Below, in pieces: positions 1-52,868 of a DNA stretch of 52,868 bases; position 1 is the first letter of the stretch; each line of letters opens with the position of its first letter. The DNA is from a virus. Lineage: Duplodnaviria > Caudoviricetes. Made by a program: the position numbers and the translations under genes. The stretch lies in the IMG/VR virus record IMGVR_UViG_3300009159_006334, positions 1 through 52,868 of that record; one strand, 5' to 3'. The notes under the pieces were generated by a model. That model saw only the letters and a list, made by a program, of their open reading frames with translations. It made no database searches and was not told where the DNA came from.

Positions 1-455
1 ATTTGTAATTCAATTGTGATAGCATCTTGGTTAGACCAATCGTAAGAACCGAAGTTTGATGTCTTAATGAAAGCTCCTTTAATAATCCACTCTGATACTA
101 CATCGCCTACTGGGCCTAAGATTGATAAGTTCAAATCTTTCTTGTAGAAGTCAGAATAACCATCACGGCCAGTTACTGATTCATGTGATAGACGAATCCA
201 CTCCATTACGGCTTGTTGACCTGAAGGAGAGATTGGGTTGTATAAGTTTAAAGTCATATCTTCCCACTCAGCCTTACCCTTAATCTTGCGGTAAACGTTG
301 ATATGGTCGATTTTAACTTCGTTCAAGTTGATGTTTGGTGCAGTTGCACTTTTAATCATAAATGAAGGTATACCGTCAATATACATGATGAAACGGTTCT
401 GAACGGTTGGTTCAAAGGCCGTAAACATTATTTCATTTGGATCTAATACTGGCAT
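1..455 (-). CDS. Tail tube protein, T4 gp19-like (3' end runs off the window)
   Basis: Not in ORF track. Manual translation from ATG at 455: MPVLDPNEIMFTAFEPTVQNRFIMYIDGIPSFMIKSATAP...KGKAEWEDMTLNLYNPISPSGQQAVMEWIRL...GPVGDVVSEWIIKGAF. Open to the window edge and just downstream of the sheath gene. Confidence 0.88.
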   Translation of the reverse strand, partial: MPVLDPNEIMFTAFEPTVQNRFIMYIDGIPSFMIKSATAPNINLNEVKIDHINVYRKIKGKAEWEDMTLNLYNPISPSGQQAVMEWIRLSHESVTGRDGYSDFYKKDLNLSILGPVGDVVSEWIIKGAFIKTSNFGSYDWSNQDAITIELQ

Positions 456-471
456 TTTATTCTCTGTTTAA

Positions 472-479
472 TATAAATA
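472..479 (-). promoter_or_regulatory. Putative phage promoter motif TATTTATA (coding strand)
   Basis: 16 nt upstream of tail tube ATG; same motif recurs upstream of about 10 genes. Confidence 0.6.
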
Positions 480-498
480 TCTATTAATGCAAAACTTA

Positions 499-1371
499 TT
501 AACGGCAATTAGACATACTAACTACTACATATTCATGTTCGTCGTTGTATCTACGACATTCACCGTTTACTACTCTATAATCGTCATTCTCATACTCTTT
601 TAAAGCATTTTTTTCATTCTGCGGTCCAAAAGTTTTACTTGTATCAACACCATGTCCTTGACCTGGTGTGTTACCTCCCATTTGTTTGTCTATAGTACCG
701 CTAAGTTTTTGAGCTGCTTTAAAGCTTTTTGGGTACTTTTTCTTCCACCACTGATGCATTTTATCAATAGCAAGAGGTGCTAATCCCATAGCTGCCATAC
801 CTGCTGCTACTGCTTCCCAAGAAACGGCATCTGTCATTTCGTTCATTTGACCTTCTTCTGCTACGTTCATTTCCATTTCTTTTTTCAAATGATTGCAATA
901 TGAATGGTGAACTTTCGCTCTTTCTTGTGTTTCAGGATTAATTCTAATACAATTACCGTCTTGTAGACGATACGTGTAGTCATAGTGGTTGCTAAAATCA
1001 TTTGCTTCCTTCATCTTCTTCATCTTATCGGTATCCATTTCAGCGTCTACCTCATTATACAAGCCCTTAGCCATTTTCTCTTTAGAAGACATCTTCTCTT
1101 TTAAACCTGGAATAGCTGGTTTACCGTCATTACCCATATTCATATCTTGAACACTTGTTGTAGATGTTGAAGTTGGTACGTTACCCTCCATTCTTTTCAT
1201 CTTATCGGTATCTGCTACTGCATTTACTTCTTTTACCTGCTTAGGTGCTTTAGGTTTTTTAACTGCTACAGTGTAACCGTCGTTAGCTTTAGCTTCTTTG
1301 ATAATCTCTCTTGTTAGAGATTCAAACAATTTTTTAGATAAATGTAATCTAACTTTTGTACTATTCTTCAT
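499..1371 (-). CDS. Hypothetical charged low-complexity protein, possibly a protease-processed virion/internal protein
   Basis: 290 aa ORF between sheath and tube; K/E/M-rich; internal repeats DTDKMK and YRxxxGxCxRxN...SxC. Confidence 0.6.
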   Translation of the reverse strand: MKNSTKVRLHLSKKLFESLTREIIKEAKANDGYTVAVKKPKAPKQVKEVNAVADTDKMKRMEGNVPTSTSTTSVQDMNMGNDGKPAIPGLKEKMSSKEKMAKGLYNEVDAEMDTDKMKKMKEANDFSNHYDYTYRLQDGNCIRINPETQERAKVHHSYCNHLKKEMEMNVAEEGQMNEMTDAVSWEAVAAGMAAMGLAPLAIDKMHQWWKKKYPKSFKAAQKLSGTIDKQMGGNTPGQGHGVDTSKTFGPQNEKNALKEYENDDYRVVNGECRRYNDEHEYVVVSMSNCR

Positions 1372-1392
1372 CGAGTTGTTTTTTATATTTTA

Positions 1393-3510
1393 TTAACCGA
1401 ATGTTACTCCAGTTGGTAAGATGTTAAAGTCTAATTGGATGTATTCAGCTGTTCTAGTTGGTTGTAAGTAGATAGCACCTACAAGTAAGTTTCTATCGAT
1501 TACATCTGGTGTGTTATTAGTCTCATCCATTACCACTCTGAATGCATATAAACCTTGTCTTTGTTGTACATATTCTAAGTAAGGGTTAACTTGAGCTAAG
1601 AATTTATTTCTAGTTACTGCTGTATTTTGTTCAAACACTAATGTTTGTGCAATTTGACCAATATATCCTTTCAACGCAATTAACAATCTTCTAACATTTA
1701 CTCTATCTAAAGCAGAAGCTCTAGCTTGTAATGTTTTTTGGCCATATACTACTGTACCTTGACCTGGGAATACTGCAATTGGGTTAACTTTAGAGCTATA
1801 TAAAGTATTTCTTTGATTTACAGTTAATCTGATTTCAGGTTGGATTACTGTTGGTAAACCTCCTCTGTTTAAACCAGCTGGTGCAAACCACTCAGCAGAT
1901 ACCTTATCATTGTACTCATATACTCCTGGAATTACAGTTGAAGCTGGTACGAAATGCAATCTACCAGTCTCAGTAGATCTTACTTGCACCCATGGGTAAT
2001 AAGTAGCACCATATGAATTATCGTAAGATTGAGCTGCTTGATTTACTGTATTGATAGTTTGATTATATCCAACTAAGTCTACTACTGCAATAGCATCACC
2101 ACGAGTTTGTACTGTTGATAATAAAGCACTAACTTGGCTAGTTGCATTTTGATTAGAGATACCAGGTGCATAAATTGAATTGTAAACATATGCATCTTGA
2201 TTAGCTAATAAGTTAATAGCTGTATCGTAATCGCTAGCAAATACGCCTTGTATATTTGTAGTTGGTGTAGTTGCTACAGACTCAACTGTTGGAATTTGCT
2301 CGAATAAATTTAATGGGGCATAATTTGCTCCAGTAAAGCAACCGTATAAAGGACCTGTTGCATCTGCAAAAGAACCGTTATAAGAACCACTTCCGTTTAA
2401 CGGTAAAGAAGCTGTATATTGAGAAAAAGGTCTACCTTGTGGGTTTAGGTAATTTGGTGTTGGTGTAAAAACATTAGAGATTCTAATGTAATTAGATCTA
2501 TTAGGATAGCTACCTGTAGTTTGGAAGTAAGCTTGACCGCTTTCATCGTACTTTACAGTTTGAGCTTGATCTCCAATTACGTATGCAATATAGTTATTTT
2601 GATTTGGATCTAAAGATAAGTTAGTCCAAGTTTCTAATACTGATTGGCCTTGTGTATAGTCGTTACCTTGTCTAACAAGTAAAGTAAAGTAGCCAGATCC
2701 GCTATCTACTTGTGCAATTTGCCATCTAACGTTAGAAGAAGATCCTGAAGGTAAAACACCGTTTGAAGTTTGACCGATTGCAGCACCTTGGTTATTATTC
2801 ATTACATCACCTACTGATAATGTTTGAATTTCGAAAGCATATGTAGCATCGATACCGCCTGCGAAAGCTTGAGTAACTGAACCACTTGTAAAGCTAAAGC
2901 CGTTTCCTGCTGTACCTGGAATAGTTGCTATAAGAGAGGCAGAAGTACTTGTAGCAACAGCACGTAAATCAAAGCTACTTGAGTATCTATTGATTGCTGT
3001 TACAAGATTAGTTATAGTAGCTGTTTGTGTAGATCCTGTTGCGAAGTAGTAAATACCGCTACCGTTGGTTCTAGCTTGAACTAAAGCAACACTTGAAGTA
3101 GCTAGGAAGTTACCTAAGATACTACCGGATATTGCAGCGAAAGCTCCGTCTGTAAAAGAAGCAGAGATTATTGCAGAGGCGTTAGCACCTATGTAATTAG
3201 GTACAAAAGCGTCAGCTTCGCTGTAAGAACCGCTTGTTACTCTTGTCACTAACAAAGAAGTACCTCCTTGTTGGAAGTAGTTATATGCTGCTTGAGAGGT
3301 TAAATATTCTTGTGTATTACCTCCAGAAATGAAAGTAGTACCGAATTTAGCTGAATACTCAGAATATGAAGTTACTAGAGTTGGAGTGTCTTTTCTACCA
3401 ACTACTGTAGGGCCGATTAAAGCCGCTCCTACTGTGATAGGACCTGCTGTTATTTGAGATTGATCGTTTTCTCTTAGGAAAACGCCTGGACTAATTAATG
3501 CTTCTGCCAT
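1393..3510 (-). CDS. Contractile tail sheath protein, T4 gp18-like
   Basis: N-terminal SPGVFLREND, C-terminal WFAPAGLNRG, NPI, GQKTL, RVNVRRL, VFEQN, QPTRTAEYI motifs. Confidence 0.95.
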   Translation of the reverse strand: MAEALISPGVFLRENDQSQITAGPITVGAALIGPTVVGRKDTPTLVTSYSEYSAKFGTTFISGGNTQEYLTSQAAYNYFQQGGTSLLVTRVTSGSYSEADAFVPNYIGANASAIISASFTDGAFAAISGSILGNFLATSSVALVQARTNGSGIYYFATGSTQTATITNLVTAINRYSSSFDLRAVATSTSASLIATIPGTAGNGFSFTSGSVTQAFAGGIDATYAFEIQTLSVGDVMNNNQGAAIGQTSNGVLPSGSSSNVRWQIAQVDSGSGYFTLLVRQGNDYTQGQSVLETWTNLSLDPNQNNYIAYVIGDQAQTVKYDESGQAYFQTTGSYPNRSNYIRISNVFTPTPNYLNPQGRPFSQYTASLPLNGSGSYNGSFADATGPLYGCFTGANYAPLNLFEQIPTVESVATTPTTNIQGVFASDYDTAINLLANQDAYVYNSIYAPGISNQNATSQVSALLSTVQTRGDAIAVVDLVGYNQTINTVNQAAQSYDNSYGATYYPWVQVRSTETGRLHFVPASTVIPGVYEYNDKVSAEWFAPAGLNRGGLPTVIQPEIRLTVNQRNTLYSSKVNPIAVFPGQGTVVYGQKTLQARASALDRVNVRRLLIALKGYIGQIAQTLVFEQNTAVTRNKFLAQVNPYLEYVQQRQGLYAFRVVMDETNNTPDVIDRNLLVGAIYLQPTRTAEYIQLDFNILPTGVTFG

Positions 3511-3530
3511 TTTATGTGTTTATTTCTGAT

Positions 3531-3538
3531 AATAAATA
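3531..3538 (-). promoter_or_regulatory. Putative phage promoter motif TATTTATT
   Basis: 20 nt upstream of sheath ATG. Confidence 0.55.
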
Positions 3539-3563
3539 GCTGGTAACGATGGCAAAACCTAAT

Positions 3564-3818
3564 TTATTGTATTGGGGTAATAACGCCGGTTTCTACATCG
3601 ATAGAACCGTTACCATACTTAGTGCCAAACCCTGTTAATAAGGTTTTTTCCTTAAGGGCGTTTTGCTTGATGACATTACTTAGATTCTCAATTTCGAAAT
3701 CTAAAAGGGTCTTTCTGTAGGTTAAATCACCTAAAACGCTAATGCTTTCAAAGATTTCTTCTCTAAGACCTTGGAACTCTTTAAGTTCCTCTTGTGTTAA
3801 CGTAACTTTTTCAGACAT
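3564..3818 (-). CDS. Hypothetical coiled-coil phage protein
   Basis: 84 aa; helical N-part, C-terminal KYGNGSIDVETG. Confidence 0.65.
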   Translation of the reverse strand: MSEKVTLTQEELKEFQGLREEIFESISVLGDLTYRKTLLDFEIENLSNVIKQNALKEKTLLTGFGTKYGNGSIDVETGVITPIQ

Positions 3819-3823
3819 TTTAA

Positions 3824-4021
3824 TTATTTTTTAACTTTTTTAGCTGTAGTCTTAGCAACTTTTGCTTTTTTTTCTGCTACTACTTCTACTTCTTTTACTA
3901 CTTCTTTAACCTCTTCAACTTTACTTTCTACCTTTTCGATAACTTGAGAGATCTTAGTTTTGTTTAATTTGTAGGCAACAAATAATGCTACTGCTACAAT
4001 GATAACGAGTACTAATGTCAT
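3824..4021 (-). CDS. Small membrane-anchored protein
   Basis: 65 aa; hydrophobic N-terminal helix followed by K/E/V-rich tail. Confidence 0.6.
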   Translation of the reverse strand: MTLVLVIIVAVALFVAYKLNKTKISQVIEKVESKVEEVKEVVKEVEVVAEKKAKVAKTTAKKVKK

Positions 4022-4046
4022 AATGTGTGATTTTATTGTTATTTTA

Positions 4047-4054
4047 TATAAATA
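4047..4054 (-). promoter_or_regulatory. Putative phage promoter motif TATTTATA
   Basis: Intergenic, 25 nt upstream of ATG at 4021. Confidence 0.5.
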
Positions 4055-4074
4055 TATAGACTTTTATAAGAACC

Positions 4075-4614
4075 TTAGATTTTAACGCATTCAATATTTA
4101 AGCTTATTAAAGTACCGTTCTCTTTATCCATATGTGGAATATAGGCTTGTGAATAGTCGTCAAAATTACCGTGATCTACTTGCTTCCAATCCCAGAGCTT
4201 TATATTAGTAAAGCCATTAAGTTTTAATAGAAAGTCTAAAGAACTATAATCATACACTGTCTTGTGGTATATAGTTTTATTTCCCATCTTCATCTTACCG
4301 TATAGGGGACCTAGAAATTTACTGATACTATGATCGCTTATATATAGTTTAACTATTTTTTTGAAGTCGGGAACTGATAATCTTAATATGCCGCCAGGTT
4401 TTAAAACCCTACGCCATTCATTTAATACTGTAACAGATTCTTCTCTATCAAAATACTCAAATACATGCGAGGCGTAAATTAAACTTACTGTATTGTCTTT
4501 AAACGGTATGTTTGTAATATCGTGAGAATGTAAATGAGAGAAATCTCCTCCGTCTATATGTGTCCATTCCGGACCGAAATCTTTTTTTCCACAACCTAAG
4601 TGTAATTTTATCAT
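4075..4614 (-). CDS. Class I SAM-dependent methyltransferase (Methyltransf_11-like)
   Basis: KLHLGCG motif I, IYASHVFEY, RVLKPGG. Confidence 0.85.
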   Translation of the reverse strand: MIKLHLGCGKKDFGPEWTHIDGGDFSHLHSHDITNIPFKDNTVSLIYASHVFEYFDREESVTVLNEWRRVLKPGGILRLSVPDFKKIVKLYISDHSISKFLGPLYGKMKMGNKTIYHKTVYDYSSLDFLLKLNGFTNIKLWDWKQVDHGNFDDYSQAYIPHMDKENGTLISLNIECVKI

Positions 4615-4625
4615 AAAAACTTTAT

Positions 4626-4850
4626 TTAAGGCTTAACTTGTTTATTTTTTAGTCCGTATTTAATCCACCTATACCAGACTCTTTCGTGAATATAATATTG
4701 GATAGGTTTATAGATGAGTTCAGCTACACCAAATGCAGCACCTACCTTAATTGAACCGCTAATTAGCCACATTAATAAGAATCCAATTAAAGTACTGATA
4801 ATTCTATAGCTAATTGTCTTGGCTATATGTCGTTTACGTTCAACTACCAT
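4626..4850 (-). CDS. DUF2061-like small membrane protein
   Basis: RHIAKTISYRI...YYIHERVW pattern with two hydrophobic segments. Confidence 0.75.
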   Translation of the reverse strand: MVVERKRHIAKTISYRIISTLIGFLLMWLISGSIKVGAAFGVAELIYKPIQYYIHERVWYRWIKYGLKNKQVKP

Positions 4851-5233
4851 AACTTTCTTTCTTTTTTCATTTGTTCACGAATTGCGGTAGCTGAAATATC
4901 GTGTATTTCCTGAGGTGGTACATGTTCGATAACATCATACCCAATTCCTCTACCAATATTTACAGATTCGATATCAGGAATAGTAATAATTTTAATTTTA
5001 CCTTCTTGAATTAAATTTATTAATTCGTTAGTAAGGTTCATCATAACTTCATGTGCAGTCCAAGGGTTTTTTTCGTCAGGTTCTATGTCTCTAATACACA
5101 GTAGTACCTTTTTGCCTTCGTTTAGAGCTTGATCTACTAACCAACGATGTCCATCATGCCAGGGTTGCCAACGTCCAATAAACATTGCATGACCTTTACC
5201 GCTACCATTTCCCTTTGCTAATATATTTTTCAT
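4844..5233 (-). CDS. HIGH-family (cytidylyl/adenylyl)transferase-like protein
   Basis: FIGRWQPWHDGH (HxGH) and ISATAIR motifs. Confidence 0.8.
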   Translation of the reverse strand: MKNILAKGNGSGKGHAMFIGRWQPWHDGHRWLVDQALNEGKKVLLCIRDIEPDEKNPWTAHEVMMNLTNELINLIQEGKIKIITIPDIESVNIGRGIGYDVIEHVPPQEIHDISATAIREQMKKERKLW

Positions 5234-5667
5234 AAACTTAGTTTTTGTCTTAATTGTTGAAATGTTTCAAATTCTGATTGATCTGTAGTATCAATACTTA
5301 CAAAATTTTCAGTAGGCATTCCGTAATCCTGTACGTGAAACTGCTCTCTACCTCTAATACTTGAAGTATGTACATACACCTCTCTAATATTGTCTCCCAT
5401 AGCTTCTTTAAAGGAATCTCGTTGATCTTTATAAGGTGATACCAATGATACGATAGCTACTTCTCCTTTATAATGAATGAATTTAGCTATGTTTTGTGCA
5501 AATTCTATATTCTTTCTTCTCCCTGCTTCTGAATAGTCTTTATTATCAAAAATCTCTCTAATATCATCGCCGTCTATAATAGTAGCTTTTCCTGCAAAGT
5601 GTGCTTCAAGCCACTTAGCTAATGTTGTTTTGCCTGCACCAGGCTGTCCTGTTATCCAAAATATCAT
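5230..5667 (-). CDS. cysC: Adenylyl-sulfate (APS) kinase
   Basis: WITGQPGAGKTT P-loop, DGDDIR, YSxxGRxxN, VSLVSPY. Confidence 0.88.
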   Translation of the reverse strand: MIFWITGQPGAGKTTLAKWLEAHFAGKATIIDGDDIREIFDNKDYSEAGRRKNIEFAQNIAKFIHYKGEVAIVSLVSPYKDQRDSFKEAMGDNIREVYVHTSSIRGREQFHVQDYGMPTENFVSIDTTDQSEFETFQQLRQKLSL

Positions 5668-6401
5668 ATTACCGATTTTATAAATCTTGTATTATCCAGA
5701 TGTTCATAACCGTAAAATAGCATTTCCTCTTCAAATAAATAGTAAACCTCGAGATACTGGCGTTGGTTGATCTTACTTAGAAAATCAACTTTCCTATGGT
5801 GTAATTTTGTTTTCTCATAATAAGTCTTATAGTAAGAATATAGTAAAATAAAATCAATATTAATTGCTTTATTTTTACTTTTTAGAAAATTAAAATTTAC
5901 TTCTTGGTTAAAAAGAGTACTATTTTCCGAATAAAAAGCAGTGTTATTTGCTTTTGATTTAGTTTCTCTAAAGTATTCTATATCTCTATCAAGGTCTTCT
6001 AGTTTAACTATTTTATACTCTCCAAGCTCACTATCGAAGTAATCCCTCATACTTGTCCATTTCATATCTCTTCCAACAGTGAGACAATTGTATTGAGATT
6101 TAAGATGTGAGTCGCGATCTCGTTGGCTAGTTGTAGTAGAATATTCTATATAAGCATCAATTCCCATCGTTTTATCAAAATCAAAGAAGTAGTATGACGA
6201 AAAGAATCTACTTATTGGATTTCTAACAAATAAAAACTTTTGTTTCTGTCTAAATTCCTCGCTAGTTAATGGTATGTTACAACTGCTATTAAAGCCTATT
6301 GAATACTTAGCAAATACATTATTAAACACTGAGTTTAATAAACTGTGTCCAGATTTTAAAAAAAATATATAGTATGATTCTTCTGTTTCGTATACAAGCA
6401 T
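5664..6401 (-). CDS. Sulfotransferase (Sulfotransfer_2-like)
   Basis: LKSGHS (5'-PSB-like) and FVRNPISRFFSSY (3'-PB) motifs; adjacent to cysC. Confidence 0.7.
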   Translation of the reverse strand: MLVYETEESYYIFFLKSGHSLLNSVFNNVFAKYSIGFNSSCNIPLTSEEFRQKQKFLFVRNPISRFFSSYYFFDFDKTMGIDAYIEYSTTTSQRDRDSHLKSQYNCLTVGRDMKWTSMRDYFDSELGEYKIVKLEDLDRDIEYFRETKSKANNTAFYSENSTLFNQEVNFNFLKSKNKAINIDFILLYSYYKTYYEKTKLHHRKVDFLSKINQRQYLEVYYLFEEEMLFYGYEHLDNTRFIKSVI

Positions 6402-6411
6402 TAGTTCTTTT

Positions 6412-6981
6412 TTATAATAATTTCTTTTTTATTTTAATTCCAATATTAGTTGCAATCATAAATCTCACATCTTGTGATTTATTCTCCTGTGTTCTGTGAA
6501 GATACCAGCCTGGCATAATAACTATCTCGTTTTCTTTTATTGGTATTCTTTTCCAACTCCAACTTTCGTCTTGAAATGGTATAAATTTGTAAGAGTCGTA
6601 GCTTGGATTTTTAACTTCTAATATTTCAGAATTTTTGGGTATTTTAAGATATGCACAAATAACAGCAACAACGTCTCCGTGATTATGCTCTAATTTACTT
6701 TCACCATAAGATGACGACCTTAACCAAGAATCTTCAATATAATATTCATGATTGTCTGGTAGTCCCCATTTTTCAGTTATAATTTTTTTGTAGAGAGGTT
6801 CAAGATAATCATAATAGCCTTTAAACATTTCAACTTTGTGTGGTTTAAAATTTGCACCATATCTACCATAAACATCGTCATATTCTAAATGGTATTGATA
6901 ACAAAATTCTTTTATTAAATCCCATTTAAAATCATACTCGAGCTTATAGATTTCGTTATCAAATAATCTTACTTGTTCCAT
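6412..6981 (-). CDS. Putative 2OG-Fe(II) oxygenase (TIGR02466-like)
   Basis: EHNH...YLKIP...MPGWYLHRT...R pattern. Confidence 0.7.
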   Translation of the reverse strand: MEQVRLFDNEIYKLEYDFKWDLIKEFCYQYHLEYDDVYGRYGANFKPHKVEMFKGYYDYLEPLYKKIITEKWGLPDNHEYYIEDSWLRSSSYGESKLEHNHGDVVAVICAYLKIPKNSEILEVKNPSYDSYKFIPFQDESWSWKRIPIKENEIVIMPGWYLHRTQENKSQDVRFMIATNIGIKIKKKLL

Positions 6982-7019
6982 TTTTCAATTTGGTTAATGT
7001 TATTACTTTTTTTCATATA

Positions 7020-8063
7020 TTATATACTATTTTTAATAAGAATACCTATATTTTGAAATGCATCTGACATTTTATAATATTCATATTCAAATTCGTTAGG
7101 GCTTTGATTATATAGATTAATTAATTCATTCGGTATATACGCATCTTTATTTAATATTTGATTAGCTCTTTCTTTATTGTATTTAATTTTATCTTTAATT
7201 AATTTATATAATTCATTATAATTTTTATCTTTTAATTTCTTTATGTTATCAATAATGCCATTTGCGCGATTATCAGTATCTGGATTAGAATCAAAATCAT
7301 AATCGAATATCTCATCATATAATTTAAATCCAATATGTTCTAATATTTTATTTTGGTTTGGTGAACCAAGACATATAAAACATTGTTCTAAAAGTATTGG
7401 TTTATATGTTTTTTCAGTTACTAACATATAATCATCATCTCTCGTTTCTGTAACAAGATTAAATAGAACATTTATTTTAAGAATATCTTTAACTTTTGCG
7501 GGATTATTAATATCAGAATAATCATCAATTTTCATATAACTTTGATTCCAATATTTAAAATCATAATTAAAAGCACAAGTGGGATCAGTTGCATTTAACC
7601 AAGAAATTTTGCCGTAATCCATTAATTCTTCTTTCTTCAATAAGTCAATCATTAAACATCTATGATATGTAATTCTTCTATTATAGGAAACAAATAATTT
7701 TTCAAAAATTTTATTTTCAAATGTTTGTTTAAGATCTACAAGTAAGTTGTGATTTGTAAAATGTAAAAGATATGTTGGCCATTGTATGTGTTTTATTTTT
7801 TCGTGTGTAAGATTTTTAGAATCAAACTCATTAAATCCACCATTTAAAATAAACAAATTAACATCAAATTTTGTCAATAAAACATATATCTCATTAACAT
7901 CATCTTTAATTTCATTAAAATTAAGGTAGATGCCAAACTCCATTGGATTAAAAAATAAAACATTTTTTGGTTGTTTTTTAATAGCTTCAATTATTAATCT
8001 TAAAGAATTGTCTTTATGGAGATTAACCTCATCAACAAATATTATATGTTGTCTTTTATCCAT
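7020..8063 (-). CDS. Putative glycosyltransferase-like protein (GT10-like TEK motif); paralogue of the 21293-23812 repeat unit
   Basis: FVSYNRR...HR, LVTET...VTEKTYKPI, LYDEIFDYDFD. Confidence 0.5.
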   Translation of the reverse strand: MDKRQHIIFVDEVNLHKDNSLRLIIEAIKKQPKNVLFFNPMEFGIYLNFNEIKDDVNEIYVLLTKFDVNLFILNGGFNEFDSKNLTHEKIKHIQWPTYLLHFTNHNLLVDLKQTFENKIFEKLFVSYNRRITYHRCLMIDLLKKEELMDYGKISWLNATDPTCAFNYDFKYWNQSYMKIDDYSDINNPAKVKDILKINVLFNLVTETRDDDYMLVTEKTYKPILLEQCFICLGSPNQNKILEHIGFKLYDEIFDYDFDSNPDTDNRANGIIDNIKKLKDKNYNELYKLIKDKIKYNKERANQILNKDAYIPNELINLYNQSPNEFEYEYYKMSDAFQNIGILIKNSI

Positions 8064-8084
8064 TTTATAATATTTTAACTAGTA

Positions 8085-8852
8085 TTAAAATCTTTTTATA
8101 ATATATTTATATAATTCTTCGCTAATTAGTTTATACCCTTCTTTATTTGGGTGTTGTGAAGCTCTAGATTTATATTTTTCATTTTGATATTCCCATATGT
8201 TATTCTTATTGTTCTCATTTAAAAAATCCTTAAATGTTTGTTTATTAAATCCCCAATAATATGCTTTATCAATTATATGAGTAATATCATCTTTTTTATG
8301 TAAATCAATCAACATAGATTCAAAAGAATCACACATAATATACTTCATACCGTAAAACTCAAAAATTTTTTGAATAAAGATAATATAATTTTGATTAACA
8401 ATATTATAATAATTTTGATTAAAAATTTCAGTTATATATAATTGTTTAAACTTAATGAAAAATTTATCAAAATCGATATGTTCGCTTTGATATGAATTTA
8501 AAAATTTATGTGGCTCATCAATTAAGTGCCTGACTGACCATGTAACCCATTCACCACTTGGTAGAAATGGTACCGTGTCTCTTAAAGAAGAACTCCACAT
8601 TATTACTGAGAGGTCTTCTTTTTTGATAACACCATTTTTTAAATCATTTATTACATTATTAAAAATTTTTAAATTTGATAACCCATTAACTCCGTTATTA
8701 ACATGAGGAATATTCATTTTTTTTGAGAGAAAATTAACCCAACTATTATCATTTTGAAATTTAATTTTGTCTTTTTTCGGCAAATTATCTTCAATTTTCC
8801 TATCACATCCTACTCCGGCGGTCCAACTATCCCCGTATGCGTGTAGCATCAT
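8085..8852 (-). CDS. SGNH/GDSL hydrolase-like protein
   Basis: GDSWTAG block I, NGVNGLSN, C-terminal HPNKEGY. Confidence 0.75.
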   Translation of the reverse strand: MMLHAYGDSWTAGVGCDRKIEDNLPKKDKIKFQNDNSWVNFLSKKMNIPHVNNGVNGLSNLKIFNNVINDLKNGVIKKEDLSVIMWSSSLRDTVPFLPSGEWVTWSVRHLIDEPHKFLNSYQSEHIDFDKFFIKFKQLYITEIFNQNYYNIVNQNYIIFIQKIFEFYGMKYIMCDSFESMLIDLHKKDDITHIIDKAYYWGFNKQTFKDFLNENNKNNIWEYQNEKYKSRASQHPNKEGYKLISEELYKYIIKRF

Positions 8853-8854
8853 AT

Positions 8855-9529
8855 TTATTTTTTTAATCGATTAATATTATTACCTTTTACAAATCGTTGT
8901 GAATAGAAGTTTTTAAAGTCTGAATGTAATACTGTTATATCTCGTGTTGTGTAGACTTGTAGCCAAACTCTTCTCGGCTTATTAGATTTATTTTCTTCTG
9001 AGTAGTGTAGGGTTTCTCCATCCCAGACAATAATATCTCCTGCTTTTGAGTAAGCAGTGTTATACTCTTTTGTTTTTTTATTTAGTAACCTAATAGGACC
9101 ATTTTTATCTGTAAAGTCATCTAATACCCAACAACAAGTTATGCTTCGGTACCAGCCTTCAGAAGCCATTCGCGGATTAGGACCATATCCATTATCGCTA
9201 TGAGGATCGAAAGTAAAATTATCGTTAGGTAACTTAACTACTATTTGATCGTTGAATAAATAAATTTCATCAGTATCTAACAGCTCACTTGCTATGTCAT
9301 ACATTAAATCTGAGGTGTAAAATTCAAACAGCTTATCATACTCGGTACTAGCGACATCTAAGCCTGTCCAATACTTCATAAGACCAAACGGACGAGGCTG
9401 TCCTATTAAATTTTCATTAATAGTTCTATTTCTATAATCTAAAGTAATCTCTCTTGCTGTATCTAAAAATTCAAGAGTTAATTTATTGCTAAAAGTAATA
9501 TATCCATTTTCTTCAAATTCTATATTCAT
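8855..9529 (-). CDS. Phytanoyl-CoA dioxygenase (PhyH)-family 2OG-Fe(II) oxygenase
   Basis: PHSD, WVLDDFTDKNGP, AGDIIVW...LHYSEENKSNKPRR. Confidence 0.82.
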   Translation of the reverse strand: MNIEFEENGYITFSNKLTLEFLDTAREITLDYRNRTINENLIGQPRPFGLMKYWTGLDVASTEYDKLFEFYTSDLMYDIASELLDTDEIYLFNDQIVVKLPNDNFTFDPHSDNGYGPNPRMASEGWYRSITCCWVLDDFTDKNGPIRLLNKKTKEYNTAYSKAGDIIVWDGETLHYSEENKSNKPRRVWLQVYTTRDITVLHSDFKNFYSQRFVKGNNINRLKK

Positions 9530-9531
9530 AA

Positions 9532-10104
9532 TTAACTTTTTTTAATCTTGCATACCCAGGAAACATCAGCAAATGCTTCAAAGTTATATGGTATTAATGA
9601 ATTTGCAATTGAACACTTCTCTATATCCTTATCTTGAATCTCTAACCAATCCCATTTCTTATTATAAAACTCTTGTCCGAATATTGCAAAATTAGGGACG
9701 TAGTCGTGTGCCATTATAACATCTCCTTCTTTTAAGAATGCTGAGAAGGTATTAAATTCTTTTGGTTTATCTCCGCCATCGCATAGTAATAGGACTTTAC
9801 CGTGGTTCTGTATTAAACTCTGTAAGTCGTATTCAAAAATATTCATATGGTTTATATTAATACCTTTACTAATTAAGTTATTATGAGTACTATGAGGATC
9901 TTCGATATCAAACGACATCAGCTTATAGCTTAAACTGTGTTCAGCTTTAAAATCATATAAAAATTCAACAAAACCACCTACTGCGGTTCCAATTTCTACA
10001 ATTAAGTCGAAAGGTTCTTCTAATAGAAATTTCTCGAAGACATTCCAAGCATTAAATTGCTGCTGTGCTTTGTATTTGCCTTTATATGTAGAATACATGT
10101 CCAT
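9532..10104 (-). CDS. Class I SAM-dependent methyltransferase (CmcI/Methyltransf_24-like)
   Basis: IVEIGTAVGG, LCDGG, LKEGDVIMAHDY. Confidence 0.7.
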   Translation of the reverse strand: MDMYSTYKGKYKAQQQFNAWNVFEKFLLEEPFDLIVEIGTAVGGFVEFLYDFKAEHSLSYKLMSFDIEDPHSTHNNLISKGININHMNIFEYDLQSLIQNHGKVLLLCDGGDKPKEFNTFSAFLKEGDVIMAHDYVPNFAIFGQEFYNKKWDWLEIQDKDIEKCSIANSLIPYNFEAFADVSWVCKIKKS

Positions 10105-10144
10105 AAAATGTAATATAACCTTTTTAGCAATGTTATCAAACTGT

Positions 10145-11188
10145 TTATATGAGTTTTTTAATACCTATGTTAATTTTAATACTATTTTTAGAGCTATTAT
10201 ACTGTTCTAGGATAGTATCCCACTTCTCTTCTGAGATTACTGAGGGCTGCTTTCTATATTCTTCGGCAAATAGGCTCCATGTTGAGGTATTTGACTTTAT
10301 TAAGAATTTACAAAAACTTAAAGCAAATAAATCAACCATATTACATATTGTAAGCTCTTTCTCATCAGTATCGATAATATCTCCAGATAGAGTAAGGAGT
10401 TCTTTAATCTCACCTATTATAGTTTCTTTAAGGATAATATTCTTACCGTATTTTTCGACGTAATATGAAATTAAGTGAAAAGGTAGATCTGTACTAATGT
10501 AGAACTTTTGATTCGGATTTATTTTTAAAAAATTATCAATAATATTAAAATAAACCTCATCATTGATGTAAGGATACCCTTCGTGATTGTATATGTAAAT
10601 TTTACTCCTAAAATCAAGGTAGGATTCTTTTATGTTAGACGATTCAATGTCTATTTTATCTTTGTCGTATGCAACGCCAGAACCTCTTCTAAGATGTATA
10701 CCTATTGCATCCTTAGTAATATCTTTTAAATAGTCTTCTACTAAGTAGTTTTTTATTTTTATATAAGATAACGGACGTATTTTATCTTGATACTGAGTCT
10801 GTAGTGTGTTTAGAAAAGTAGAAGTAAGAAGTTCGCCGCTCTCACTAAATTTACCAAAATCAAAGGTGTACGTTAAGTGATTAAAGTCTGCTAATTGCTT
10901 CGCAGAGTACATATGATGGCAAAAGTCTTCTCGTACTTCCTTAATGTCGGGAGTATTAATAACTTTTTGATCTATGTTTTGTACTAGGGATGTGTAAGGT
11001 AGAAAAATAAAGTCATTGCTAACTTCAGGCCATTCTGTTTGATCCATCAATATACGATAACCTCTTCCTAATGTTTCTCTTAAATAATATGCTATCTCCC
11101 AATTCGCAACCCTATTACCAAAACTTGTATCTAAATTATGCCACATGAATCGTTTGTTGATCCACATTAGCGATTTTTCAGAATCCAT
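10145..11188 (-). CDS. Fucosyltransferase-superfamily glycosyltransferase (GT11/NodZ/O-FucT-like)
   Basis: FGNR, GIHLRRG, FYISTD, DLFALSFC...STWS motifs. Confidence 0.7.
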   Translation of the reverse strand: MDSEKSLMWINKRFMWHNLDTSFGNRVANWEIAYYLRETLGRGYRILMDQTEWPEVSNDFIFLPYTSLVQNIDQKVINTPDIKEVREDFCHHMYSAKQLADFNHLTYTFDFGKFSESGELLTSTFLNTLQTQYQDKIRPLSYIKIKNYLVEDYLKDITKDAIGIHLRRGSGVAYDKDKIDIESSNIKESYLDFRSKIYIYNHEGYPYINDEVYFNIIDNFLKINPNQKFYISTDLPFHLISYYVEKYGKNIILKETIIGEIKELLTLSGDIIDTDEKELTICNMVDLFALSFCKFLIKSNTSTWSLFAEEYRKQPSVISEEKWDTILEQYNSSKNSIKINIGIKKLI

Positions 11189-11343
11189 TAGCTCTGTGAT
11201 GCCTTTAATAGCTTAATAAATTTGCTTATAATACTGTTTGATTGTACCTTATGCTTATCACTTAAGGGTTTCATTGCTCTTTCCAAGGTAGTTGATTGAT
11301 CTACTTTTTTGTATACTATCTTATTCACTGTAGTCTCTGACAT
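11188..11343 (-). CDS. Small 51-aa hypothetical protein
   Basis: Manual translation MSETTVNKIVYKKVDQSTTLERAMKPLSDKHKVQSNSIISKFIKLLKASQS; fills the gap exactly, TAATG overlap with next gene. Confidence 0.7.
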   Translation of the reverse strand: MSETTVNKIVYKKVDQSTTLERAMKPLSDKHKVQSNSIISKFIKLLKASQS

Positions 11344-11351
11344 AGTAATTA

Positions 11352-13214
11352 TTATTTATTGTGAACTAACACGTTGTTAGCGTAAAAATTATGGTTATCT
11401 TCCACTGTGATGATATAAGTACTAGTACTATCTACATCTAAAAGTTCGATTTGTTTGATTGCAGTCATGCTCATACCGTTTGAAGTATATACTAAATCGC
11501 CTACTTTAATTAACTCAACTTCTCTATCTATACTGTGTATTGTTTTTGTTGATTCAGGATCTAAAGAAGCTAATTTTAAACCGTCTACATAAAAAGGATG
11601 TTCTGGAGTAGCAGTAATTGAAGTTTGATTTGAGAAATGGTAAGTTACTAACTTAGTACTGTTGTTTACTCTACAAGAAATAACTTCTTTAATTTCATTT
11701 GTATTAGTTTCTTCATTATATGAAAGTACTTTCTCGCTTTCTACTATTTCTTCAATATTTTTCTCTGTTCCATCTTCCATCTGCACCTTAGTACCGGCAA
11801 TAAAGCAGTTATGAGCTATTGTAAAGAAAGTACTCATACTAAATCCGTGAATATTCTTAGTTGCTAATATAAAGTTATCTTCTTCCTCAAGGTTTAATGC
11901 ATAAACAGTTTGAGGCTCTTCAAAAATTACTAATTCAATTGAATTTACAGTAACTAGAGTACCATTACTTGAAAGAATTGAGTCTCCGGTCTTAATATCT
12001 AAAACTCTTCGGTATTTTATAGTATTTGTTTCTTTATTATATACTAATAATCTCGTCTCACCTCCTATTACTATCTCTTCACCATCTCCAAAATTTATAG
12101 AGGTCATTTCATTAGTATAAGTTAAGCCGCTATAGATATCAACTAAAGTTGAAATAGTTTCATGTGATCCTTCTGGTAATACGTTACCGCTTATTAACCA
12201 GTCTCTAATAATAGCCTCGTCATCTGTGTTTGGAGCGCTTTCTATAGAGTAAGACTTAAATTTATCGCCTATCTTTACGTCTTTAATTTGAATAGTGTTG
12301 CCTTCTTCGTCTAAAATTTCAGTATCTCCAATAAACCCATGTCTAATATTTTTAACATGGTTTGTTGCAAACTCATAATAATGTTTATTAGATACTTTAT
12401 TAACTAATGATGTATCGTCGAATCCAACTTCAGTCGGTAAATCAAGAACGGCTAAAATTTCATAATCAGCAACAGTACATAAATCTAGATTAGGTCCGTA
12501 TACGATTTGAAATGAACGAACCGAACTAACCTTATTATTATTACTTTCAACTGCAGATGGTGAGTAGTGGTATTGTTGTAATACCAAATTGTGATCATTT
12601 ATTTCTTCTAAGAAAGAATTAAGTCTATTCTGTACTGGTAGTTCGGATTGGCCTATTTTATAAAAGCCGTGTGATTTATGTTCTTCAATTGTTGACTTTA
12701 CAATAACATCCGGAATATTACCTTGATTTAATAAGTTAATATCAAGTGTATTGTAGTCTCCATTCAAGTTAGATGAATGGTAGAAATTAACAATAGATTG
12801 AGAATCGCCTGCATCAGCAAATAACTTTAATAAGTTTAATGTGCCTTTAGCGTATTCAGAATCCAATATTGATGTCTCATCGTACGCCATTCTTAAAACA
12901 AAGGTACTACCGTTATCGTCGATTGCTGGAGGGAAAATACTATCTTCAGGAGTCAAGATTGGATTTAATGTAATAGAAAGAGCGCTTTTCTCTAGGGATT
13001 CTCTTAGTGATTCAATAATAGGGTACTGAATACTATGCTTATACACCACGGTCAATTCCGTAATTGCATTATTGTTTAATATGTTAAAAAATTCAGACCA
13101 ATCGAATACAGATTTTTGAGATTCAATAATACCAGTATCAGTATTTATCTCAATTAAGCGCAAATCGTCGTTTTGGTCTCTAACAAAATCAGCTGAAAAA
13201 AAAGTTCCTTTCAT
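11352..13214 (-). CDS. Circularly permuted ATP-grasp-like domain fused to two tandem Hint (intein-like) domains
   Basis: N-term SADFVRD...LRLIEINTD, later VIVKS and VLQQY; Hint1 G293-N469 (GFIGDTEI...IAHN); Hint2 C470-N619 (CFIAGTKV...TPEHPF...NHNFYANNVLVHN) then K and stop. Confidence 0.75.
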   Translation of the reverse strand: MKGTFFSADFVRDQNDDLRLIEINTDTGIIESQKSVFDWSEFFNILNNNAITELTVVYKHSIQYPIIESLRESLEKSALSITLNPILTPEDSIFPPAIDDNGSTFVLRMAYDETSILDSEYAKGTLNLLKLFADAGDSQSIVNFYHSSNLNGDYNTLDINLLNQGNIPDVIVKSTIEEHKSHGFYKIGQSELPVQNRLNSFLEEINDHNLVLQQYHYSPSAVESNNNKVSSVRSFQIVYGPNLDLCTVADYEILAVLDLPTEVGFDDTSLVNKVSNKHYYEFATNHVKNIRHGFIGDTEILDEEGNTIQIKDVKIGDKFKSYSIESAPNTDDEAIIRDWLISGNVLPEGSHETISTLVDIYSGLTYTNEMTSINFGDGEEIVIGGETRLLVYNKETNTIKYRRVLDIKTGDSILSSNGTLVTVNSIELVIFEEPQTVYALNLEEEDNFILATKNIHGFSMSTFFTIAHNCFIAGTKVQMEDGTEKNIEEIVESEKVLSYNEETNTNEIKEVISCRVNNSTKLVTYHFSNQTSITATPEHPFYVDGLKLASLDPESTKTIHSIDREVELIKVGDLVYTSNGMSMTAIKQIELLDVDSTSTYIITVEDNHNFYANNVLVHNK

Positions 13215-13230
13215 AAAATTACCAGTTTTA

Positions 13231-13238
13231 TATAAATA
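13231..13238 (-). promoter_or_regulatory. Putative phage promoter motif TATTTATA
   Basis: 16 nt upstream of the ATP-grasp-Hint gene. Confidence 0.6.
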
Positions 13239-13281
13239 TCTACTAAATTCAAATATTCAAGTCAATTATGTATATATATGT

Positions 13282-14355
13282 CTATACGATCTTCTTTGTT
13301 ATATCTACTACGTCGTGTAAATTGTGATATACCTGCGGCTCAATCCATATCTTCTTAGCTTCTTCAATAAAATCACTGTATTCAGGATGTATTGGATCCC
13401 AGACTTTAACGAATTCGTACTGATTACAGTTAAATGTTCCCCAGTTATTGATTTTAATGAATAAAACAGATGCTTTTTTACCGAATATTCCCCTAATTAA
13501 GTCAGCAAACATCCTCATTTCCTTATAATTAGCTTGTTGAACTACAAAAGACGTTCTTACCTCTTCCAAACTCGGAATTGTACTGATAAATTTAAGGTTC
13601 TTGATTAAATTATCCCAATTACCGTTTAATCTAACCTTATTCTCGTAAGTTTCTCTAGTTGCAGCGTCAATACTGATCTCACACGTCTTTACATACTTGT
13701 GAATGTTCGGCATAGTGTTCCACATCTTCTTAGTCCACATAGATGCATTTGTATGTAAGTGAATACTCTTAAGTTTTGGGTACTCTTCTTTATTAAAAGT
13801 CTGTAAAAAGGTCCTAAATGTGTTTGAGACAAAAGGATCTCCGGATGCAGTGAAGTATAATGTCTTAGCATCCTTTGAAAACAGTCTTTTCATCTCTGTC
13901 ATGGTATCTTCTATCTCTATTAAATTCTCTGGAGTAGCTTTATAGGTCTCTTTTCTGCAAGAAGGACATTTATAATTACAGCTCTTGTCGAAATTATGTT
14001 CTATTTTCTCAGGACCCACTTCCATATAAGGGTCTTGATTAATAAACTTCTCTTTAAACTTATTTGGTAGGTCATCTTTGTGGTAAATTGGGCCTTTAGG
14101 ATCTACCTCGTTAAATTTCAATAGATATGATAAATATGGGCATTGAGTAGCATCACAATGTCTGTATGACCCATCCATTACCGATCTTCTTGATTCTAAA
14201 GAGTCTTCTGAGTTCCAGATCTCACTTAAAGGTTGATTTTCAGGGTTTCTTTTAATTAACCACTCAGGAATACAGAGAAAGTACTGATTTTCTTCATGTA
14301 TATGTAGAAATCTAAAAGGTGCTGTACACACATAATTTTTTAAATCAACTTTCAT
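13282..14355 (-). CDS. Radical SAM protein with N-terminal SPASM/Twitch-like Cys domain
   Basis: CNYKCPSC, SGDPF, HTNA, ISIDA; N-term CTAPF...LC...IWNS...C...CP. Confidence 0.88.
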   Translation of the reverse strand: MKVDLKNYVCTAPFRFLHIHEENQYFLCIPEWLIKRNPENQPLSEIWNSEDSLESRRSVMDGSYRHCDATQCPYLSYLLKFNEVDPKGPIYHKDDLPNKFKEKFINQDPYMEVGPEKIEHNFDKSCNYKCPSCRKETYKATPENLIEIEDTMTEMKRLFSKDAKTLYFTASGDPFVSNTFRTFLQTFNKEEYPKLKSIHLHTNASMWTKKMWNTMPNIHKYVKTCEISIDAATRETYENKVRLNGNWDNLIKNLKFISTIPSLEEVRTSFVVQQANYKEMRMFADLIRGIFGKKASVLFIKINNWGTFNCNQYEFVKVWDPIHPEYSDFIEEAKKIWIEPQVYHNLHDVVDITKKIV

Positions 14356-15429
14356 CTATATAATCTCCTTTTTTACTTCTATGAATTCATACATGTTATG
14401 AAATACTTGTGTATCTCTCCAAACCTTATTAAATTCCTTCTTAAAAAGATCGTGTTCAGGGTGATTAACATCCCACACTTTCTTAAGCTTAAATTCTCCT
14501 TCAGTAAAAGTATCCCAGTTATTTATTTTACCAAAAAACACATGAACCTTTTTGCCAAAAATTGATTTCATTAGCTTTAAAAATGTTTCCATTTCGGCAT
14601 AATTACTATCCTGTACTACAAATGATGTTTTAATGTACTTTAGTACAGGTATCTTTGATATAAAATGCAAGTTGCCAATTAAATTATCCCAATTACCTCC
14701 TAAACGTGTCTTATTTTCATAAGTCTCTCTAGTACCCGCATCTATGCTTATTTCACAGCTCTTAACATAAGGCCATACATTCTTCATACTATCCCACATC
14801 TTCTCATTCCACATTGATGCATTAGTATGTAAGTGTATGTTCTTTAATTTTGGATATTTCTTAGGGTCGAACGTTCGTAAAAAATCTCTAAAGCCAACTG
14901 ATACGAATGGATCACCACTGCCAGTAATAAACATTGTAGATAGGTACTTTGCGAATTTAGTCTCTATTTCTAAAAGAGTAGCTTTTACTCTTTCAATACC
15001 TTTAGAGTTTTCAACAATTAAATCAACTCGACATGACGGACATTTGTAATTACAAGTTCTATCAAATGCAAATTGAATAACAGAAGGTCCAAGATTCATC
15101 TCACCAGTCTCAGCATTATAGTTATCAGTTATGTAGCTTGGTGTATTCTTTCTTTCTACTATTGGATTTACATTATTTAACTTTTTATCGTTTAATAACT
15201 CGGATAAAAACGGACATTGCTTTTTGTCGCAGTACTTATAGGAGCCATCGTGTATTGATTTTCTTATTTCTTTTGCTTCTTCAGAGTTCCAGACTTCATC
15301 TAACGGCTTTTCCATATCTGGAGCAATATTGTTAGGTAGCCACGTAGGGCAGCACATAAAGATAGCTTGATTATGAATTTCAATATTTACAAACGGAGCT
15401 GTACATATGTAATTTTTTAAGTCTCTCAT
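14356..15429 (-). CDS. Radical SAM protein with N-terminal SPASM/Twitch-like Cys domain (close paralogue of neighbour)
   Basis: CNYKCPSC, GSGDPF; N-term CTAPF...CCPTWL. Confidence 0.88.
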   Translation of the reverse strand: MRDLKNYICTAPFVNIEIHNQAIFMCCPTWLPNNIAPDMEKPLDEVWNSEEAKEIRKSIHDGSYKYCDKKQCPFLSELLNDKKLNNVNPIVERKNTPSYITDNYNAETGEMNLGPSVIQFAFDRTCNYKCPSCRVDLIVENSKGIERVKATLLEIETKFAKYLSTMFITGSGDPFVSVGFRDFLRTFDPKKYPKLKNIHLHTNASMWNEKMWDSMKNVWPYVKSCEISIDAGTRETYENKTRLGGNWDNLIGNLHFISKIPVLKYIKTSFVVQDSNYAEMETFLKLMKSIFGKKVHVFFGKINNWDTFTEGEFKLKKVWDVNHPEHDLFKKEFNKVWRDTQVFHNMYEFIEVKKEII

Positions 15430-16008
15430 TTATATCAATTTATTTTTTTTAAGTACATACCCATTTGGTGCTATATTTGATTTAAATGTATCTAATTGCC
15501 TAAAAATACTCTCTTCACTACTTTTTATTTTCATTTTCTTTTTATTTACAATAGATAACTCATAATCGTAAGGAAATTTTACCTTTCTACTATTAAAATA
15601 GTCAAGTAACTTAGTAGCACCTTGGTGGGATACAAAGTATGAATAACAACTACCCTCTACTCCTAGGTTGTAAAGGTCAAATTCCTTAAAATTTACTTTT
15701 GTCCAATCGAAGCTACTAACTATATCAATATCGTCTTCTATTATTAATATATCGCTTTTGGATTCAGCTGATAACTTAATCAATGTTAGGTGAGATAAAA
15801 ACGTTGCCATAGTTGCTCTTTGGCTAAAGTCCCACTCGCTTAAATAACTATCAACAAAATACCTTTTTTCCAATTCTACTGTAATATCGCCTGGTTCTAT
15901 TGCGTCAAAGAATTGAAACTCTAGTCCAATCCTATCCTCTATAGATTTCATCCATATTTTTCTACCTTCGTCTGCTTTTAGTGAAATACAGTATGTTTTA
16001 AATTCCAT
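15430..16008 (-). CDS. Glycosyltransferase family 25
   Basis: CISL...R...FFDAI, SHL, ILIIEDD, SYFVSHQGATKLL. Confidence 0.8.
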   Translation of the reverse strand: MEFKTYCISLKADEGRKIWMKSIEDRIGLEFQFFDAIEPGDITVELEKRYFVDSYLSEWDFSQRATMATFLSHLTLIKLSAESKSDILIIEDDIDIVSSFDWTKVNFKEFDLYNLGVEGSCYSYFVSHQGATKLLDYFNSRKVKFPYDYELSIVNKKKMKIKSSEESIFRQLDTFKSNIAPNGYVLKKNKLI

Positions 16009-16653
16009 CTAAATATACTTATTACCTTTCACTTGAAAGCTATTGTGAATATACAATGCATCGTTATTACTGCTGTATAGCTTGGTGTATCCATACCCGT
16101 ATAACAAATTATCAAAATCTTCGTACGAAGTACCTGATTCATAAAAAACGTCGAATGCGCAAATTTCTGACCAAATGCAGTAGGGTCTGTAGGTACCTAA
16201 CTTACTTAGTATTTTATACTCTGCGCCTTCAGCATCGATGTGTATAAAATTTGGTGTTATATTGTTTTCGTTACAGAATTTATCTAAAATTATACTTTTA
16301 ACAAGGTAGGGTTCACCGTATGTTAGATCAAAGTATTTAGTTGGAATTGGTTTTAGTGTACTGCTAGATATATTCCAATCTTTTTGACCATTAAATGTAT
16401 CAGATGGATAGAATATTATTTCACCTTCAATGTCTGATAATGCATAATGAAAATAATTTATTCCATGATCAATTGCTGTTATGGTATTGCTTTCTTTAAA
16501 TTTCTTATTACATTCAAATGCATAAAATTCTGCATTTGGTAAATGATTCTTAAAGTCGATTGTATCATACAAATCAGAACACCCTATGTTAAAAAAATTT
16601 ATTTTCTTATCATAGAAATTATCTACTAAAAAATCTACACTTAAATCGCTCAT
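16009..16653 (-). CDS. FkbM-family methyltransferase
   Basis: YAFE, ALSD, LDKFC, IHIDAEGAEYKIL. Confidence 0.82.
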   Translation of the reverse strand: MSDLSVDFLVDNFYDKKINFFNIGCSDLYDTIDFKNHLPNAEFYAFECNKKFKESNTITAIDHGINYFHYALSDIEGEIIFYPSDTFNGQKDWNISSSTLKPIPTKYFDLTYGEPYLVKSIILDKFCNENNITPNFIHIDAEGAEYKILSKLGTYRPYCIWSEICAFDVFYESGTSYEDFDNLLYGYGYTKLYSSNNDALYIHNSFQVKGNKYI

Positions 16654-16658
16654 AATTT

Positions 16659-18212
16659 TTATTTGAAAAACATTTGATTGTTTATTACTAATATATCTAT
16701 ATCTGTTTCTTGGAATGTCTTAAAAGCATCTTCGGGAGTCAGTACCATAGTCTTATCCTTTATATTAAAAGAGGTGTTAAGTAGTATTGGAAATCCACTT
16801 AGCTTTTCAAAACGTGTTAATAGCTTATGCATATTAGTTACACGGTTATGAACAGTTTGTATCCTAGCTGTACCATCTACGTGCGTTACTGCTTTTAGTT
16901 TATCTCTGTATTCCTCTCTTACCTTAACAACTTGATTCATATACGGAATAAAATTATGCGATTCAAAGTAAGTATTTTGTGCGAACTGAGTAACCATTGG
17001 TGCAAATGGTCTAAACATCTCACGTTTTTTAATAAGTTTGTTTATTCGATCTTGCATTCCAGGTAATGTTGGGTTTGCTAAGATACTTCTATGTCCTAAT
17101 GCACGTGCACCAAACTCAATCTTACCTTCGTACCAGCCTACTACCTTTCCTTCGTGTAATTTTTTTGCTATAATATTTAAATCTAGCATTTCTGAGTTAC
17201 ACATTGTAAATTTATACTCCGGACCTAAGAAAGGGTCTTGTTTTATACGATGATGTACAAAATTAGTACAAGCACCAATGCAAGAACCTGCATCTGAAGG
17301 TGCAACAGGTATCCAGATATTCTTATAGGGGGTATTTTCCTTTATCTTACCGTTTGCAGTGCCATTATAGGCACATCCTCCGCTTAAGCATAAATTCTCC
17401 CCTGGATACAGGTTTAAAAAGTGGAATAAAGCTTTTTCGTATATCCATTGAAGAGATGCTGCAATATCTTTATGTCTTTGCTCTATTGGTTCGTCAGGAA
17501 GCCTGTTATCTCCTAGTAGTTCTATTAAATGGTGATTAAACATTACTCTATTACTGCTATTCCACGTGAAATACTTCATATCTACGTGTAGTCCTTTCTT
17601 ATAATTAAGTAATTTCCTAAACTTACCTTTATGCTTTGTCGGATCTCCATAAGAAGCGAGCCCCATTACCTTATATTCGCCTTCGTTTGGTTTAAACCCT
17701 AGATAAGCAGTGATAGCTGAGTATAATAACCCTAAAGAGTGTGGATATTTAACAGTAAGTTCAGGGATAAATTCTCCGTCTACTACCCTTACTATTCTTA
17801 ACGTCTCCTCTTCCCCCACTCCGTCAATACTAACTAGAGTTGCATCTGCAAAGGGAGAACTGTTGTAAGCATACATTAAATGAGACATGTGGTGTTCAGA
17901 AAAGAACACGGTATCACTAAGCTTCTTTAGTTTAAACCATACTTTAATGCCTGTCCACAAGGTTCTAGGTACAGATCTCCAATTATGCTTTAAAGCTCTT
18001 AATAATTTCAAGTGCGGCTTTTCATAATAACATACTACGTCGAACTTATCGGTGTAAGTATCCTTAATATACTGTATTGTATTAACAGGGAAAGAAGAAT
18101 CGTGCTTTATTCCTGTAAATTTCTCTTCTTCACATGCAAACACAAGTTTTCCCTCTTGAAATAGGCAAGCAGCCGAATCGTGATAATATGCTGATATTCC
18201 TAGTACGTTCAT
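16659..18212 (-). CDS. Carbamoyltransferase (NodU/CmcH family)
   Basis: LGISAYYHDSAA, EHHMSH, DGVGE, GEYKVMGLASYG, EFGARALGHRSIL, RPFAP, HVDGTARIQTV, LNTSFN. Confidence 0.95.
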   Translation of the reverse strand: MNVLGISAYYHDSAACLFQEGKLVFACEEEKFTGIKHDSSFPVNTIQYIKDTYTDKFDVVCYYEKPHLKLLRALKHNWRSVPRTLWTGIKVWFKLKKLSDTVFFSEHHMSHLMYAYNSSPFADATLVSIDGVGEEETLRIVRVVDGEFIPELTVKYPHSLGLLYSAITAYLGFKPNEGEYKVMGLASYGDPTKHKGKFRKLLNYKKGLHVDMKYFTWNSSNRVMFNHHLIELLGDNRLPDEPIEQRHKDIAASLQWIYEKALFHFLNLYPGENLCLSGGCAYNGTANGKIKENTPYKNIWIPVAPSDAGSCIGACTNFVHHRIKQDPFLGPEYKFTMCNSEMLDLNIIAKKLHEGKVVGWYEGKIEFGARALGHRSILANPTLPGMQDRINKLIKKREMFRPFAPMVTQFAQNTYFESHNFIPYMNQVVKVREEYRDKLKAVTHVDGTARIQTVHNRVTNMHKLLTRFEKLSGFPILLNTSFNIKDKTMVLTPEDAFKTFQETDIDILVINNQMFFK

Positions 18213-18328
18213 TAGTGGTTATAGATAAATGGATCACGCTTTTTTAACTCTTCAATTTTCTTCTTAAATCGCTTTTTACGCTTACGTTCTTCCCATTTGT
18301 CTTTAATCCACTTGATTAGCTTTTTCAT
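18212..18328 (-). CDS. Small basic 38-aa protein ending DPFIYNH
   Basis: Manual translation MKKLIKWIKDKWEERKRKKRFKKKIEELKKRDPFIYNH; TAATG overlap with carbamoyltransferase start. Confidence 0.72.
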   Translation of the reverse strand: MKKLIKWIKDKWEERKRKKRFKKKIEELKKRDPFIYNH

Positions 18329-18374
18329 AACCGAAATATACGTTTATTTGTTAAAATTTGAACTCTTTTTCAAT

Positions 18375-18390
18375 AATAAATATATTTATA
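18375..18390. promoter_or_regulatory. Back-to-back divergent promoter motifs (palindrome ATAAATATATTTAT)
   Basis: Located at the only divergent gene junction; one TATTTATW copy on each strand. Confidence 0.6.
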
Positions 18391-18407
18391 CATAGCAATA
18401 CAGTTAT

Positions 18408-19148
18408 ATGGAAGACAAAAAGACTTTAATATCTAGCGGATGCAGCTTTACCGCACATAGCCACAACTGGCCTTATATTTTAGAAGAATCTTACGGCTTT
18501 AACCTAATAAACTGCGCAGAAGCGTCACAGGGTAATGGATTGATATCTAGAAAGTTAATTCACAAATTAAATAAGCTAGTCGAGTATCCGAATCCTAAAA
18601 ATTTAATAGTAGGTGTGATGTGGTCTGCTATAGATAGAGGTGAGCGCTATATTGAACCTGGAGATATGTACGTAGGTCCTCCTTTCTTAAATCATAACCC
18701 AACTCGAGTGTCAGAAGATTCTCATTGGAGTGGATGGAGAATGATGTCTCCTCAGTGGGATAAGTCAGAAGACTGTATTCAATATTATAAAATATTCAAT
18801 CATCCAATATCTTCCATAGTCCATACTATTGAGCACATATTAAGAGTTCAATGGTATTTAGAAAAAATGAAAATAAATTACTTCATGTCAACTATGCAGC
18901 ACATATTTTATGATGATTTAATTAATAATGCTGAAGTTCGCTATTTGTACGATATGATTGACCATACGAAGTTTTTGCCTGTGAAAGGATGTCACGACTG
19001 GGTAAAGGATAACTACAAGGCTGAGGGTTTCTTGCCTCCTGATCCAAAATGGGATGGTAGGATTGATATGCATCCAACTAGGTTTGGGCATGAAAGATTT
19101 ACAGAAGAGATAATAGTACCACATTTAAAAGAAAGAAATTTAATTTAA
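18408..19148 (+). CDS. SGNH-like protein (GCS variant)
   Basis: SGCSFT, SQGN, VGVMWS, C-terminal DMHPT...GH. Confidence 0.65.
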   Translation: MEDKKTLISSGCSFTAHSHNWPYILEESYGFNLINCAEASQGNGLISRKLIHKLNKLVEYPNPKNLIVGVMWSAIDRGERYIEPGDMYVGPPFLNHNPTRVSEDSHWSGWRMMSPQWDKSEDCIQYYKIFNHPISSIVHTIEHILRVQWYLEKMKINYFMSTMQHIFYDDLINNAEVRYLYDMIDHTKFLPVKGCHDWVKDNYKAEGFLPPDPKWDGRIDMHPTRFGHERFTEEIIVPHLKERNLI

Positions 19149-19160
19149 CAAATTCTAGTT

Positions 19161-20132
19161 ATGAAAATATTAATAACAGGAGGATCGGGATATCTGGGTT
19201 CAGTTATAACAGGAAAAATGCTTGCATCAGGATACCAAGTAACAGTCCTAGATAAGCTTATATTTAATCAAGTTTCTTTATTATCTTTTACATCTAATTC
19301 TAATTTTAAATTTATACACGGAGATGTTCGCAATGAAAAGCTCTTAGAAAAATTATGTGATGAAGCAGATGTAATTATTCCTTTAGCTGCTATAGTTGGA
19401 TTTCCAGCCTGTGCTGCAGAGCCAGAGTTAGCGGAAGAGGTAAACTTTAATCAGATACGAAATATTGTAAAATTTACAGAGGGTAAGGGTAAGAAGGTAT
19501 TATATCCTAATACAAATAGTGGATATGGAATTGGTGAAAATCAAACAGAATGTACTGAGGAATCTCCTTTAAGTCCAATTTCAGTTTACGGTAAGACAAA
19601 ATGTGATGCTGAAAATATCCTAAAAGAAAAAACAGATGCTATTATTTTTAGATTAGCAACGGTGTTTGGAGTATCTTCTCGTATGAGGACAGATCTATTA
19701 GTTAATGACTTTACTTACAAAGCAATTACAGATAAGTATATTGTTGTATTTGAAAAAACATTTAAAAGAAATTTTATTCATATTGAGGATGTTGCAAATG
19801 CCTTTTTATTCATGTTAGAAAACTACGATACCTATAAAGGTGAAATTTTTAATGTTGGATTAAGTGAAGCAAATCTTTCAAAGCAAGAGTTATTAGAAAA
19901 AATTCAAACTCACGTAAAGGATTTTGCTGTAGTATATGACGATTACTACGAAGATCCGGATAAACGTAACTACATAGTATCTAATACGAAGATAGAAGCG
20001 ACAGGATGGAAGCCAGAATGGGACTTGGATAGAGGTATAAAACAATTAATAATGGCCTATCAAATGATAGTGCCAAAAATGGGCGCAGAATTTAGAAACG
20101 GTTTTCCTTTAGGTTACGCAAATCAAACATAA
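19161..20132 (+). CDS. NAD-dependent nucleotide-sugar epimerase/dehydratase (extended SDR)
   Basis: ITGGSGYLGS, LAAIVG, YGKTK (YxxxK), RLATVFG. Confidence 0.9.
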   Translation: MKILITGGSGYLGSVITGKMLASGYQVTVLDKLIFNQVSLLSFTSNSNFKFIHGDVRNEKLLEKLCDEADVIIPLAAIVGFPACAAEPELAEEVNFNQIRNIVKFTEGKGKKVLYPNTNSGYGIGENQTECTEESPLSPISVYGKTKCDAENILKEKTDAIIFRLATVFGVSSRMRTDLLVNDFTYKAITDKYIVVFEKTFKRNFIHIEDVANAFLFMLENYDTYKGEIFNVGLSEANLSKQELLEKIQTHVKDFAVVYDDYYEDPDKRNYIVSNTKIEATGWKPEWDLDRGIKQLIMAYQMIVPKMGAEFRNGFPLGYANQT

Positions 20133-20133
20133 T

Positions 20134-20679
20134 ATGAGCAATAAGTGGGATGAGTTTATAGAAACTCCATCAAAAAAATTCGGTTATCAAGTACCCGTAT
20201 TTACTCCGTCTATCTATAGAGAATATAGAGGTGAAATCTTTTCAACTTTTCACTCAGAAGAACATCCTGTAATGAGACATATTCATTATGATAAAAGTGA
20301 GATTAGTATTCATGGTAGATTTTCAAAATCCTATAAAGGAGTATTAAGAGGTCTACATTACGATAATAAGACTTGGAAATTAGTTCAAGCTACAGTTGGT
20401 GATATCTACCTAGTTGTATTAGATATGAGAAAGCAATCGGATACTTTTGGTGAATGGGAGGCATTTACAATAACTGAGAAGGATAGAAATCAAGTTTTAG
20501 TTCCTCCAGGATTTGCAAATGGACACTACGCTTTGACAGACTGTATGTTCCATTATAACTTATTCTATAAAGATGATTATGTAGATGTAGACGGACAAGG
20601 GGTAGTTAGGTGGAATGATCTAGAGTATCAAATGGAATGGCCAACAGATAATCCAATATTACAAAAAAGAGACAAATGA
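20134..20679 (+). CDS. rmlC: dTDP-4-dehydrorhamnose 3,5-epimerase family (RmlC-like)
   Basis: SYKGVLRGLHY, KLV, VVLDMRK, VLVPPGFANG. Confidence 0.85.
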   Translation: MSNKWDEFIETPSKKFGYQVPVFTPSIYREYRGEIFSTFHSEEHPVMRHIHYDKSEISIHGRFSKSYKGVLRGLHYDNKTWKLVQATVGDIYLVVLDMRKQSDTFGEWEAFTITEKDRNQVLVPPGFANGHYALTDCMFHYNLFYKDDYVDVDGQGVVRWNDLEYQMEWPTDNPILQKRDK

Positions 20680-21308
20680 TAAAAAATTTAGAACAGTATG
20701 CAATTGTTAAGGAGCCGTTGTGGGATAGAGCTAGCTTAGAGGTATTTGAAAAAAAGATAGCAGATCATTGGGAGGCTGGTAAGATAAAGGGTCCTGTGCA
20801 TTTAAGCGGAGGTAATGAAGATCAATTAATTGAAATCGGTAAGAGAATTAAATCTACTGATTGGGTATTTTCAACATGGCGTTCTCATTATCATGCTTTA
20901 ATTAAAGGGGTTCCTTCAGAATGGTTAGAGGAAGAGATTTTAGCTGGACGTTCGATTACGATAGTAAGTGAGGAGTATAGGTTTTATGCATCTGCTATAG
21001 TTGGTGCAATTATTCCAATTGCTGTAGGTGTTGCTCTTGCCAACAAGAGAGACGGTAAGGAAGATAAAGTTTGGTGCTTTATAGGTGACATGGCTTTTGA
21101 AACAGGCGGGTTCTATGAAATGCATAAATACGTAACTAATTATGGCTTACCTGTGGTCTTTGTTGTTGAAGACAATGGTGTTTCAACTAATACACCAACA
21201 GAAGCAACTTGGAATGGAATAAAAAGAGAAATACCTAGTGACGTCATTTGGTATAATTACGAAAAAAAGTGGCCGCACTACGGAACAGGAAAATGGGTAA
21301 TATTTTAA
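20676..21308 (+). CDS. TPP-dependent dehydrogenase E1 alpha-like subunit
   Basis: GPVHLSGGNE, STWRSHYHAL, GDM...VVEDN TPP-binding motif variant. Confidence 0.85.
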   Translation: MIKNLEQYAIVKEPLWDRASLEVFEKKIADHWEAGKIKGPVHLSGGNEDQLIEIGKRIKSTDWVFSTWRSHYHALIKGVPSEWLEEEILAGRSITIVSEEYRFYASAIVGAIIPIAVGVALANKRDGKEDKVWCFIGDMAFETGGFYEMHKYVTNYGLPVVFVVEDNGVSTNTPTEATWNGIKREIPSDVIWYNYEKKWPHYGTGKWVIF

Positions 21309-23812
21309 AGTTTGTTTACGATGATTGGGATGAAGAAAACAATGTCCCTAGACCTAATAGGTTAAAAACTTATCAACAAGAGGGTACCAACTCGGCATGG
21401 TTAGTTTCTTCTGATCCTATGAAGATTCTTAACCAGGTTACTATTGAAAATTACAAATTAGAAGAGGTAATTAAGAATCCAACTCAAGTGTACTTCTATC
21501 ACGTTTGGTTTAGAGGAAATTTTGAATCTAGTTTTTTTAGCAAAGGAAAGTTACCAGTAGACAATGAAATAATTCGAATAATTAATCAAAATCCAAATTT
21601 ACATTTAATTTTAATGAACGAGCAGGAGTATGAAACTAGAACTGCAGTAAAACAGTTGGATGAGATTGTAAAAAGGTTAAGGTTAAAGCCACATAGGGTA
21701 TGGTTTGTAAACAATAATGAAAAATTAGAGGAGTATAAGCTAGAATCGAGTGCTGGTATAAATGTGCATACTTCTCGCTGCTTAATTTCGCACGTTAAAA
21801 GAGATGAAAATAATGCACTAAGCTTTAAGACTGATAAAGATATTAGTTCTTTCTTTTTATGTCATAATAGATCTCCTAGACCTCAAAGATATGCATTACT
21901 TTGTCTATTAAAAAAATACGGTATATTAGAAAGTGTGGATTGGTCTTTAGTTAATGGTTGGGGTAATGATAAGGTTAATTTTGAGTTAAATTGTTTGCAG
22001 CTTTTTACTCGAGAACAATTTCAAGATTTATCTTCAGAAGCTCAATATTTCGAGTCTATTGAAATGAAGAAAAGTAAATACGAAACTAATCATTTTGAAT
22101 TTGATAATCGTAATAATCAAAGGATATTTTTTGAACATGCTACCTATGAAAATTCATACTTTAACATTGTAACGGAAACTATCTACCATGGAGAAGATAT
22201 ACACATAACAGAAAAATCTTTTAAGCCGTTTTACTTCTTGCAGTTTCCATTAATATTAGCATCGTACCAACATGGCTATTATTTTAGAAAAGCTTATCCC
22301 GAATATGATTTTTTTGATGATGTGATAAATCATGATTATGATAATATAGAAGATGATAAAGAAAGGCTTCTTGCATTTGTTAATGAAGTCAAGAGAGTTA
22401 ACAGCAATAAAGAGTTTTTCATCGAGTTTTATAAGAATAATGAAGAAAGGTTTATTAAAAATCACGAAGTGTGTAAAGCTTACAATTATACACGGGATCA
22501 TGACTTTTTTAAAAAGCTAAGCGAACTACCTGTTACAGGAAATAAGGCATTAAATTTAGTATATGATAATTGGAATGAATATACTCAATATCCGTCAGAG
22601 CCTAATTGTAGGGAGGTTTATACAAATCACTTTATGATTGTTCCTGATATGTCTGTGTTTGCTCTAGGGTTTGGATCAGATCTTATTGTAAGATATCTGC
22701 TAGAAGATATGCCAAAGTACCCCGATAGAAAATTTTACTACTTTATAACATTAATACCTAATTTATTTTTAAGCAAAATTAAAGATAATAAGCTACCGTT
22801 GCCAGAGGAAGTTCTTGATTACTTATTAAAGTACTCAAACTTTAATGTTGTTATAATAAATGAACAAGAATTTGAAACTTTTGAAGCTGTCGAGGCAATT
22901 CATCAATGGTCTAAAGCACTTAACATAAATCAAAAGCAATTGTGGATTTCAAATAATAACATTAAACTAAATGATTATAAAGAAATCTTAAACAGCGATA
23001 TTAATTTTTACACTACATCGTGGGTAAAAAATCACGTTGGTGGGGTAATGCACAACAAAATAGGCGATATACAATATAAACCTAACAAAGAAGGTGCTTT
23101 ATTTCTTTGTCATAATAGAAGGCCTAGGCCTCATAGACACGGATTACTTTGTCTATTGAAAAAATACGGTATATTGGATAATGTTGATTGGTCTTTAGTT
23201 AATGGTTGGGAGGTACGAAGTGAAGATTTGGGTTTTTATTATAATGTTTTTAATGAAGAAGATATTAATTCGTTGTCTGAAGAAATAAACTATTTTCAGA
23301 GTATTGAGCAAAAGAAGAGTAGGTACGAAGAAGAATATACTTGGTTTGATGATAGGGAACATACTAATGGTGTCAATTGGAATGAGACGTACGTAACAGC
23401 TACCTATGAAAATTCTTATTTTAATATAAGTACTGAGACTGAATTTCGTACAGAGGTTATACATATTAGTGAAAAATCCTTTAAAGCATTTTATGCTATG
23501 CAGTTTCCTTTGGTTTTGGCTTCACCGAATCACATTGCTGAGATGAAAAAACATTTTGATTATGATTGGTTTGATGATGTTATAGATCATAGTTATGACT
23601 CGGTTCTTAGTCACAGAGATAGATTATATAAATTTGTCGAAGAGGTTAAGAGAATTAATGATAATAAAGAATTTTTTATAGAATTTTACAAAAATAACAA
23701 ACAGAGATTTATCGATAATCATGAGAAATCCTTAAAATGGTCATCAAATCCAGCCGATAAGAATTTTCTTTTAGGATTATGTGATTTACCTCTTATACCT
23801 TGGAACAAATAA
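21293..23812 (+). CDS. Tandem-duplicated putative glycosyltransferase-like protein (two ~420-aa units)
   Basis: Two copies of FLCHNRxPRP.R..LLCLLKKYGIL..VDWSLVNGW, ATYENSYFNI.TET, HI(T/S)EKSFK, FDDVI.H.YD; ATG at 21293 preferred to the track start at 21269. Confidence 0.6.
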   Translation: MGNILKFVYDDWDEENNVPRPNRLKTYQQEGTNSAWLVSSDPMKILNQVTIENYKLEEVIKNPTQVYFYHVWFRGNFESSFFSKGKLPVDNEIIRIINQNPNLHLILMNEQEYETRTAVKQLDEIVKRLRLKPHRVWFVNNNEKLEEYKLESSAGINVHTSRCLISHVKRDENNALSFKTDKDISSFFLCHNRSPRPQRYALLCLLKKYGILESVDWSLVNGWGNDKVNFELNCLQLFTREQFQDLSSEAQYFESIEMKKSKYETNHFEFDNRNNQRIFFEHATYENSYFNIVTETIYHGEDIHITEKSFKPFYFLQFPLILASYQHGYYFRKAYPEYDFFDDVINHDYDNIEDDKERLLAFVNEVKRVNSNKEFFIEFYKNNEERFIKNHEVCKAYNYTRDHDFFKKLSELPVTGNKALNLVYDNWNEYTQYPSEPNCREVYTNHFMIVPDMSVFALGFGSDLIVRYLLEDMPKYPDRKFYYFITLIPNLFLSKIKDNKLPLPEEVLDYLLKYSNFNVVIINEQEFETFEAVEAIHQWSKALNINQKQLWISNNNIKLNDYKEILNSDINFYTTSWVKNHVGGVMHNKIGDIQYKPNKEGALFLCHNRRPRPHRHGLLCLLKKYGILDNVDWSLVNGWEVRSEDLGFYYNVFNEEDINSLSEEINYFQSIEQKKSRYEEEYTWFDDREHTNGVNWNETYVTATYENSYFNISTETEFRTEVIHISEKSFKAFYAMQFPLVLASPNHIAEMKKHFDYDWFDDVIDHSYDSVLSHRDRLYKFVEEVKRINDNKEFFIEFYKNNKQRFIDNHEKSLKWSSNPADKNFLLGLCDLPLIPWNK

Positions 23813-23821
23813 AATAATACA

Positions 23822-24754
23822 ATGAAAAAAATACTAATAACAGGATGTAGTGGATTAGTCGGTACACATTTAGTTAAAAAATGTATTAGTTTAGGCTACG
23901 ACGTAGTTGGTGTTGATTTATACTTAAGTAAACATCTTCCAGCAAGCGGATGGTCTTTTATTGAAGCGGATTTGACTAAGAATAACATAATTGAAACTAT
24001 TTTCCTATGTAATAATTTTGATGTAGTATTTAATACCTTTGGAATTAAGGGTTCACCAATGAGGGCTAAAAATAATCCTGTCGATTTTTTATATCCATCC
24101 TTTAAAATTAACACTGAGATTATAAATCAATGTGCGAAAAAGGATATATGGTTAGTATTTGTTAGTTCGGTGGGTGTTTATGCTCCAGCTGAGAGGTTTG
24201 TAGAGGATACGGTGTGGAAGACTTTACCTTCAGAAGCGGATTGGTATCCTGCTTGGAGTAAGAGAACTGGAGAAATTTTATTGGAGGCATATAAGGTACA
24301 ATACGGTTATGATAGGTGGTCAATTATAAGGCCGGCAAACATATTTGGTAAGTATGATGATTTTAGTGGTTTTGGTACTGTCATAGCATCTACAATTAAA
24401 AAAGTTGCTGAAGCGAAGGATGAGATTGAATGTTGGGGAGATGGTTCTCCAATTAGAGACTTTGTCTATGCTGGTGATGTTGCTGATGCTATTATAAAAG
24501 TGTATCAAAAGCAAATAAACGATACTGTTAATTTTGGTTCTGGTATTGAAATTTCAATTAAGGAGATAGTTGATAGCATAGTTAGTATTAGCGGTAAAGA
24601 TTTAAGTATAAAATGGGACGCGTCTAAGCCAAACGGAGACTTAAGAAGGTTAATGGATGTGTCTAAGCAAACAGCTTATAGTATTCTACCTACAACAACA
24701 TTTAAAGAGAGATTAAAAGAAGTATATGAATTCTACACCGATTCCATTAAGTAG
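23822..24754 (+). CDS. NAD-dependent epimerase/reductase (GDP-fucose synthase-like SDR)
   Basis: ITGCSGLVG, AWSKR, RPANIFG, WGDGSPIRDFVY. Confidence 0.85.
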   Translation: MKKILITGCSGLVGTHLVKKCISLGYDVVGVDLYLSKHLPASGWSFIEADLTKNNIIETIFLCNNFDVVFNTFGIKGSPMRAKNNPVDFLYPSFKINTEIINQCAKKDIWLVFVSSVGVYAPAERFVEDTVWKTLPSEADWYPAWSKRTGEILLEAYKVQYGYDRWSIIRPANIFGKYDDFSGFGTVIASTIKKVAEAKDEIECWGDGSPIRDFVYAGDVADAIIKVYQKQINDTVNFGSGIEISIKEIVDSIVSISGKDLSIKWDASKPNGDLRRLMDVSKQTAYSILPTTTFKERLKEVYEFYTDSIK

Positions 24755-25424
24755 CTTTCTAGAAGAAGGTGCTTATGTTGGTAATTTATATGATTTTATT
24801 GATGCAAATGAAATGACTCAAGTAGAGTCTAAAATTAAAGGTATTTGTAGTTATGTTGAATCAGATAGAGAGTCTATTTTAAAATGTAGATACGATTACG
24901 CACCTGAGCTTCAAAGCTATGAGCACTCAATACCTTTAAATCAAATTCTAGAAAGAGATTTATTTATAAAAGAGAATGATTTACGTACAGTACAAAAGTG
25001 GTACGAATTTTCTATGAGTAATGAATACCATCAGTACTTTTATAGCTTATCTAAGAAAATAGTAAATACTCTCTATCCAGATACCGTCATAGATGATAGC
25101 GATAGAATGGGAGATTTTACTCTATACGAAGATGATCATTTTATAAGTGATCATAAGGATGGTTACAGTAACGGTAGGTTATGTGTTTTAATTATGTATT
25201 TAAGTAGTGAGGCGGATTATAACAATGGCGGCGGTGAATTAATTATAACTACAAATTCAAGTACTCAACATACAGTAAAGCCTCTATTAGGTACTTTCAG
25301 TATTATGGATTTTTCAAAAAGTGATTTGATTCATGAAGTCAAAGCGGTAAAGAATGGATTTAAAAGATACTCTTTTATTAATTTTTTTAAAGTTAAAAAT
25401 GTAGAGAATAAAATAACAATATGA
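24726..25424 (+). CDS. 2OG-Fe(II) oxygenase (prolyl-4-hydroxylase-like)
   Basis: HKD, LIMYL, GGEL, HEVKAV, RYS. Confidence 0.8.
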   Translation: MNSTPIPLSSFLEEGAYVGNLYDFIDANEMTQVESKIKGICSYVESDRESILKCRYDYAPELQSYEHSIPLNQILERDLFIKENDLRTVQKWYEFSMSNEYHQYFYSLSKKIVNTLYPDTVIDDSDRMGDFTLYEDDHFISDHKDGYSNGRLCVLIMYLSSEADYNNGGGELIITTNSSTQHTVKPLLGTFSIMDFSKSDLIHEVKAVKNGFKRYSFINFFKVKNVENKITI

Positions 25425-26395
25425 TAAATAAAAATTCCAAAATATTAATTACTGGTGGTTCGGGATTAGTGGGACAAAATTTAACCGAAAGATTACTTAG
25501 AGAGGGGTACACTAATCTAAGAGTTAACTTACATAAAAGAGGTGTTAGAACCGTTCATGATGGTGTTCATTACACGTATCATGATCTACAGGCGTATGAA
25601 GGATGTTTAACTGCAACAAAGGAAGTTGATATCGTATTTCATGCTGCTGCCTCTACATCTAATGCGGTTGATACTGTTGTTGACCCCTTAGCACATGTCA
25701 CACCAAATGTAGCAATGAATAACTTCCTAATTGATGCTAGTTGGAGAAATAAAATACAGCACTATATCTTTATTTCATCTAATACAGTTTATCCTCCAAA
25801 GGGTGATGAACCTGTTATTGAAACCGATTTCTTATTCGATGAGCCTTACCCTGTTTATTTTCCTGTGGGGTGGATGAAAAGGTATGCTGAAGTTCAGTGT
25901 GAGTTATACGGTAAGTATTTACCTGTTAAAATGAAATGTACTGTTGTTAGACCAGCTAACTTATTTGGCCCTCATGATAAATACGACTTTAATAAATGTC
26001 ATGTAACTCCAGCAACTATTCGCAAAGTAGCAGATAAAATGAATCCGATTCCTGTTTGGGGGGATGGAAGTGAGTTAAGAGATCTTTTATATATTGAAGA
26101 TTTTATAGAAGCATTACAAGTTATTATGGAAAATGAAGTTGAAATGTTTGAAGTATATAATGTTGGCTCAAATAAGGTATATTCAGTATTAGAAGTATTG
26201 GAGATAATGAAGGTAATTGCAAATTACAATGCTCCAACTGAATTTATTAGTGGTAAACCTTCTATGATACCGACACGTAAAATAAATTCAAATAAAATTA
26301 AAGAAAAACTAGGTTGGGAGGCAACAACAAGTCTTGAATCTGGTTTAAAAAACGCTTACAATTGGTATAAAGAAAATGAAAACGAATTCAAATAA
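25421..26395 (+). CDS. GDP-L-fucose synthase-like NDP-sugar epimerase/reductase
   Basis: ITGGSGLVG, GWMKR, RPANLFGPHDKYD, HV, VWGDGSELRDLLY. Confidence 0.85.
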   Translation: MINKNSKILITGGSGLVGQNLTERLLREGYTNLRVNLHKRGVRTVHDGVHYTYHDLQAYEGCLTATKEVDIVFHAAASTSNAVDTVVDPLAHVTPNVAMNNFLIDASWRNKIQHYIFISSNTVYPPKGDEPVIETDFLFDEPYPVYFPVGWMKRYAEVQCELYGKYLPVKMKCTVVRPANLFGPHDKYDFNKCHVTPATIRKVADKMNPIPVWGDGSELRDLLYIEDFIEALQVIMENEVEMFEVYNVGSNKVYSVLEVLEIMKVIANYNAPTEFISGKPSMIPTRKINSNKIKEKLGWEATTSLESGLKNAYNWYKENENEFK

Positions 26396-27209
26396 AATAA
26401 CTAAAGGAATTGTATTTGGTGGTTGTTCTTTTACATGGGGACAGGGCCTTTACTACTATTCTAATTTAGAGACTTTAAAAGAACCTCTACCTGATTGCTA
26501 TGATAGTAAGTTAGTTACTGATGCTCATAAGCGATATGGTGCAACATTAAGATATCCAAGACTTGTGGCAAATCATTTTAATACTTTTGAAGTATGTATG
26601 TTACAAAACGGTGGATCCGAAGAAACTACTTTTGATTATTTGAGAAAAGTATTTGGCTTAGAAGAAAACTGTGATCATTTATTTACTGAATCATTATCTT
26701 TTAGTGAGCTTGAATATATTATAATACAAACTTCACAGCCTAATAGAAATTCTTTTACTTATACTTTAGATGGTAGTCAGCATTACTACAAAATAGATTC
26801 GCCAGAAACAAAAGACCTCTTTTACAAATGGCTAAGTCAAGAAAAAATAGAGTTTGAAGATTGGTACTCGAGTCATGTTAAAAGTGTATTTAATCAGTTA
26901 AAAGAAAACATGTTTTTTTACGAATCTAAAGGAATAAAGACATTATTTCTTAATTGGGAAGAAGATTATTCGTCTTTAATCAAAGAAGATACTTACATGT
27001 CAGAAAGATTTATATCTTTAGAGTATAGAGGTAAGAATTACGAATGTATTCGCCATTTAATGGATGAAAATAAACACTTAACCATTAATAGCGATTACGA
27101 ACATTTTGAAATACCTCCTACCGATCATCACCCTTCAAAAGAATGTCATGAAGTTATGGCTACAAACATTATAAAAAAAATAAACAACAATGGAAAAAAA
27201 CTTATATAA
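26376..27209 (+). CDS. SGNH-like protein (GCS variant)
   Basis: GGCSFTWGQG, NGGS, DHHPSKECH. Confidence 0.65.
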   Translation: MKTNSNKITKGIVFGGCSFTWGQGLYYYSNLETLKEPLPDCYDSKLVTDAHKRYGATLRYPRLVANHFNTFEVCMLQNGGSEETTFDYLRKVFGLEENCDHLFTESLSFSELEYIIIQTSQPNRNSFTYTLDGSQHYYKIDSPETKDLFYKWLSQEKIEFEDWYSSHVKSVFNQLKENMFFYESKGIKTLFLNWEEDYSSLIKEDTYMSERFISLEYRGKNYECIRHLMDENKHLTINSDYEHFEIPPTDHHPSKECHEVMATNIIKKINNNGKKLI

Positions 27210-27726
27210 AAATGCGCTCCTAAACTCAATGACTTATTTGGGTCAACAGCAAGATACTGTTTTCATAGGTCAACAAGTTCTTTGGCAAGGTAATCCAATG
27301 AGTACTACTCTAGTTGAAGTTCCTAAAGATAAATTAATTGAATTGCCAGTAATGGAAGAATCTCAAATGGGAATATCTTTAGGAATGGCTATGGCAGGTA
27401 AATTTGTTATAACCTTTTATCCAAGATGGGACTTTTTAATCTGTGCAACGAATCAATTAGTAAATCATGTAGATAAGATAGTGTTAATGAGCAAGGGTGA
27501 GTGGAAATCCAACATTATTATTCGCTTAGGTAAAGGATCGGATAAGCCTTTAGATCCAGGACATCAACATAAAGGAAACTACTTAGAAGAATTTAAATCT
27601 ATGTGTCCAAATATTACTTTTTGGAATTTAGATAAGCCGGATAATATTGAAGAAACTTATAAAACTGTTTATGCGTCGGGCGGGATGCATATTATTATAG
27701 AGTATCCTGAGCTATACTACGCTTAA
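27190..27726 (+). CDS. TPP-dependent E1 beta / transketolase pyrimidine-binding domain protein
   Basis: VFIGQ, IELPVMEESQMGISLGMAMAG, NQLVN, GHQH; lacks the usual C-terminal domain. Confidence 0.82.
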   Translation: MEKNLYKNALLNSMTYLGQQQDTVFIGQQVLWQGNPMSTTLVEVPKDKLIELPVMEESQMGISLGMAMAGKFVITFYPRWDFLICATNQLVNHVDKIVLMSKGEWKSNIIIRLGKGSDKPLDPGHQHKGNYLEEFKSMCPNITFWNLDKPDNIEETYKTVYASGGMHIIIEYPELYYA

Positions 27727-28131
27727 TTACCAACTAATTTCCCAATCTTTAAATTCAGCAGCTAGACAGTCAATTTTATAGTCTTTTCTACCTCCTACTA
27801 TTTCTTGTATTTTGTTTTTTGCAGTATTTCTAATACCGTTAATACCATGTGTTAATGCTAAATTAGATGGTCCTGCAGTTCCTGCTCTTACTGCTGACTC
27901 ATTATGCCAGATATGAGCGTTCATTTGAGATAATACTACAATCGCTCTAATAGTTTCTGCATTAATGGGGGTAATACTACTATCAAGACATATCTGTATA
28001 TCATGAACGATGTCTGCTATTTCTTGTGCATACTCTTCCTTATGTTCAGGTATTTTGACTTCTTTTAACTGTGAAATACTTAATCTATCGATTAATTCAG
28101 CCAATGTTGGTAGGTATTTTCTATTTTCCAT
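27727..28131 (-). CDS. Hypothetical helical protein (DUF4254-like)
   Basis: TLAELIDRLSISQLKE, IWHNE, NGIRN pattern. Confidence 0.55.
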   Translation of the reverse strand: MENRKYLPTLAELIDRLSISQLKEVKIPEHKEEYAQEIADIVHDIQICLDSSITPINAETIRAIVVLSQMNAHIWHNESAVRAGTAGPSNLALTHGINGIRNTAKNKIQEIVGGRKDYKIDCLAAEFKDWEISW

Positions 28132-28142
28132 ATTATAATTTA

Positions 28143-29312
28143 TTACAAATAATTAAATTCAGTTAAATAATCATGTATGCTTAATCCTCTAATATAATCA
28201 ATACTTTTGATATAATCAACGAAATCGCTGTAAAAAATTGAATAATCTTTACTTAATTCGCTAGATAATCGCTTTGCCTTATCTTCTGGTAGTTTTTCTA
28301 AAGGCACTTCTCCTTTAAATAGACTTGCATGTAAGTATTCTGGCCAATACACGTAGTTGTGTTCTATTTTAAAGCCTTTTTGTGTGAAGTATTCGTAGAA
28401 ATTTCCTACATTATGCACATTTAAAGCACTTATTGTTTGAGTAACTCTTATATCAAAGGAATTTCCATTTAATAAGTCTAAATTAGTTTCAGTAACGTCG
28501 AACTTAGATGGATATCTTATATACTCATTTCTTTTTCCTAAGTCGTCGATAGATACGTTTAATTGAACGTTTTTAAATTGTTTCCACAGTTCTATAACTT
28601 TAGGCGTAATTAAAGTTAGATTAATGCTATATAATAACCTTATTTTGCTATTTAATCCCAAGTCGCAAAGTTTTTGTAGAAAGTACAGGTGTTCTTTAAT
28701 TAGCATCGGTTCTCCCCCGTTTATGTATATCTCCTCAAGGTTTTTCGCATTATCTAACAACTCATCGTACCATTTTATATCTTTGTACCAAGTACTAAAG
28801 CTCTTATCAATAGAATAGAAGCCAGATTGAAATTTTTCAGGCAATTCTGCTACATCTTCATTCCATTTGGTACTACTCATTGGATTACACGTTAAACATT
28901 TTAAGTTACAAACATTTCCAATCCGTAATTCAACTACTTTATAATCTAATTGCTTTAATGCACCGTCTTTATTGACCATTTCCTGAAGTTCTTCTAAGCT
29001 ATGTTGATACTTTTCATTTTCGTACATTCTTTTACTTATTCCTCCTGCTCTTTCTAATTTATAACAGCCTGCACACTCTTTAGGTTCTTCTCCACTTAAC
29101 ATTTTAACTCTTACGCCACAGAAGTTTTTTGAATTAGAGATTTGACTTAAAGTCTCTCGTCCTAGTATATTTAAATCTTCATTCTTAGAAAAGGAGAAGC
29201 CATTTGACATGTCTGATTGACAGCAGGGTGTAACAACGCCGTTAGGATGCGTTGCTAAGTGTATAAAAGGTAGTACACACGCTTTAGTCTTATTTAAATC
29301 TTGTTCCACCAC
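28143..29312 (-). CDS. Radical SAM protein with N-terminal Twitch-like domain
   Basis: CVLPF...PCC...CAGC; CNLKCLTC; GGEPM; SIDD; EYIRYP. Confidence 0.88.
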   Translation of the reverse strand: MVEQDLNKTKACVLPFIHLATHPNGVVTPCCQSDMSNGFSFSKNEDLNILGRETLSQISNSKNFCGVRVKMLSGEEPKECAGCYKLERAGGISKRMYENEKYQHSLEELQEMVNKDGALKQLDYKVVELRIGNVCNLKCLTCNPMSSTKWNEDVAELPEKFQSGFYSIDKSFSTWYKDIKWYDELLDNAKNLEEIYINGGEPMLIKEHLYFLQKLCDLGLNSKIRLLYSINLTLITPKVIELWKQFKNVQLNVSIDDLGKRNEYIRYPSKFDVTETNLDLLNGNSFDIRVTQTISALNVHNVGNFYEYFTQKGFKIEHNYVYWPEYLHASLFKGEVPLEKLPEDKAKRLSSELSKDYSIFYSDFVDYIKSIDYIRGLSIHDYLTEFNYL

Positions 29313-30595
29313 TCAATTAATGCTTTATTTTGTGAAAATATCTTTTCGATAACCCCTTTATTATCTCTAAACGCATCTACAAATTCAATTCTTTGTTTAC
29401 CTGCTTTAATTCCTTCACGATAATCTGTAAACTGTTCTTCAAAAGTTTTTTTATTCTTTAAATTTAAAATTGCATCGTAATATATGCCTGTTTTAACATG
29501 GTCTAAGATATCATCTAAGATAGGCTCTAGAATTGGTCTAGGAATCATCAAAGGTGACATTATAATGGAGCTATCAAAAGCAAATGTCGTTTTAATTAAA
29601 GTATTTACATTTAACTCTTTAGATAGATCGTATAAATCCTTAATTGAAAATAACCCTGGAGATGTAATCGTTAAATCAAAGGTAATTCCGTATGAACCGT
29701 AAAGGTCGTTCAAAAATAAGCCCTGTTTAAAGTTATCTAACCAATTATCCCATTTAATTCCATGTCTAACATACTCTACTATCTCTCCTGTACCGTCTAT
29801 ACTCGCACAAACTTGTACGTCTTTAAAATGAGGTAGTAGATCGTAAAGGTTTTGACCTTTGAAACTAATTCTACTTAGGTTAGTGTTGTATCTAATTGTA
29901 ACATTCTTTGATTGACCATTATCAACTAAGTACTTCATTACTTCCCAATGTATGTCCCACATTAAAGGCTCACCTCCTACTCAATAAATCTCTTCTATTG
30001 AACCATCTTTTACTGCATTCCACAATTCAACCTCCGTAACTTCTTCTTTAAACTTTTTGAACTTGTCTTGGTTTATTTTACTATAAAAGGGTTCTCTTTT
30101 TTCATCAACTCCCATAATCTTTCTCTCTGCTTCCCATTGTGAACTTAGTAAATCACCACACATTCTACATTTAAAGTTACATAGATTACTTATCCTATAG
30201 TCAAATGAAATTGGTTTCATCGTTGTAAAGCCATTTTCATCTGTCTTTTCAAATATCTCGTCAACTTTATGTGGAAATAGCTTTTTAGTAAAATAGTCTT
30301 TATAGGTATTAATATTTAAAATCTGCTCATTACAGACTTGACATTGTGAAATAGATTCTCCCTGCATTATTCTCTTCCTAAGATCCATCATATAGGTACT
30401 ATTCCAATGTTCCTCTAATGATTTAGGATTAAATGTAGAATCAATGTCTGGATTCTCTAAGTCTAAGTATTGTTTAATATAATCAGCCTTTTCTCTACTA
30501 GCACAACATAAACGTCTTTCACCTTGAGGAGACAAATAAGTATGTGTCCAAGGTGCTACACAGAAGTAGGGACTTAGTTGGTCAGGTTTATTCAT
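29294..30595 (-). pseudogene. Radical SAM gene interrupted by one in-frame TGA (29981-29983); 433 codons if read through
   Basis: Track ORFs 29981-30595 and 29294-29962 are in the same frame: ...IEEIY-TGA-VGGEPLMWDIH...; CNFKCRMC upstream, YNTN and SIDG downstream. Confidence 0.8.
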
Positions 30596-31808
30596 TAAAA
30601 AACTTAAAAAGTGAGGGATAGTCTTCTTTTATAATATCATATGTGCTTTCGTCTCTTACATAATCAAAGAAAGTAAAGTTTCTATACTCTGCTTTAATCT
30701 CATCGTCGCTATAATCCTTACTCCACATAAATCTTAGTACTGAATCAATATCGCTCTGATATCTTCCCCAGTCATAAATTCTCCACTTATCCTCTATTCT
30801 CTGTTTTTCACTATTAGGTAGTACTGCGATAGACATATGGTTAGGATAATGTATTATATTATTCCATATTTTAAATTCTGGAGTATTTTGCTTAACCCAA
30901 TCGTGAAATTCTGGTAATCTATAAGCATTTACCCAACTTATAGTATAGGTGTAATTAAATCCTACACCTGGTTTATTTAACTTCTTGTAAAAATCATAAT
31001 ACCTAAGGCAGTTAGCTTTAGTTTCTTCCCAAATACCATTCTTTCTCAAGTATTCGTACATCTTACCTATTCCGTCTACACTTAATCCAATTCCTACCGC
31101 TTTAAAATTAGTACAGATTTTGCTGAGTAATTCTTCGTTAAAAATAGAACCGTTAGAAGACATTGCTATATCAATATTCTTACTATATCCCTTCTCTACT
31201 AAAAACTCTAATACTGTTTTCCACTTCTCAATGTAAAAAGGTTCTCCTCCTACAATTTCAAGCCTTTTAACTTTTTGTCCCCAATCATCTAAGTTGTTCA
31301 AGAATATACTTTCACTACCTCCAGGTTGACCATAAGGCATTAAAAACTTATGTACATAGTCGTTAGTACCTACAGGAACTTCTGGTAGGTTATTTATCTC
31401 TTTTTGCCATTGAGTACTATGTGATGTACCGCAACTTCTACACTTTAAATTACAAGCATTACTTATAATAATTTGATAGTCTATTGGATACTCGTTAACA
31501 GTTTCTGTATTAACTTCAAGTCCTTGACTACTAAAAATATCATTGTAAATTTGTCTCTTACTCTTATAGCCATTAGACTCATCTACCCAACAAGTCTCGC
31601 ATCCTTTAGGTTTTTCTCCTTTTAAAAACTGTTCTCTCAAATCATTCATATAATCACTATGAAAAATATCTTTCACAGAATCATTTTGAACATAGAATAA
31701 CGAACCATCTTCCTTTTGGATATTGCCTTTGTAAATACAGCAGGGTCTAGCAGATCCATTTGGATCGTTAGAGAACCCTGCCCACGGTAATTTACATATA
31801 CTACTCAT
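30588..31808 (-). CDS. Radical SAM protein with N-terminal Twitch-like domain
   Basis: CKLPW...PCC...CETC; CNLKCRSC; GGEPF; SVDG. Confidence 0.88.
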   Translation of the reverse strand: MSSICKLPWAGFSNDPNGSARPCCIYKGNIQKEDGSLFYVQNDSVKDIFHSDYMNDLREQFLKGEKPKGCETCWVDESNGYKSKRQIYNDIFSSQGLEVNTETVNEYPIDYQIIISNACNLKCRSCGTSHSTQWQKEINNLPEVPVGTNDYVHKFLMPYGQPGGSESIFLNNLDDWGQKVKRLEIVGGEPFYIEKWKTVLEFLVEKGYSKNIDIAMSSNGSIFNEELLSKICTNFKAVGIGLSVDGIGKMYEYLRKNGIWEETKANCLRYYDFYKKLNKPGVGFNYTYTISWVNAYRLPEFHDWVKQNTPEFKIWNNIIHYPNHMSIAVLPNSEKQRIEDKWRIYDWGRYQSDIDSVLRFMWSKDYSDDEIKAEYRNFTFFDYVRDESTYDIIKEDYPSLFKFFNE

Positions 31809-33372
31809 TGTTCTTAATAAAGTTTAACATTTCATCTTGTTGATCTGGTTCAATAAAGTCTTGAGCGCCTGGATTTGCCCATTGTGGGTTTAGTATCCAT
31901 CCTTCTTTCTTGGCTGTCTCCATTACTTCAGTAACATACTTGTTTGATTTGCCATCATCACCATCAACAAGTTCTTTAATAGGTGCTATATTTGTTATAG
32001 GAATTGAATCCCACCACTCCTTAAGCATAGGAAACGTTTCAATAAAGTTTTTATTTCTTCTAATATCGTATTGAGTATAAAAAGACTTAAAGTCTCTTTC
32101 TCTAGATTCTAAAGAAGAAGTGTGGTTATGTCCAGTTTCAATTTGTCTGATATAAGATACCATTCTCATCATTCCATCTCTTTCCCAATCTTGAAAATAG
32201 TTTGCACCTCCGTCATAGTTATCTAGTATCCACTTTTCAATATGATTTGCTCTCTCCTCTCTAACATGTTTAGGTAGGGTTACTATTGATTGAAAGGAAG
32301 GAAAGCGTAATATGTTAAATGAGCAATGAGGTGAAGGAGTTTTATACTCTCTTTTTAACCTTAGAATTTCATCCATAAAGTCAGTAATAGAAAATAAGCA
32401 TAATGCGTTAATTGTCATCATACAGTTTATAGATTTTACATTACCCTCCTTTAGCATCCTTTCTACATTACCTATCCACTTTTCCCACTTTAAACCGTCT
32501 CTGATATATTCAGCATGTGCACCAAAAGATTCACAGCTAGTATATAAATGAAAGCTTTTAATATTATGACTTGCTTTTAATAGTTCTTCAAATAATTCAT
32601 CTTTCTGTCCTAAATTAGAATTAACTGCAAAGTCAACTGCGCAATCTTTATGATTTTCCCACCATTTCATTAACTTCCAAAAGTCTTGAGACATAGTAGG
32701 TTCACCTCCTGTTACTCTTAGCTCTCTTAATGAGTGTTGTAACTCTGCTTCCCACCATTTCCAAAAAGCTTCGATATAAGGATTACCTTCGTTCTTTTTA
32801 CCGTAAGGTAATGAGTGAGATCCATCATGTTGAAAGGCTGCTGCACCGTCACTTACTAAGTTTTGATAGGCTCCATTCTTTTTAATATCGTTTTGCCATG
32901 TAGTACTAAAAGAAGCATTACAATAAGAGCATGCGAAATTGCAGTTAGGATCAAAAGCTATTTCTAGTGTTTTTAAATCTACATCTTCTGTCCAACTTAA
33001 TTTAGTTTTAGCTTCTAATAGCTCTTCGTCAGAATAGATAACGGATTTATAGACTCTATCTGAAACTTTATCAGGTCCTAGATCTTCTATCTTCCAACAG
33101 TAATCACATTCCTTAGGTCTTTCACCTTCTAGCATTTGCTTTCTAACAAGCTTCTTATATTGAGTATTGTGAATTGCTTTATAGCTCATAGCTACCTCTT
33201 CTAAAGGTATTTGGTGTGCTGGCGGATGGTGACAGCTAGCGTTTGTTCCATTGCCTAGCCAAATAGTTGCATTATACCATTTTGCTCCACAAAAAGATGG
33301 CGAAACAGAGTTAATTGCTCTATCTCTATACTCTGTATAGCTTTCGTTATCTTTTTTTGCGTAAACTCCCAT
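31801..33372 (-). CDS. Radical SAM protein (N-terminal CHH variant)
   Basis: CGAKW...SCHHP...CDYCW; CNFACSYC; TGGEP; EYIRDG. Confidence 0.88.
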   Translation of the reverse strand: MGVYAKKDNESYTEYRDRAINSVSPSFCGAKWYNATIWLGNGTNASCHHPPAHQIPLEEVAMSYKAIHNTQYKKLVRKQMLEGERPKECDYCWKIEDLGPDKVSDRVYKSVIYSDEELLEAKTKLSWTEDVDLKTLEIAFDPNCNFACSYCNASFSTTWQNDIKKNGAYQNLVSDGAAAFQHDGSHSLPYGKKNEGNPYIEAFWKWWEAELQHSLRELRVTGGEPTMSQDFWKLMKWWENHKDCAVDFAVNSNLGQKDELFEELLKASHNIKSFHLYTSCESFGAHAEYIRDGLKWEKWIGNVERMLKEGNVKSINCMMTINALCLFSITDFMDEILRLKREYKTPSPHCSFNILRFPSFQSIVTLPKHVREERANHIEKWILDNYDGGANYFQDWERDGMMRMVSYIRQIETGHNHTSSLESRERDFKSFYTQYDIRRNKNFIETFPMLKEWWDSIPITNIAPIKELVDGDDGKSNKYVTEVMETAKKEGWILNPQWANPGAQDFIEPDQQDEMLNFIKNNE

Positions 33373-33375
33373 ATT

Positions 33376-33954
33376 TTATATTTTATGTAGAAAATTACAA
33401 TTTCCTGTTTTATCAAAACTCTTATTATGAATAAAAACATCAAAGTCATGCTCTGATATTACTTTACTATCTCTTGTTATTACTAATTTATATAAGATTA
33501 CATCTAGATAGTTTAAATTAAATCCGTTTTTAGGAAAATTACCTGCTCCAAATACTAAATGAGAATTTTTATCGCTGTCTAGTTTACTTTCCAGGGTAAG
33601 GTTATATACCGTAACTCCATTAAGAGAAATTCCTAATTGATTCTTAACCTTAACTATTTTTAAATCATACTTTATTCCAGGTTCCCATATATAATCAATA
33701 AACTTACAGATTGTTTCACCATTACAAGTATAGAGAAAGGATATTCCGTATTGCTCAAAATCAAAGCCTAAGTAGGAAGGTAGTTTTGCAAAAAGACTAG
33801 ATTTTTCTGTAATCGGTTTAATTAATTCAAAAACTAAATGAAACATAAAATTTCCCTCGTAATCAAAAATCTTATTAGCAGGATTATCTATAAAATTATC
33901 TACCAGGTTATCAGGCCACATTGCCCATGGATTACCCTTTTCTATTCTTAACAT
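33376..33954 (-). CDS. Concanavalin A/LamG-like beta-sandwich protein
   Basis: Beta-rich pattern, ISLNG, LVFGAGN; resembles the inserts in neighbouring GT7 genes. Confidence 0.45.
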   Translation of the reverse strand: MLRIEKGNPWAMWPDNLVDNFIDNPANKIFDYEGNFMFHLVFELIKPITEKSSLFAKLPSYLGFDFEQYGISFLYTCNGETICKFIDYIWEPGIKYDLKIVKVKNQLGISLNGVTVYNLTLESKLDSDKNSHLVFGAGNFPKNGFNLNYLDVILYKLVITRDSKVISEHDFDVFIHNKSFDKTGNCNFLHKI

Positions 33955-35320
33955 CTTCGTATAAGTTTTTTAATTCGGGGAAAGTTTCTAAAAAATTTGT
34001 ACCTCTTCTAGTATCGTGTTCGTCAACAAATAAAACAAAATCGTGTTTATTTTTTTCAACATCAAAACTATCATCTTCTGATATTGCATAGTCGTATATT
34101 CTTTTTATTTTTTGAACTTCTATATCAGAAAATCCAATATTACTATGTTTAAATTCGGGTGTTGTATAGTAAAATGCTTTCTTAGCTGCTTCTAATATTA
34201 ATTCTTTATGTTTTTTATCAAGTATTTTAACCGATTGGTGAGTTGGAAACCTCAGATAGGAAGTATCTAACTGAATTGGCGATACCCAATAGCGTTCAGT
34301 CGTTTGGTATTTTTGTTTTAATTCAAAAACCTTATCAATTAATTTATCGTAACTAAATACTGACATTACATTAAAAGTAGCCATTACAACTATAGAAACA
34401 GTGGGTAGCTCTGATAAGATATACTCTACGTTTTCTATAAATAAGTTAAAGTCTAATCCGTTTCTAATATATTCTGCTTGAGATCCCCAAGCTTCACAAG
34501 ATGTAAAAATTATAAACTCATTTACTCTTCCTTTCTCTATAATACTCTTAGCTACTTTTACAAACTTCTCAATTAAAACTTTAGGAGAGCCTAAGTTTGA
34601 ATTTATAGAAAGATTCAAGTTTCTATTAGGGAATTCTGTTGTATCTATGAATTCTAATACCTTCCATGTATCTTTTGATAGTAATGGTTCTCCACCAGTA
34701 ATCCTAAAGGTATGCAAATCGTTGTATAAATCAGGCCACCAATTCCAGAAAGATTCTACGTACGGATTCTCATCTGAATTTTTATAGGGGAGTTGGCTTA
34801 ATCTTTTATAATAGTCTATATCATTAAAATTTGTAGAAGTGGGATATGCACCATACTTTTCTATTTCCTCCATCCACTTAGACGAAAACATTGGACTACA
34901 GTATGAGCACTTAAAATTACAAGTATTAGCGAAACTTACTTCTACGTACTTTGGATTATAATTTGCTTTCCAATCAAGGCCTTTAATTTCTTCCATAAAA
35001 GGTAAGGACCAAGGTTCAGAAGATTTAAAAACTCTATCTGAAAATGAATTAGATGTTTTTTCTACATTCCAGCAATAATCACACTCGGCAGGCTTTTTAC
35101 CTTCTAACATCTCCTTTCTCTTTAACTTTTTAAAGTTAGTATTATGCAGAGCTGTGGGATTTACTCTTATTTCTTCGAGAGGTATTTTATGTGGTCCTGG
35201 ATGGTGGCATGAATGTGTCATTCCATTATGTAGATGCATAGTAACTTGCGTCCACTTTGCTAAACAGAAGCCACAGCCTTTACTATCTAATTCCTTTTTT
35301 ATATCATGTAAATGCTCCAT
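33932..35320 (-). CDS. Radical SAM protein (N-terminal CHH variant)
   Basis: CLAKW...SCHHP...CDYCW; CNFKCSYC; ITGGEPL; EYIRNG. Confidence 0.88.
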   Translation of the reverse strand: MEHLHDIKKELDSKGCGFCLAKWTQVTMHLHNGMTHSCHHPGPHKIPLEEIRVNPTALHNTNFKKLKRKEMLEGKKPAECDYCWNVEKTSNSFSDRVFKSSEPWSLPFMEEIKGLDWKANYNPKYVEVSFANTCNFKCSYCSPMFSSKWMEEIEKYGAYPTSTNFNDIDYYKRLSQLPYKNSDENPYVESFWNWWPDLYNDLHTFRITGGEPLLSKDTWKVLEFIDTTEFPNRNLNLSINSNLGSPKVLIEKFVKVAKSIIEKGRVNEFIIFTSCEAWGSQAEYIRNGLDFNLFIENVEYILSELPTVSIVVMATFNVMSVFSYDKLIDKVFELKQKYQTTERYWVSPIQLDTSYLRFPTHQSVKILDKKHKELILEAAKKAFYYTTPEFKHSNIGFSDIEVQKIKRIYDYAISEDDSFDVEKNKHDFVLFVDEHDTRRGTNFLETFPELKNLYEDVKNRKG

Positions 35321-36753
35321 TATAATACTACGTTTATCATTTTAGCTTTAGGAGTTAACTCTTCAATACTCACTAAAGTATATTTTAAATTATTCATACC
35401 ATCTGCTTTGTAATCTATCTTACCCTGCTGCATACCCATTATATAACGATATTCATTTTTGGCTGTTGTCTCTCCTTTTGCCCATTTTCCGTCCACAAAT
35501 CCTTCGTCAATATGATCTAAACAATCCATTCTACCTGGAGTTCTATGAGGTACGATTGTATGTGGTACTTTAATAGTTTCTTCTAATCTTTCGCAATTAG
35601 AAACAAGGCCATTATTGTTATTTCCTGTATTATCTTTTAGTAGCTTGTCGTTTAGAAAATCATAATCTAAAACAGCACCCTCTACTTTATTATTAAATGA
35701 AGATACGATTTCTTCTTGAGTTAAACACCTATTCCAAATTATTAACTTACCTATATCTCCTTTAAAATACTTAGCAGGATCGTTTTCATTAGCAGAAGGA
35801 GACATTCCTAAGTAATAATCTACATCGTCGTACCTTTTTAAGCCTCCTAAATAGGAAGCTGGGGAGTCAGTTCCAGTTCCACTTGCTGCTTGAGATTCTA
35901 TTCCGTTTAAATACGTATGTATTTTTTTACTATTTGCATCTACAGTAAATGTAACCCAGGTCCATTGATTTTCATATCTTTTCATCCACTGGTAAAGAGG
36001 TTTACTGAATATATCCCATAGCATCACCGTATAGGCTCTTGAATTATTATACGAAATACCGTAATCATATCCAGGTCTTCTAAAAATTGGATATTCTACG
36101 TATCTTTTATCTTCAGCTCCTATTAAATAAATTGGCATTTTCTTTTCTTGATGAAAAGCTCTAACTAATACACTTACCGTATGAGATTTATTAGTTAATT
36201 CATTTAAGGTTGGACTAGATGGAATTTTTACATGCGAATTATCACCATTAAATCTTAAAAAAGGTTTTGTTTTTTCGTAATTAACATAATCTATATTTGC
36301 ATAGCCTTCTAGTACACATCTCCAAAATAAATCATCATCTTCCATTCCCCAATCCCAATAGTCATTTGAATATCCATTAGTTCTTTCTACTTGCTCTTTG
36401 CTAAAAATTACAGCACCACCAAAGTAATCGGCATACTTTAAGTGGTAATTAGTTTTTGAAATGTGAATTGCAATATGTCTAGGATTATCTTCTGGAAAAG
36501 AATAGTCACAATTATCGTCTTCTGGAATCATGTCAATATCATGCCATACTATGTAGTCACAACCATCCTTAAACGCTTGTTCAGCAGCTATGTTTTTCAT
36601 AGCACCTCTATTAAACAGCTTATCATCTATTTGATGGCCAAAATACATACAGTATTCTATGCCTCTTTCTTCTAAAAAGTTTCCTACTCGAGGTATAAAC
36701 TGCTCTAAGTGAGCTTCTCTATTTCTATATGGTACGCAAACTCCTAATTTCAT
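35320..36753 (-). CDS. GT7 (beta-1,4-galactosyltransferase-like) glycosyltransferase with inserted LamG-like domain
   Basis: VPYRNR, FNRG, HDIDMIP, YFGG, NGYSNDYWDWGMEDDDL; insert with FNG...WTWVTFT...YLNG...FKGDI. Confidence 0.85.
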   Translation of the reverse strand: MKLGVCVPYRNREAHLEQFIPRVGNFLEERGIEYCMYFGHQIDDKLFNRGAMKNIAAEQAFKDGCDYIVWHDIDMIPEDDNCDYSFPEDNPRHIAIHISKTNYHLKYADYFGGAVIFSKEQVERTNGYSNDYWDWGMEDDDLFWRCVLEGYANIDYVNYEKTKPFLRFNGDNSHVKIPSSPTLNELTNKSHTVSVLVRAFHQEKKMPIYLIGAEDKRYVEYPIFRRPGYDYGISYNNSRAYTVMLWDIFSKPLYQWMKRYENQWTWVTFTVDANSKKIHTYLNGIESQAASGTGTDSPASYLGGLKRYDDVDYYLGMSPSANENDPAKYFKGDIGKLIIWNRCLTQEEIVSSFNNKVEGAVLDYDFLNDKLLKDNTGNNNNGLVSNCERLEETIKVPHTIVPHRTPGRMDCLDHIDEGFVDGKWAKGETTAKNEYRYIMGMQQGKIDYKADGMNNLKYTLVSIEELTPKAKMINVVL

Positions 36754-38162
36754 ATTCCTACATTTACGTGTACTTGATTTTCAATATGGGTATAGTTATG
36801 TACTTTATATTCACAATCACCCAGCCCATCTACGGTATGGTCTCCAAATCCTTTTGCTATTTCGTTATAATACCTTAATTGATTATATCTAGTATTAATA
36901 TCCTTCCATCCTCCTCCTGTAAATCCATTCTCAGCATGCGATATTAATTTAAACTTACTTTCTCTTCTAAAAGGAATATCTAGTATCTTACCCTCTTTAA
37001 AAGTATAAGCAACGATTTCACATTCAGTCATATACCCTCTATTACCTCCTGCAAGATCCATTAATTTATAATCCTTTACAAATTTAGAATCGTAATATAG
37101 TTTCAATAAATGAGCAGATTTGTAATTACCAAAATCTTGAGTTAATCCAAAAAATTTATTATCTGAAATCTCTTTAATCTCTTCTTCTTCTAATATTGTA
37201 TTATATACAGCAAAAGTATACAACAGTCCTTTAAAGAAATTAGAAGTTTTATCTCTGTGAGGATATCCACAGCCTAAGTAGAAATACTTTTCTGCTTTAT
37301 AATCTAATAACTCATTATACTCTGTTGAACCTACTAATTCTCCATCTTGAAACATTGTTATTATTCTTGTTCCTGGATTAATTGTAAGACAGATGTTAGT
37401 TCTATAAGTTGGTTTAATATCAGAAGTAATGTATATAACTTCTTTGTTACTATTATAAGCTGTAAACTTATATTTTTGATAAGAGTCATACGTTATAGCA
37501 AAATCTAAGCCTGGAATTGAAAATATAGTAAACTCATCGTCAAACTTATCATGATCTAAAGTTATTTCGTCTGGATAGAAGGTTATAAAAATAGAAGTTT
37601 CTTTAGTAAGGTCTATGTTATTATGACACTGTACGTAAGCATTATGTCCATTAAACTTTAGAGCGGCTGTATTACTGTAAGCCATCTTTAGTATTTTCTT
37701 ATCTAACGGAACGTGACTTATCTTACATCGATAAAGTAAATCATCATCTTCGAATCCCCATCCCCAATATTTGTTTGAAAATCCATTGATTAATTCAAAC
37801 ACTTCTATTGGAAATAAAGTTACACCTCCAAAGTAAGTATCAAATATACTACGATTTATTCCTTCATTAGATTCAAAACCAGTAGCAAGGTGTATAGGAA
37901 TGTCAGAATATGAATAATCTACGTCAATAGGAATCATATCTATGTCATGAAAAACTAAGTAGTCGCAGTGAAGAGCTTTAGCATAAGTATAACCTATGTT
38001 TAATAACTTTCCTCTATTAAACAACGAAGCATTATCTTGTTCTACAATAATTAATTCATAGGAAATACCTTTACTATCTAAGTAGTTACTTATAGCTTTT
38101 TTAAAGACTCCAAAATGCTCAAAGCGATCTCTATATGGTACGATTACTCCTAGCTTATGCAT
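36750..38162 (-). CDS. GT7 glycosyltransferase with inserted LamG-like domain (paralogue)
   Basis: VPYRDR, VEQ, FNRGKLLNIG, FHDIDMIP, YFGGV, NGFSNKYWGWGFEDDDL. Confidence 0.88.
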   Translation of the reverse strand: MHKLGVIVPYRDRFEHFGVFKKAISNYLDSKGISYELIIVEQDNASLFNRGKLLNIGYTYAKALHCDYLVFHDIDMIPIDVDYSYSDIPIHLATGFESNEGINRSIFDTYFGGVTLFPIEVFELINGFSNKYWGWGFEDDDLLYRCKISHVPLDKKILKMAYSNTAALKFNGHNAYVQCHNNIDLTKETSIFITFYPDEITLDHDKFDDEFTIFSIPGLDFAITYDSYQKYKFTAYNSNKEVIYITSDIKPTYRTNICLTINPGTRIITMFQDGELVGSTEYNELLDYKAEKYFYLGCGYPHRDKTSNFFKGLLYTFAVYNTILEEEEIKEISDNKFFGLTQDFGNYKSAHLLKLYYDSKFVKDYKLMDLAGGNRGYMTECEIVAYTFKEGKILDIPFRRESKFKLISHAENGFTGGGWKDINTRYNQLRYYNEIAKGFGDHTVDGLGDCEYKVHNYTHIENQVHVNVGI

Positions 38163-38337
38163 CTTTCTTACTTATTGTATGAAATTCTGATAAGTAAAAT
38201 TGAACTCTTTCGCTCCATTCGTTTTTATCTATTTCTTCAAACCATAAAGTTAGAGAGTCTAAAGAATTAGCGATTTTTTCTAACGCTTTTACTTTTCTAG
38301 TTTCTAAAAGGACTGCGTCTTTTTGTTCTTGTGTCAT
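38155..38337 (-). CDS. Hypothetical 60-aa protein
   Basis: Fills the gap between coupled genes. Confidence 0.6.
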   Translation of the reverse strand: MTQEQKDAVLLETRKVKALEKIANSLDSLTLWFEEIDKNEWSERVQFYLSEFHTISKKDA

Positions 38338-38338
38338 A

Positions 38339-39178
38339 TTATATTGAAATTATTATGTTTAGTAATTTATCCCAGTTTTTATAGCTCCAAGCTCCAACTT
38401 CTTCTATCATAAAGCGAGGATCGGTTATATCAATCTTAAATCTAGACTTTGCTAACTCTCTATACATTTTTCTGTATTCTTCTGAGTATGCATTTTCTCT
38501 ATTTGTATTTGCTACTGCTCTAATTCTTTCACCGCAAGTAGCATCCCATTTAAAATGGTTTACTATAACGTTATATTTTTTATAAGGAGCAATTAGCGGA
38601 TGATTCCAACCTTGCCATTTCCAAGTCGTATGTCCATCTATCTTTGCATAATGTTGGCCAGGAGTTAATTCTACATATCCTTTCATTATACAAATTTTAT
38701 TTGGACAAGCTCCCGATAAAGGATATCTAAAGAATCCTGCTAAAGGAAATTGCTCAAAGATATCTTCTTTTGGCTGTAGCTCTGGAAATATTCCGTTTGG
38801 TCCTATTCTATCAACAAATCCTCCTCTTACTAAATCCCATCCGTACTCTTCACAGTCCTTTATAATATATTCTAGAGATTCAGGATATTCATGAAATTCA
38901 TCATCATCGGCAACAATCCACCAATCTTCAGGATGCTGATTTTTTATTTCATTGTACATGCTAGTTACAGTCTCCCAATTGTACTTTTCAGCAGTACGTC
39001 TAAAAACTATTTTTGCTTTTGGAAACTCCTCTACTATCTTTTCTACTTCTTTAGAAAGCTCTTTATCTTCCCAATCATAAATACCTACACAAATCTCATC
39101 TACTATATTAGAATAGTAAGTTAAGAAATGCCACAATATATTCGTTCTAGATCCAACTACAGTTGCTAATCTAATCAT
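38339..39178 (-). CDS. GT-A fold glycosyltransferase (GT2 / Glyco_tranf_2_4-like)
   Basis: HFLTYY, WWIVADDDEF DxD motif, GQH, HFKW. Confidence 0.72.
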   Translation of the reverse strand: MIRLATVVGSRTNILWHFLTYYSNIVDEICVGIYDWEDKELSKEVEKIVEEFPKAKIVFRRTAEKYNWETVTSMYNEIKNQHPEDWWIVADDDEFHEYPESLEYIIKDCEEYGWDLVRGGFVDRIGPNGIFPELQPKEDIFEQFPLAGFFRYPLSGACPNKICIMKGYVELTPGQHYAKIDGHTTWKWQGWNHPLIAPYKKYNVIVNHFKWDATCGERIRAVANTNRENAYSEEYRKMYRELAKSRFKIDITDPRFMIEEVGAWSYKNWDKLLNIIISI

Positions 39179-39903
39179 CTTTTATTAATTATAGTTATAC
39201 CGCTTGAAGATGGTTTATCTGTAAAGGTATGAAAATTAAATAGATTTACCAAATTCCATTTAGTATTTTTTTGCAATTCCTTAATAAATCTTACAGGTCC
39301 ATCGAAAGAATGATGATCTTTCTTAATATCTTCCGAAACTATTAGAGAGTTAGAATAATTTTCATCGGAATCATGTAGTATTACTACACCTTTCGGGGCT
39401 AAAAGTTTCGAATAGAGTTCAAAATCGAGTTTTACTCCTTCATATGAGTGGTCTCCGTCAATAAACAGCACATCTATCTTTATATCTTGCGGCACAAAGA
39501 AGTTATAGTAGGCATTTTCGGAAGTCTCTTTAATAAAACGAGGAGTAAACATATACCTGAAGAAAGAATTCTCATCTTCTAGATCGTTATACCCTCCAAC
39601 TCCGTTACAAGCATCTACCAGGTAAGTAGCTCCAATATCTCCCCAGTTATGATCCCCGTTTCCTTCAAAAATCCCTTGCCTGTACAAGTCTCTTCGTGCA
39701 ATAGTCATAATTCTAGGAATAAATCCACCGCCTGATCCTATACATACGCAGTTTTTTGCTCGCATATGCTGAATGATAGAATATACTATCAATCCATCAC
39801 CCATATGTAAGTCAGTTGCTCCATGAGTCCATCTATAAGGTACCGGAGTATTCTCATTATTGGTAATATGTCTTCTTACGTAGTCAGAATTAAGTATGTC
39901 CAT
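39175..39903 (-). CDS. Class I SAM-dependent methyltransferase (Methyltransf_24)
   Basis: CIGSGGG, IDVLFIDGDHSYEGVKLDF, GVVILHD. Confidence 0.85.
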   Translation of the reverse strand: MDILNSDYVRRHITNNENTPVPYRWTHGATDLHMGDGLIVYSIIQHMRAKNCVCIGSGGGFIPRIMTIARRDLYRQGIFEGNGDHNWGDIGATYLVDACNGVGGYNDLEDENSFFRYMFTPRFIKETSENAYYNFFVPQDIKIDVLFIDGDHSYEGVKLDFELYSKLLAPKGVVILHDSDENYSNSLIVSEDIKKDHHSFDGPVRFIKELQKNTKWNLVNLFNFHTFTDKPSSSGITIINKR

Positions 39904-40762
39904 GATTCAATAAATTTAAGACATTTTTACTTAAGTTCGGAAACAATTTATAAAAAGTTTCTAATATGTTTTGTTTACATTCTACATAGTATCCATGACT
40001 TTCATCGAAAGCTCTTCTTTTATCTGGTCCGAAGTGAGTTGCATAGGTGTATTCTTCCTTTTTAGGGAAGATTCCAAGCCCGTTTTCATACCATTCGTCT
40101 TTATGACATACTAAGGTCTCATTAAAAAGGTATTTGTGCTCTAAATTCATCTCTTTTATAAGCTGCCATAGTAGTTTCTGCTCACAAAAGACCATGTTTA
40201 ACCCGTTTATCTCCCCGCCTTTCTTCGTCATAACATTCATCCATTCTAAAGCGGTTTGAGCATAGATTCCCCTTAGCTTTTCATTGTTAATATAGAGAAA
40301 AGCTACGTTGATAGCTTTATCATCCCAATCGTAGTTAGGAAGCTCCATATACTTACGTAATTTATAAGGTTCCGGGTAGTGTTTGGTGGTAACTTCCATA
40401 AAATTACCTATAATATCTAATTTCCAGTAATCTTCAGGTATAAATCTCTGTTTTATGAATAGATCTAAGTCAATTACCGCAAACGGTGCAGTTAATTCGT
40501 TTATAACCTTTAATTTAGCGGAAGCCCAGAAAGCATCTTCGTTGAATTCGTATTGTTTTCTATCTAGTACTTCAGTATTAACATTATCCCATAGATCTAG
40601 GATTCCCATGTCTGAGATTAGTTGCTTACTGTGTGAATCACAGTATAGGTTGGTAGTATGTTCGGGATAAAAGTGCTTCCATGTAAGGATGGAAGTATAT
40701 AAGAATGCCTTCTCTAAATCAGAGTGAAAGGACATATGTTCAGCACACCATACAACATTCAT
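39890..40762 (-). CDS. Putative GT-A nucleotide-sugar transferase (DUF6734-like)
   Basis: LYCD, FWASAKL, APFAVIDLDLFI, NVAF, EQKLL. Confidence 0.55.
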   Translation of the reverse strand: MNVVWCAEHMSFHSDLEKAFLYTSILTWKHFYPEHTTNLYCDSHSKQLISDMGILDLWDNVNTEVLDRKQYEFNEDAFWASAKLKVINELTAPFAVIDLDLFIKQRFIPEDYWKLDIIGNFMEVTTKHYPEPYKLRKYMELPNYDWDDKAINVAFLYINNEKLRGIYAQTALEWMNVMTKKGGEINGLNMVFCEQKLLWQLIKEMNLEHKYLFNETLVCHKDEWYENGLGIFPKKEEYTYATHFGPDKRRAFDESHGYYVECKQNILETFYKLFPNLSKNVLNLLNHGHT

Positions 40763-40774
40763 AACTAAATTTAT

Positions 40775-40782
40775 AATAAATA
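40775..40782 (-). promoter_or_regulatory. Putative phage promoter motif TATTTATT at the head of the enzyme island
   Basis: 12 nt upstream of ATG at 40762. Confidence 0.5.
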
Positions 40783-41274
40783 TTAAGAGAACACAGCGTA
40801 GATCGTAGTATAACTTGCAGCGTCTGTTGTGTTGAAGTTGTAAGTATATACGATTGGAGAGGCAGCGGTACCGTAAGGTTGGTTAGCACCTGTAGTTACA
40901 CCTCCTGTTAGGATTGGAGTTGTTCCCCCTGAAGTAGTAGCCCATCTTCTAAAGTAGAACGGGTAGATTGAAGTTGCTACAATGGTAATATAAGAGTAAA
41001 CCTTTGAAACAGCAAAATAGGTTGTACCAGCTCCTTGACCGCTATCTGAAAACGGATACGTAATACTCACTGTACCTTGTGCTATGTTGCTACTTTGAAC
41101 TATAACTTGAAATAAACTAGTACTTTGTAACATAGTACTCATATTAGCAGTACCAGTATTATACCTAGGATATGTTTTACCCCCTACAGTTCGTAAAGAC
41201 TTTGGAGAGGCTCCAACAAATGTAGCTGCTGTATTAAGTGATACGCCTGTAGCCCCTTGTGTACTTATACCCAT
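40783..41274 (-). CDS. Hypothetical Thr/Gly-rich protein, possibly fibre-associated
   Basis: 163 aa, composition like the structural genes; C-terminal TIYAVF. Confidence 0.55.
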   Translation of the reverse strand: MGISTQGATGVSLNTAATFVGASPKSLRTVGGKTYPRYNTGTANMSTMLQSTSLFQVIVQSSNIAQGTVSITYPFSDSGQGAGTTYFAVSKVYSYITIVATSIYPFYFRRWATTSGGTTPILTGGVTTGANQPYGTAASPIVYTYNFNTTDAASYTTIYAVFS

Positions 41275-41807
41275 TATTCGTCTATTATGTTTTCGTCACC
41301 AAATATTTTTCCAAATTCCTCCTTAACTGAAGCATAAGCAAATTCGTAGACTTTACCTTCGTTCTTGTCTATAGCTATCTTATACTTAGTTATCGTTTCA
41401 GTTCCTTTTTGAACCGTCTTTGTATTTTCACTCTCTCTAATCTGCTCTACAATATTTCCCTCATCGTCAAAGTCGTAATAGGTACTTGTTACTACTTCTT
41501 TTACTTCTTCAAAAAGCGGCACCTCTATTTCTACAGGCTCTATCATAGGAAATTCAAAGTAAGTAGGGTATTCAATCTCCTCTCCTTTATGAACTAAGCT
41601 AACTCCTACAACCTGTGATGGCTTTGGATTTACTTCACCAAAGTATTCTGGAACTGTTTCTTTAGCAGCCTGTCTGCTTGGATACATTGCTACAGTTGCG
41701 TGCAGTATACCATAGAATACTTCAACTCTATACATCTCAATCCTCACGTAAGCCTCAGTCAACAACCCTTGGTTAGTTTCTAAAGGCTGTTTAATTATAA
41801 ATCCCAT
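41274..41807 (-). CDS. Hypothetical acidic protein, possibly a fibre assembly factor
   Basis: 177 aa directly downstream of the S74-bearing fibre gene. Confidence 0.55.
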   Translation of the reverse strand: MGFIIKQPLETNQGLLTEAYVRIEMYRVEVFYGILHATVAMYPSRQAAKETVPEYFGEVNPKPSQVVGVSLVHKGEEIEYPTYFEFPMIEPVEIEVPLFEEVKEVVTSTYYDFDDEGNIVEQIRESENTKTVQKGTETITKYKIAIDKNEGKVYEFAYASVKEEFGKIFGDENIIDE

Positions 41808-41810
41808 AAC

Positions 41811-43583
41811 TTATTTATTTAATAACGTATTTACTAACTCTTTTAATTCGTTTATTTCTTTTTGTTGTGCCTTTACTCCTTCTATTAAGACTGGAATAAG
41901 TCTATCGTACTTTACAGCTTTAAATCCATATCCACTTGTTGTTGTAATTTGAGGTAAGATTTTTTCCACCTCTTGTGCTACAACTCCAAGATCTGCACTT
42001 CCAGCTTCATATACTATTTGCTTATCGTTCCAGTTAAAAGTATAACCGGTCAATTGTGTAATTAAACTTAATGGATTTTCAATTGCTAACAAATTATCTT
42101 TTAAAGTTCTATCAGAAGTATTGTAAGCAACTACGTCACCGCTTGAGTTTATAGTTGAACCAGAAATTATACCGGTTGCAAGTACACTTGCAAAAGTAAC
42201 TGCCGAGTTTGTTGCTACTGCTTGACCGATTGATATTGTTCTAGCTGCTGAACCATTATATGTTGTTCCTGAATCAAGGCTTATACCCGTTCCAACTGTT
42301 AATGCATTTGTTACTGAGCCTGCACTTGTAGCATTAGTAGAGTTTACTGCGTAAGATGCACTAACTGCATAAGATGCAGATAGAGCATATGAAGCACTAG
42401 TTGAACTTGGTGCATAAGATGCACTAACTGCATAAGATGCAGATAAGGCATAAGATGAACTTATTGCATTTGAAATAAGTCCTGATCCAGAATGATATGA
42501 TGCACTAACTGCGTATGATGAACTTAAAGCGTAAGATGAACTTACTGCATTAGTTGAGTTTACTGCATAAGATGAACTTACGGCATATGAAGAGCTTAGA
42601 GCATAAGATGAACTTACGGCATATGAAGAACTTAAAGCTTGAGCTGCGTAAGAAGCAGTTCCTAATAAGCTTCCAGTAAAGCCGCCTGTTGATGTAGTGC
42701 TATTAGATATAGTCAAGGATCCAGTTACTGAAACACTACCTGTAAACTGATGTGTGTTAGTCATTAAACTACCATTAACACTAGAACCTGTAATATATTC
42801 AGTAGAAGCTGTTACGTACTGTACGTTTAGCGTTTGAGCTGTAAGAGTACTGTTAACTAAAATATTTGAAGCAGTAAAGTTAGTTGCAAAAGATGCTGTT
42901 GCTGCATTAGTTGCATTTACGGAATAAGATGAACTTACTGCGTATGAGCTACTTAAAGCATAAGATGCACTAGTTGAACTTGGTGCATAAGAAGAACTTA
43001 CAGAGTAAGATGAACTTACGGCATATGAAGAGCTTAGAGCATAAGATGAGCTTATAGTACTCGTACCCGAGCCGGTAGCTACTGTTATATTGAATGTTGT
43101 TCCGTCTCCTTCTGTAAAAGTAATTACGTTATTAGATACTGATGCTGTATATAGGTTTGTTGTAGCTAATGAACTAGTTAGGGCATATGATGAACTTAAG
43201 GCATAAGATGCAGAAGTAGCAGAAGGAGCGTATGAAGAACTTACTGCGTATGAAGAACTTACTGCGTATGAAGCTGATAAGGCATAAGATGCAGAAGTAG
43301 CAGAAGGAGCGTATGAAGAACTTACTGCGTATGAAGAGCTTAATGCATAGGAAGCACTAGTTGAACTTGGTGCATATGAAGCACTAACAGCATAAGATGC
43401 AGATAAAGCATAAGATGCAGATACTGCATTTGTAATAGAACCAGTTATACCTCCAGTAATAGAGCCGTTCACAGCTAGACTGCCTGTAATAGTAATAGGT
43501 CCATTTAAAATAGTGCTCCCTGTAACTGTAAGAGAGCCACTTACTGATAGCGATCCGGTTGCTATGCCACTGTCTATAATCAT
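41811..43583 (-). CDS. Tail fibre-like SASYA-repeat protein with C-terminal peptidase S74 intramolecular chaperone
   Basis: YNTSDRTLKDN, YTFNWN, GVVAQEVEKILP, VKYDRLIPVLIEGVK + coiled coil. Confidence 0.85.
   Translation of the reverse strand: MIIDSGIATGSLSVSGSLTVTGSTILNGPITITGSLAVNGSITGGITGSITNAVSASYALSASYAVSASYAPSSTSASYALSSSYAVSSSYAPSATSASYALSASYAVSSSYAVSSSYAPSATSASYALSSSYALTSSLATTNLYTASVSNNVITFTEGDGTTFNITVATGSGTSTISSSYALSSSYAVSSSYSVSSSYAPSSTSASYALSSSYAVSSSYSVNATNAATASFATNFTASNILVNSTLTAQTLNVQYVTASTEYITGSSVNGSLMTNTHQFTGSVSVTGSLTISNSTTSTGGFTGSLLGTASYAAQALSSSYAVSSSYALSSSYAVSSSYAVNSTNAVSSSYALSSSYAVSASYHSGSGLISNAISSSYALSASYAVSASYAPSSTSASYALSASYAVSASYAVNSTNATSAGSVTNALTVGTGISLDSGTTYNGSAARTISIGQAVATNSAVTFASVLATGIISGSTINSSGDVVAYNTSDRTLKDNLLAIENPLSLITQLTGYTFNWNDKQIVYEAGSADLGVVAQEVEKILPQITTTSGYGFKAVKYDRLIPVLIEGVKAQQKEINELKELVNTLLNK
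43062..43180. repeat. 119-bp cassette, copy 1 (copy 2 at 45986-46104)
   Basis: Encodes TSSLATTNLYTASVSNNVITFTEGDGTTF(N/S)ITVATGSGT; about 9 mismatches counted by eye. Confidence 0.85.
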
Positions 43584-43600
43584 TGTTGAATGTTATTTGT

Positions 43601-43608
43601 TATAAATA
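43601..43608 (-). promoter_or_regulatory. Putative phage promoter motif TATTTATA
   Basis: 17 nt upstream of ATG at 43583. Confidence 0.6.
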
Positions 43609-43633
43609 TCATGAAGCTTAATTAAATTTTCAA

Positions 43634-44383
43634 TTAAACTACCCTAGCATATCCTGCTACTGCATTGGAGAATGTTACTGTTGTTACGTTATTGCTTGTT
43701 CCAGTAATAGATTGAGGTATGAAAACTAAGTTATTAGTATCATATATCTGCACTAGGGGATATTGGTTGTTTAAATTATGAGTTATTGTCCAAGTTGTTG
43801 AAGGCGTAACTTGTTGAAAATTAAAACCAACAGTGCTTGCGTAAGAAGCTGTTACTGCATAAGAACTACTTACTGCATAAGAAGCGCTTACTGCTGACGA
43901 AATAGAGCCGCTAAAATAAGATGCTGTTTGTGCATAAGATGCTGAAGTAGCTGTAGCTGCATAAGATGCAGATGCTACAGTTTGAGAAACTATTCCACTT
44001 CCTTTTGAAATAATAGCATAGCCAGCTTGCGCTGTAGAAAATGTAATTGTAGTTACGTTTACATTTGTTGATGTTATTGATGCTGGAATTAATTGATTAT
44101 ATCCAGAATTATATACGTTTACAAGAGGTGTAAGTGTATTTAGACCATGAGTAATGGTCCAGGTAGTAGCTCCAGGACTTTGTGTAAAAGTGTATCCTTG
44201 ATCAGGAAAAGCAAAAGCAAATGATGCAGTTGAGGCGTATGATGCACTTAAAACTTGTGAAGCAAAAGAAGCGGTTCCAAATAGAGATCCGGTAATTCCT
44301 TGTAATACGTTTAATGAACCAGTGATTTGTACATCACTTAAAGAATTTATACCGTATCTAGCGACGAATTGATTAACTGCCAT
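43634..44383 (-). CDS. Fibre-like structural protein with two TWTITHxL domains
   Basis: MAVNQFVARYG start shared with 44615-46399; SASYA linkers. Confidence 0.7.
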   Translation of the reverse strand: MAVNQFVARYGINSLSDVQITGSLNVLQGITGSLFGTASFASQVLSASYASTASFAFAFPDQGYTFTQSPGATTWTITHGLNTLTPLVNVYNSGYNQLIPASITSTNVNVTTITFSTAQAGYAIISKGSGIVSQTVASASYAATATSASYAQTASYFSGSISSAVSASYAVSSSYAVTASYASTVGFNFQQVTPSTTWTITHNLNNQYPLVQIYDTNNLVFIPQSITGTSNNVTTVTFSNAVAGYARVV

Positions 44384-44392
44384 TTATCTTTT

Positions 44393-44416
44393 GCTTCAGT
44401 TCACTATCCCTAAAGC
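44393..44416 (-). promoter_or_regulatory. Candidate 5' leader hairpin GCUUUAG-GGAUAGUGAA-CUGAAGC
   Basis: 7-bp stem with one G-U pair, 10-nt purine-rich loop, 9 nt upstream of ATG at 44383, no U-tract. Confidence 0.45.
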
Positions 44417-44437
44417 TGGGGTTTGCCTTTTAAAAAA

Positions 44438-44611
44438 TTATAACTCAACTACTCTATAAGTTCTACCAGTAGGATCTGCTTGTTGCAATTCAAAAGCTTT
44501 TGCTTCTGCTTGTGTCTTAATACGATAATCGTAAATTGGATCGTCAGGATTTAACTGAGCTACCCAAATCATATCGTTTCCTGGTAAAAATTGCATTTGT
44601 ACTTGATACAT
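44438..44611 (-). CDS. Small 57-aa hypothetical protein
   Basis: Manual translation MYQVQMQFLPGNDMIWVAQLNPDDPIYDYRIKTQAEAKAFELQQADPTGRTYRVVEL. Confidence 0.72.
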   Translation of the reverse strand: MYQVQMQFLPGNDMIWVAQLNPDDPIYDYRIKTQAEAKAFELQQADPTGRTYRVVEL

Positions 44612-44614
44612 ATA

Positions 44615-46399
44615 TTATAAATAAGTTGCTTGTGATTTAATATTCCAACCTGAAGTATTTGTTTGTGCAAGTAATTGAACATTAGCACCTACTATTGCTG
44701 CTGACATTGTTACTGCAGTAGTTGAACCGTTATCTATTGTTGAGAAGTCTGTAAATGTTATAGCTCCGGCGTCAAATGATGCAATAACTTCTCCTACTCT
44801 TGAATTGGCTCCGTTTAGGGCAGAGTATTTGTAGAATGCTGCTGTGAAAGAACCAGTAGCTTGGTTAAAGATTATATTAGATCCTACAGCGCTAGATGAA
44901 GTACCGGCAGTTGTTATTACTGAACTACTAATTGTGAATGTAGTAGCGTAAGATGATGTTTGAGCATAAGATGCACTTGTTGCATTTGTAGCGTAAGAAG
45001 AGCTTACTGCATATGAACCACTTAAAGCATAAGATGCAGATAAAGCATATGATGCACTAACTGCGTAAGATGCACTAATTGCGTAAGATGCAGAAGTTGA
45101 ACTTGTAGCATATGAAGCACTAACTGCGTATGAAGAACTTAAAGCATAAGATGCTGATGTTGCATTTACAGCGTAAGATGAACTAACGGCATAAGATGAA
45201 CTTAAAGCATATGAAGCACTAACTGCATATGAACTGCTTAAAGCATATGATGCACTAACTGCATTTGAAATAAGCCCTGATCCAGAATGATATGATGCAC
45301 TTACAGCATATGAAGAACTTAAAGCATAAGATGAACTTACAGAATAAGATGAACTTACTGCGTATGAAGAACTCAAAGCATAAGATGCTGAAGCTACAGA
45401 CATTGAACTTGTCTGGCTAGTTACTATTACTGGACTACCATTAACAGATAATGATCCTGTTACTGTAACAGATCCGGTAAGTTGCTGTGTGTTAGTTAAT
45501 AAGCTTCCAAATACATTTGATCCTGAACTGTATTCAGTAGAAGAGCTAATGTATTGAACGTTTAAGCTTGTTGCGGTAATAGTACCGGTAGTTAAAATAT
45601 TTGAAGCAGTAAAGTTAGTTGCAAAAGATGCTGTTACTGCGTTAGTTGCATTAACTGCATAAGAAGCAGATACTGCGTAAGATGAACTTAAAGCATAAGA
45701 TGCACTAGTTGAACTTGGTGCATAAGAAGAACTTACAGAATAAGATGAACTTACAGCATATGAACTGCTTAAAGCATAAGATGCTGATGTTGCATTGTCT
45801 GCATTGGCAGCAGTGACAGCTCTTGATGCTGTTGTTGCATTTAAAGCATAAGACGAACTTACTGCGTATGAGCTGCTTAGGGCATATGATGAACTTATTG
45901 CATTTGAGATAAGTCCTGATCCGGAATGGTATGAAGCGGATACTGCATACGAAGAACTTAAAGCATAAGATGCACTTACTGTATTCGTACCTGAACCAGT
46001 AGCTACTGTTATACTAAATGTTGTTCCGTCTCCTTCTGTGAAGGTAATTACGTTATTAGATACAGATGCTGTATATAAGTTTGTTGTAGCTAATGAACTA
46101 GTTAAAGCATAAGATGCAGATACACCATAAGAGGCACTAACTGCATAAGAACTACTTAATGCATACGATGCGCTAGTTGCATAAGATGAAGATATAGCAT
46201 AAGAAGATGTAGCAGAAGACAATGAACCTGTACCTTCGTAAGTAAATACTCCAGAGGTTGGATTGTAAGATACTACGTAGGGTTGAATTGAACTTGCTAG
46301 GTTAGCAGATATAGATCCAGATATAAGTGCCGATCCTGTTACCTGTAGGTCATTTAACGAAATTATACCGTTTCTAGCTACGAATTGGTTAGTTGCCAT
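44615..46399 (-). CDS. Fibre-like SASYA-repeat structural protein
   Basis: Dozens of (L/V)S(A/S)SYA hexads; C-terminal beta domain shared with 46487-47773. Confidence 0.75.
   Translation of the reverse strand: MATNQFVARNGIISLNDLQVTGSALISGSISANLASSIQPYVVSYNPTSGVFTYEGTGSLSSATSSYAISSSYATSASYALSSSYAVSASYGVSASYALTSSLATTNLYTASVSNNVITFTEGDGTTFSITVATGSGTNTVSASYALSSSYAVSASYHSGSGLISNAISSSYALSSSYAVSSSYALNATTASRAVTAANADNATSASYALSSSYAVSSSYSVSSSYAPSSTSASYALSSSYAVSASYAVNATNAVTASFATNFTASNILTTGTITATSLNVQYISSSTEYSSGSNVFGSLLTNTQQLTGSVTVTGSLSVNGSPVIVTSQTSSMSVASASYALSSSYAVSSSYSVSSSYALSSSYAVSASYHSGSGLISNAVSASYALSSSYAVSASYALSSSYAVSSSYAVNATSASYALSSSYAVSASYATSSTSASYAISASYAVSASYALSASYALSGSYAVSSSYATNATSASYAQTSSYATTFTISSSVITTAGTSSSAVGSNIIFNQATGSFTAAFYKYSALNGANSRVGEVIASFDAGAITFTDFSTIDNGSTTAVTMSAAIVGANVQLLAQTNTSGWNIKSQATYL
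45986..46104. repeat. 119-bp cassette, copy 2 (copy 1 at 43062-43180)
   Basis: Direct sequence comparison. Confidence 0.85.
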
Positions 46400-46430
46400 T
46401 TAATTATTTTTTATTTTGATTATTTCCTAT

Positions 46431-46438
46431 TATAAATA
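46431..46438 (-). promoter_or_regulatory. Putative phage promoter motif TATTTATA
   Basis: 31 nt upstream of ATG at 46399. Confidence 0.55.
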
Positions 46439-46486
46439 GTCTATTTTAAGACTATACGATTAACTTTTTATGTATTAATTTTTATG

Positions 46487-47773
46487 TTATACAAAGGTTG
46501 CAACCGCTCTTACTGTCCATCCTGCTGTAGGTGTAAGTATATTTAACTGAACTTGACCTCCTGTTATTACTACCGATCCTACTACACCTGAAGTATTGCC
46601 TACATCTATTGTAGAATAGTTGGTATAACTTGAAGTAGTAGAAGTCCAAACTACGTTAGCATTTTCAGATCTAGCATTTGAACCGCTATATAAAGTATAT
46701 TGGTAGAAAGCGCCTGCGAATGATCCTGTACTGGTAGCAAAGATACCGTTATTTCCTGCTGATGTAGATGGTGTATTTGAATACATCATTTGTGATCCAC
46801 CTATAGTAAATACATCTGCATGTGAAGCAGTTGCTGCTAAAGAAGCACTCGCTGCAGTTAAAGCATAAGATGCAGTAGTTGCAAAAGAAGCAGAAATAGC
46901 ACTCTGACTAGAAATACCGCTACCTTTTGATATAATAGCAAATCCAGCCTGTGCTGTTGAAAAAGTAATTCGAGTATTATTTGCATCTATAGAAGTAACA
47001 GATGCTGGAATTAATTGATTATAAGTTGAATCATATACATCTACAAGAGGTGTAAGAGTATTTAAATTATGATTAATATTCCACGTATTAGATCCAGGAC
47101 TTTGTGTAAACGGATAGCCTTGATCTGCAAATGCAGAAGCAAAAGAAGCAGTTAGTGCATAAGAAGAGCTTAGAGCTTGTAAGGCATAAGAAGCTGTAGC
47201 AGGTACATTGGCTGCATATGATGCAGATAAAGCATAAGAGGAAGAAATAGCTTGGCTAGCAGTTCCGTAAAAGGCTGAAGCTGAAATATTATATTTAGCT
47301 GTTATATCTCCTGTTACACCGCTTATTGTAAATAATGCTTCACTAGCATGATAAGCAGAAAGTATTTCAAGTACGTTATCTACATTGTATATTCCGAATT
47401 CAGTAGACTGATTATCGGCATATCTGAATACAAGAGCTGCATTTTGTGCGCCATTATTAATTATGACATTATGAGCGTCACCTATGAAGCTTGAAGTATT
47501 ATCTGTATTTACTAATACATTTTGGAATAAAGGACTAACAGAAGAAGCTGTTTGTGCTAGCTTTACATAGCTTGCAGTTTGTGCAGTTTCAATATAAGAT
47601 GCAGTAATTGCAAATAAAGCGCACGAAGAGGAAACGGCCCAAGAAGCGGTTCCGAATAAAGATCCGGTAAGTTGAGATGCGCTTACTATAGAAGCGGTTA
47701 TAGAAGAGTCTACATGAAGTTCATATAAGTTTGCTGAACTACCAGAGACAATGACTTTTTTCCAATTCGGCAT
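46487..47773 (-). CDS. Fibre-like mosaic structural protein
   Basis: MPNWKKVIVSGSSA start shared with 48113-49927; DQGY.FTQSPG module shared with 43634-44383; C-terminal domain shared with 44615-46399. Confidence 0.72.
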   Translation of the reverse strand: MPNWKKVIVSGSSANLYELHVDSSITASIVSASQLTGSLFGTASWAVSSSCALFAITASYIETAQTASYVKLAQTASSVSPLFQNVLVNTDNTSSFIGDAHNVIINNGAQNAALVFRYADNQSTEFGIYNVDNVLEILSAYHASEALFTISGVTGDITAKYNISASAFYGTASQAISSSYALSASYAANVPATASYALQALSSSYALTASFASAFADQGYPFTQSPGSNTWNINHNLNTLTPLVDVYDSTYNQLIPASVTSIDANNTRITFSTAQAGFAIISKGSGISSQSAISASFATTASYALTAASASLAATASHADVFTIGGSQMMYSNTPSTSAGNNGIFATSTGSFAGAFYQYTLYSGSNARSENANVVWTSTTSSYTNYSTIDVGNTSGVVGSVVITGGQVQLNILTPTAGWTVRAVATFV

Positions 47774-47789
47774 GCTAAATATTTTTTAA

Positions 47790-47851
47790 GTTGTGGTTAG
47801 GTACATACACTGATGCCGTGTCTATGCCTACTTCCCCATGGGGCCAACAAC
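47790..47851 (-). ncRNA. Candidate structured 5' leader RNA (three-way junction)
   Basis: GC-rich island GUUGUUGG-CCCCAUGGGG-AAG-UAGGCAUAGACAC-GGCAUCA-GUGUAUGUACCUA-A-CCACAAC with three complementary stems, between promoter motif and ATG. Confidence 0.55.
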
Positions 47852-47857
47852 ATTTCA

Positions 47858-47865
47858 TATAAATA
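47858..47865 (-). promoter_or_regulatory. Putative phage promoter motif TATTTATA
   Basis: 6 nt upstream of the structured leader. Confidence 0.6.
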
Positions 47866-47871
47866 GGTAAC

Positions 47872-48090
47872 TTACTGGTTTAAACTGATGTAGTACTGCT
47901 GTAATTTATATACTAAATTAAAAATTTTTTCTACGTGTTCTCCTTTAAAGTTTGTGTCTTTAATAAGGACCAGGATTAATTCAATTTCACCTTTAGAAAG
48001 GGGAGGTATATTAGTAGGAATATTAGAAAGAGGAGCTTTTGATGGCTCCTCTTCTTTATTTCCAGTGATATGTTTTGATGTGAAAGCCAT
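47872..48090 (-). CDS. Hypothetical small protein
   Basis: Track ORF 47872-48120; internal ATG at 48090 (MAFTSKH) avoids overlap with the upstream gene. Confidence 0.65.
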   Translation of the reverse strand: MAFTSKHITGNKEEEPSKAPLSNIPTNIPPLSKGEIELILVLIKDTNFKGEHVEKIFNLVYKLQQYYISLNQ

Positions 48091-48112
48091 AACTAATTTA
48101 TTTTTTAAGCGA

Positions 48113-49927
48113 TTAAGCATAAATGTAAATATCTCCTGAAGTAGTATCTACCCATGTATTACCTTGACCTAATCCTGTACCTCCAAATTGTGGAACTGCA
48201 GCGCCTGGTGCTGTATTAGTGATTACAGTTGTGTTAGCATATTCAGAAGCTGCTGCTGTAGTAGCCTCTGGTAAGACATTAACTGCTACTGCAAAACGGC
48301 CGTATAATCCATCAGTTCCAGTTGTAGTGCCTGCTGTTTCTAAGAAGAATGCTGATCCTGAGTTAGCAGCGTTACCTGTATTAATTATAATACCTGAATC
48401 TTGGAATGTAGCAGAACCAGAGTTTAATAAGATAAACTGGTCTTTAATTGATAGGTTGTCAACATTTTGGAATGAAGCAGTACCTTGTACAGTTAAGTTA
48501 CCTTGCATTACCACATTATCGTGGAATGTAGAAGCACCAGTTACATATAAACCGCCAGCTTGAATTAATACACCGCCTGCATTATTAATTGTTACATTTT
48601 CTAGATCTGTAATTGAAGAATTTGCAAAGGCAGCTCCTGTCCATTTTGTAACTGAACCAGAAGTTAAATTGCCTGATCCTGTTACTGCGGCTGCATAAGA
48701 TGCACTTAATGCTTGAGAAGCACTTGTTGCACTTTCTGCATAAGATGCACTTAATGCGTAAGATGCACTTAATGCATAAGATGCGCTAGTTGCAGAATCT
48801 GCAGTTGATGCATTGCCAGCATAAGATGCAGATGTTGCACTAGTTGCATAAGATGCACTTGTAGCTGAATCAGCTGTAGATGCATTCAAAGCATAAGATG
48901 CACTTAAAGCATAAGATGCACTTGTTGCGCTATCTGCTGTAGATGCATTTAAAGCATAAGATGCACTTAAAGCATAAGATGCAGAAGTAGCATCATTTGC
49001 GTAAGACGAACTTAAAGCATAAGAAGCAGAAGTAGCATCATTTGCGTAAGAAGAACTTACTGCATATGAAGAACTTAAAGCATATGAAGAGCTTAAAGCA
49101 TATGAAGCGCTAGTTGCATAAGATGCAGAAACTGCAGCAGATGCTTCATAGGCATATGAAGAACTTAAGGCGTAAGAAGCAGACAAAGCATAAGAAGCGC
49201 TATCTGCAGTGTCTACTGCTGTTTGGTAAGTAAGTTGTCCTGTAGTATTATCATATCCTACTACAAAGCTCTTACTAACTTGAGTTAAACCTGTAAGAAA
49301 AACAGATCCTGTTTGATTAAATGAACCTGTAAATATAAAAGTATCAGCGTTAACATCAAATGCAGTACCTGTTGCGGTATTGATAGATAATGAACCGCTA
49401 ATAATTACTGCTTGATTTAATGTATTAACGTAAGATGCTGTATCTGCGTTAGAAGCAGTTACAGGAACGTTTGAAGCATAAGAAGCTGTTAAAGCATAAG
49501 ATGAACTTGTTGCACTATCTGCTTGAGAAGAACTTAAAGCATAAGATGCACTATCTGCTGTTGAAGCGTTGTTTGCATAAGATGCAGAAGTTGCAGCAGA
49601 TGCATCAAGTGCATAAGAAGCACTAGTTGCATAAGATGCAGAAGTTGCAGCAGATGCTTCAGAAGCATAAGATGCACTAACTGCGTAAGATGCTGTAGTT
49701 GCAAAAGATGCAGAATCTGCTGTAAATGATCCTGTACCTTGGTAGTACAATTGACCAGTTGTAGCATCTATACTTACGATATTAGCTTTAGGCGCATTAG
49801 TTAAGCCTTGTAAAAATACACTGCTTGAAGCATTTAATGATCCTGTTATGTTTACACTCGTATCAACGCTTAATTGATTTAACTGGGCTGAACTACCAGA
49901 GACGATGACTTTTTTCCAATTTGCCAT
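48113..49927 (-). CDS. Fibre/baseplate-associated SASYA-repeat structural protein
   Basis: MANWKKVIVSGSSA start, (ADS)ATSASYA repeats, GNLTVQGT...IKDQFILLNSGS...DSGII C-terminal module. Confidence 0.75.
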   Translation of the reverse strand: MANWKKVIVSGSSAQLNQLSVDTSVNITGSLNASSSVFLQGLTNAPKANIVSIDATTGQLYYQGTGSFTADSASFATTASYAVSASYASEASAATSASYATSASYALDASAATSASYANNASTADSASYALSSSQADSATSSSYALTASYASNVPVTASNADTASYVNTLNQAVIISGSLSINTATGTAFDVNADTFIFTGSFNQTGSVFLTGLTQVSKSFVVGYDNTTGQLTYQTAVDTADSASYALSASYALSSSYAYEASAAVSASYATSASYALSSSYALSSSYAVSSSYANDATSASYALSSSYANDATSASYALSASYALNASTADSATSASYALSASYALNASTADSATSASYATSATSASYAGNASTADSATSASYALSASYALSASYAESATSASQALSASYAAAVTGSGNLTSGSVTKWTGAAFANSSITDLENVTINNAGGVLIQAGGLYVTGASTFHDNVVMQGNLTVQGTASFQNVDNLSIKDQFILLNSGSATFQDSGIIINTGNAANSGSAFFLETAGTTTGTDGLYGRFAVAVNVLPEATTAAASEYANTTVITNTAPGAAVPQFGGTGLGQGNTWVDTTSGDIYIYA

Positions 49928-49962
49928 TTGATTTTGTTTTTTAGGGGTTTTTATTTTCCGTT

Positions 49963-49970
49963 AATAAATA
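49963..49970 (-). promoter_or_regulatory. Putative phage promoter motif TATTTATT
   Basis: 35 nt upstream of ATG at 49927. Confidence 0.5.
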
Positions 49971-50018
49971 GTATTTTTTTCCGAAACTATAAGTTTTAAA
50001 TGAATAATTTTTAATAAT

Positions 50019-50801
50019 TTATTCCAGTCCAACATACATTGAGCTAGAAGTGAAGTATATATTGCCTGCTATTGTAGATCCTGTTGGATTTATTGAATGA
50101 GTTGCAACGTTTAATATGCTTCCGTTTACAGTTAAGACAGGTTGTTGTGAAGTAAATCCCTTTATTATAAATAAATCACTCGATACCGTCATATCGCTAT
50201 TTGAAGCAATATCAAAGAAAGATAAGCTCTGAGACTGAATTAGAAATATACTTGCAGTACTACTATTAACACTAATTCCTACATTTCCATTTAGAATATA
50301 GGAAGCTGTTGCTGCATTTTGAGCAAAGACTGCATAAGAAGCTGATTCAACGGATCCTGATTGAGATACTATAACATCAAAAGTTGTTTGGTCACCTCTT
50401 GTAAAGGTAATTGTACTAGCTAATGCAGAAGCTGTTACAATTCCCAACAGTGCAAGTGAGGAAGTAGTTGCGTAGGATGCAGATATTGCAAAAGAGGAGC
50501 TTGGTATAGCATTTACACCTTGTACGAATCCTCCAGAAACGTATAAAAACTGACCTTCCTGTATAAAGGGTAATGCTAGATTACCGTCTAATACGTTAGA
50601 TCCTGAAGTAAAAAAACTACCAGATATAATAATAGTATCTACACTAATACCACTTAAGGCATTAATAATGTTTAATATTTGACTGGATTTTATTACACCT
50701 CCAGGGTAAATACCGTCGGTAGGGATCGTATTTTCAGGATAACTTAAGTTAAATCCTGTTAGTTGATTTACTTGATCTGCTAAAGTGTTTGGGTTGCTCA
50801 T
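50019..50801 (-). CDS. Hypothetical structural protein (SASYA family)
   Basis: ISGS, SASYA, ITFTRGDQTTF module related to the ITFTEGDGTTF cassette. Confidence 0.65.
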   Translation of the reverse strand: MSNPNTLADQVNQLTGFNLSYPENTIPTDGIYPGGVIKSSQILNIINALSGISVDTIIISGSFFTSGSNVLDGNLALPFIQEGQFLYVSGGFVQGVNAIPSSSFAISASYATTSSLALLGIVTASALASTITFTRGDQTTFDVIVSQSGSVESASYAVFAQNAATASYILNGNVGISVNSSTASIFLIQSQSLSFFDIASNSDMTVSSDLFIIKGFTSQQPVLTVNGSILNVATHSINPTGSTIAGNIYFTSSSMYVGLE

Positions 50802-51667
50802 GATGTCTGTTCTGTATTAAATACTATTTTACATAAATTATATGTCCTACTCTGTAACTGTGCAAGATATGCATTTAATGTATCTGGAATTAAATATCCA
50901 TTAAGTGTTAAATTAAACTCCGTTCTAACAAGTCTATCTTCACCTTGTTCGTAAGTTTGAATATCATCAAACGAATCAATCTTAGCTAAGAATTGAAATC
51001 TAGAAGGATCCCCCCAGTAAGAATTAGAAGCAAAATTTAATCCCTCAACTAATCTATCCATTTGTTCTACGAAGTTAGTCCAAATTGCACACTTATAAGT
51101 AATTGTAACGTAATCCGGAGTTACTACTACTACAAACTCTTTTTGAGGTCTTTGTGCTTGTAAAATTTGAAAATTATCGTAAATATTTCTACGAGAAAAA
51201 GCTTTTTCAAATAACTGTACGTTATGTGCTACGTTACCGTCTAATTTGTTACCTAATTCTCTATTCTGTGTAACATTTGATTTTTTATACATAATTAACG
51301 GTGGCATAATTTTACCGCCATTGTCTCTATAGTAACCATCTCTCTGTACTGATTTCCATTTTTCAGGAGTACCGTAAATAACAGGAACTAAGATAGTATC
51401 GTTATTTTGATATACAGATAATTTTAAAACTTCATCAAAATAATATTGAATAGCTTCACTATGGTCTTTAATTCCAATAGAAAACTTTTTATTATCTAAT
51501 TCAGTAAATTTTGTTTCGTATGCACGATTAAATTCAGGTTGTCCTGGCTTAAAGGGATCAGAGAATATAATATTAGGATTACCGTACTGAGGATCGGTTG
51601 GAACAATAATTTTGTCCAAAAATTCTCGCCTGGTCTGCGGTCTAACTTGTTGTACTCCTCCTGCCAT
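50798..51667 (-). CDS. Tail sheath stabiliser/terminator, T4 gp15-like
   Basis: VPVIYGTPEKWK, PPLI, PDYVTITY...QMDRLVE, RTEFNLTLNGYL; gene order after neck genes. Confidence 0.7.
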   Translation of the reverse strand: MAGGVQQVRPQTRREFLDKIIVPTDPQYGNPNIIFSDPFKPGQPEFNRAYETKFTELDNKKFSIGIKDHSEAIQYYFDEVLKLSVYQNNDTILVPVIYGTPEKWKSVQRDGYYRDNGGKIMPPLIMYKKSNVTQNRELGNKLDGNVAHNVQLFEKAFSRRNIYDNFQILQAQRPQKEFVVVVTPDYVTITYKCAIWTNFVEQMDRLVEGLNFASNSYWGDPSRFQFLAKIDSFDDIQTYEQGEDRLVRTEFNLTLNGYLIPDTLNAYLAQLQSRTYNLCKIVFNTEQTS

Positions 51668-51668
51668 A

Positions 51669-52160
51669 TTATAATCGCTCTTGTGTAATACCTAATCTCT
51701 CTGGTGTCGTTAGGTGGGTGAAACAAATAATGGAGAAACTTTGTCCGAATTCATTTAAACCTTGAGAATATGAGTAATCAGGATCTTTACCTAAGAAGTA
51801 CTGGTTTTCATTAGTATTATCTACTTCGTAATAAAGTTCGTTATACATAACAATATCGCCAGTCTCAGGAACTACGTTAGCTATTTCTAAATCTACTTTT
51901 AAAAACCTAAATCCAACTTCTCGTATAACATCTGGACCAAAATTATCAATCTTAGTATTAAAATCTCCTCTTACAATTAAACAGTTTATTAAAACTGGTC
52001 CAATATAACTCTTTACTAAGGCTTCACCATAGACATTAGGTTGCGTATCAGGTAAAACTACCTTATAGTATCCAATTTGTTGTGTAGCTACGTTGTTAAC
52101 AAACTCGTGTGCTACTCCAATTTGCATTAATGCATCCCTAACTGTTCCAAATAACGCCAT
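51669..52160 (-). CDS. Neck/head-closure protein, T4 gp14-like
   Basis: NVYGEA, PETGDIVMY..LYYEV; position between gp13-like and gp15-like genes. Confidence 0.62.
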   Translation of the reverse strand: MALFGTVRDALMQIGVAHEFVNNVATQQIGYYKVVLPDTQPNVYGEALVKSYIGPVLINCLIVRGDFNTKIDNFGPDVIREVGFRFLKVDLEIANVVPETGDIVMYNELYYEVDNTNENQYFLGKDPDYSYSQGLNEFGQSFSIICFTHLTTPERLGITQERL

Positions 52161-52170
52161 TTTTTTGTTT

Positions 52171-52868
52171 TTATCCTACATACACCATTAAAGGTATATT
52201 TGTTAATGTATTTTCTAAAGAGTTATTCTCAGATTCTTTTCTCTCTAATTGTTTCTGTCTCGACATGTCTTCAAGATCTAATCTTAACTTTTCTCTTAAA
52301 TCTTTTTGCATTGCTTGGCCTCTTGGAATTAAATCTGCAAAGTTTAAAGTTGTTTCTGCACCTGGTATATTAACTACTGTATATTTTCCTCTTACTAAAC
52401 CTAGTAATTCTGAAGTTAATGCAGCTGTAAACTCTTTAGTCCATTGTTTTGCAGGTTGGTTAAGATCAGAATAAGTAATTAACCCGTAAGGTGCCATAGA
52501 AGCATTTGCAACTAAGCCTTGATTATCGCCATAAGGACTATTTTCAGTTAAACTCATTAAGTCAGACTGAAATGCATATTGTAATGAAATGCGACCGCCT
52601 TCTCCGTAAGGTATTGGAAATATTCTAATATTTGTTCCTATTAATTCAAAGGTCCAAGCTGGTAAATTTACTGTATTTTGCATTTCTGCTTCTTGTATTC
52701 TTTGTATCGTCCAAAATACAGGATAATAAGTAGCTGCGTTACCTCCGCCAAATCCTCCGCCAAATCCTGCTCCACCCCAGCTTCCAGGCCATGCACCTAC
52801 TCCAACTAGTTGCGGATAGTAAGAACCGTATCCATACATGTATAATGCAGGAGGTGCTTGATACATTA
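52171..52868 (-). CDS. Neck protein, T4 gp13-like (5' end outside window)
   Basis: W.KEFTAAL..ELLG.VRGKY...IPG..TTLN..DL and terminal PLMVYVG resemble the gp13 C-terminus. Confidence 0.72.
   Translation of the reverse strand, partial: MYQAPPALYMYGYGSYYPQLVGVGAWPGSWGGAGFGGGFGGGNAATYYPVFWTIQRIQEAEMQNTVNLPAWTFELIGTNIRIFPIPYGEGGRISLQYAFQSDLMSLTENSPYGDNQGLVANASMAPYGLITYSDLNQPAKQWTKEFTAALTSELLGLVRGKYTVVNIPGAETTLNFADLIPRGQAMQKDLREKLRLDLEDMSRQKQLERKESENNSLENTLTNIPLMVYVG

Follow-up and report, generated by a model that had tools for sequence, protein, structure and literature searches.

A basic-hydrophobic C-terminal tail shared by unrelated enzymes of a phage island, a candidate docking tag of a ligase-Hint cassette

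Why should enzymes of different folds, encoded together in one phage island, end in nearly the same few residues? The earlier note on this 52,868-nt stretch of viral DNA (the window) had quoted 11 C-termini of a basic-x-hydrophobic-hydrophobic kind between 5664 and 27209, on proteins of varied fold from both strands. We found all 11 at the ends of the corresponding ORFs, 8 on the minus and 3 on the plus strand, while the structural proteins, epimerases, E1 subunits and carbamoyltransferase were without the tail, as the note had said. The tails are given below together with the ligase-Hint gene and its small partner.

5667..5678, minus strand, tail KSVI of ORF 5664-6401 (no Pfam match)
6415..6426, minus strand, tail KKLL of the 2OG-Fe(II) oxygenase ORF 6412-6981 (Pfam)
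7023..7034, minus strand, weak tail KNSI of ORF 7020-8063
10148..10159, minus strand, tail KKLI of ORF 10145-11188
11188..11343, minus strand, small partner ORF of 51 aa, directly downstream of the ligase-Hint gene
11352..13214, minus strand, ligase-Hint gene (the 'Hint protein'): permuted ATP-grasp ligase, BIL/Hint domain and second Hint domain
13285..13296, minus strand, tail KKIV of the radical SAM ORF 13282-14355
14359..14370, minus strand, tail KEII of the radical SAM ORF 14356-15429
15433..15444, minus strand, tail NKLI of the GT25 ORF 15430-16008 (Pfam)
16012..16023, minus strand, weak tail NKYI of the FkbM methyltransferase ORF 16009-16653 (Pfam)
19134..19145, plus strand, tail RNLI of the DUF6071 ORF 18408-19148 (Pfam)
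25410..25421, plus strand, weak tail KITI of the 2OG-Fe(II) oxygenase ORF 24726-25424 (Pfam)
27195..27206, plus strand, tail KKLI of ORF 26376-27209 (no Pfam match)

The enzyme names proposed earlier agreed with Pfam for 2OG oxygenase, radical SAM, GT25 and FkbM; the names 'sulfotransferase' (5664-6401), 'GT11-like' (10145-11188) and the second 'SGNH-like' (26376-27209) had no Pfam match and are unconfirmed. A clear tail was present on only 7-8 of the 22 island ORFs of the window, and position -3 of the window tails was mostly K, E or N, where other loci commonly have S/T. The L001 orthologue of the oxygenase ORF 6412-6981 ends in KKLV. ORF 10145-11188, which on the downstream side is the large gene nearest to the ligase-Hint gene, has an orthologue ending in KKLI. 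ORF 7020-8063 and ORF 21269-23812 belong to one family, in which 29/72 distinct members had a two-hydrophobic end. ORFs 9532-10104, 8855-9529 and 8085-8852, just downstream of the ligase-Hint gene, were without tail, and ORF 8855-9529 lost its tail precisely at the cassette insertion point. The window island also carries many sugar-pathway genes and is flanked by tail-sheath and baseplate/fibre genes.

The statistics of the window were based on the 54 ORFs with a length of 80 aa or more that were left after removal of 5 antisense ORFs nested in others and of ORF 3-455, which is partial. The strict motif [KR]x[LIV][LIV]-stop was found on 7 of the 22 ORFs wholly within 5664-27209, against 0.12 expected from how often this 4-mer occurs inside these proteins (0.0056 per position; binomial P 2.9e-11), and on 0/32 window ORFs outside the island. 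The island ORFs were also enriched in [LIV][LIV]-stop (8/22, 1.03 expected) and in Ile as the last residue (9/22, 1.75 expected). The strict motif was defined post hoc from the window data, but it held up in 80 independent, related viral loci, where it was present on 219/1176 distinct ORFs, 31 times the internal frequency; these loci belong to related phages, so the protein counts are not independent events and family-level counts are safer. ORF calling was mechanical, with a minimum of 90 aa and the first ATG. In the same 80 loci, Lys enrichment at -4 to -7 ranged from 1.9- to 3.7-fold, and Val and Phe were not enriched at the tail. When both locus sets, including a second one fetched by the ligase-Hint protein, were pooled, a two-hydrophobic end was present on 917/1930 distinct ORFs, and among these 917 the residue at -1 was Ile in 66%, that at -2 was Leu in 62%, that at -3 was K, S, T or N in 79% and that at -4 was Lys in 48%. 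Altogether, 87% of tails terminated in Ile or Leu, and Ser or Thr stood at -3 in 41% (e.g., KTLI, KSLI). The motif was thus far above compositional background in the window and in the related loci, and the abundance of K, I and L in AT-rich genomes, which the earlier note had raised as a caveat, does not account for the tails, because the window counts far exceed expectation. This confirmed that the tail is genuine and far stronger than chance.

The tail is an all-or-none trait of protein families. Of the 63 families represented by 3 or more distinct members, it was present in at least 90% of the members for 18 families and in at least half for 31, and 22 families had it in at most 10%. Orthologues kept it: in the best 120 homologues of the radical SAM ORF 14356-15429, positions -4 to -1 were K in 107, T/S in 105, L in 101 and I in 106, respectively, and this conserved tail was preceded by a variable linker. 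Sorted by identity to the same protein, the two-hydrophobic end was present in 3/3 homologues at 50% or more, then in 4/7, 7/12 and 6/34, and in 4/66 below 35%. The earlier note had asked whether phage homologues keep the tail while cellular ones lack it, and this was what we saw: four cellular relatives of this radical SAM protein had no tail (one stops exactly at the phage-core end), and distant homologues were largely without it. AlphaFold2 modelled this protein with a mean pLDDT of 88.8; the final 5 residues scored below 50 and had no secondary structure, so the tail is predicted to sit on a disordered, flexible extension. In three contigs of related phages, 4/312 ORFs outside the islands and 7/59 in the island pieces bore the strict motif, and 23/312 and 16/59, respectively, the two-hydrophobic end. 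One related phage has a second glycan cluster, with K-x-L-I-type ends on 0/16 of its ORFs and two-hydrophobic ends on 3/16.

The gene around which the tails gather is that of the ligase-Hint protein, which has no tail itself and is the constant element at the centre of the tagged genes. Its residues 1-287 are the circularly permuted ligase, the self-cleaving BIL/Hint domain ends in H468-N469 followed by C470, and the second Hint domain ends in HNK. Loci for the neighbourhood analysis were fetched with either the carbamoyltransferase or the ligase-Hint protein as the query. The genes +1 to +5 of the ligase-Hint gene had the tail in 76-93% of cases, compared with about 30% far upstream. In the second locus set, which reaches down to 24% ligase identity, the +1 gene was tailed in 11/11, 26/26 and 17/17 distinct cases. 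The cassette edges were sharp, and in 5/5 tail-rich contigs seemingly without a ligase-Hint gene, the gene was present just past the fetched flank. The link to the Hint protein drawn in the earlier note therefore has support from the neighbourhood, the adjoining genes being tailed in 76-100% of cases; the tail consensus showed no clear co-variation with ligase-Hint type. The ligase fold matched glutathione synthetase, GspS and YgiC (5oeu, Z 9.7; 7uka, 9.4; 2io7, 8.7) and, more weakly, ArgX/LysW (3vpb, Z 6.3) and TTLL11 (9hq4, Z 6.1). Its residues E22, N24, K173 and R233 were invariant, and the Hint junction H-N-C was nearly so. In most relatives a Cys/Trp-rich peptide follows the ligase-Hint protein, and the window's own has none. 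The small partner had no tail motif, and its relatives end in K-H-L/S or A-N-S.

We consider that the tail is a recognition or docking tag marking the client enzymes of the ligase-Hint cassette, and we give this reading, in which binding and recruitment are inferred, about an even chance. The tail itself is a short linear motif under selection: a lysine-rich extension, predicted to be flexible and ending in [K/N]-[S/T/K/N]-[L/I]-[I/L]-COOH, after the last folded element of unrelated enzymes, and it would label them as clients of a conserved phage cassette centred on the tail-less permuted ATP-grasp ligase-BIL/Hint fusion. The handle would most likely be the free hydrophobic C-terminus plus the preceding lysines. 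Its reader would be a cassette component, either the ligase-Hint protein or the small partner, which might gather oxygenases, radical SAM enzymes, methyltransferases, halogenases, hydrolases and glycosyltransferases onto one protein or peptide substrate. The interpretation in the earlier note is in this sense supported in part; its common scaffold (the Hint protein, its small partner or the virion) and its enzyme assembly line are candidate readings, next to a host factor or a protease as the reader. We counted in its support that the cassette-centre ligase, judged by its fold matches, is probably of a kind acting on peptide carboxyl ends.

The tail could also be a mere by-product of AT-richness, downstream start overlap, termination context or a cassette recombination junction. 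Many genes do abut or overlap the next start, the tail loss of ORF 8855-9529 falls right at the cassette insertion, and the terminal Ile codon was ATA in 69-74% against 39% internally, an excess which means that a nucleotide-level component is also present. However, the motif was 31 times as frequent at the ends as within the same proteins and did not depend on the spacing to the next gene: it was found in 15-26% of ORFs across all same-strand spacing classes up to 100 nt. At convergent gene ends, [LIV][LIV] ends were present on 16/43 ORFs; the strict motif was rarer there (2/43) and before gaps of more than 100 nt (16/155). The 312 ORFs elsewhere in the related genomes, 4 of them with the motif, are equally AT-rich and equally packed, and an AT-rich cellular locus (L108, GC 0.35) had two-hydrophobic ends on 0/17 ORFs. 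Synonymous codon choice was free for Leu, Ser and Thr (at -2, CTN codons for Leu were 30/155 against 23% internal use, P 0.34; at -3, both AGT and TCN codons for Ser were in use), and the nucleotide profile had no conservation outside the four codons. The by-product reading is thus largely refuted and very improbable, and the results support a selected, protein-level terminal signal common to unrelated folds, in line with the short terminal signal proposed in the earlier note.

Three other ways of reading such a signal have to be weighed against the docking tag, and all three appear unlikely to a similar degree. The ligase might activate the C-terminal carboxylate of the tail and join it to an amine, either the N-terminal Cys of a Hint-released Cys/Trp-rich peptide or a virion-protein lysine, which would make the cassette a phage protein-tagging system. 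This would suit a motif locked to the extreme C-terminus with Ile/Leu last in 87% of tails, a tail-less centre resembling peptide-carboxyl enzymes (Z 8.7-9.7; ArgX/LysW 6.3; TTLL11 6.1) with invariant catalytic-type residues, and the near-invariant H-N-C junction with the Cys-rich peptide after it in most relatives. But the known protein-tail ATP-grasp ligases (RimK, LysX, TTL) act on acidic tails, unlike the basic, hydrophobic ones here; a more obvious ligase substrate is the small partner, which is itself conserved and has a conserved end of its own, and the window's ligase-Hint protein is without the Cys-rich peptide. A C-terminal degron, which would give the enzymes a short, timed life through a host AAA+ protease (ClpXP-type) or another protease reading hydrophobic C-termini, is likewise a doubtful reading. 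The earlier note had listed a protease among the possible readers, and the basic residues and hydrophobic last residue on a disordered, exposed end do resemble the C-terminal ClpX signal of MuA, RRKKAI (Table 1 of PMC8138137). Yet a degron leaves unexplained the confinement of the tail to ligase-Hint neighbours, the tail-less second glycan cluster and the near-exceptionless retention in at least 18 unrelated families, and there was no Clp/Lon gene in the phage ORFs scanned, where a host protease would be invisible. Little probability also goes to a localisation signal read outside the cassette, in which a polybasic stretch and the hydrophobic pair would keep the enzymes at the inner membrane (lipid-linked glycan assembly) or load them into or onto the assembling virion in the manner of encapsulin and microcompartment cargo peptides. 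The Lys enrichment at -4 to -7 before the hydrophobic pair and the sugar-gene-rich island between tail-sheath and baseplate/fibre genes are consistent with it, and cargo tags that span an operon are an established principle. A disordered end of 5 residues with two hydrophobic ones is, however, short for a membrane anchor; the glycosyltransferases of the related phage's second glycan cluster have no tail, the tailed families are mostly typical protein or peptide modifiers (2OG oxygenases, SET, halogenase, radical SAM), and no resemblance to encapsulin or microcompartment peptides was seen.

Compared with known systems, the tail on these phage tailoring enzymes appears to be a so far undescribed label for addressing or docking; our literature search found no description of such a C-terminal tag. 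The large variable island within the structural region of T4-like phages resembles the host recognition cluster or hyperplastic island of pelagimyophages and cyanomyophages with its glycosyltransferases and radical SAM cassettes, in the parts of PMC7029224 considered here; the main text of that paper uses 'C-terminal' 0 times and gives no C-terminal motif, and its passages considered here hold no ligase-Hint protein. What sets the tag apart from the ClpX signal of MuA is that dozens of enzyme families keep it within a single gene cassette, unlike scattered protease substrates. The ATP-grasp C-terminal ligases (glutathione synthetase, GspS/YgiC, RimK-S6, LysX/ArgX-LysW, TTL-tubulin) have the same fold as the cassette centre, and as in those systems a small partner with a conserved end adjoins the ligase, but the protein tails known for such ligases are acidic and ligation of the basic/hydrophobic cassette tails is only conjectural. 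The class I PDZ-binding motif, x-[S/T]-x-hydrophobic-COOH, is likewise a position-locked free C-terminal motif with a hydrophobic last residue on a flexible peptide (predicted for the cassette tails), and 41% of cassette tails have Ser/Thr third from last. However, Lys/Asn at -3 is as common as Ser/Thr, only KSVI fits in the window, the cassette tails strongly prefer Leu at -2, where the PDZ motif has no requirement, and a scan of 39 window ORFs and of 86 of the 101 ORFs outside the island in a 94%-related phage found no PDZ, S41, Clp or Lon domain. Operon-wide cargo and docking peptides are known from encapsulins, microcompartments, the C-terminal docking motifs of NRPS/PKS and RiPP leader-RRE recognition. 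The tail is like them in being a short terminal peptide common to unrelated co-encoded enzymes, which it would co-locate, and unlike them in its unrelated sequence of 4-5 constrained residues, with no shell or docking domain identified. Relative to RiPP logic the arrangement would be reversed, with the tag on the enzymes and the ligase-Hint protein as the large 'leader'.

An uncultured T4-like myovirus is represented by this 52.9-kb fragment, in which a large island sits between the structural genes. The structural genes include the following two.

1393-3510, tail sheath gene
41811-43583, baseplate/fibre gene

By comparison of the sheath protein, the closest cultured relative was Flavobacterium phage immuto (48% identity), and no comparable island was seen at the corresponding place of immuto. 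Pfam analysis showed that the island contained sugar-nucleotide enzymes, a carbamoyltransferase, E1-type TPP subunits, 2OG-Fe(II) oxygenases, radical SAM enzymes, methyltransferases, GDSL/DUF6071 hydrolases and glycosyltransferases. Among 50,697 phage records, neither the radical SAM gene nor a 2OG oxygenase gene with the tail had a useful match. Similar islands in pelagimyophages and cyanomyophages have been termed a "host recognition cluster" and carry glycosyltransferases and radical SAM cassettes (PMC7029224); the main text of that paper nowhere mentions a C-terminal motif. Two adjacent ORFs on the minus strand, 29294-29962 (C-terminal half, profile positions 185-393) and 29981-30595 (N-terminal half, positions 1-168), matched NF033640, an N-terminal-twitch radical SAM family, and look like a split or disrupted copy of it. 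Four intact paralogues of the family were also found.

28143-29312, intact NF033640 paralogue
30588-31808, intact NF033640 paralogue
31801-33372, intact NF033640 paralogue
33932-35320, intact NF033640 paralogue

The translation of ORF 21269-23812 (plus strand, 847 aa) showed an internal tandem duplication whose halves share long near-identical stretches; this ORF and ORF 7020-8063 belong to one family, and ORF 21269-23812 had no Pfam or NCBIfam match. The contig of a 94%-related phage (G001, loci L084-L087) carried GroEL/GroES, Hsp20, Fe-S cluster assembly genes (IscA-like, NifU, ferredoxin) and a 7-deazaguanine pathway (GTP cyclohydrolase I, QueC, QueD-like, QueF-like).

Unrelated enzymes of the island (5664-27209) end in a short, flexible, Lys-rich tail finishing in Leu/Ile-Ile, and all 11 of the 11 C-termini that the earlier note had quoted for this tail were found in the sequence. 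A census was made of the 54 window ORFs of at least 80 aa, with five nested antisense ORFs and one partial ORF excluded. The strict motif [KR]-x-[LIV]-[LIV]-stop ended 7 of 22 ORFs within the island, when 0.12 was expected from the internal frequency of the same four-residue pattern in these proteins (P = 2.9e-11), and it ended 0 of 32 ORFs outside. In a first set of 80 viral loci collected via the carbamoyltransferase of the island (1615 ORFs of at least 90 aa, 1176 distinct C-termini), the strict motif ended 219 distinct ORFs (18.6%), which was 31 times its internal frequency. The motif count was thus far above the compositional background, so the earlier caveat that K, I and L are common in AT-rich genomes does not account for the tails, and amino-acid composition was ruled out as their cause. 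In the same set, Ile was the last residue of 434/1176 distinct ORFs (37%), and the enrichment was 3.7-fold for Lys at -4, 3.7-fold for Leu at -2 and 4.4-fold for Ile at -1 (the last residue), with Lys, Thr, Ser and Asn enriched at -3; Val and Phe showed no enrichment, Asp, Glu, Gly, Ala and Pro were depleted, and Asp/Glu at the last position of these Lys-rich tails stood at 0.2-0.4 times background.

The second set, also of 80 loci, was collected via the ligase-Hint protein (ORF 11352-13214, minus strand; the Hint protein of the earlier note) from 324 confirmed IMG/VR stretches. With both sets pooled, the looser two-hydrophobic end was found in 917 of 1930 distinct ORFs, and the commonest ends were KSLI, KTLI, KTLL, KTII, NKLI and KKLI. 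The last residue of these 917 tails was I in 66%, L in 21%, F in 8% and V in 4%, the residue at -3 was K in 24%, S in 21%, T in 20% and N in 14%, and K stood at -4 in 48%, with positions -5 to -7 also K-rich.

The tails were not scattered over these loci, and the ligase-Hint protein, itself tail-less, was the constant centre of the tail-bearing block. In the 56 loci with its gene, a two-hydrophobic end was present in 76-93% of genes at +1 to +5 downstream vs about 30% far upstream. For the 24 loci without a called ligase-Hint ORF, tblastn located the gene at the locus edge in four, and in five tested of the other 20 it lay just past the fetched flank (5/5). In the second set, down to 24% ligase-Hint identity, the +1 gene was tailed in 11/11, 26/26 and 17/17 distinct cases. 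The most divergent loci had a compact block with sharp edges, in which nearly all members were tailed and the flanking genes were tail-less; a 2OG oxygenase, a halogenase, two unknown families and a small Cys-rich protein came before the ligase-Hint gene, and an SGNH-like protein, a 2OG oxygenase, one unknown family and a radical SAM protein came after it. A Cys-rich, zinc-ribbon-like family of 87-105 aa (CxxC...CxxCGCP...CP), itself tailed, usually lay beside the ligase-Hint gene (loci L043, L036, L046, L048 and L179). In two divergent relatives, L190 (13585-20797) and L176 (13623-18746), the tailed cassette was directly followed by giant proteins (1642-1707 aa) and by paralogues with ...SGHCGWRT/G at the end, which may be structural substrates of the cassette. 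Thr at -3 differed between ligase-Hint protein types (32% vs 15%), but this shift was too weak, and co-variation of the tail consensus with ligase-Hint type was dropped as evidence.

The AlphaFold2 model of the ligase-Hint protein had a pLDDT of 87.6. Residues 1-287 resembled circularly permuted ATP-grasp ligases (glutathione synthetase-like 5oeu, Z 9.7; YgiC 7uka, 9.4; GspS 2io7, 8.7; rmsd 4.3-5.3 over 202-221 residues), with Z values of 8-10 just moderately over the stated noise level of the comparison tool, and weaker matches were ArgX with LysW (Z 6.3) and TTLL11 (Z 6.1). On this model, the region is predicted to be a permuted ATP-grasp ligase of the kind acting on peptide carboxyl ends. 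Residues 290-465 have a BIL/Hint fold (2lwy, Z 18.9, rmsd 1.6, 138 aligned; 6tmm, Z 18.7). Across an alignment of 38 members, D9, E22, N24, T25, R108, D112, D118, Y121, P168, K173, R233 and N469 were invariant, and H468 and C470 were present in at least 90%. This first BIL/Hint domain is without an N-terminal nucleophile, and its conserved H468-N469/C470 junction provides the C-terminal His-Asn and following nucleophile looked for in a Hint domain. In most relatives a Cys/Trp-rich peptide of 35-45 residues follows the His-Asn junction, and Asn cyclisation could release it; in the window type, a second complete Hint domain with HNK at its end stands in that place, and it is this second domain that Pfam Intein_splicing/PT-HINT matched. 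Immediately downstream of the ligase-Hint gene is a small ORF.

11188-11343, minus strand, small ORF of 51 aa

Small ORFs of 28-53 aa with a conserved end (K-H-L/S or A-N-S) occupied the same position in relatives, and the 51-aa product may be a carrier or substrate of the ligase.

A nucleotide-level origin of the tail was also analysed. Because "ATA TAA" is frequent at gene ends, a repeated DNA element, a promoter (TATAAT- or TATAAATA-like) or a recombination junction was considered, but synonymous codons varied and only the four codons of the tail were conserved, with no conservation outside them in the nucleotide profile, so none of these was retained as the main cause. Leu at -2 used all six codons in about internal proportions (CTN 30/155 vs 23% internally, P = 0.34), and both AGT and TCN codons were in use for Ser at -3. 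The last Ile codon was ATA in 69-74% vs 39% internally, which is a real nucleotide-level effect, partly because of ATGA overlaps, and the bias to A before the stop is likewise real. The strict motif was similarly frequent where genes overlap (110/511) and at gaps of 0-5 nt (32/201), 6-15 nt (20/77), 16-40 nt (11/74) and 41-100 nt (14/56), and it was rarer where the gap exceeded 100 nt (16/155) and at convergent ends (2/43), where [LIV][LIV] ends still made up 16/43. Overlap with the downstream ribosome-binding/start region was rejected, since the tail was independent of spacing and equally packed non-island genes did not carry it. Three related contigs served as a comparison within genomes (one of 115 kb, one of 119 kb, and the first 160 kb of one of 245 kb); in them, the strict motif and the two-hydrophobic end were found in 4/312 and 23/312 ORFs outside the island, and in 7/59 and 16/59 ORFs of the island pieces. 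A second glycan cluster of the closest relative, G001 (GT2, GT11, GT1, GDP-mannose dehydratase, DegT), had a K-x-L-I-type tail on 0/16 ORFs. Composition, gene packing and termination context are equal in these tail-poor regions, so they are not the cause, and with 31 times background, independence of spacing and 4/312 outside islands, the tail does not behave as a compositional or translational by-product. A nucleotide-level artefact is therefore largely excluded.

Of the 63 families with three or more distinct members that clustering produced, 18 had a two-hydrophobic end in at least 90% of members, 31 in half or more, and 22 in 10% or less. According to a Pfam scan of 39 of the 60 listed representatives (window members were scanned separately), the tail-bearing families included 2OG-Fe(II) oxygenases, SET-domain proteins, a tryptophan-halogenase-like flavoenzyme, a radical SAM family, DUF6071 and SGNH-like hydrolases, and many without any Pfam match. 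The tail-less families were nucleotide-sugar enzymes, RmlC, DegT, UDP-glucose dehydrogenase, E1 subunits, carbamoyltransferase, an APS-kinase-like protein, a cytidylyltransferase-like protein and structural proteins, in line with the absence noted earlier for structural proteins, epimerases, E1 subunits and carbamoyltransferase. For the radical SAM ORF 14356-15429, we took the best 120 of 1267 homologues from a collection of 5.8 billion proteins, and the last four positions were K in 107, T/S in 105, L in 101 and I in 106 of them, behind a linker variable in length and sequence; the tail is thus conserved among orthologues. Among 150 representatives at 50% clustering, counting only those matched near both protein ends, the two-hydrophobic end occurred with falling identity in 3/3 (at least 50%), 4/7, 7/12, 6/34 and 4/66 (below 35%). 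Only four cellular relatives, with 30-39% identity, were found among 185,579 species genomes.

Bdellovibrio MAG, tail-less
Eisenbacteria MAG, tail-less
Jeongeupia, tail-less
gammaproteobacterial MAG, tail-less

The contrast between tailed phage and tail-less cellular homologues, which the earlier note had proposed to look for, thus held in 4/4 cases for this protein, and no tails were seen on the genes neighbouring the four. The Bdellovibrio protein ended exactly at the last conserved helix, and the phage proteins extended 6-8 residues beyond it. In the AlphaFold2 model of ORF 14356-15429 (mean pLDDT 88.8), the last five residues were below 50 and without secondary structure. The tail is a family trait under selection, appended in phages; what the data show is a C-terminal motif that is selected, flexible and locked in position, on enzymes encoded around the ligase-Hint gene. 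Window ORF 8855-9529 (minus strand) was compared with its 96%-identical orthologue in a related locus (L001, 18671-19363), which ends in ...DGTSKTI and abuts a 2OG oxygenase gene; the last codons of the window ORF were swapped (...NRLKK) exactly where the extra genes 8085-8852 and 7020-8063 were inserted, which means that cassettes insert with their breakpoints at gene 3' ends and that such an insertion can cost a gene its tail.

We give about even chances to the reading that the tail is a recognition or docking handle, in which a component of the ligase-Hint module would read it and the tailoring enzymes would thereby be drawn to a single protein or peptide substrate. Several observations stand against this. 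In the window, a clear tail is on only 7-8 of 22 island ORFs, three genes next to the ligase-Hint gene are tail-less (one lost its tail at the cassette insertion), and at -3 of the tails S/T is mostly replaced by K, E or N. The neighbourhood support comes from related phages picked by two markers of one island, and no phage-encoded reader was found: no PDZ, S41, Clp or Lon domain turned up in 39 window ORFs (Pfam, E up to 0.001) or in 86 of the 101 non-island ORFs of G001 (E up to 1e-5). Should the tail serve as an address or docking label, a simple sequence rule, a flexible Lys-rich end finishing in Leu/Ile-Ile/Leu, would suffice to list all clients of a phage pathway that has not been studied, and at least 324 IMG/VR stretches encode a relative of its ligase-Hint protein. 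Dozens of protein families of unknown function would then be co-workers on one substrate, a rare case in a bacterial virus of enzymes being recruited throughout a pathway by a C-terminal motif of four residues. The identity of the reader could reveal the purpose of the large islands in T4-like aquatic phages, so far described only as host-recognition or O-antigen-related (PMC7029224). Literature searches gave no description of such a tail or of the ligase-Hint cassette, nor of the spread of the tail sequence over dozens of phage-cassette enzyme families or its tie to the ligase-Hint protein.

Other readings may be compared with docking through the systems they resemble. The tails may be substrates of the ligase, and as in RimK/LysX/TTL-type systems, an ATP-grasp ligase is encoded beside the tail-bearing proteins, but acceptor tails in those systems are acidic (Glu-rich) and the phage tails are Lys-rich with Asp/Glu depleted at the end. 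A complex prediction of ligase residues 1-290 with ORF 14356-15429 scored 0.04, 0.33 and 0.25 against a mark of 0.32, and as a single run without controls it speaks neither for nor against binding. It seems improbable to us that the tails are acceptor ends of a phage-encoded protein-tagging system, with the ligase tethering a cohort of tailoring enzymes covalently to one carrier. In such a system, each tagged enzyme would have its C-terminal Ile/Leu carboxylate activated by the permuted ATP-grasp ligase and then joined to the N-terminal Cys of the Cys/Trp-rich peptide cut free by the fused Hint domain, or to a virion protein; if true, the conjugation would resemble ubiquitination or pupylation, with a new type of chemistry, and would be confined to viruses. 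The tails may also localise enzymes to the membrane or virion, and KKXX ER-retrieval and PTS1-like signals were dropped because the contig is a tailed phage with tail sheath and baseplate. A degron of the MuA/ClpX type is another possible function, because the C-terminal ClpX signal of MuA is RRKKAI (PMC8138137, Table 1) and the tails are likewise basic then hydrophobic on an unstructured end, a likeness to C-motif-2-type degrons judged by eye. As for docking itself, terminal peptides that serve as addresses or docking signals are already known. Class I PDZ ligands share the hydrophobic last residue with a free carboxylate (I, L or V in 8/8 clear window tails), but their S/T at the third-from-last position is present in 41% of tails, with K or N instead in many others, and in 1/8 clear window tails (KSVI). 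Among the Pfam matches of the window, scanned family representatives and G001 ORFs there was no shell protein family, and encapsulin or microcompartment cargo peptides work with a shell and are longer peptides or amphipathic helices, whereas the phage tail has only 4-5 constrained residues and is predicted to be disordered.
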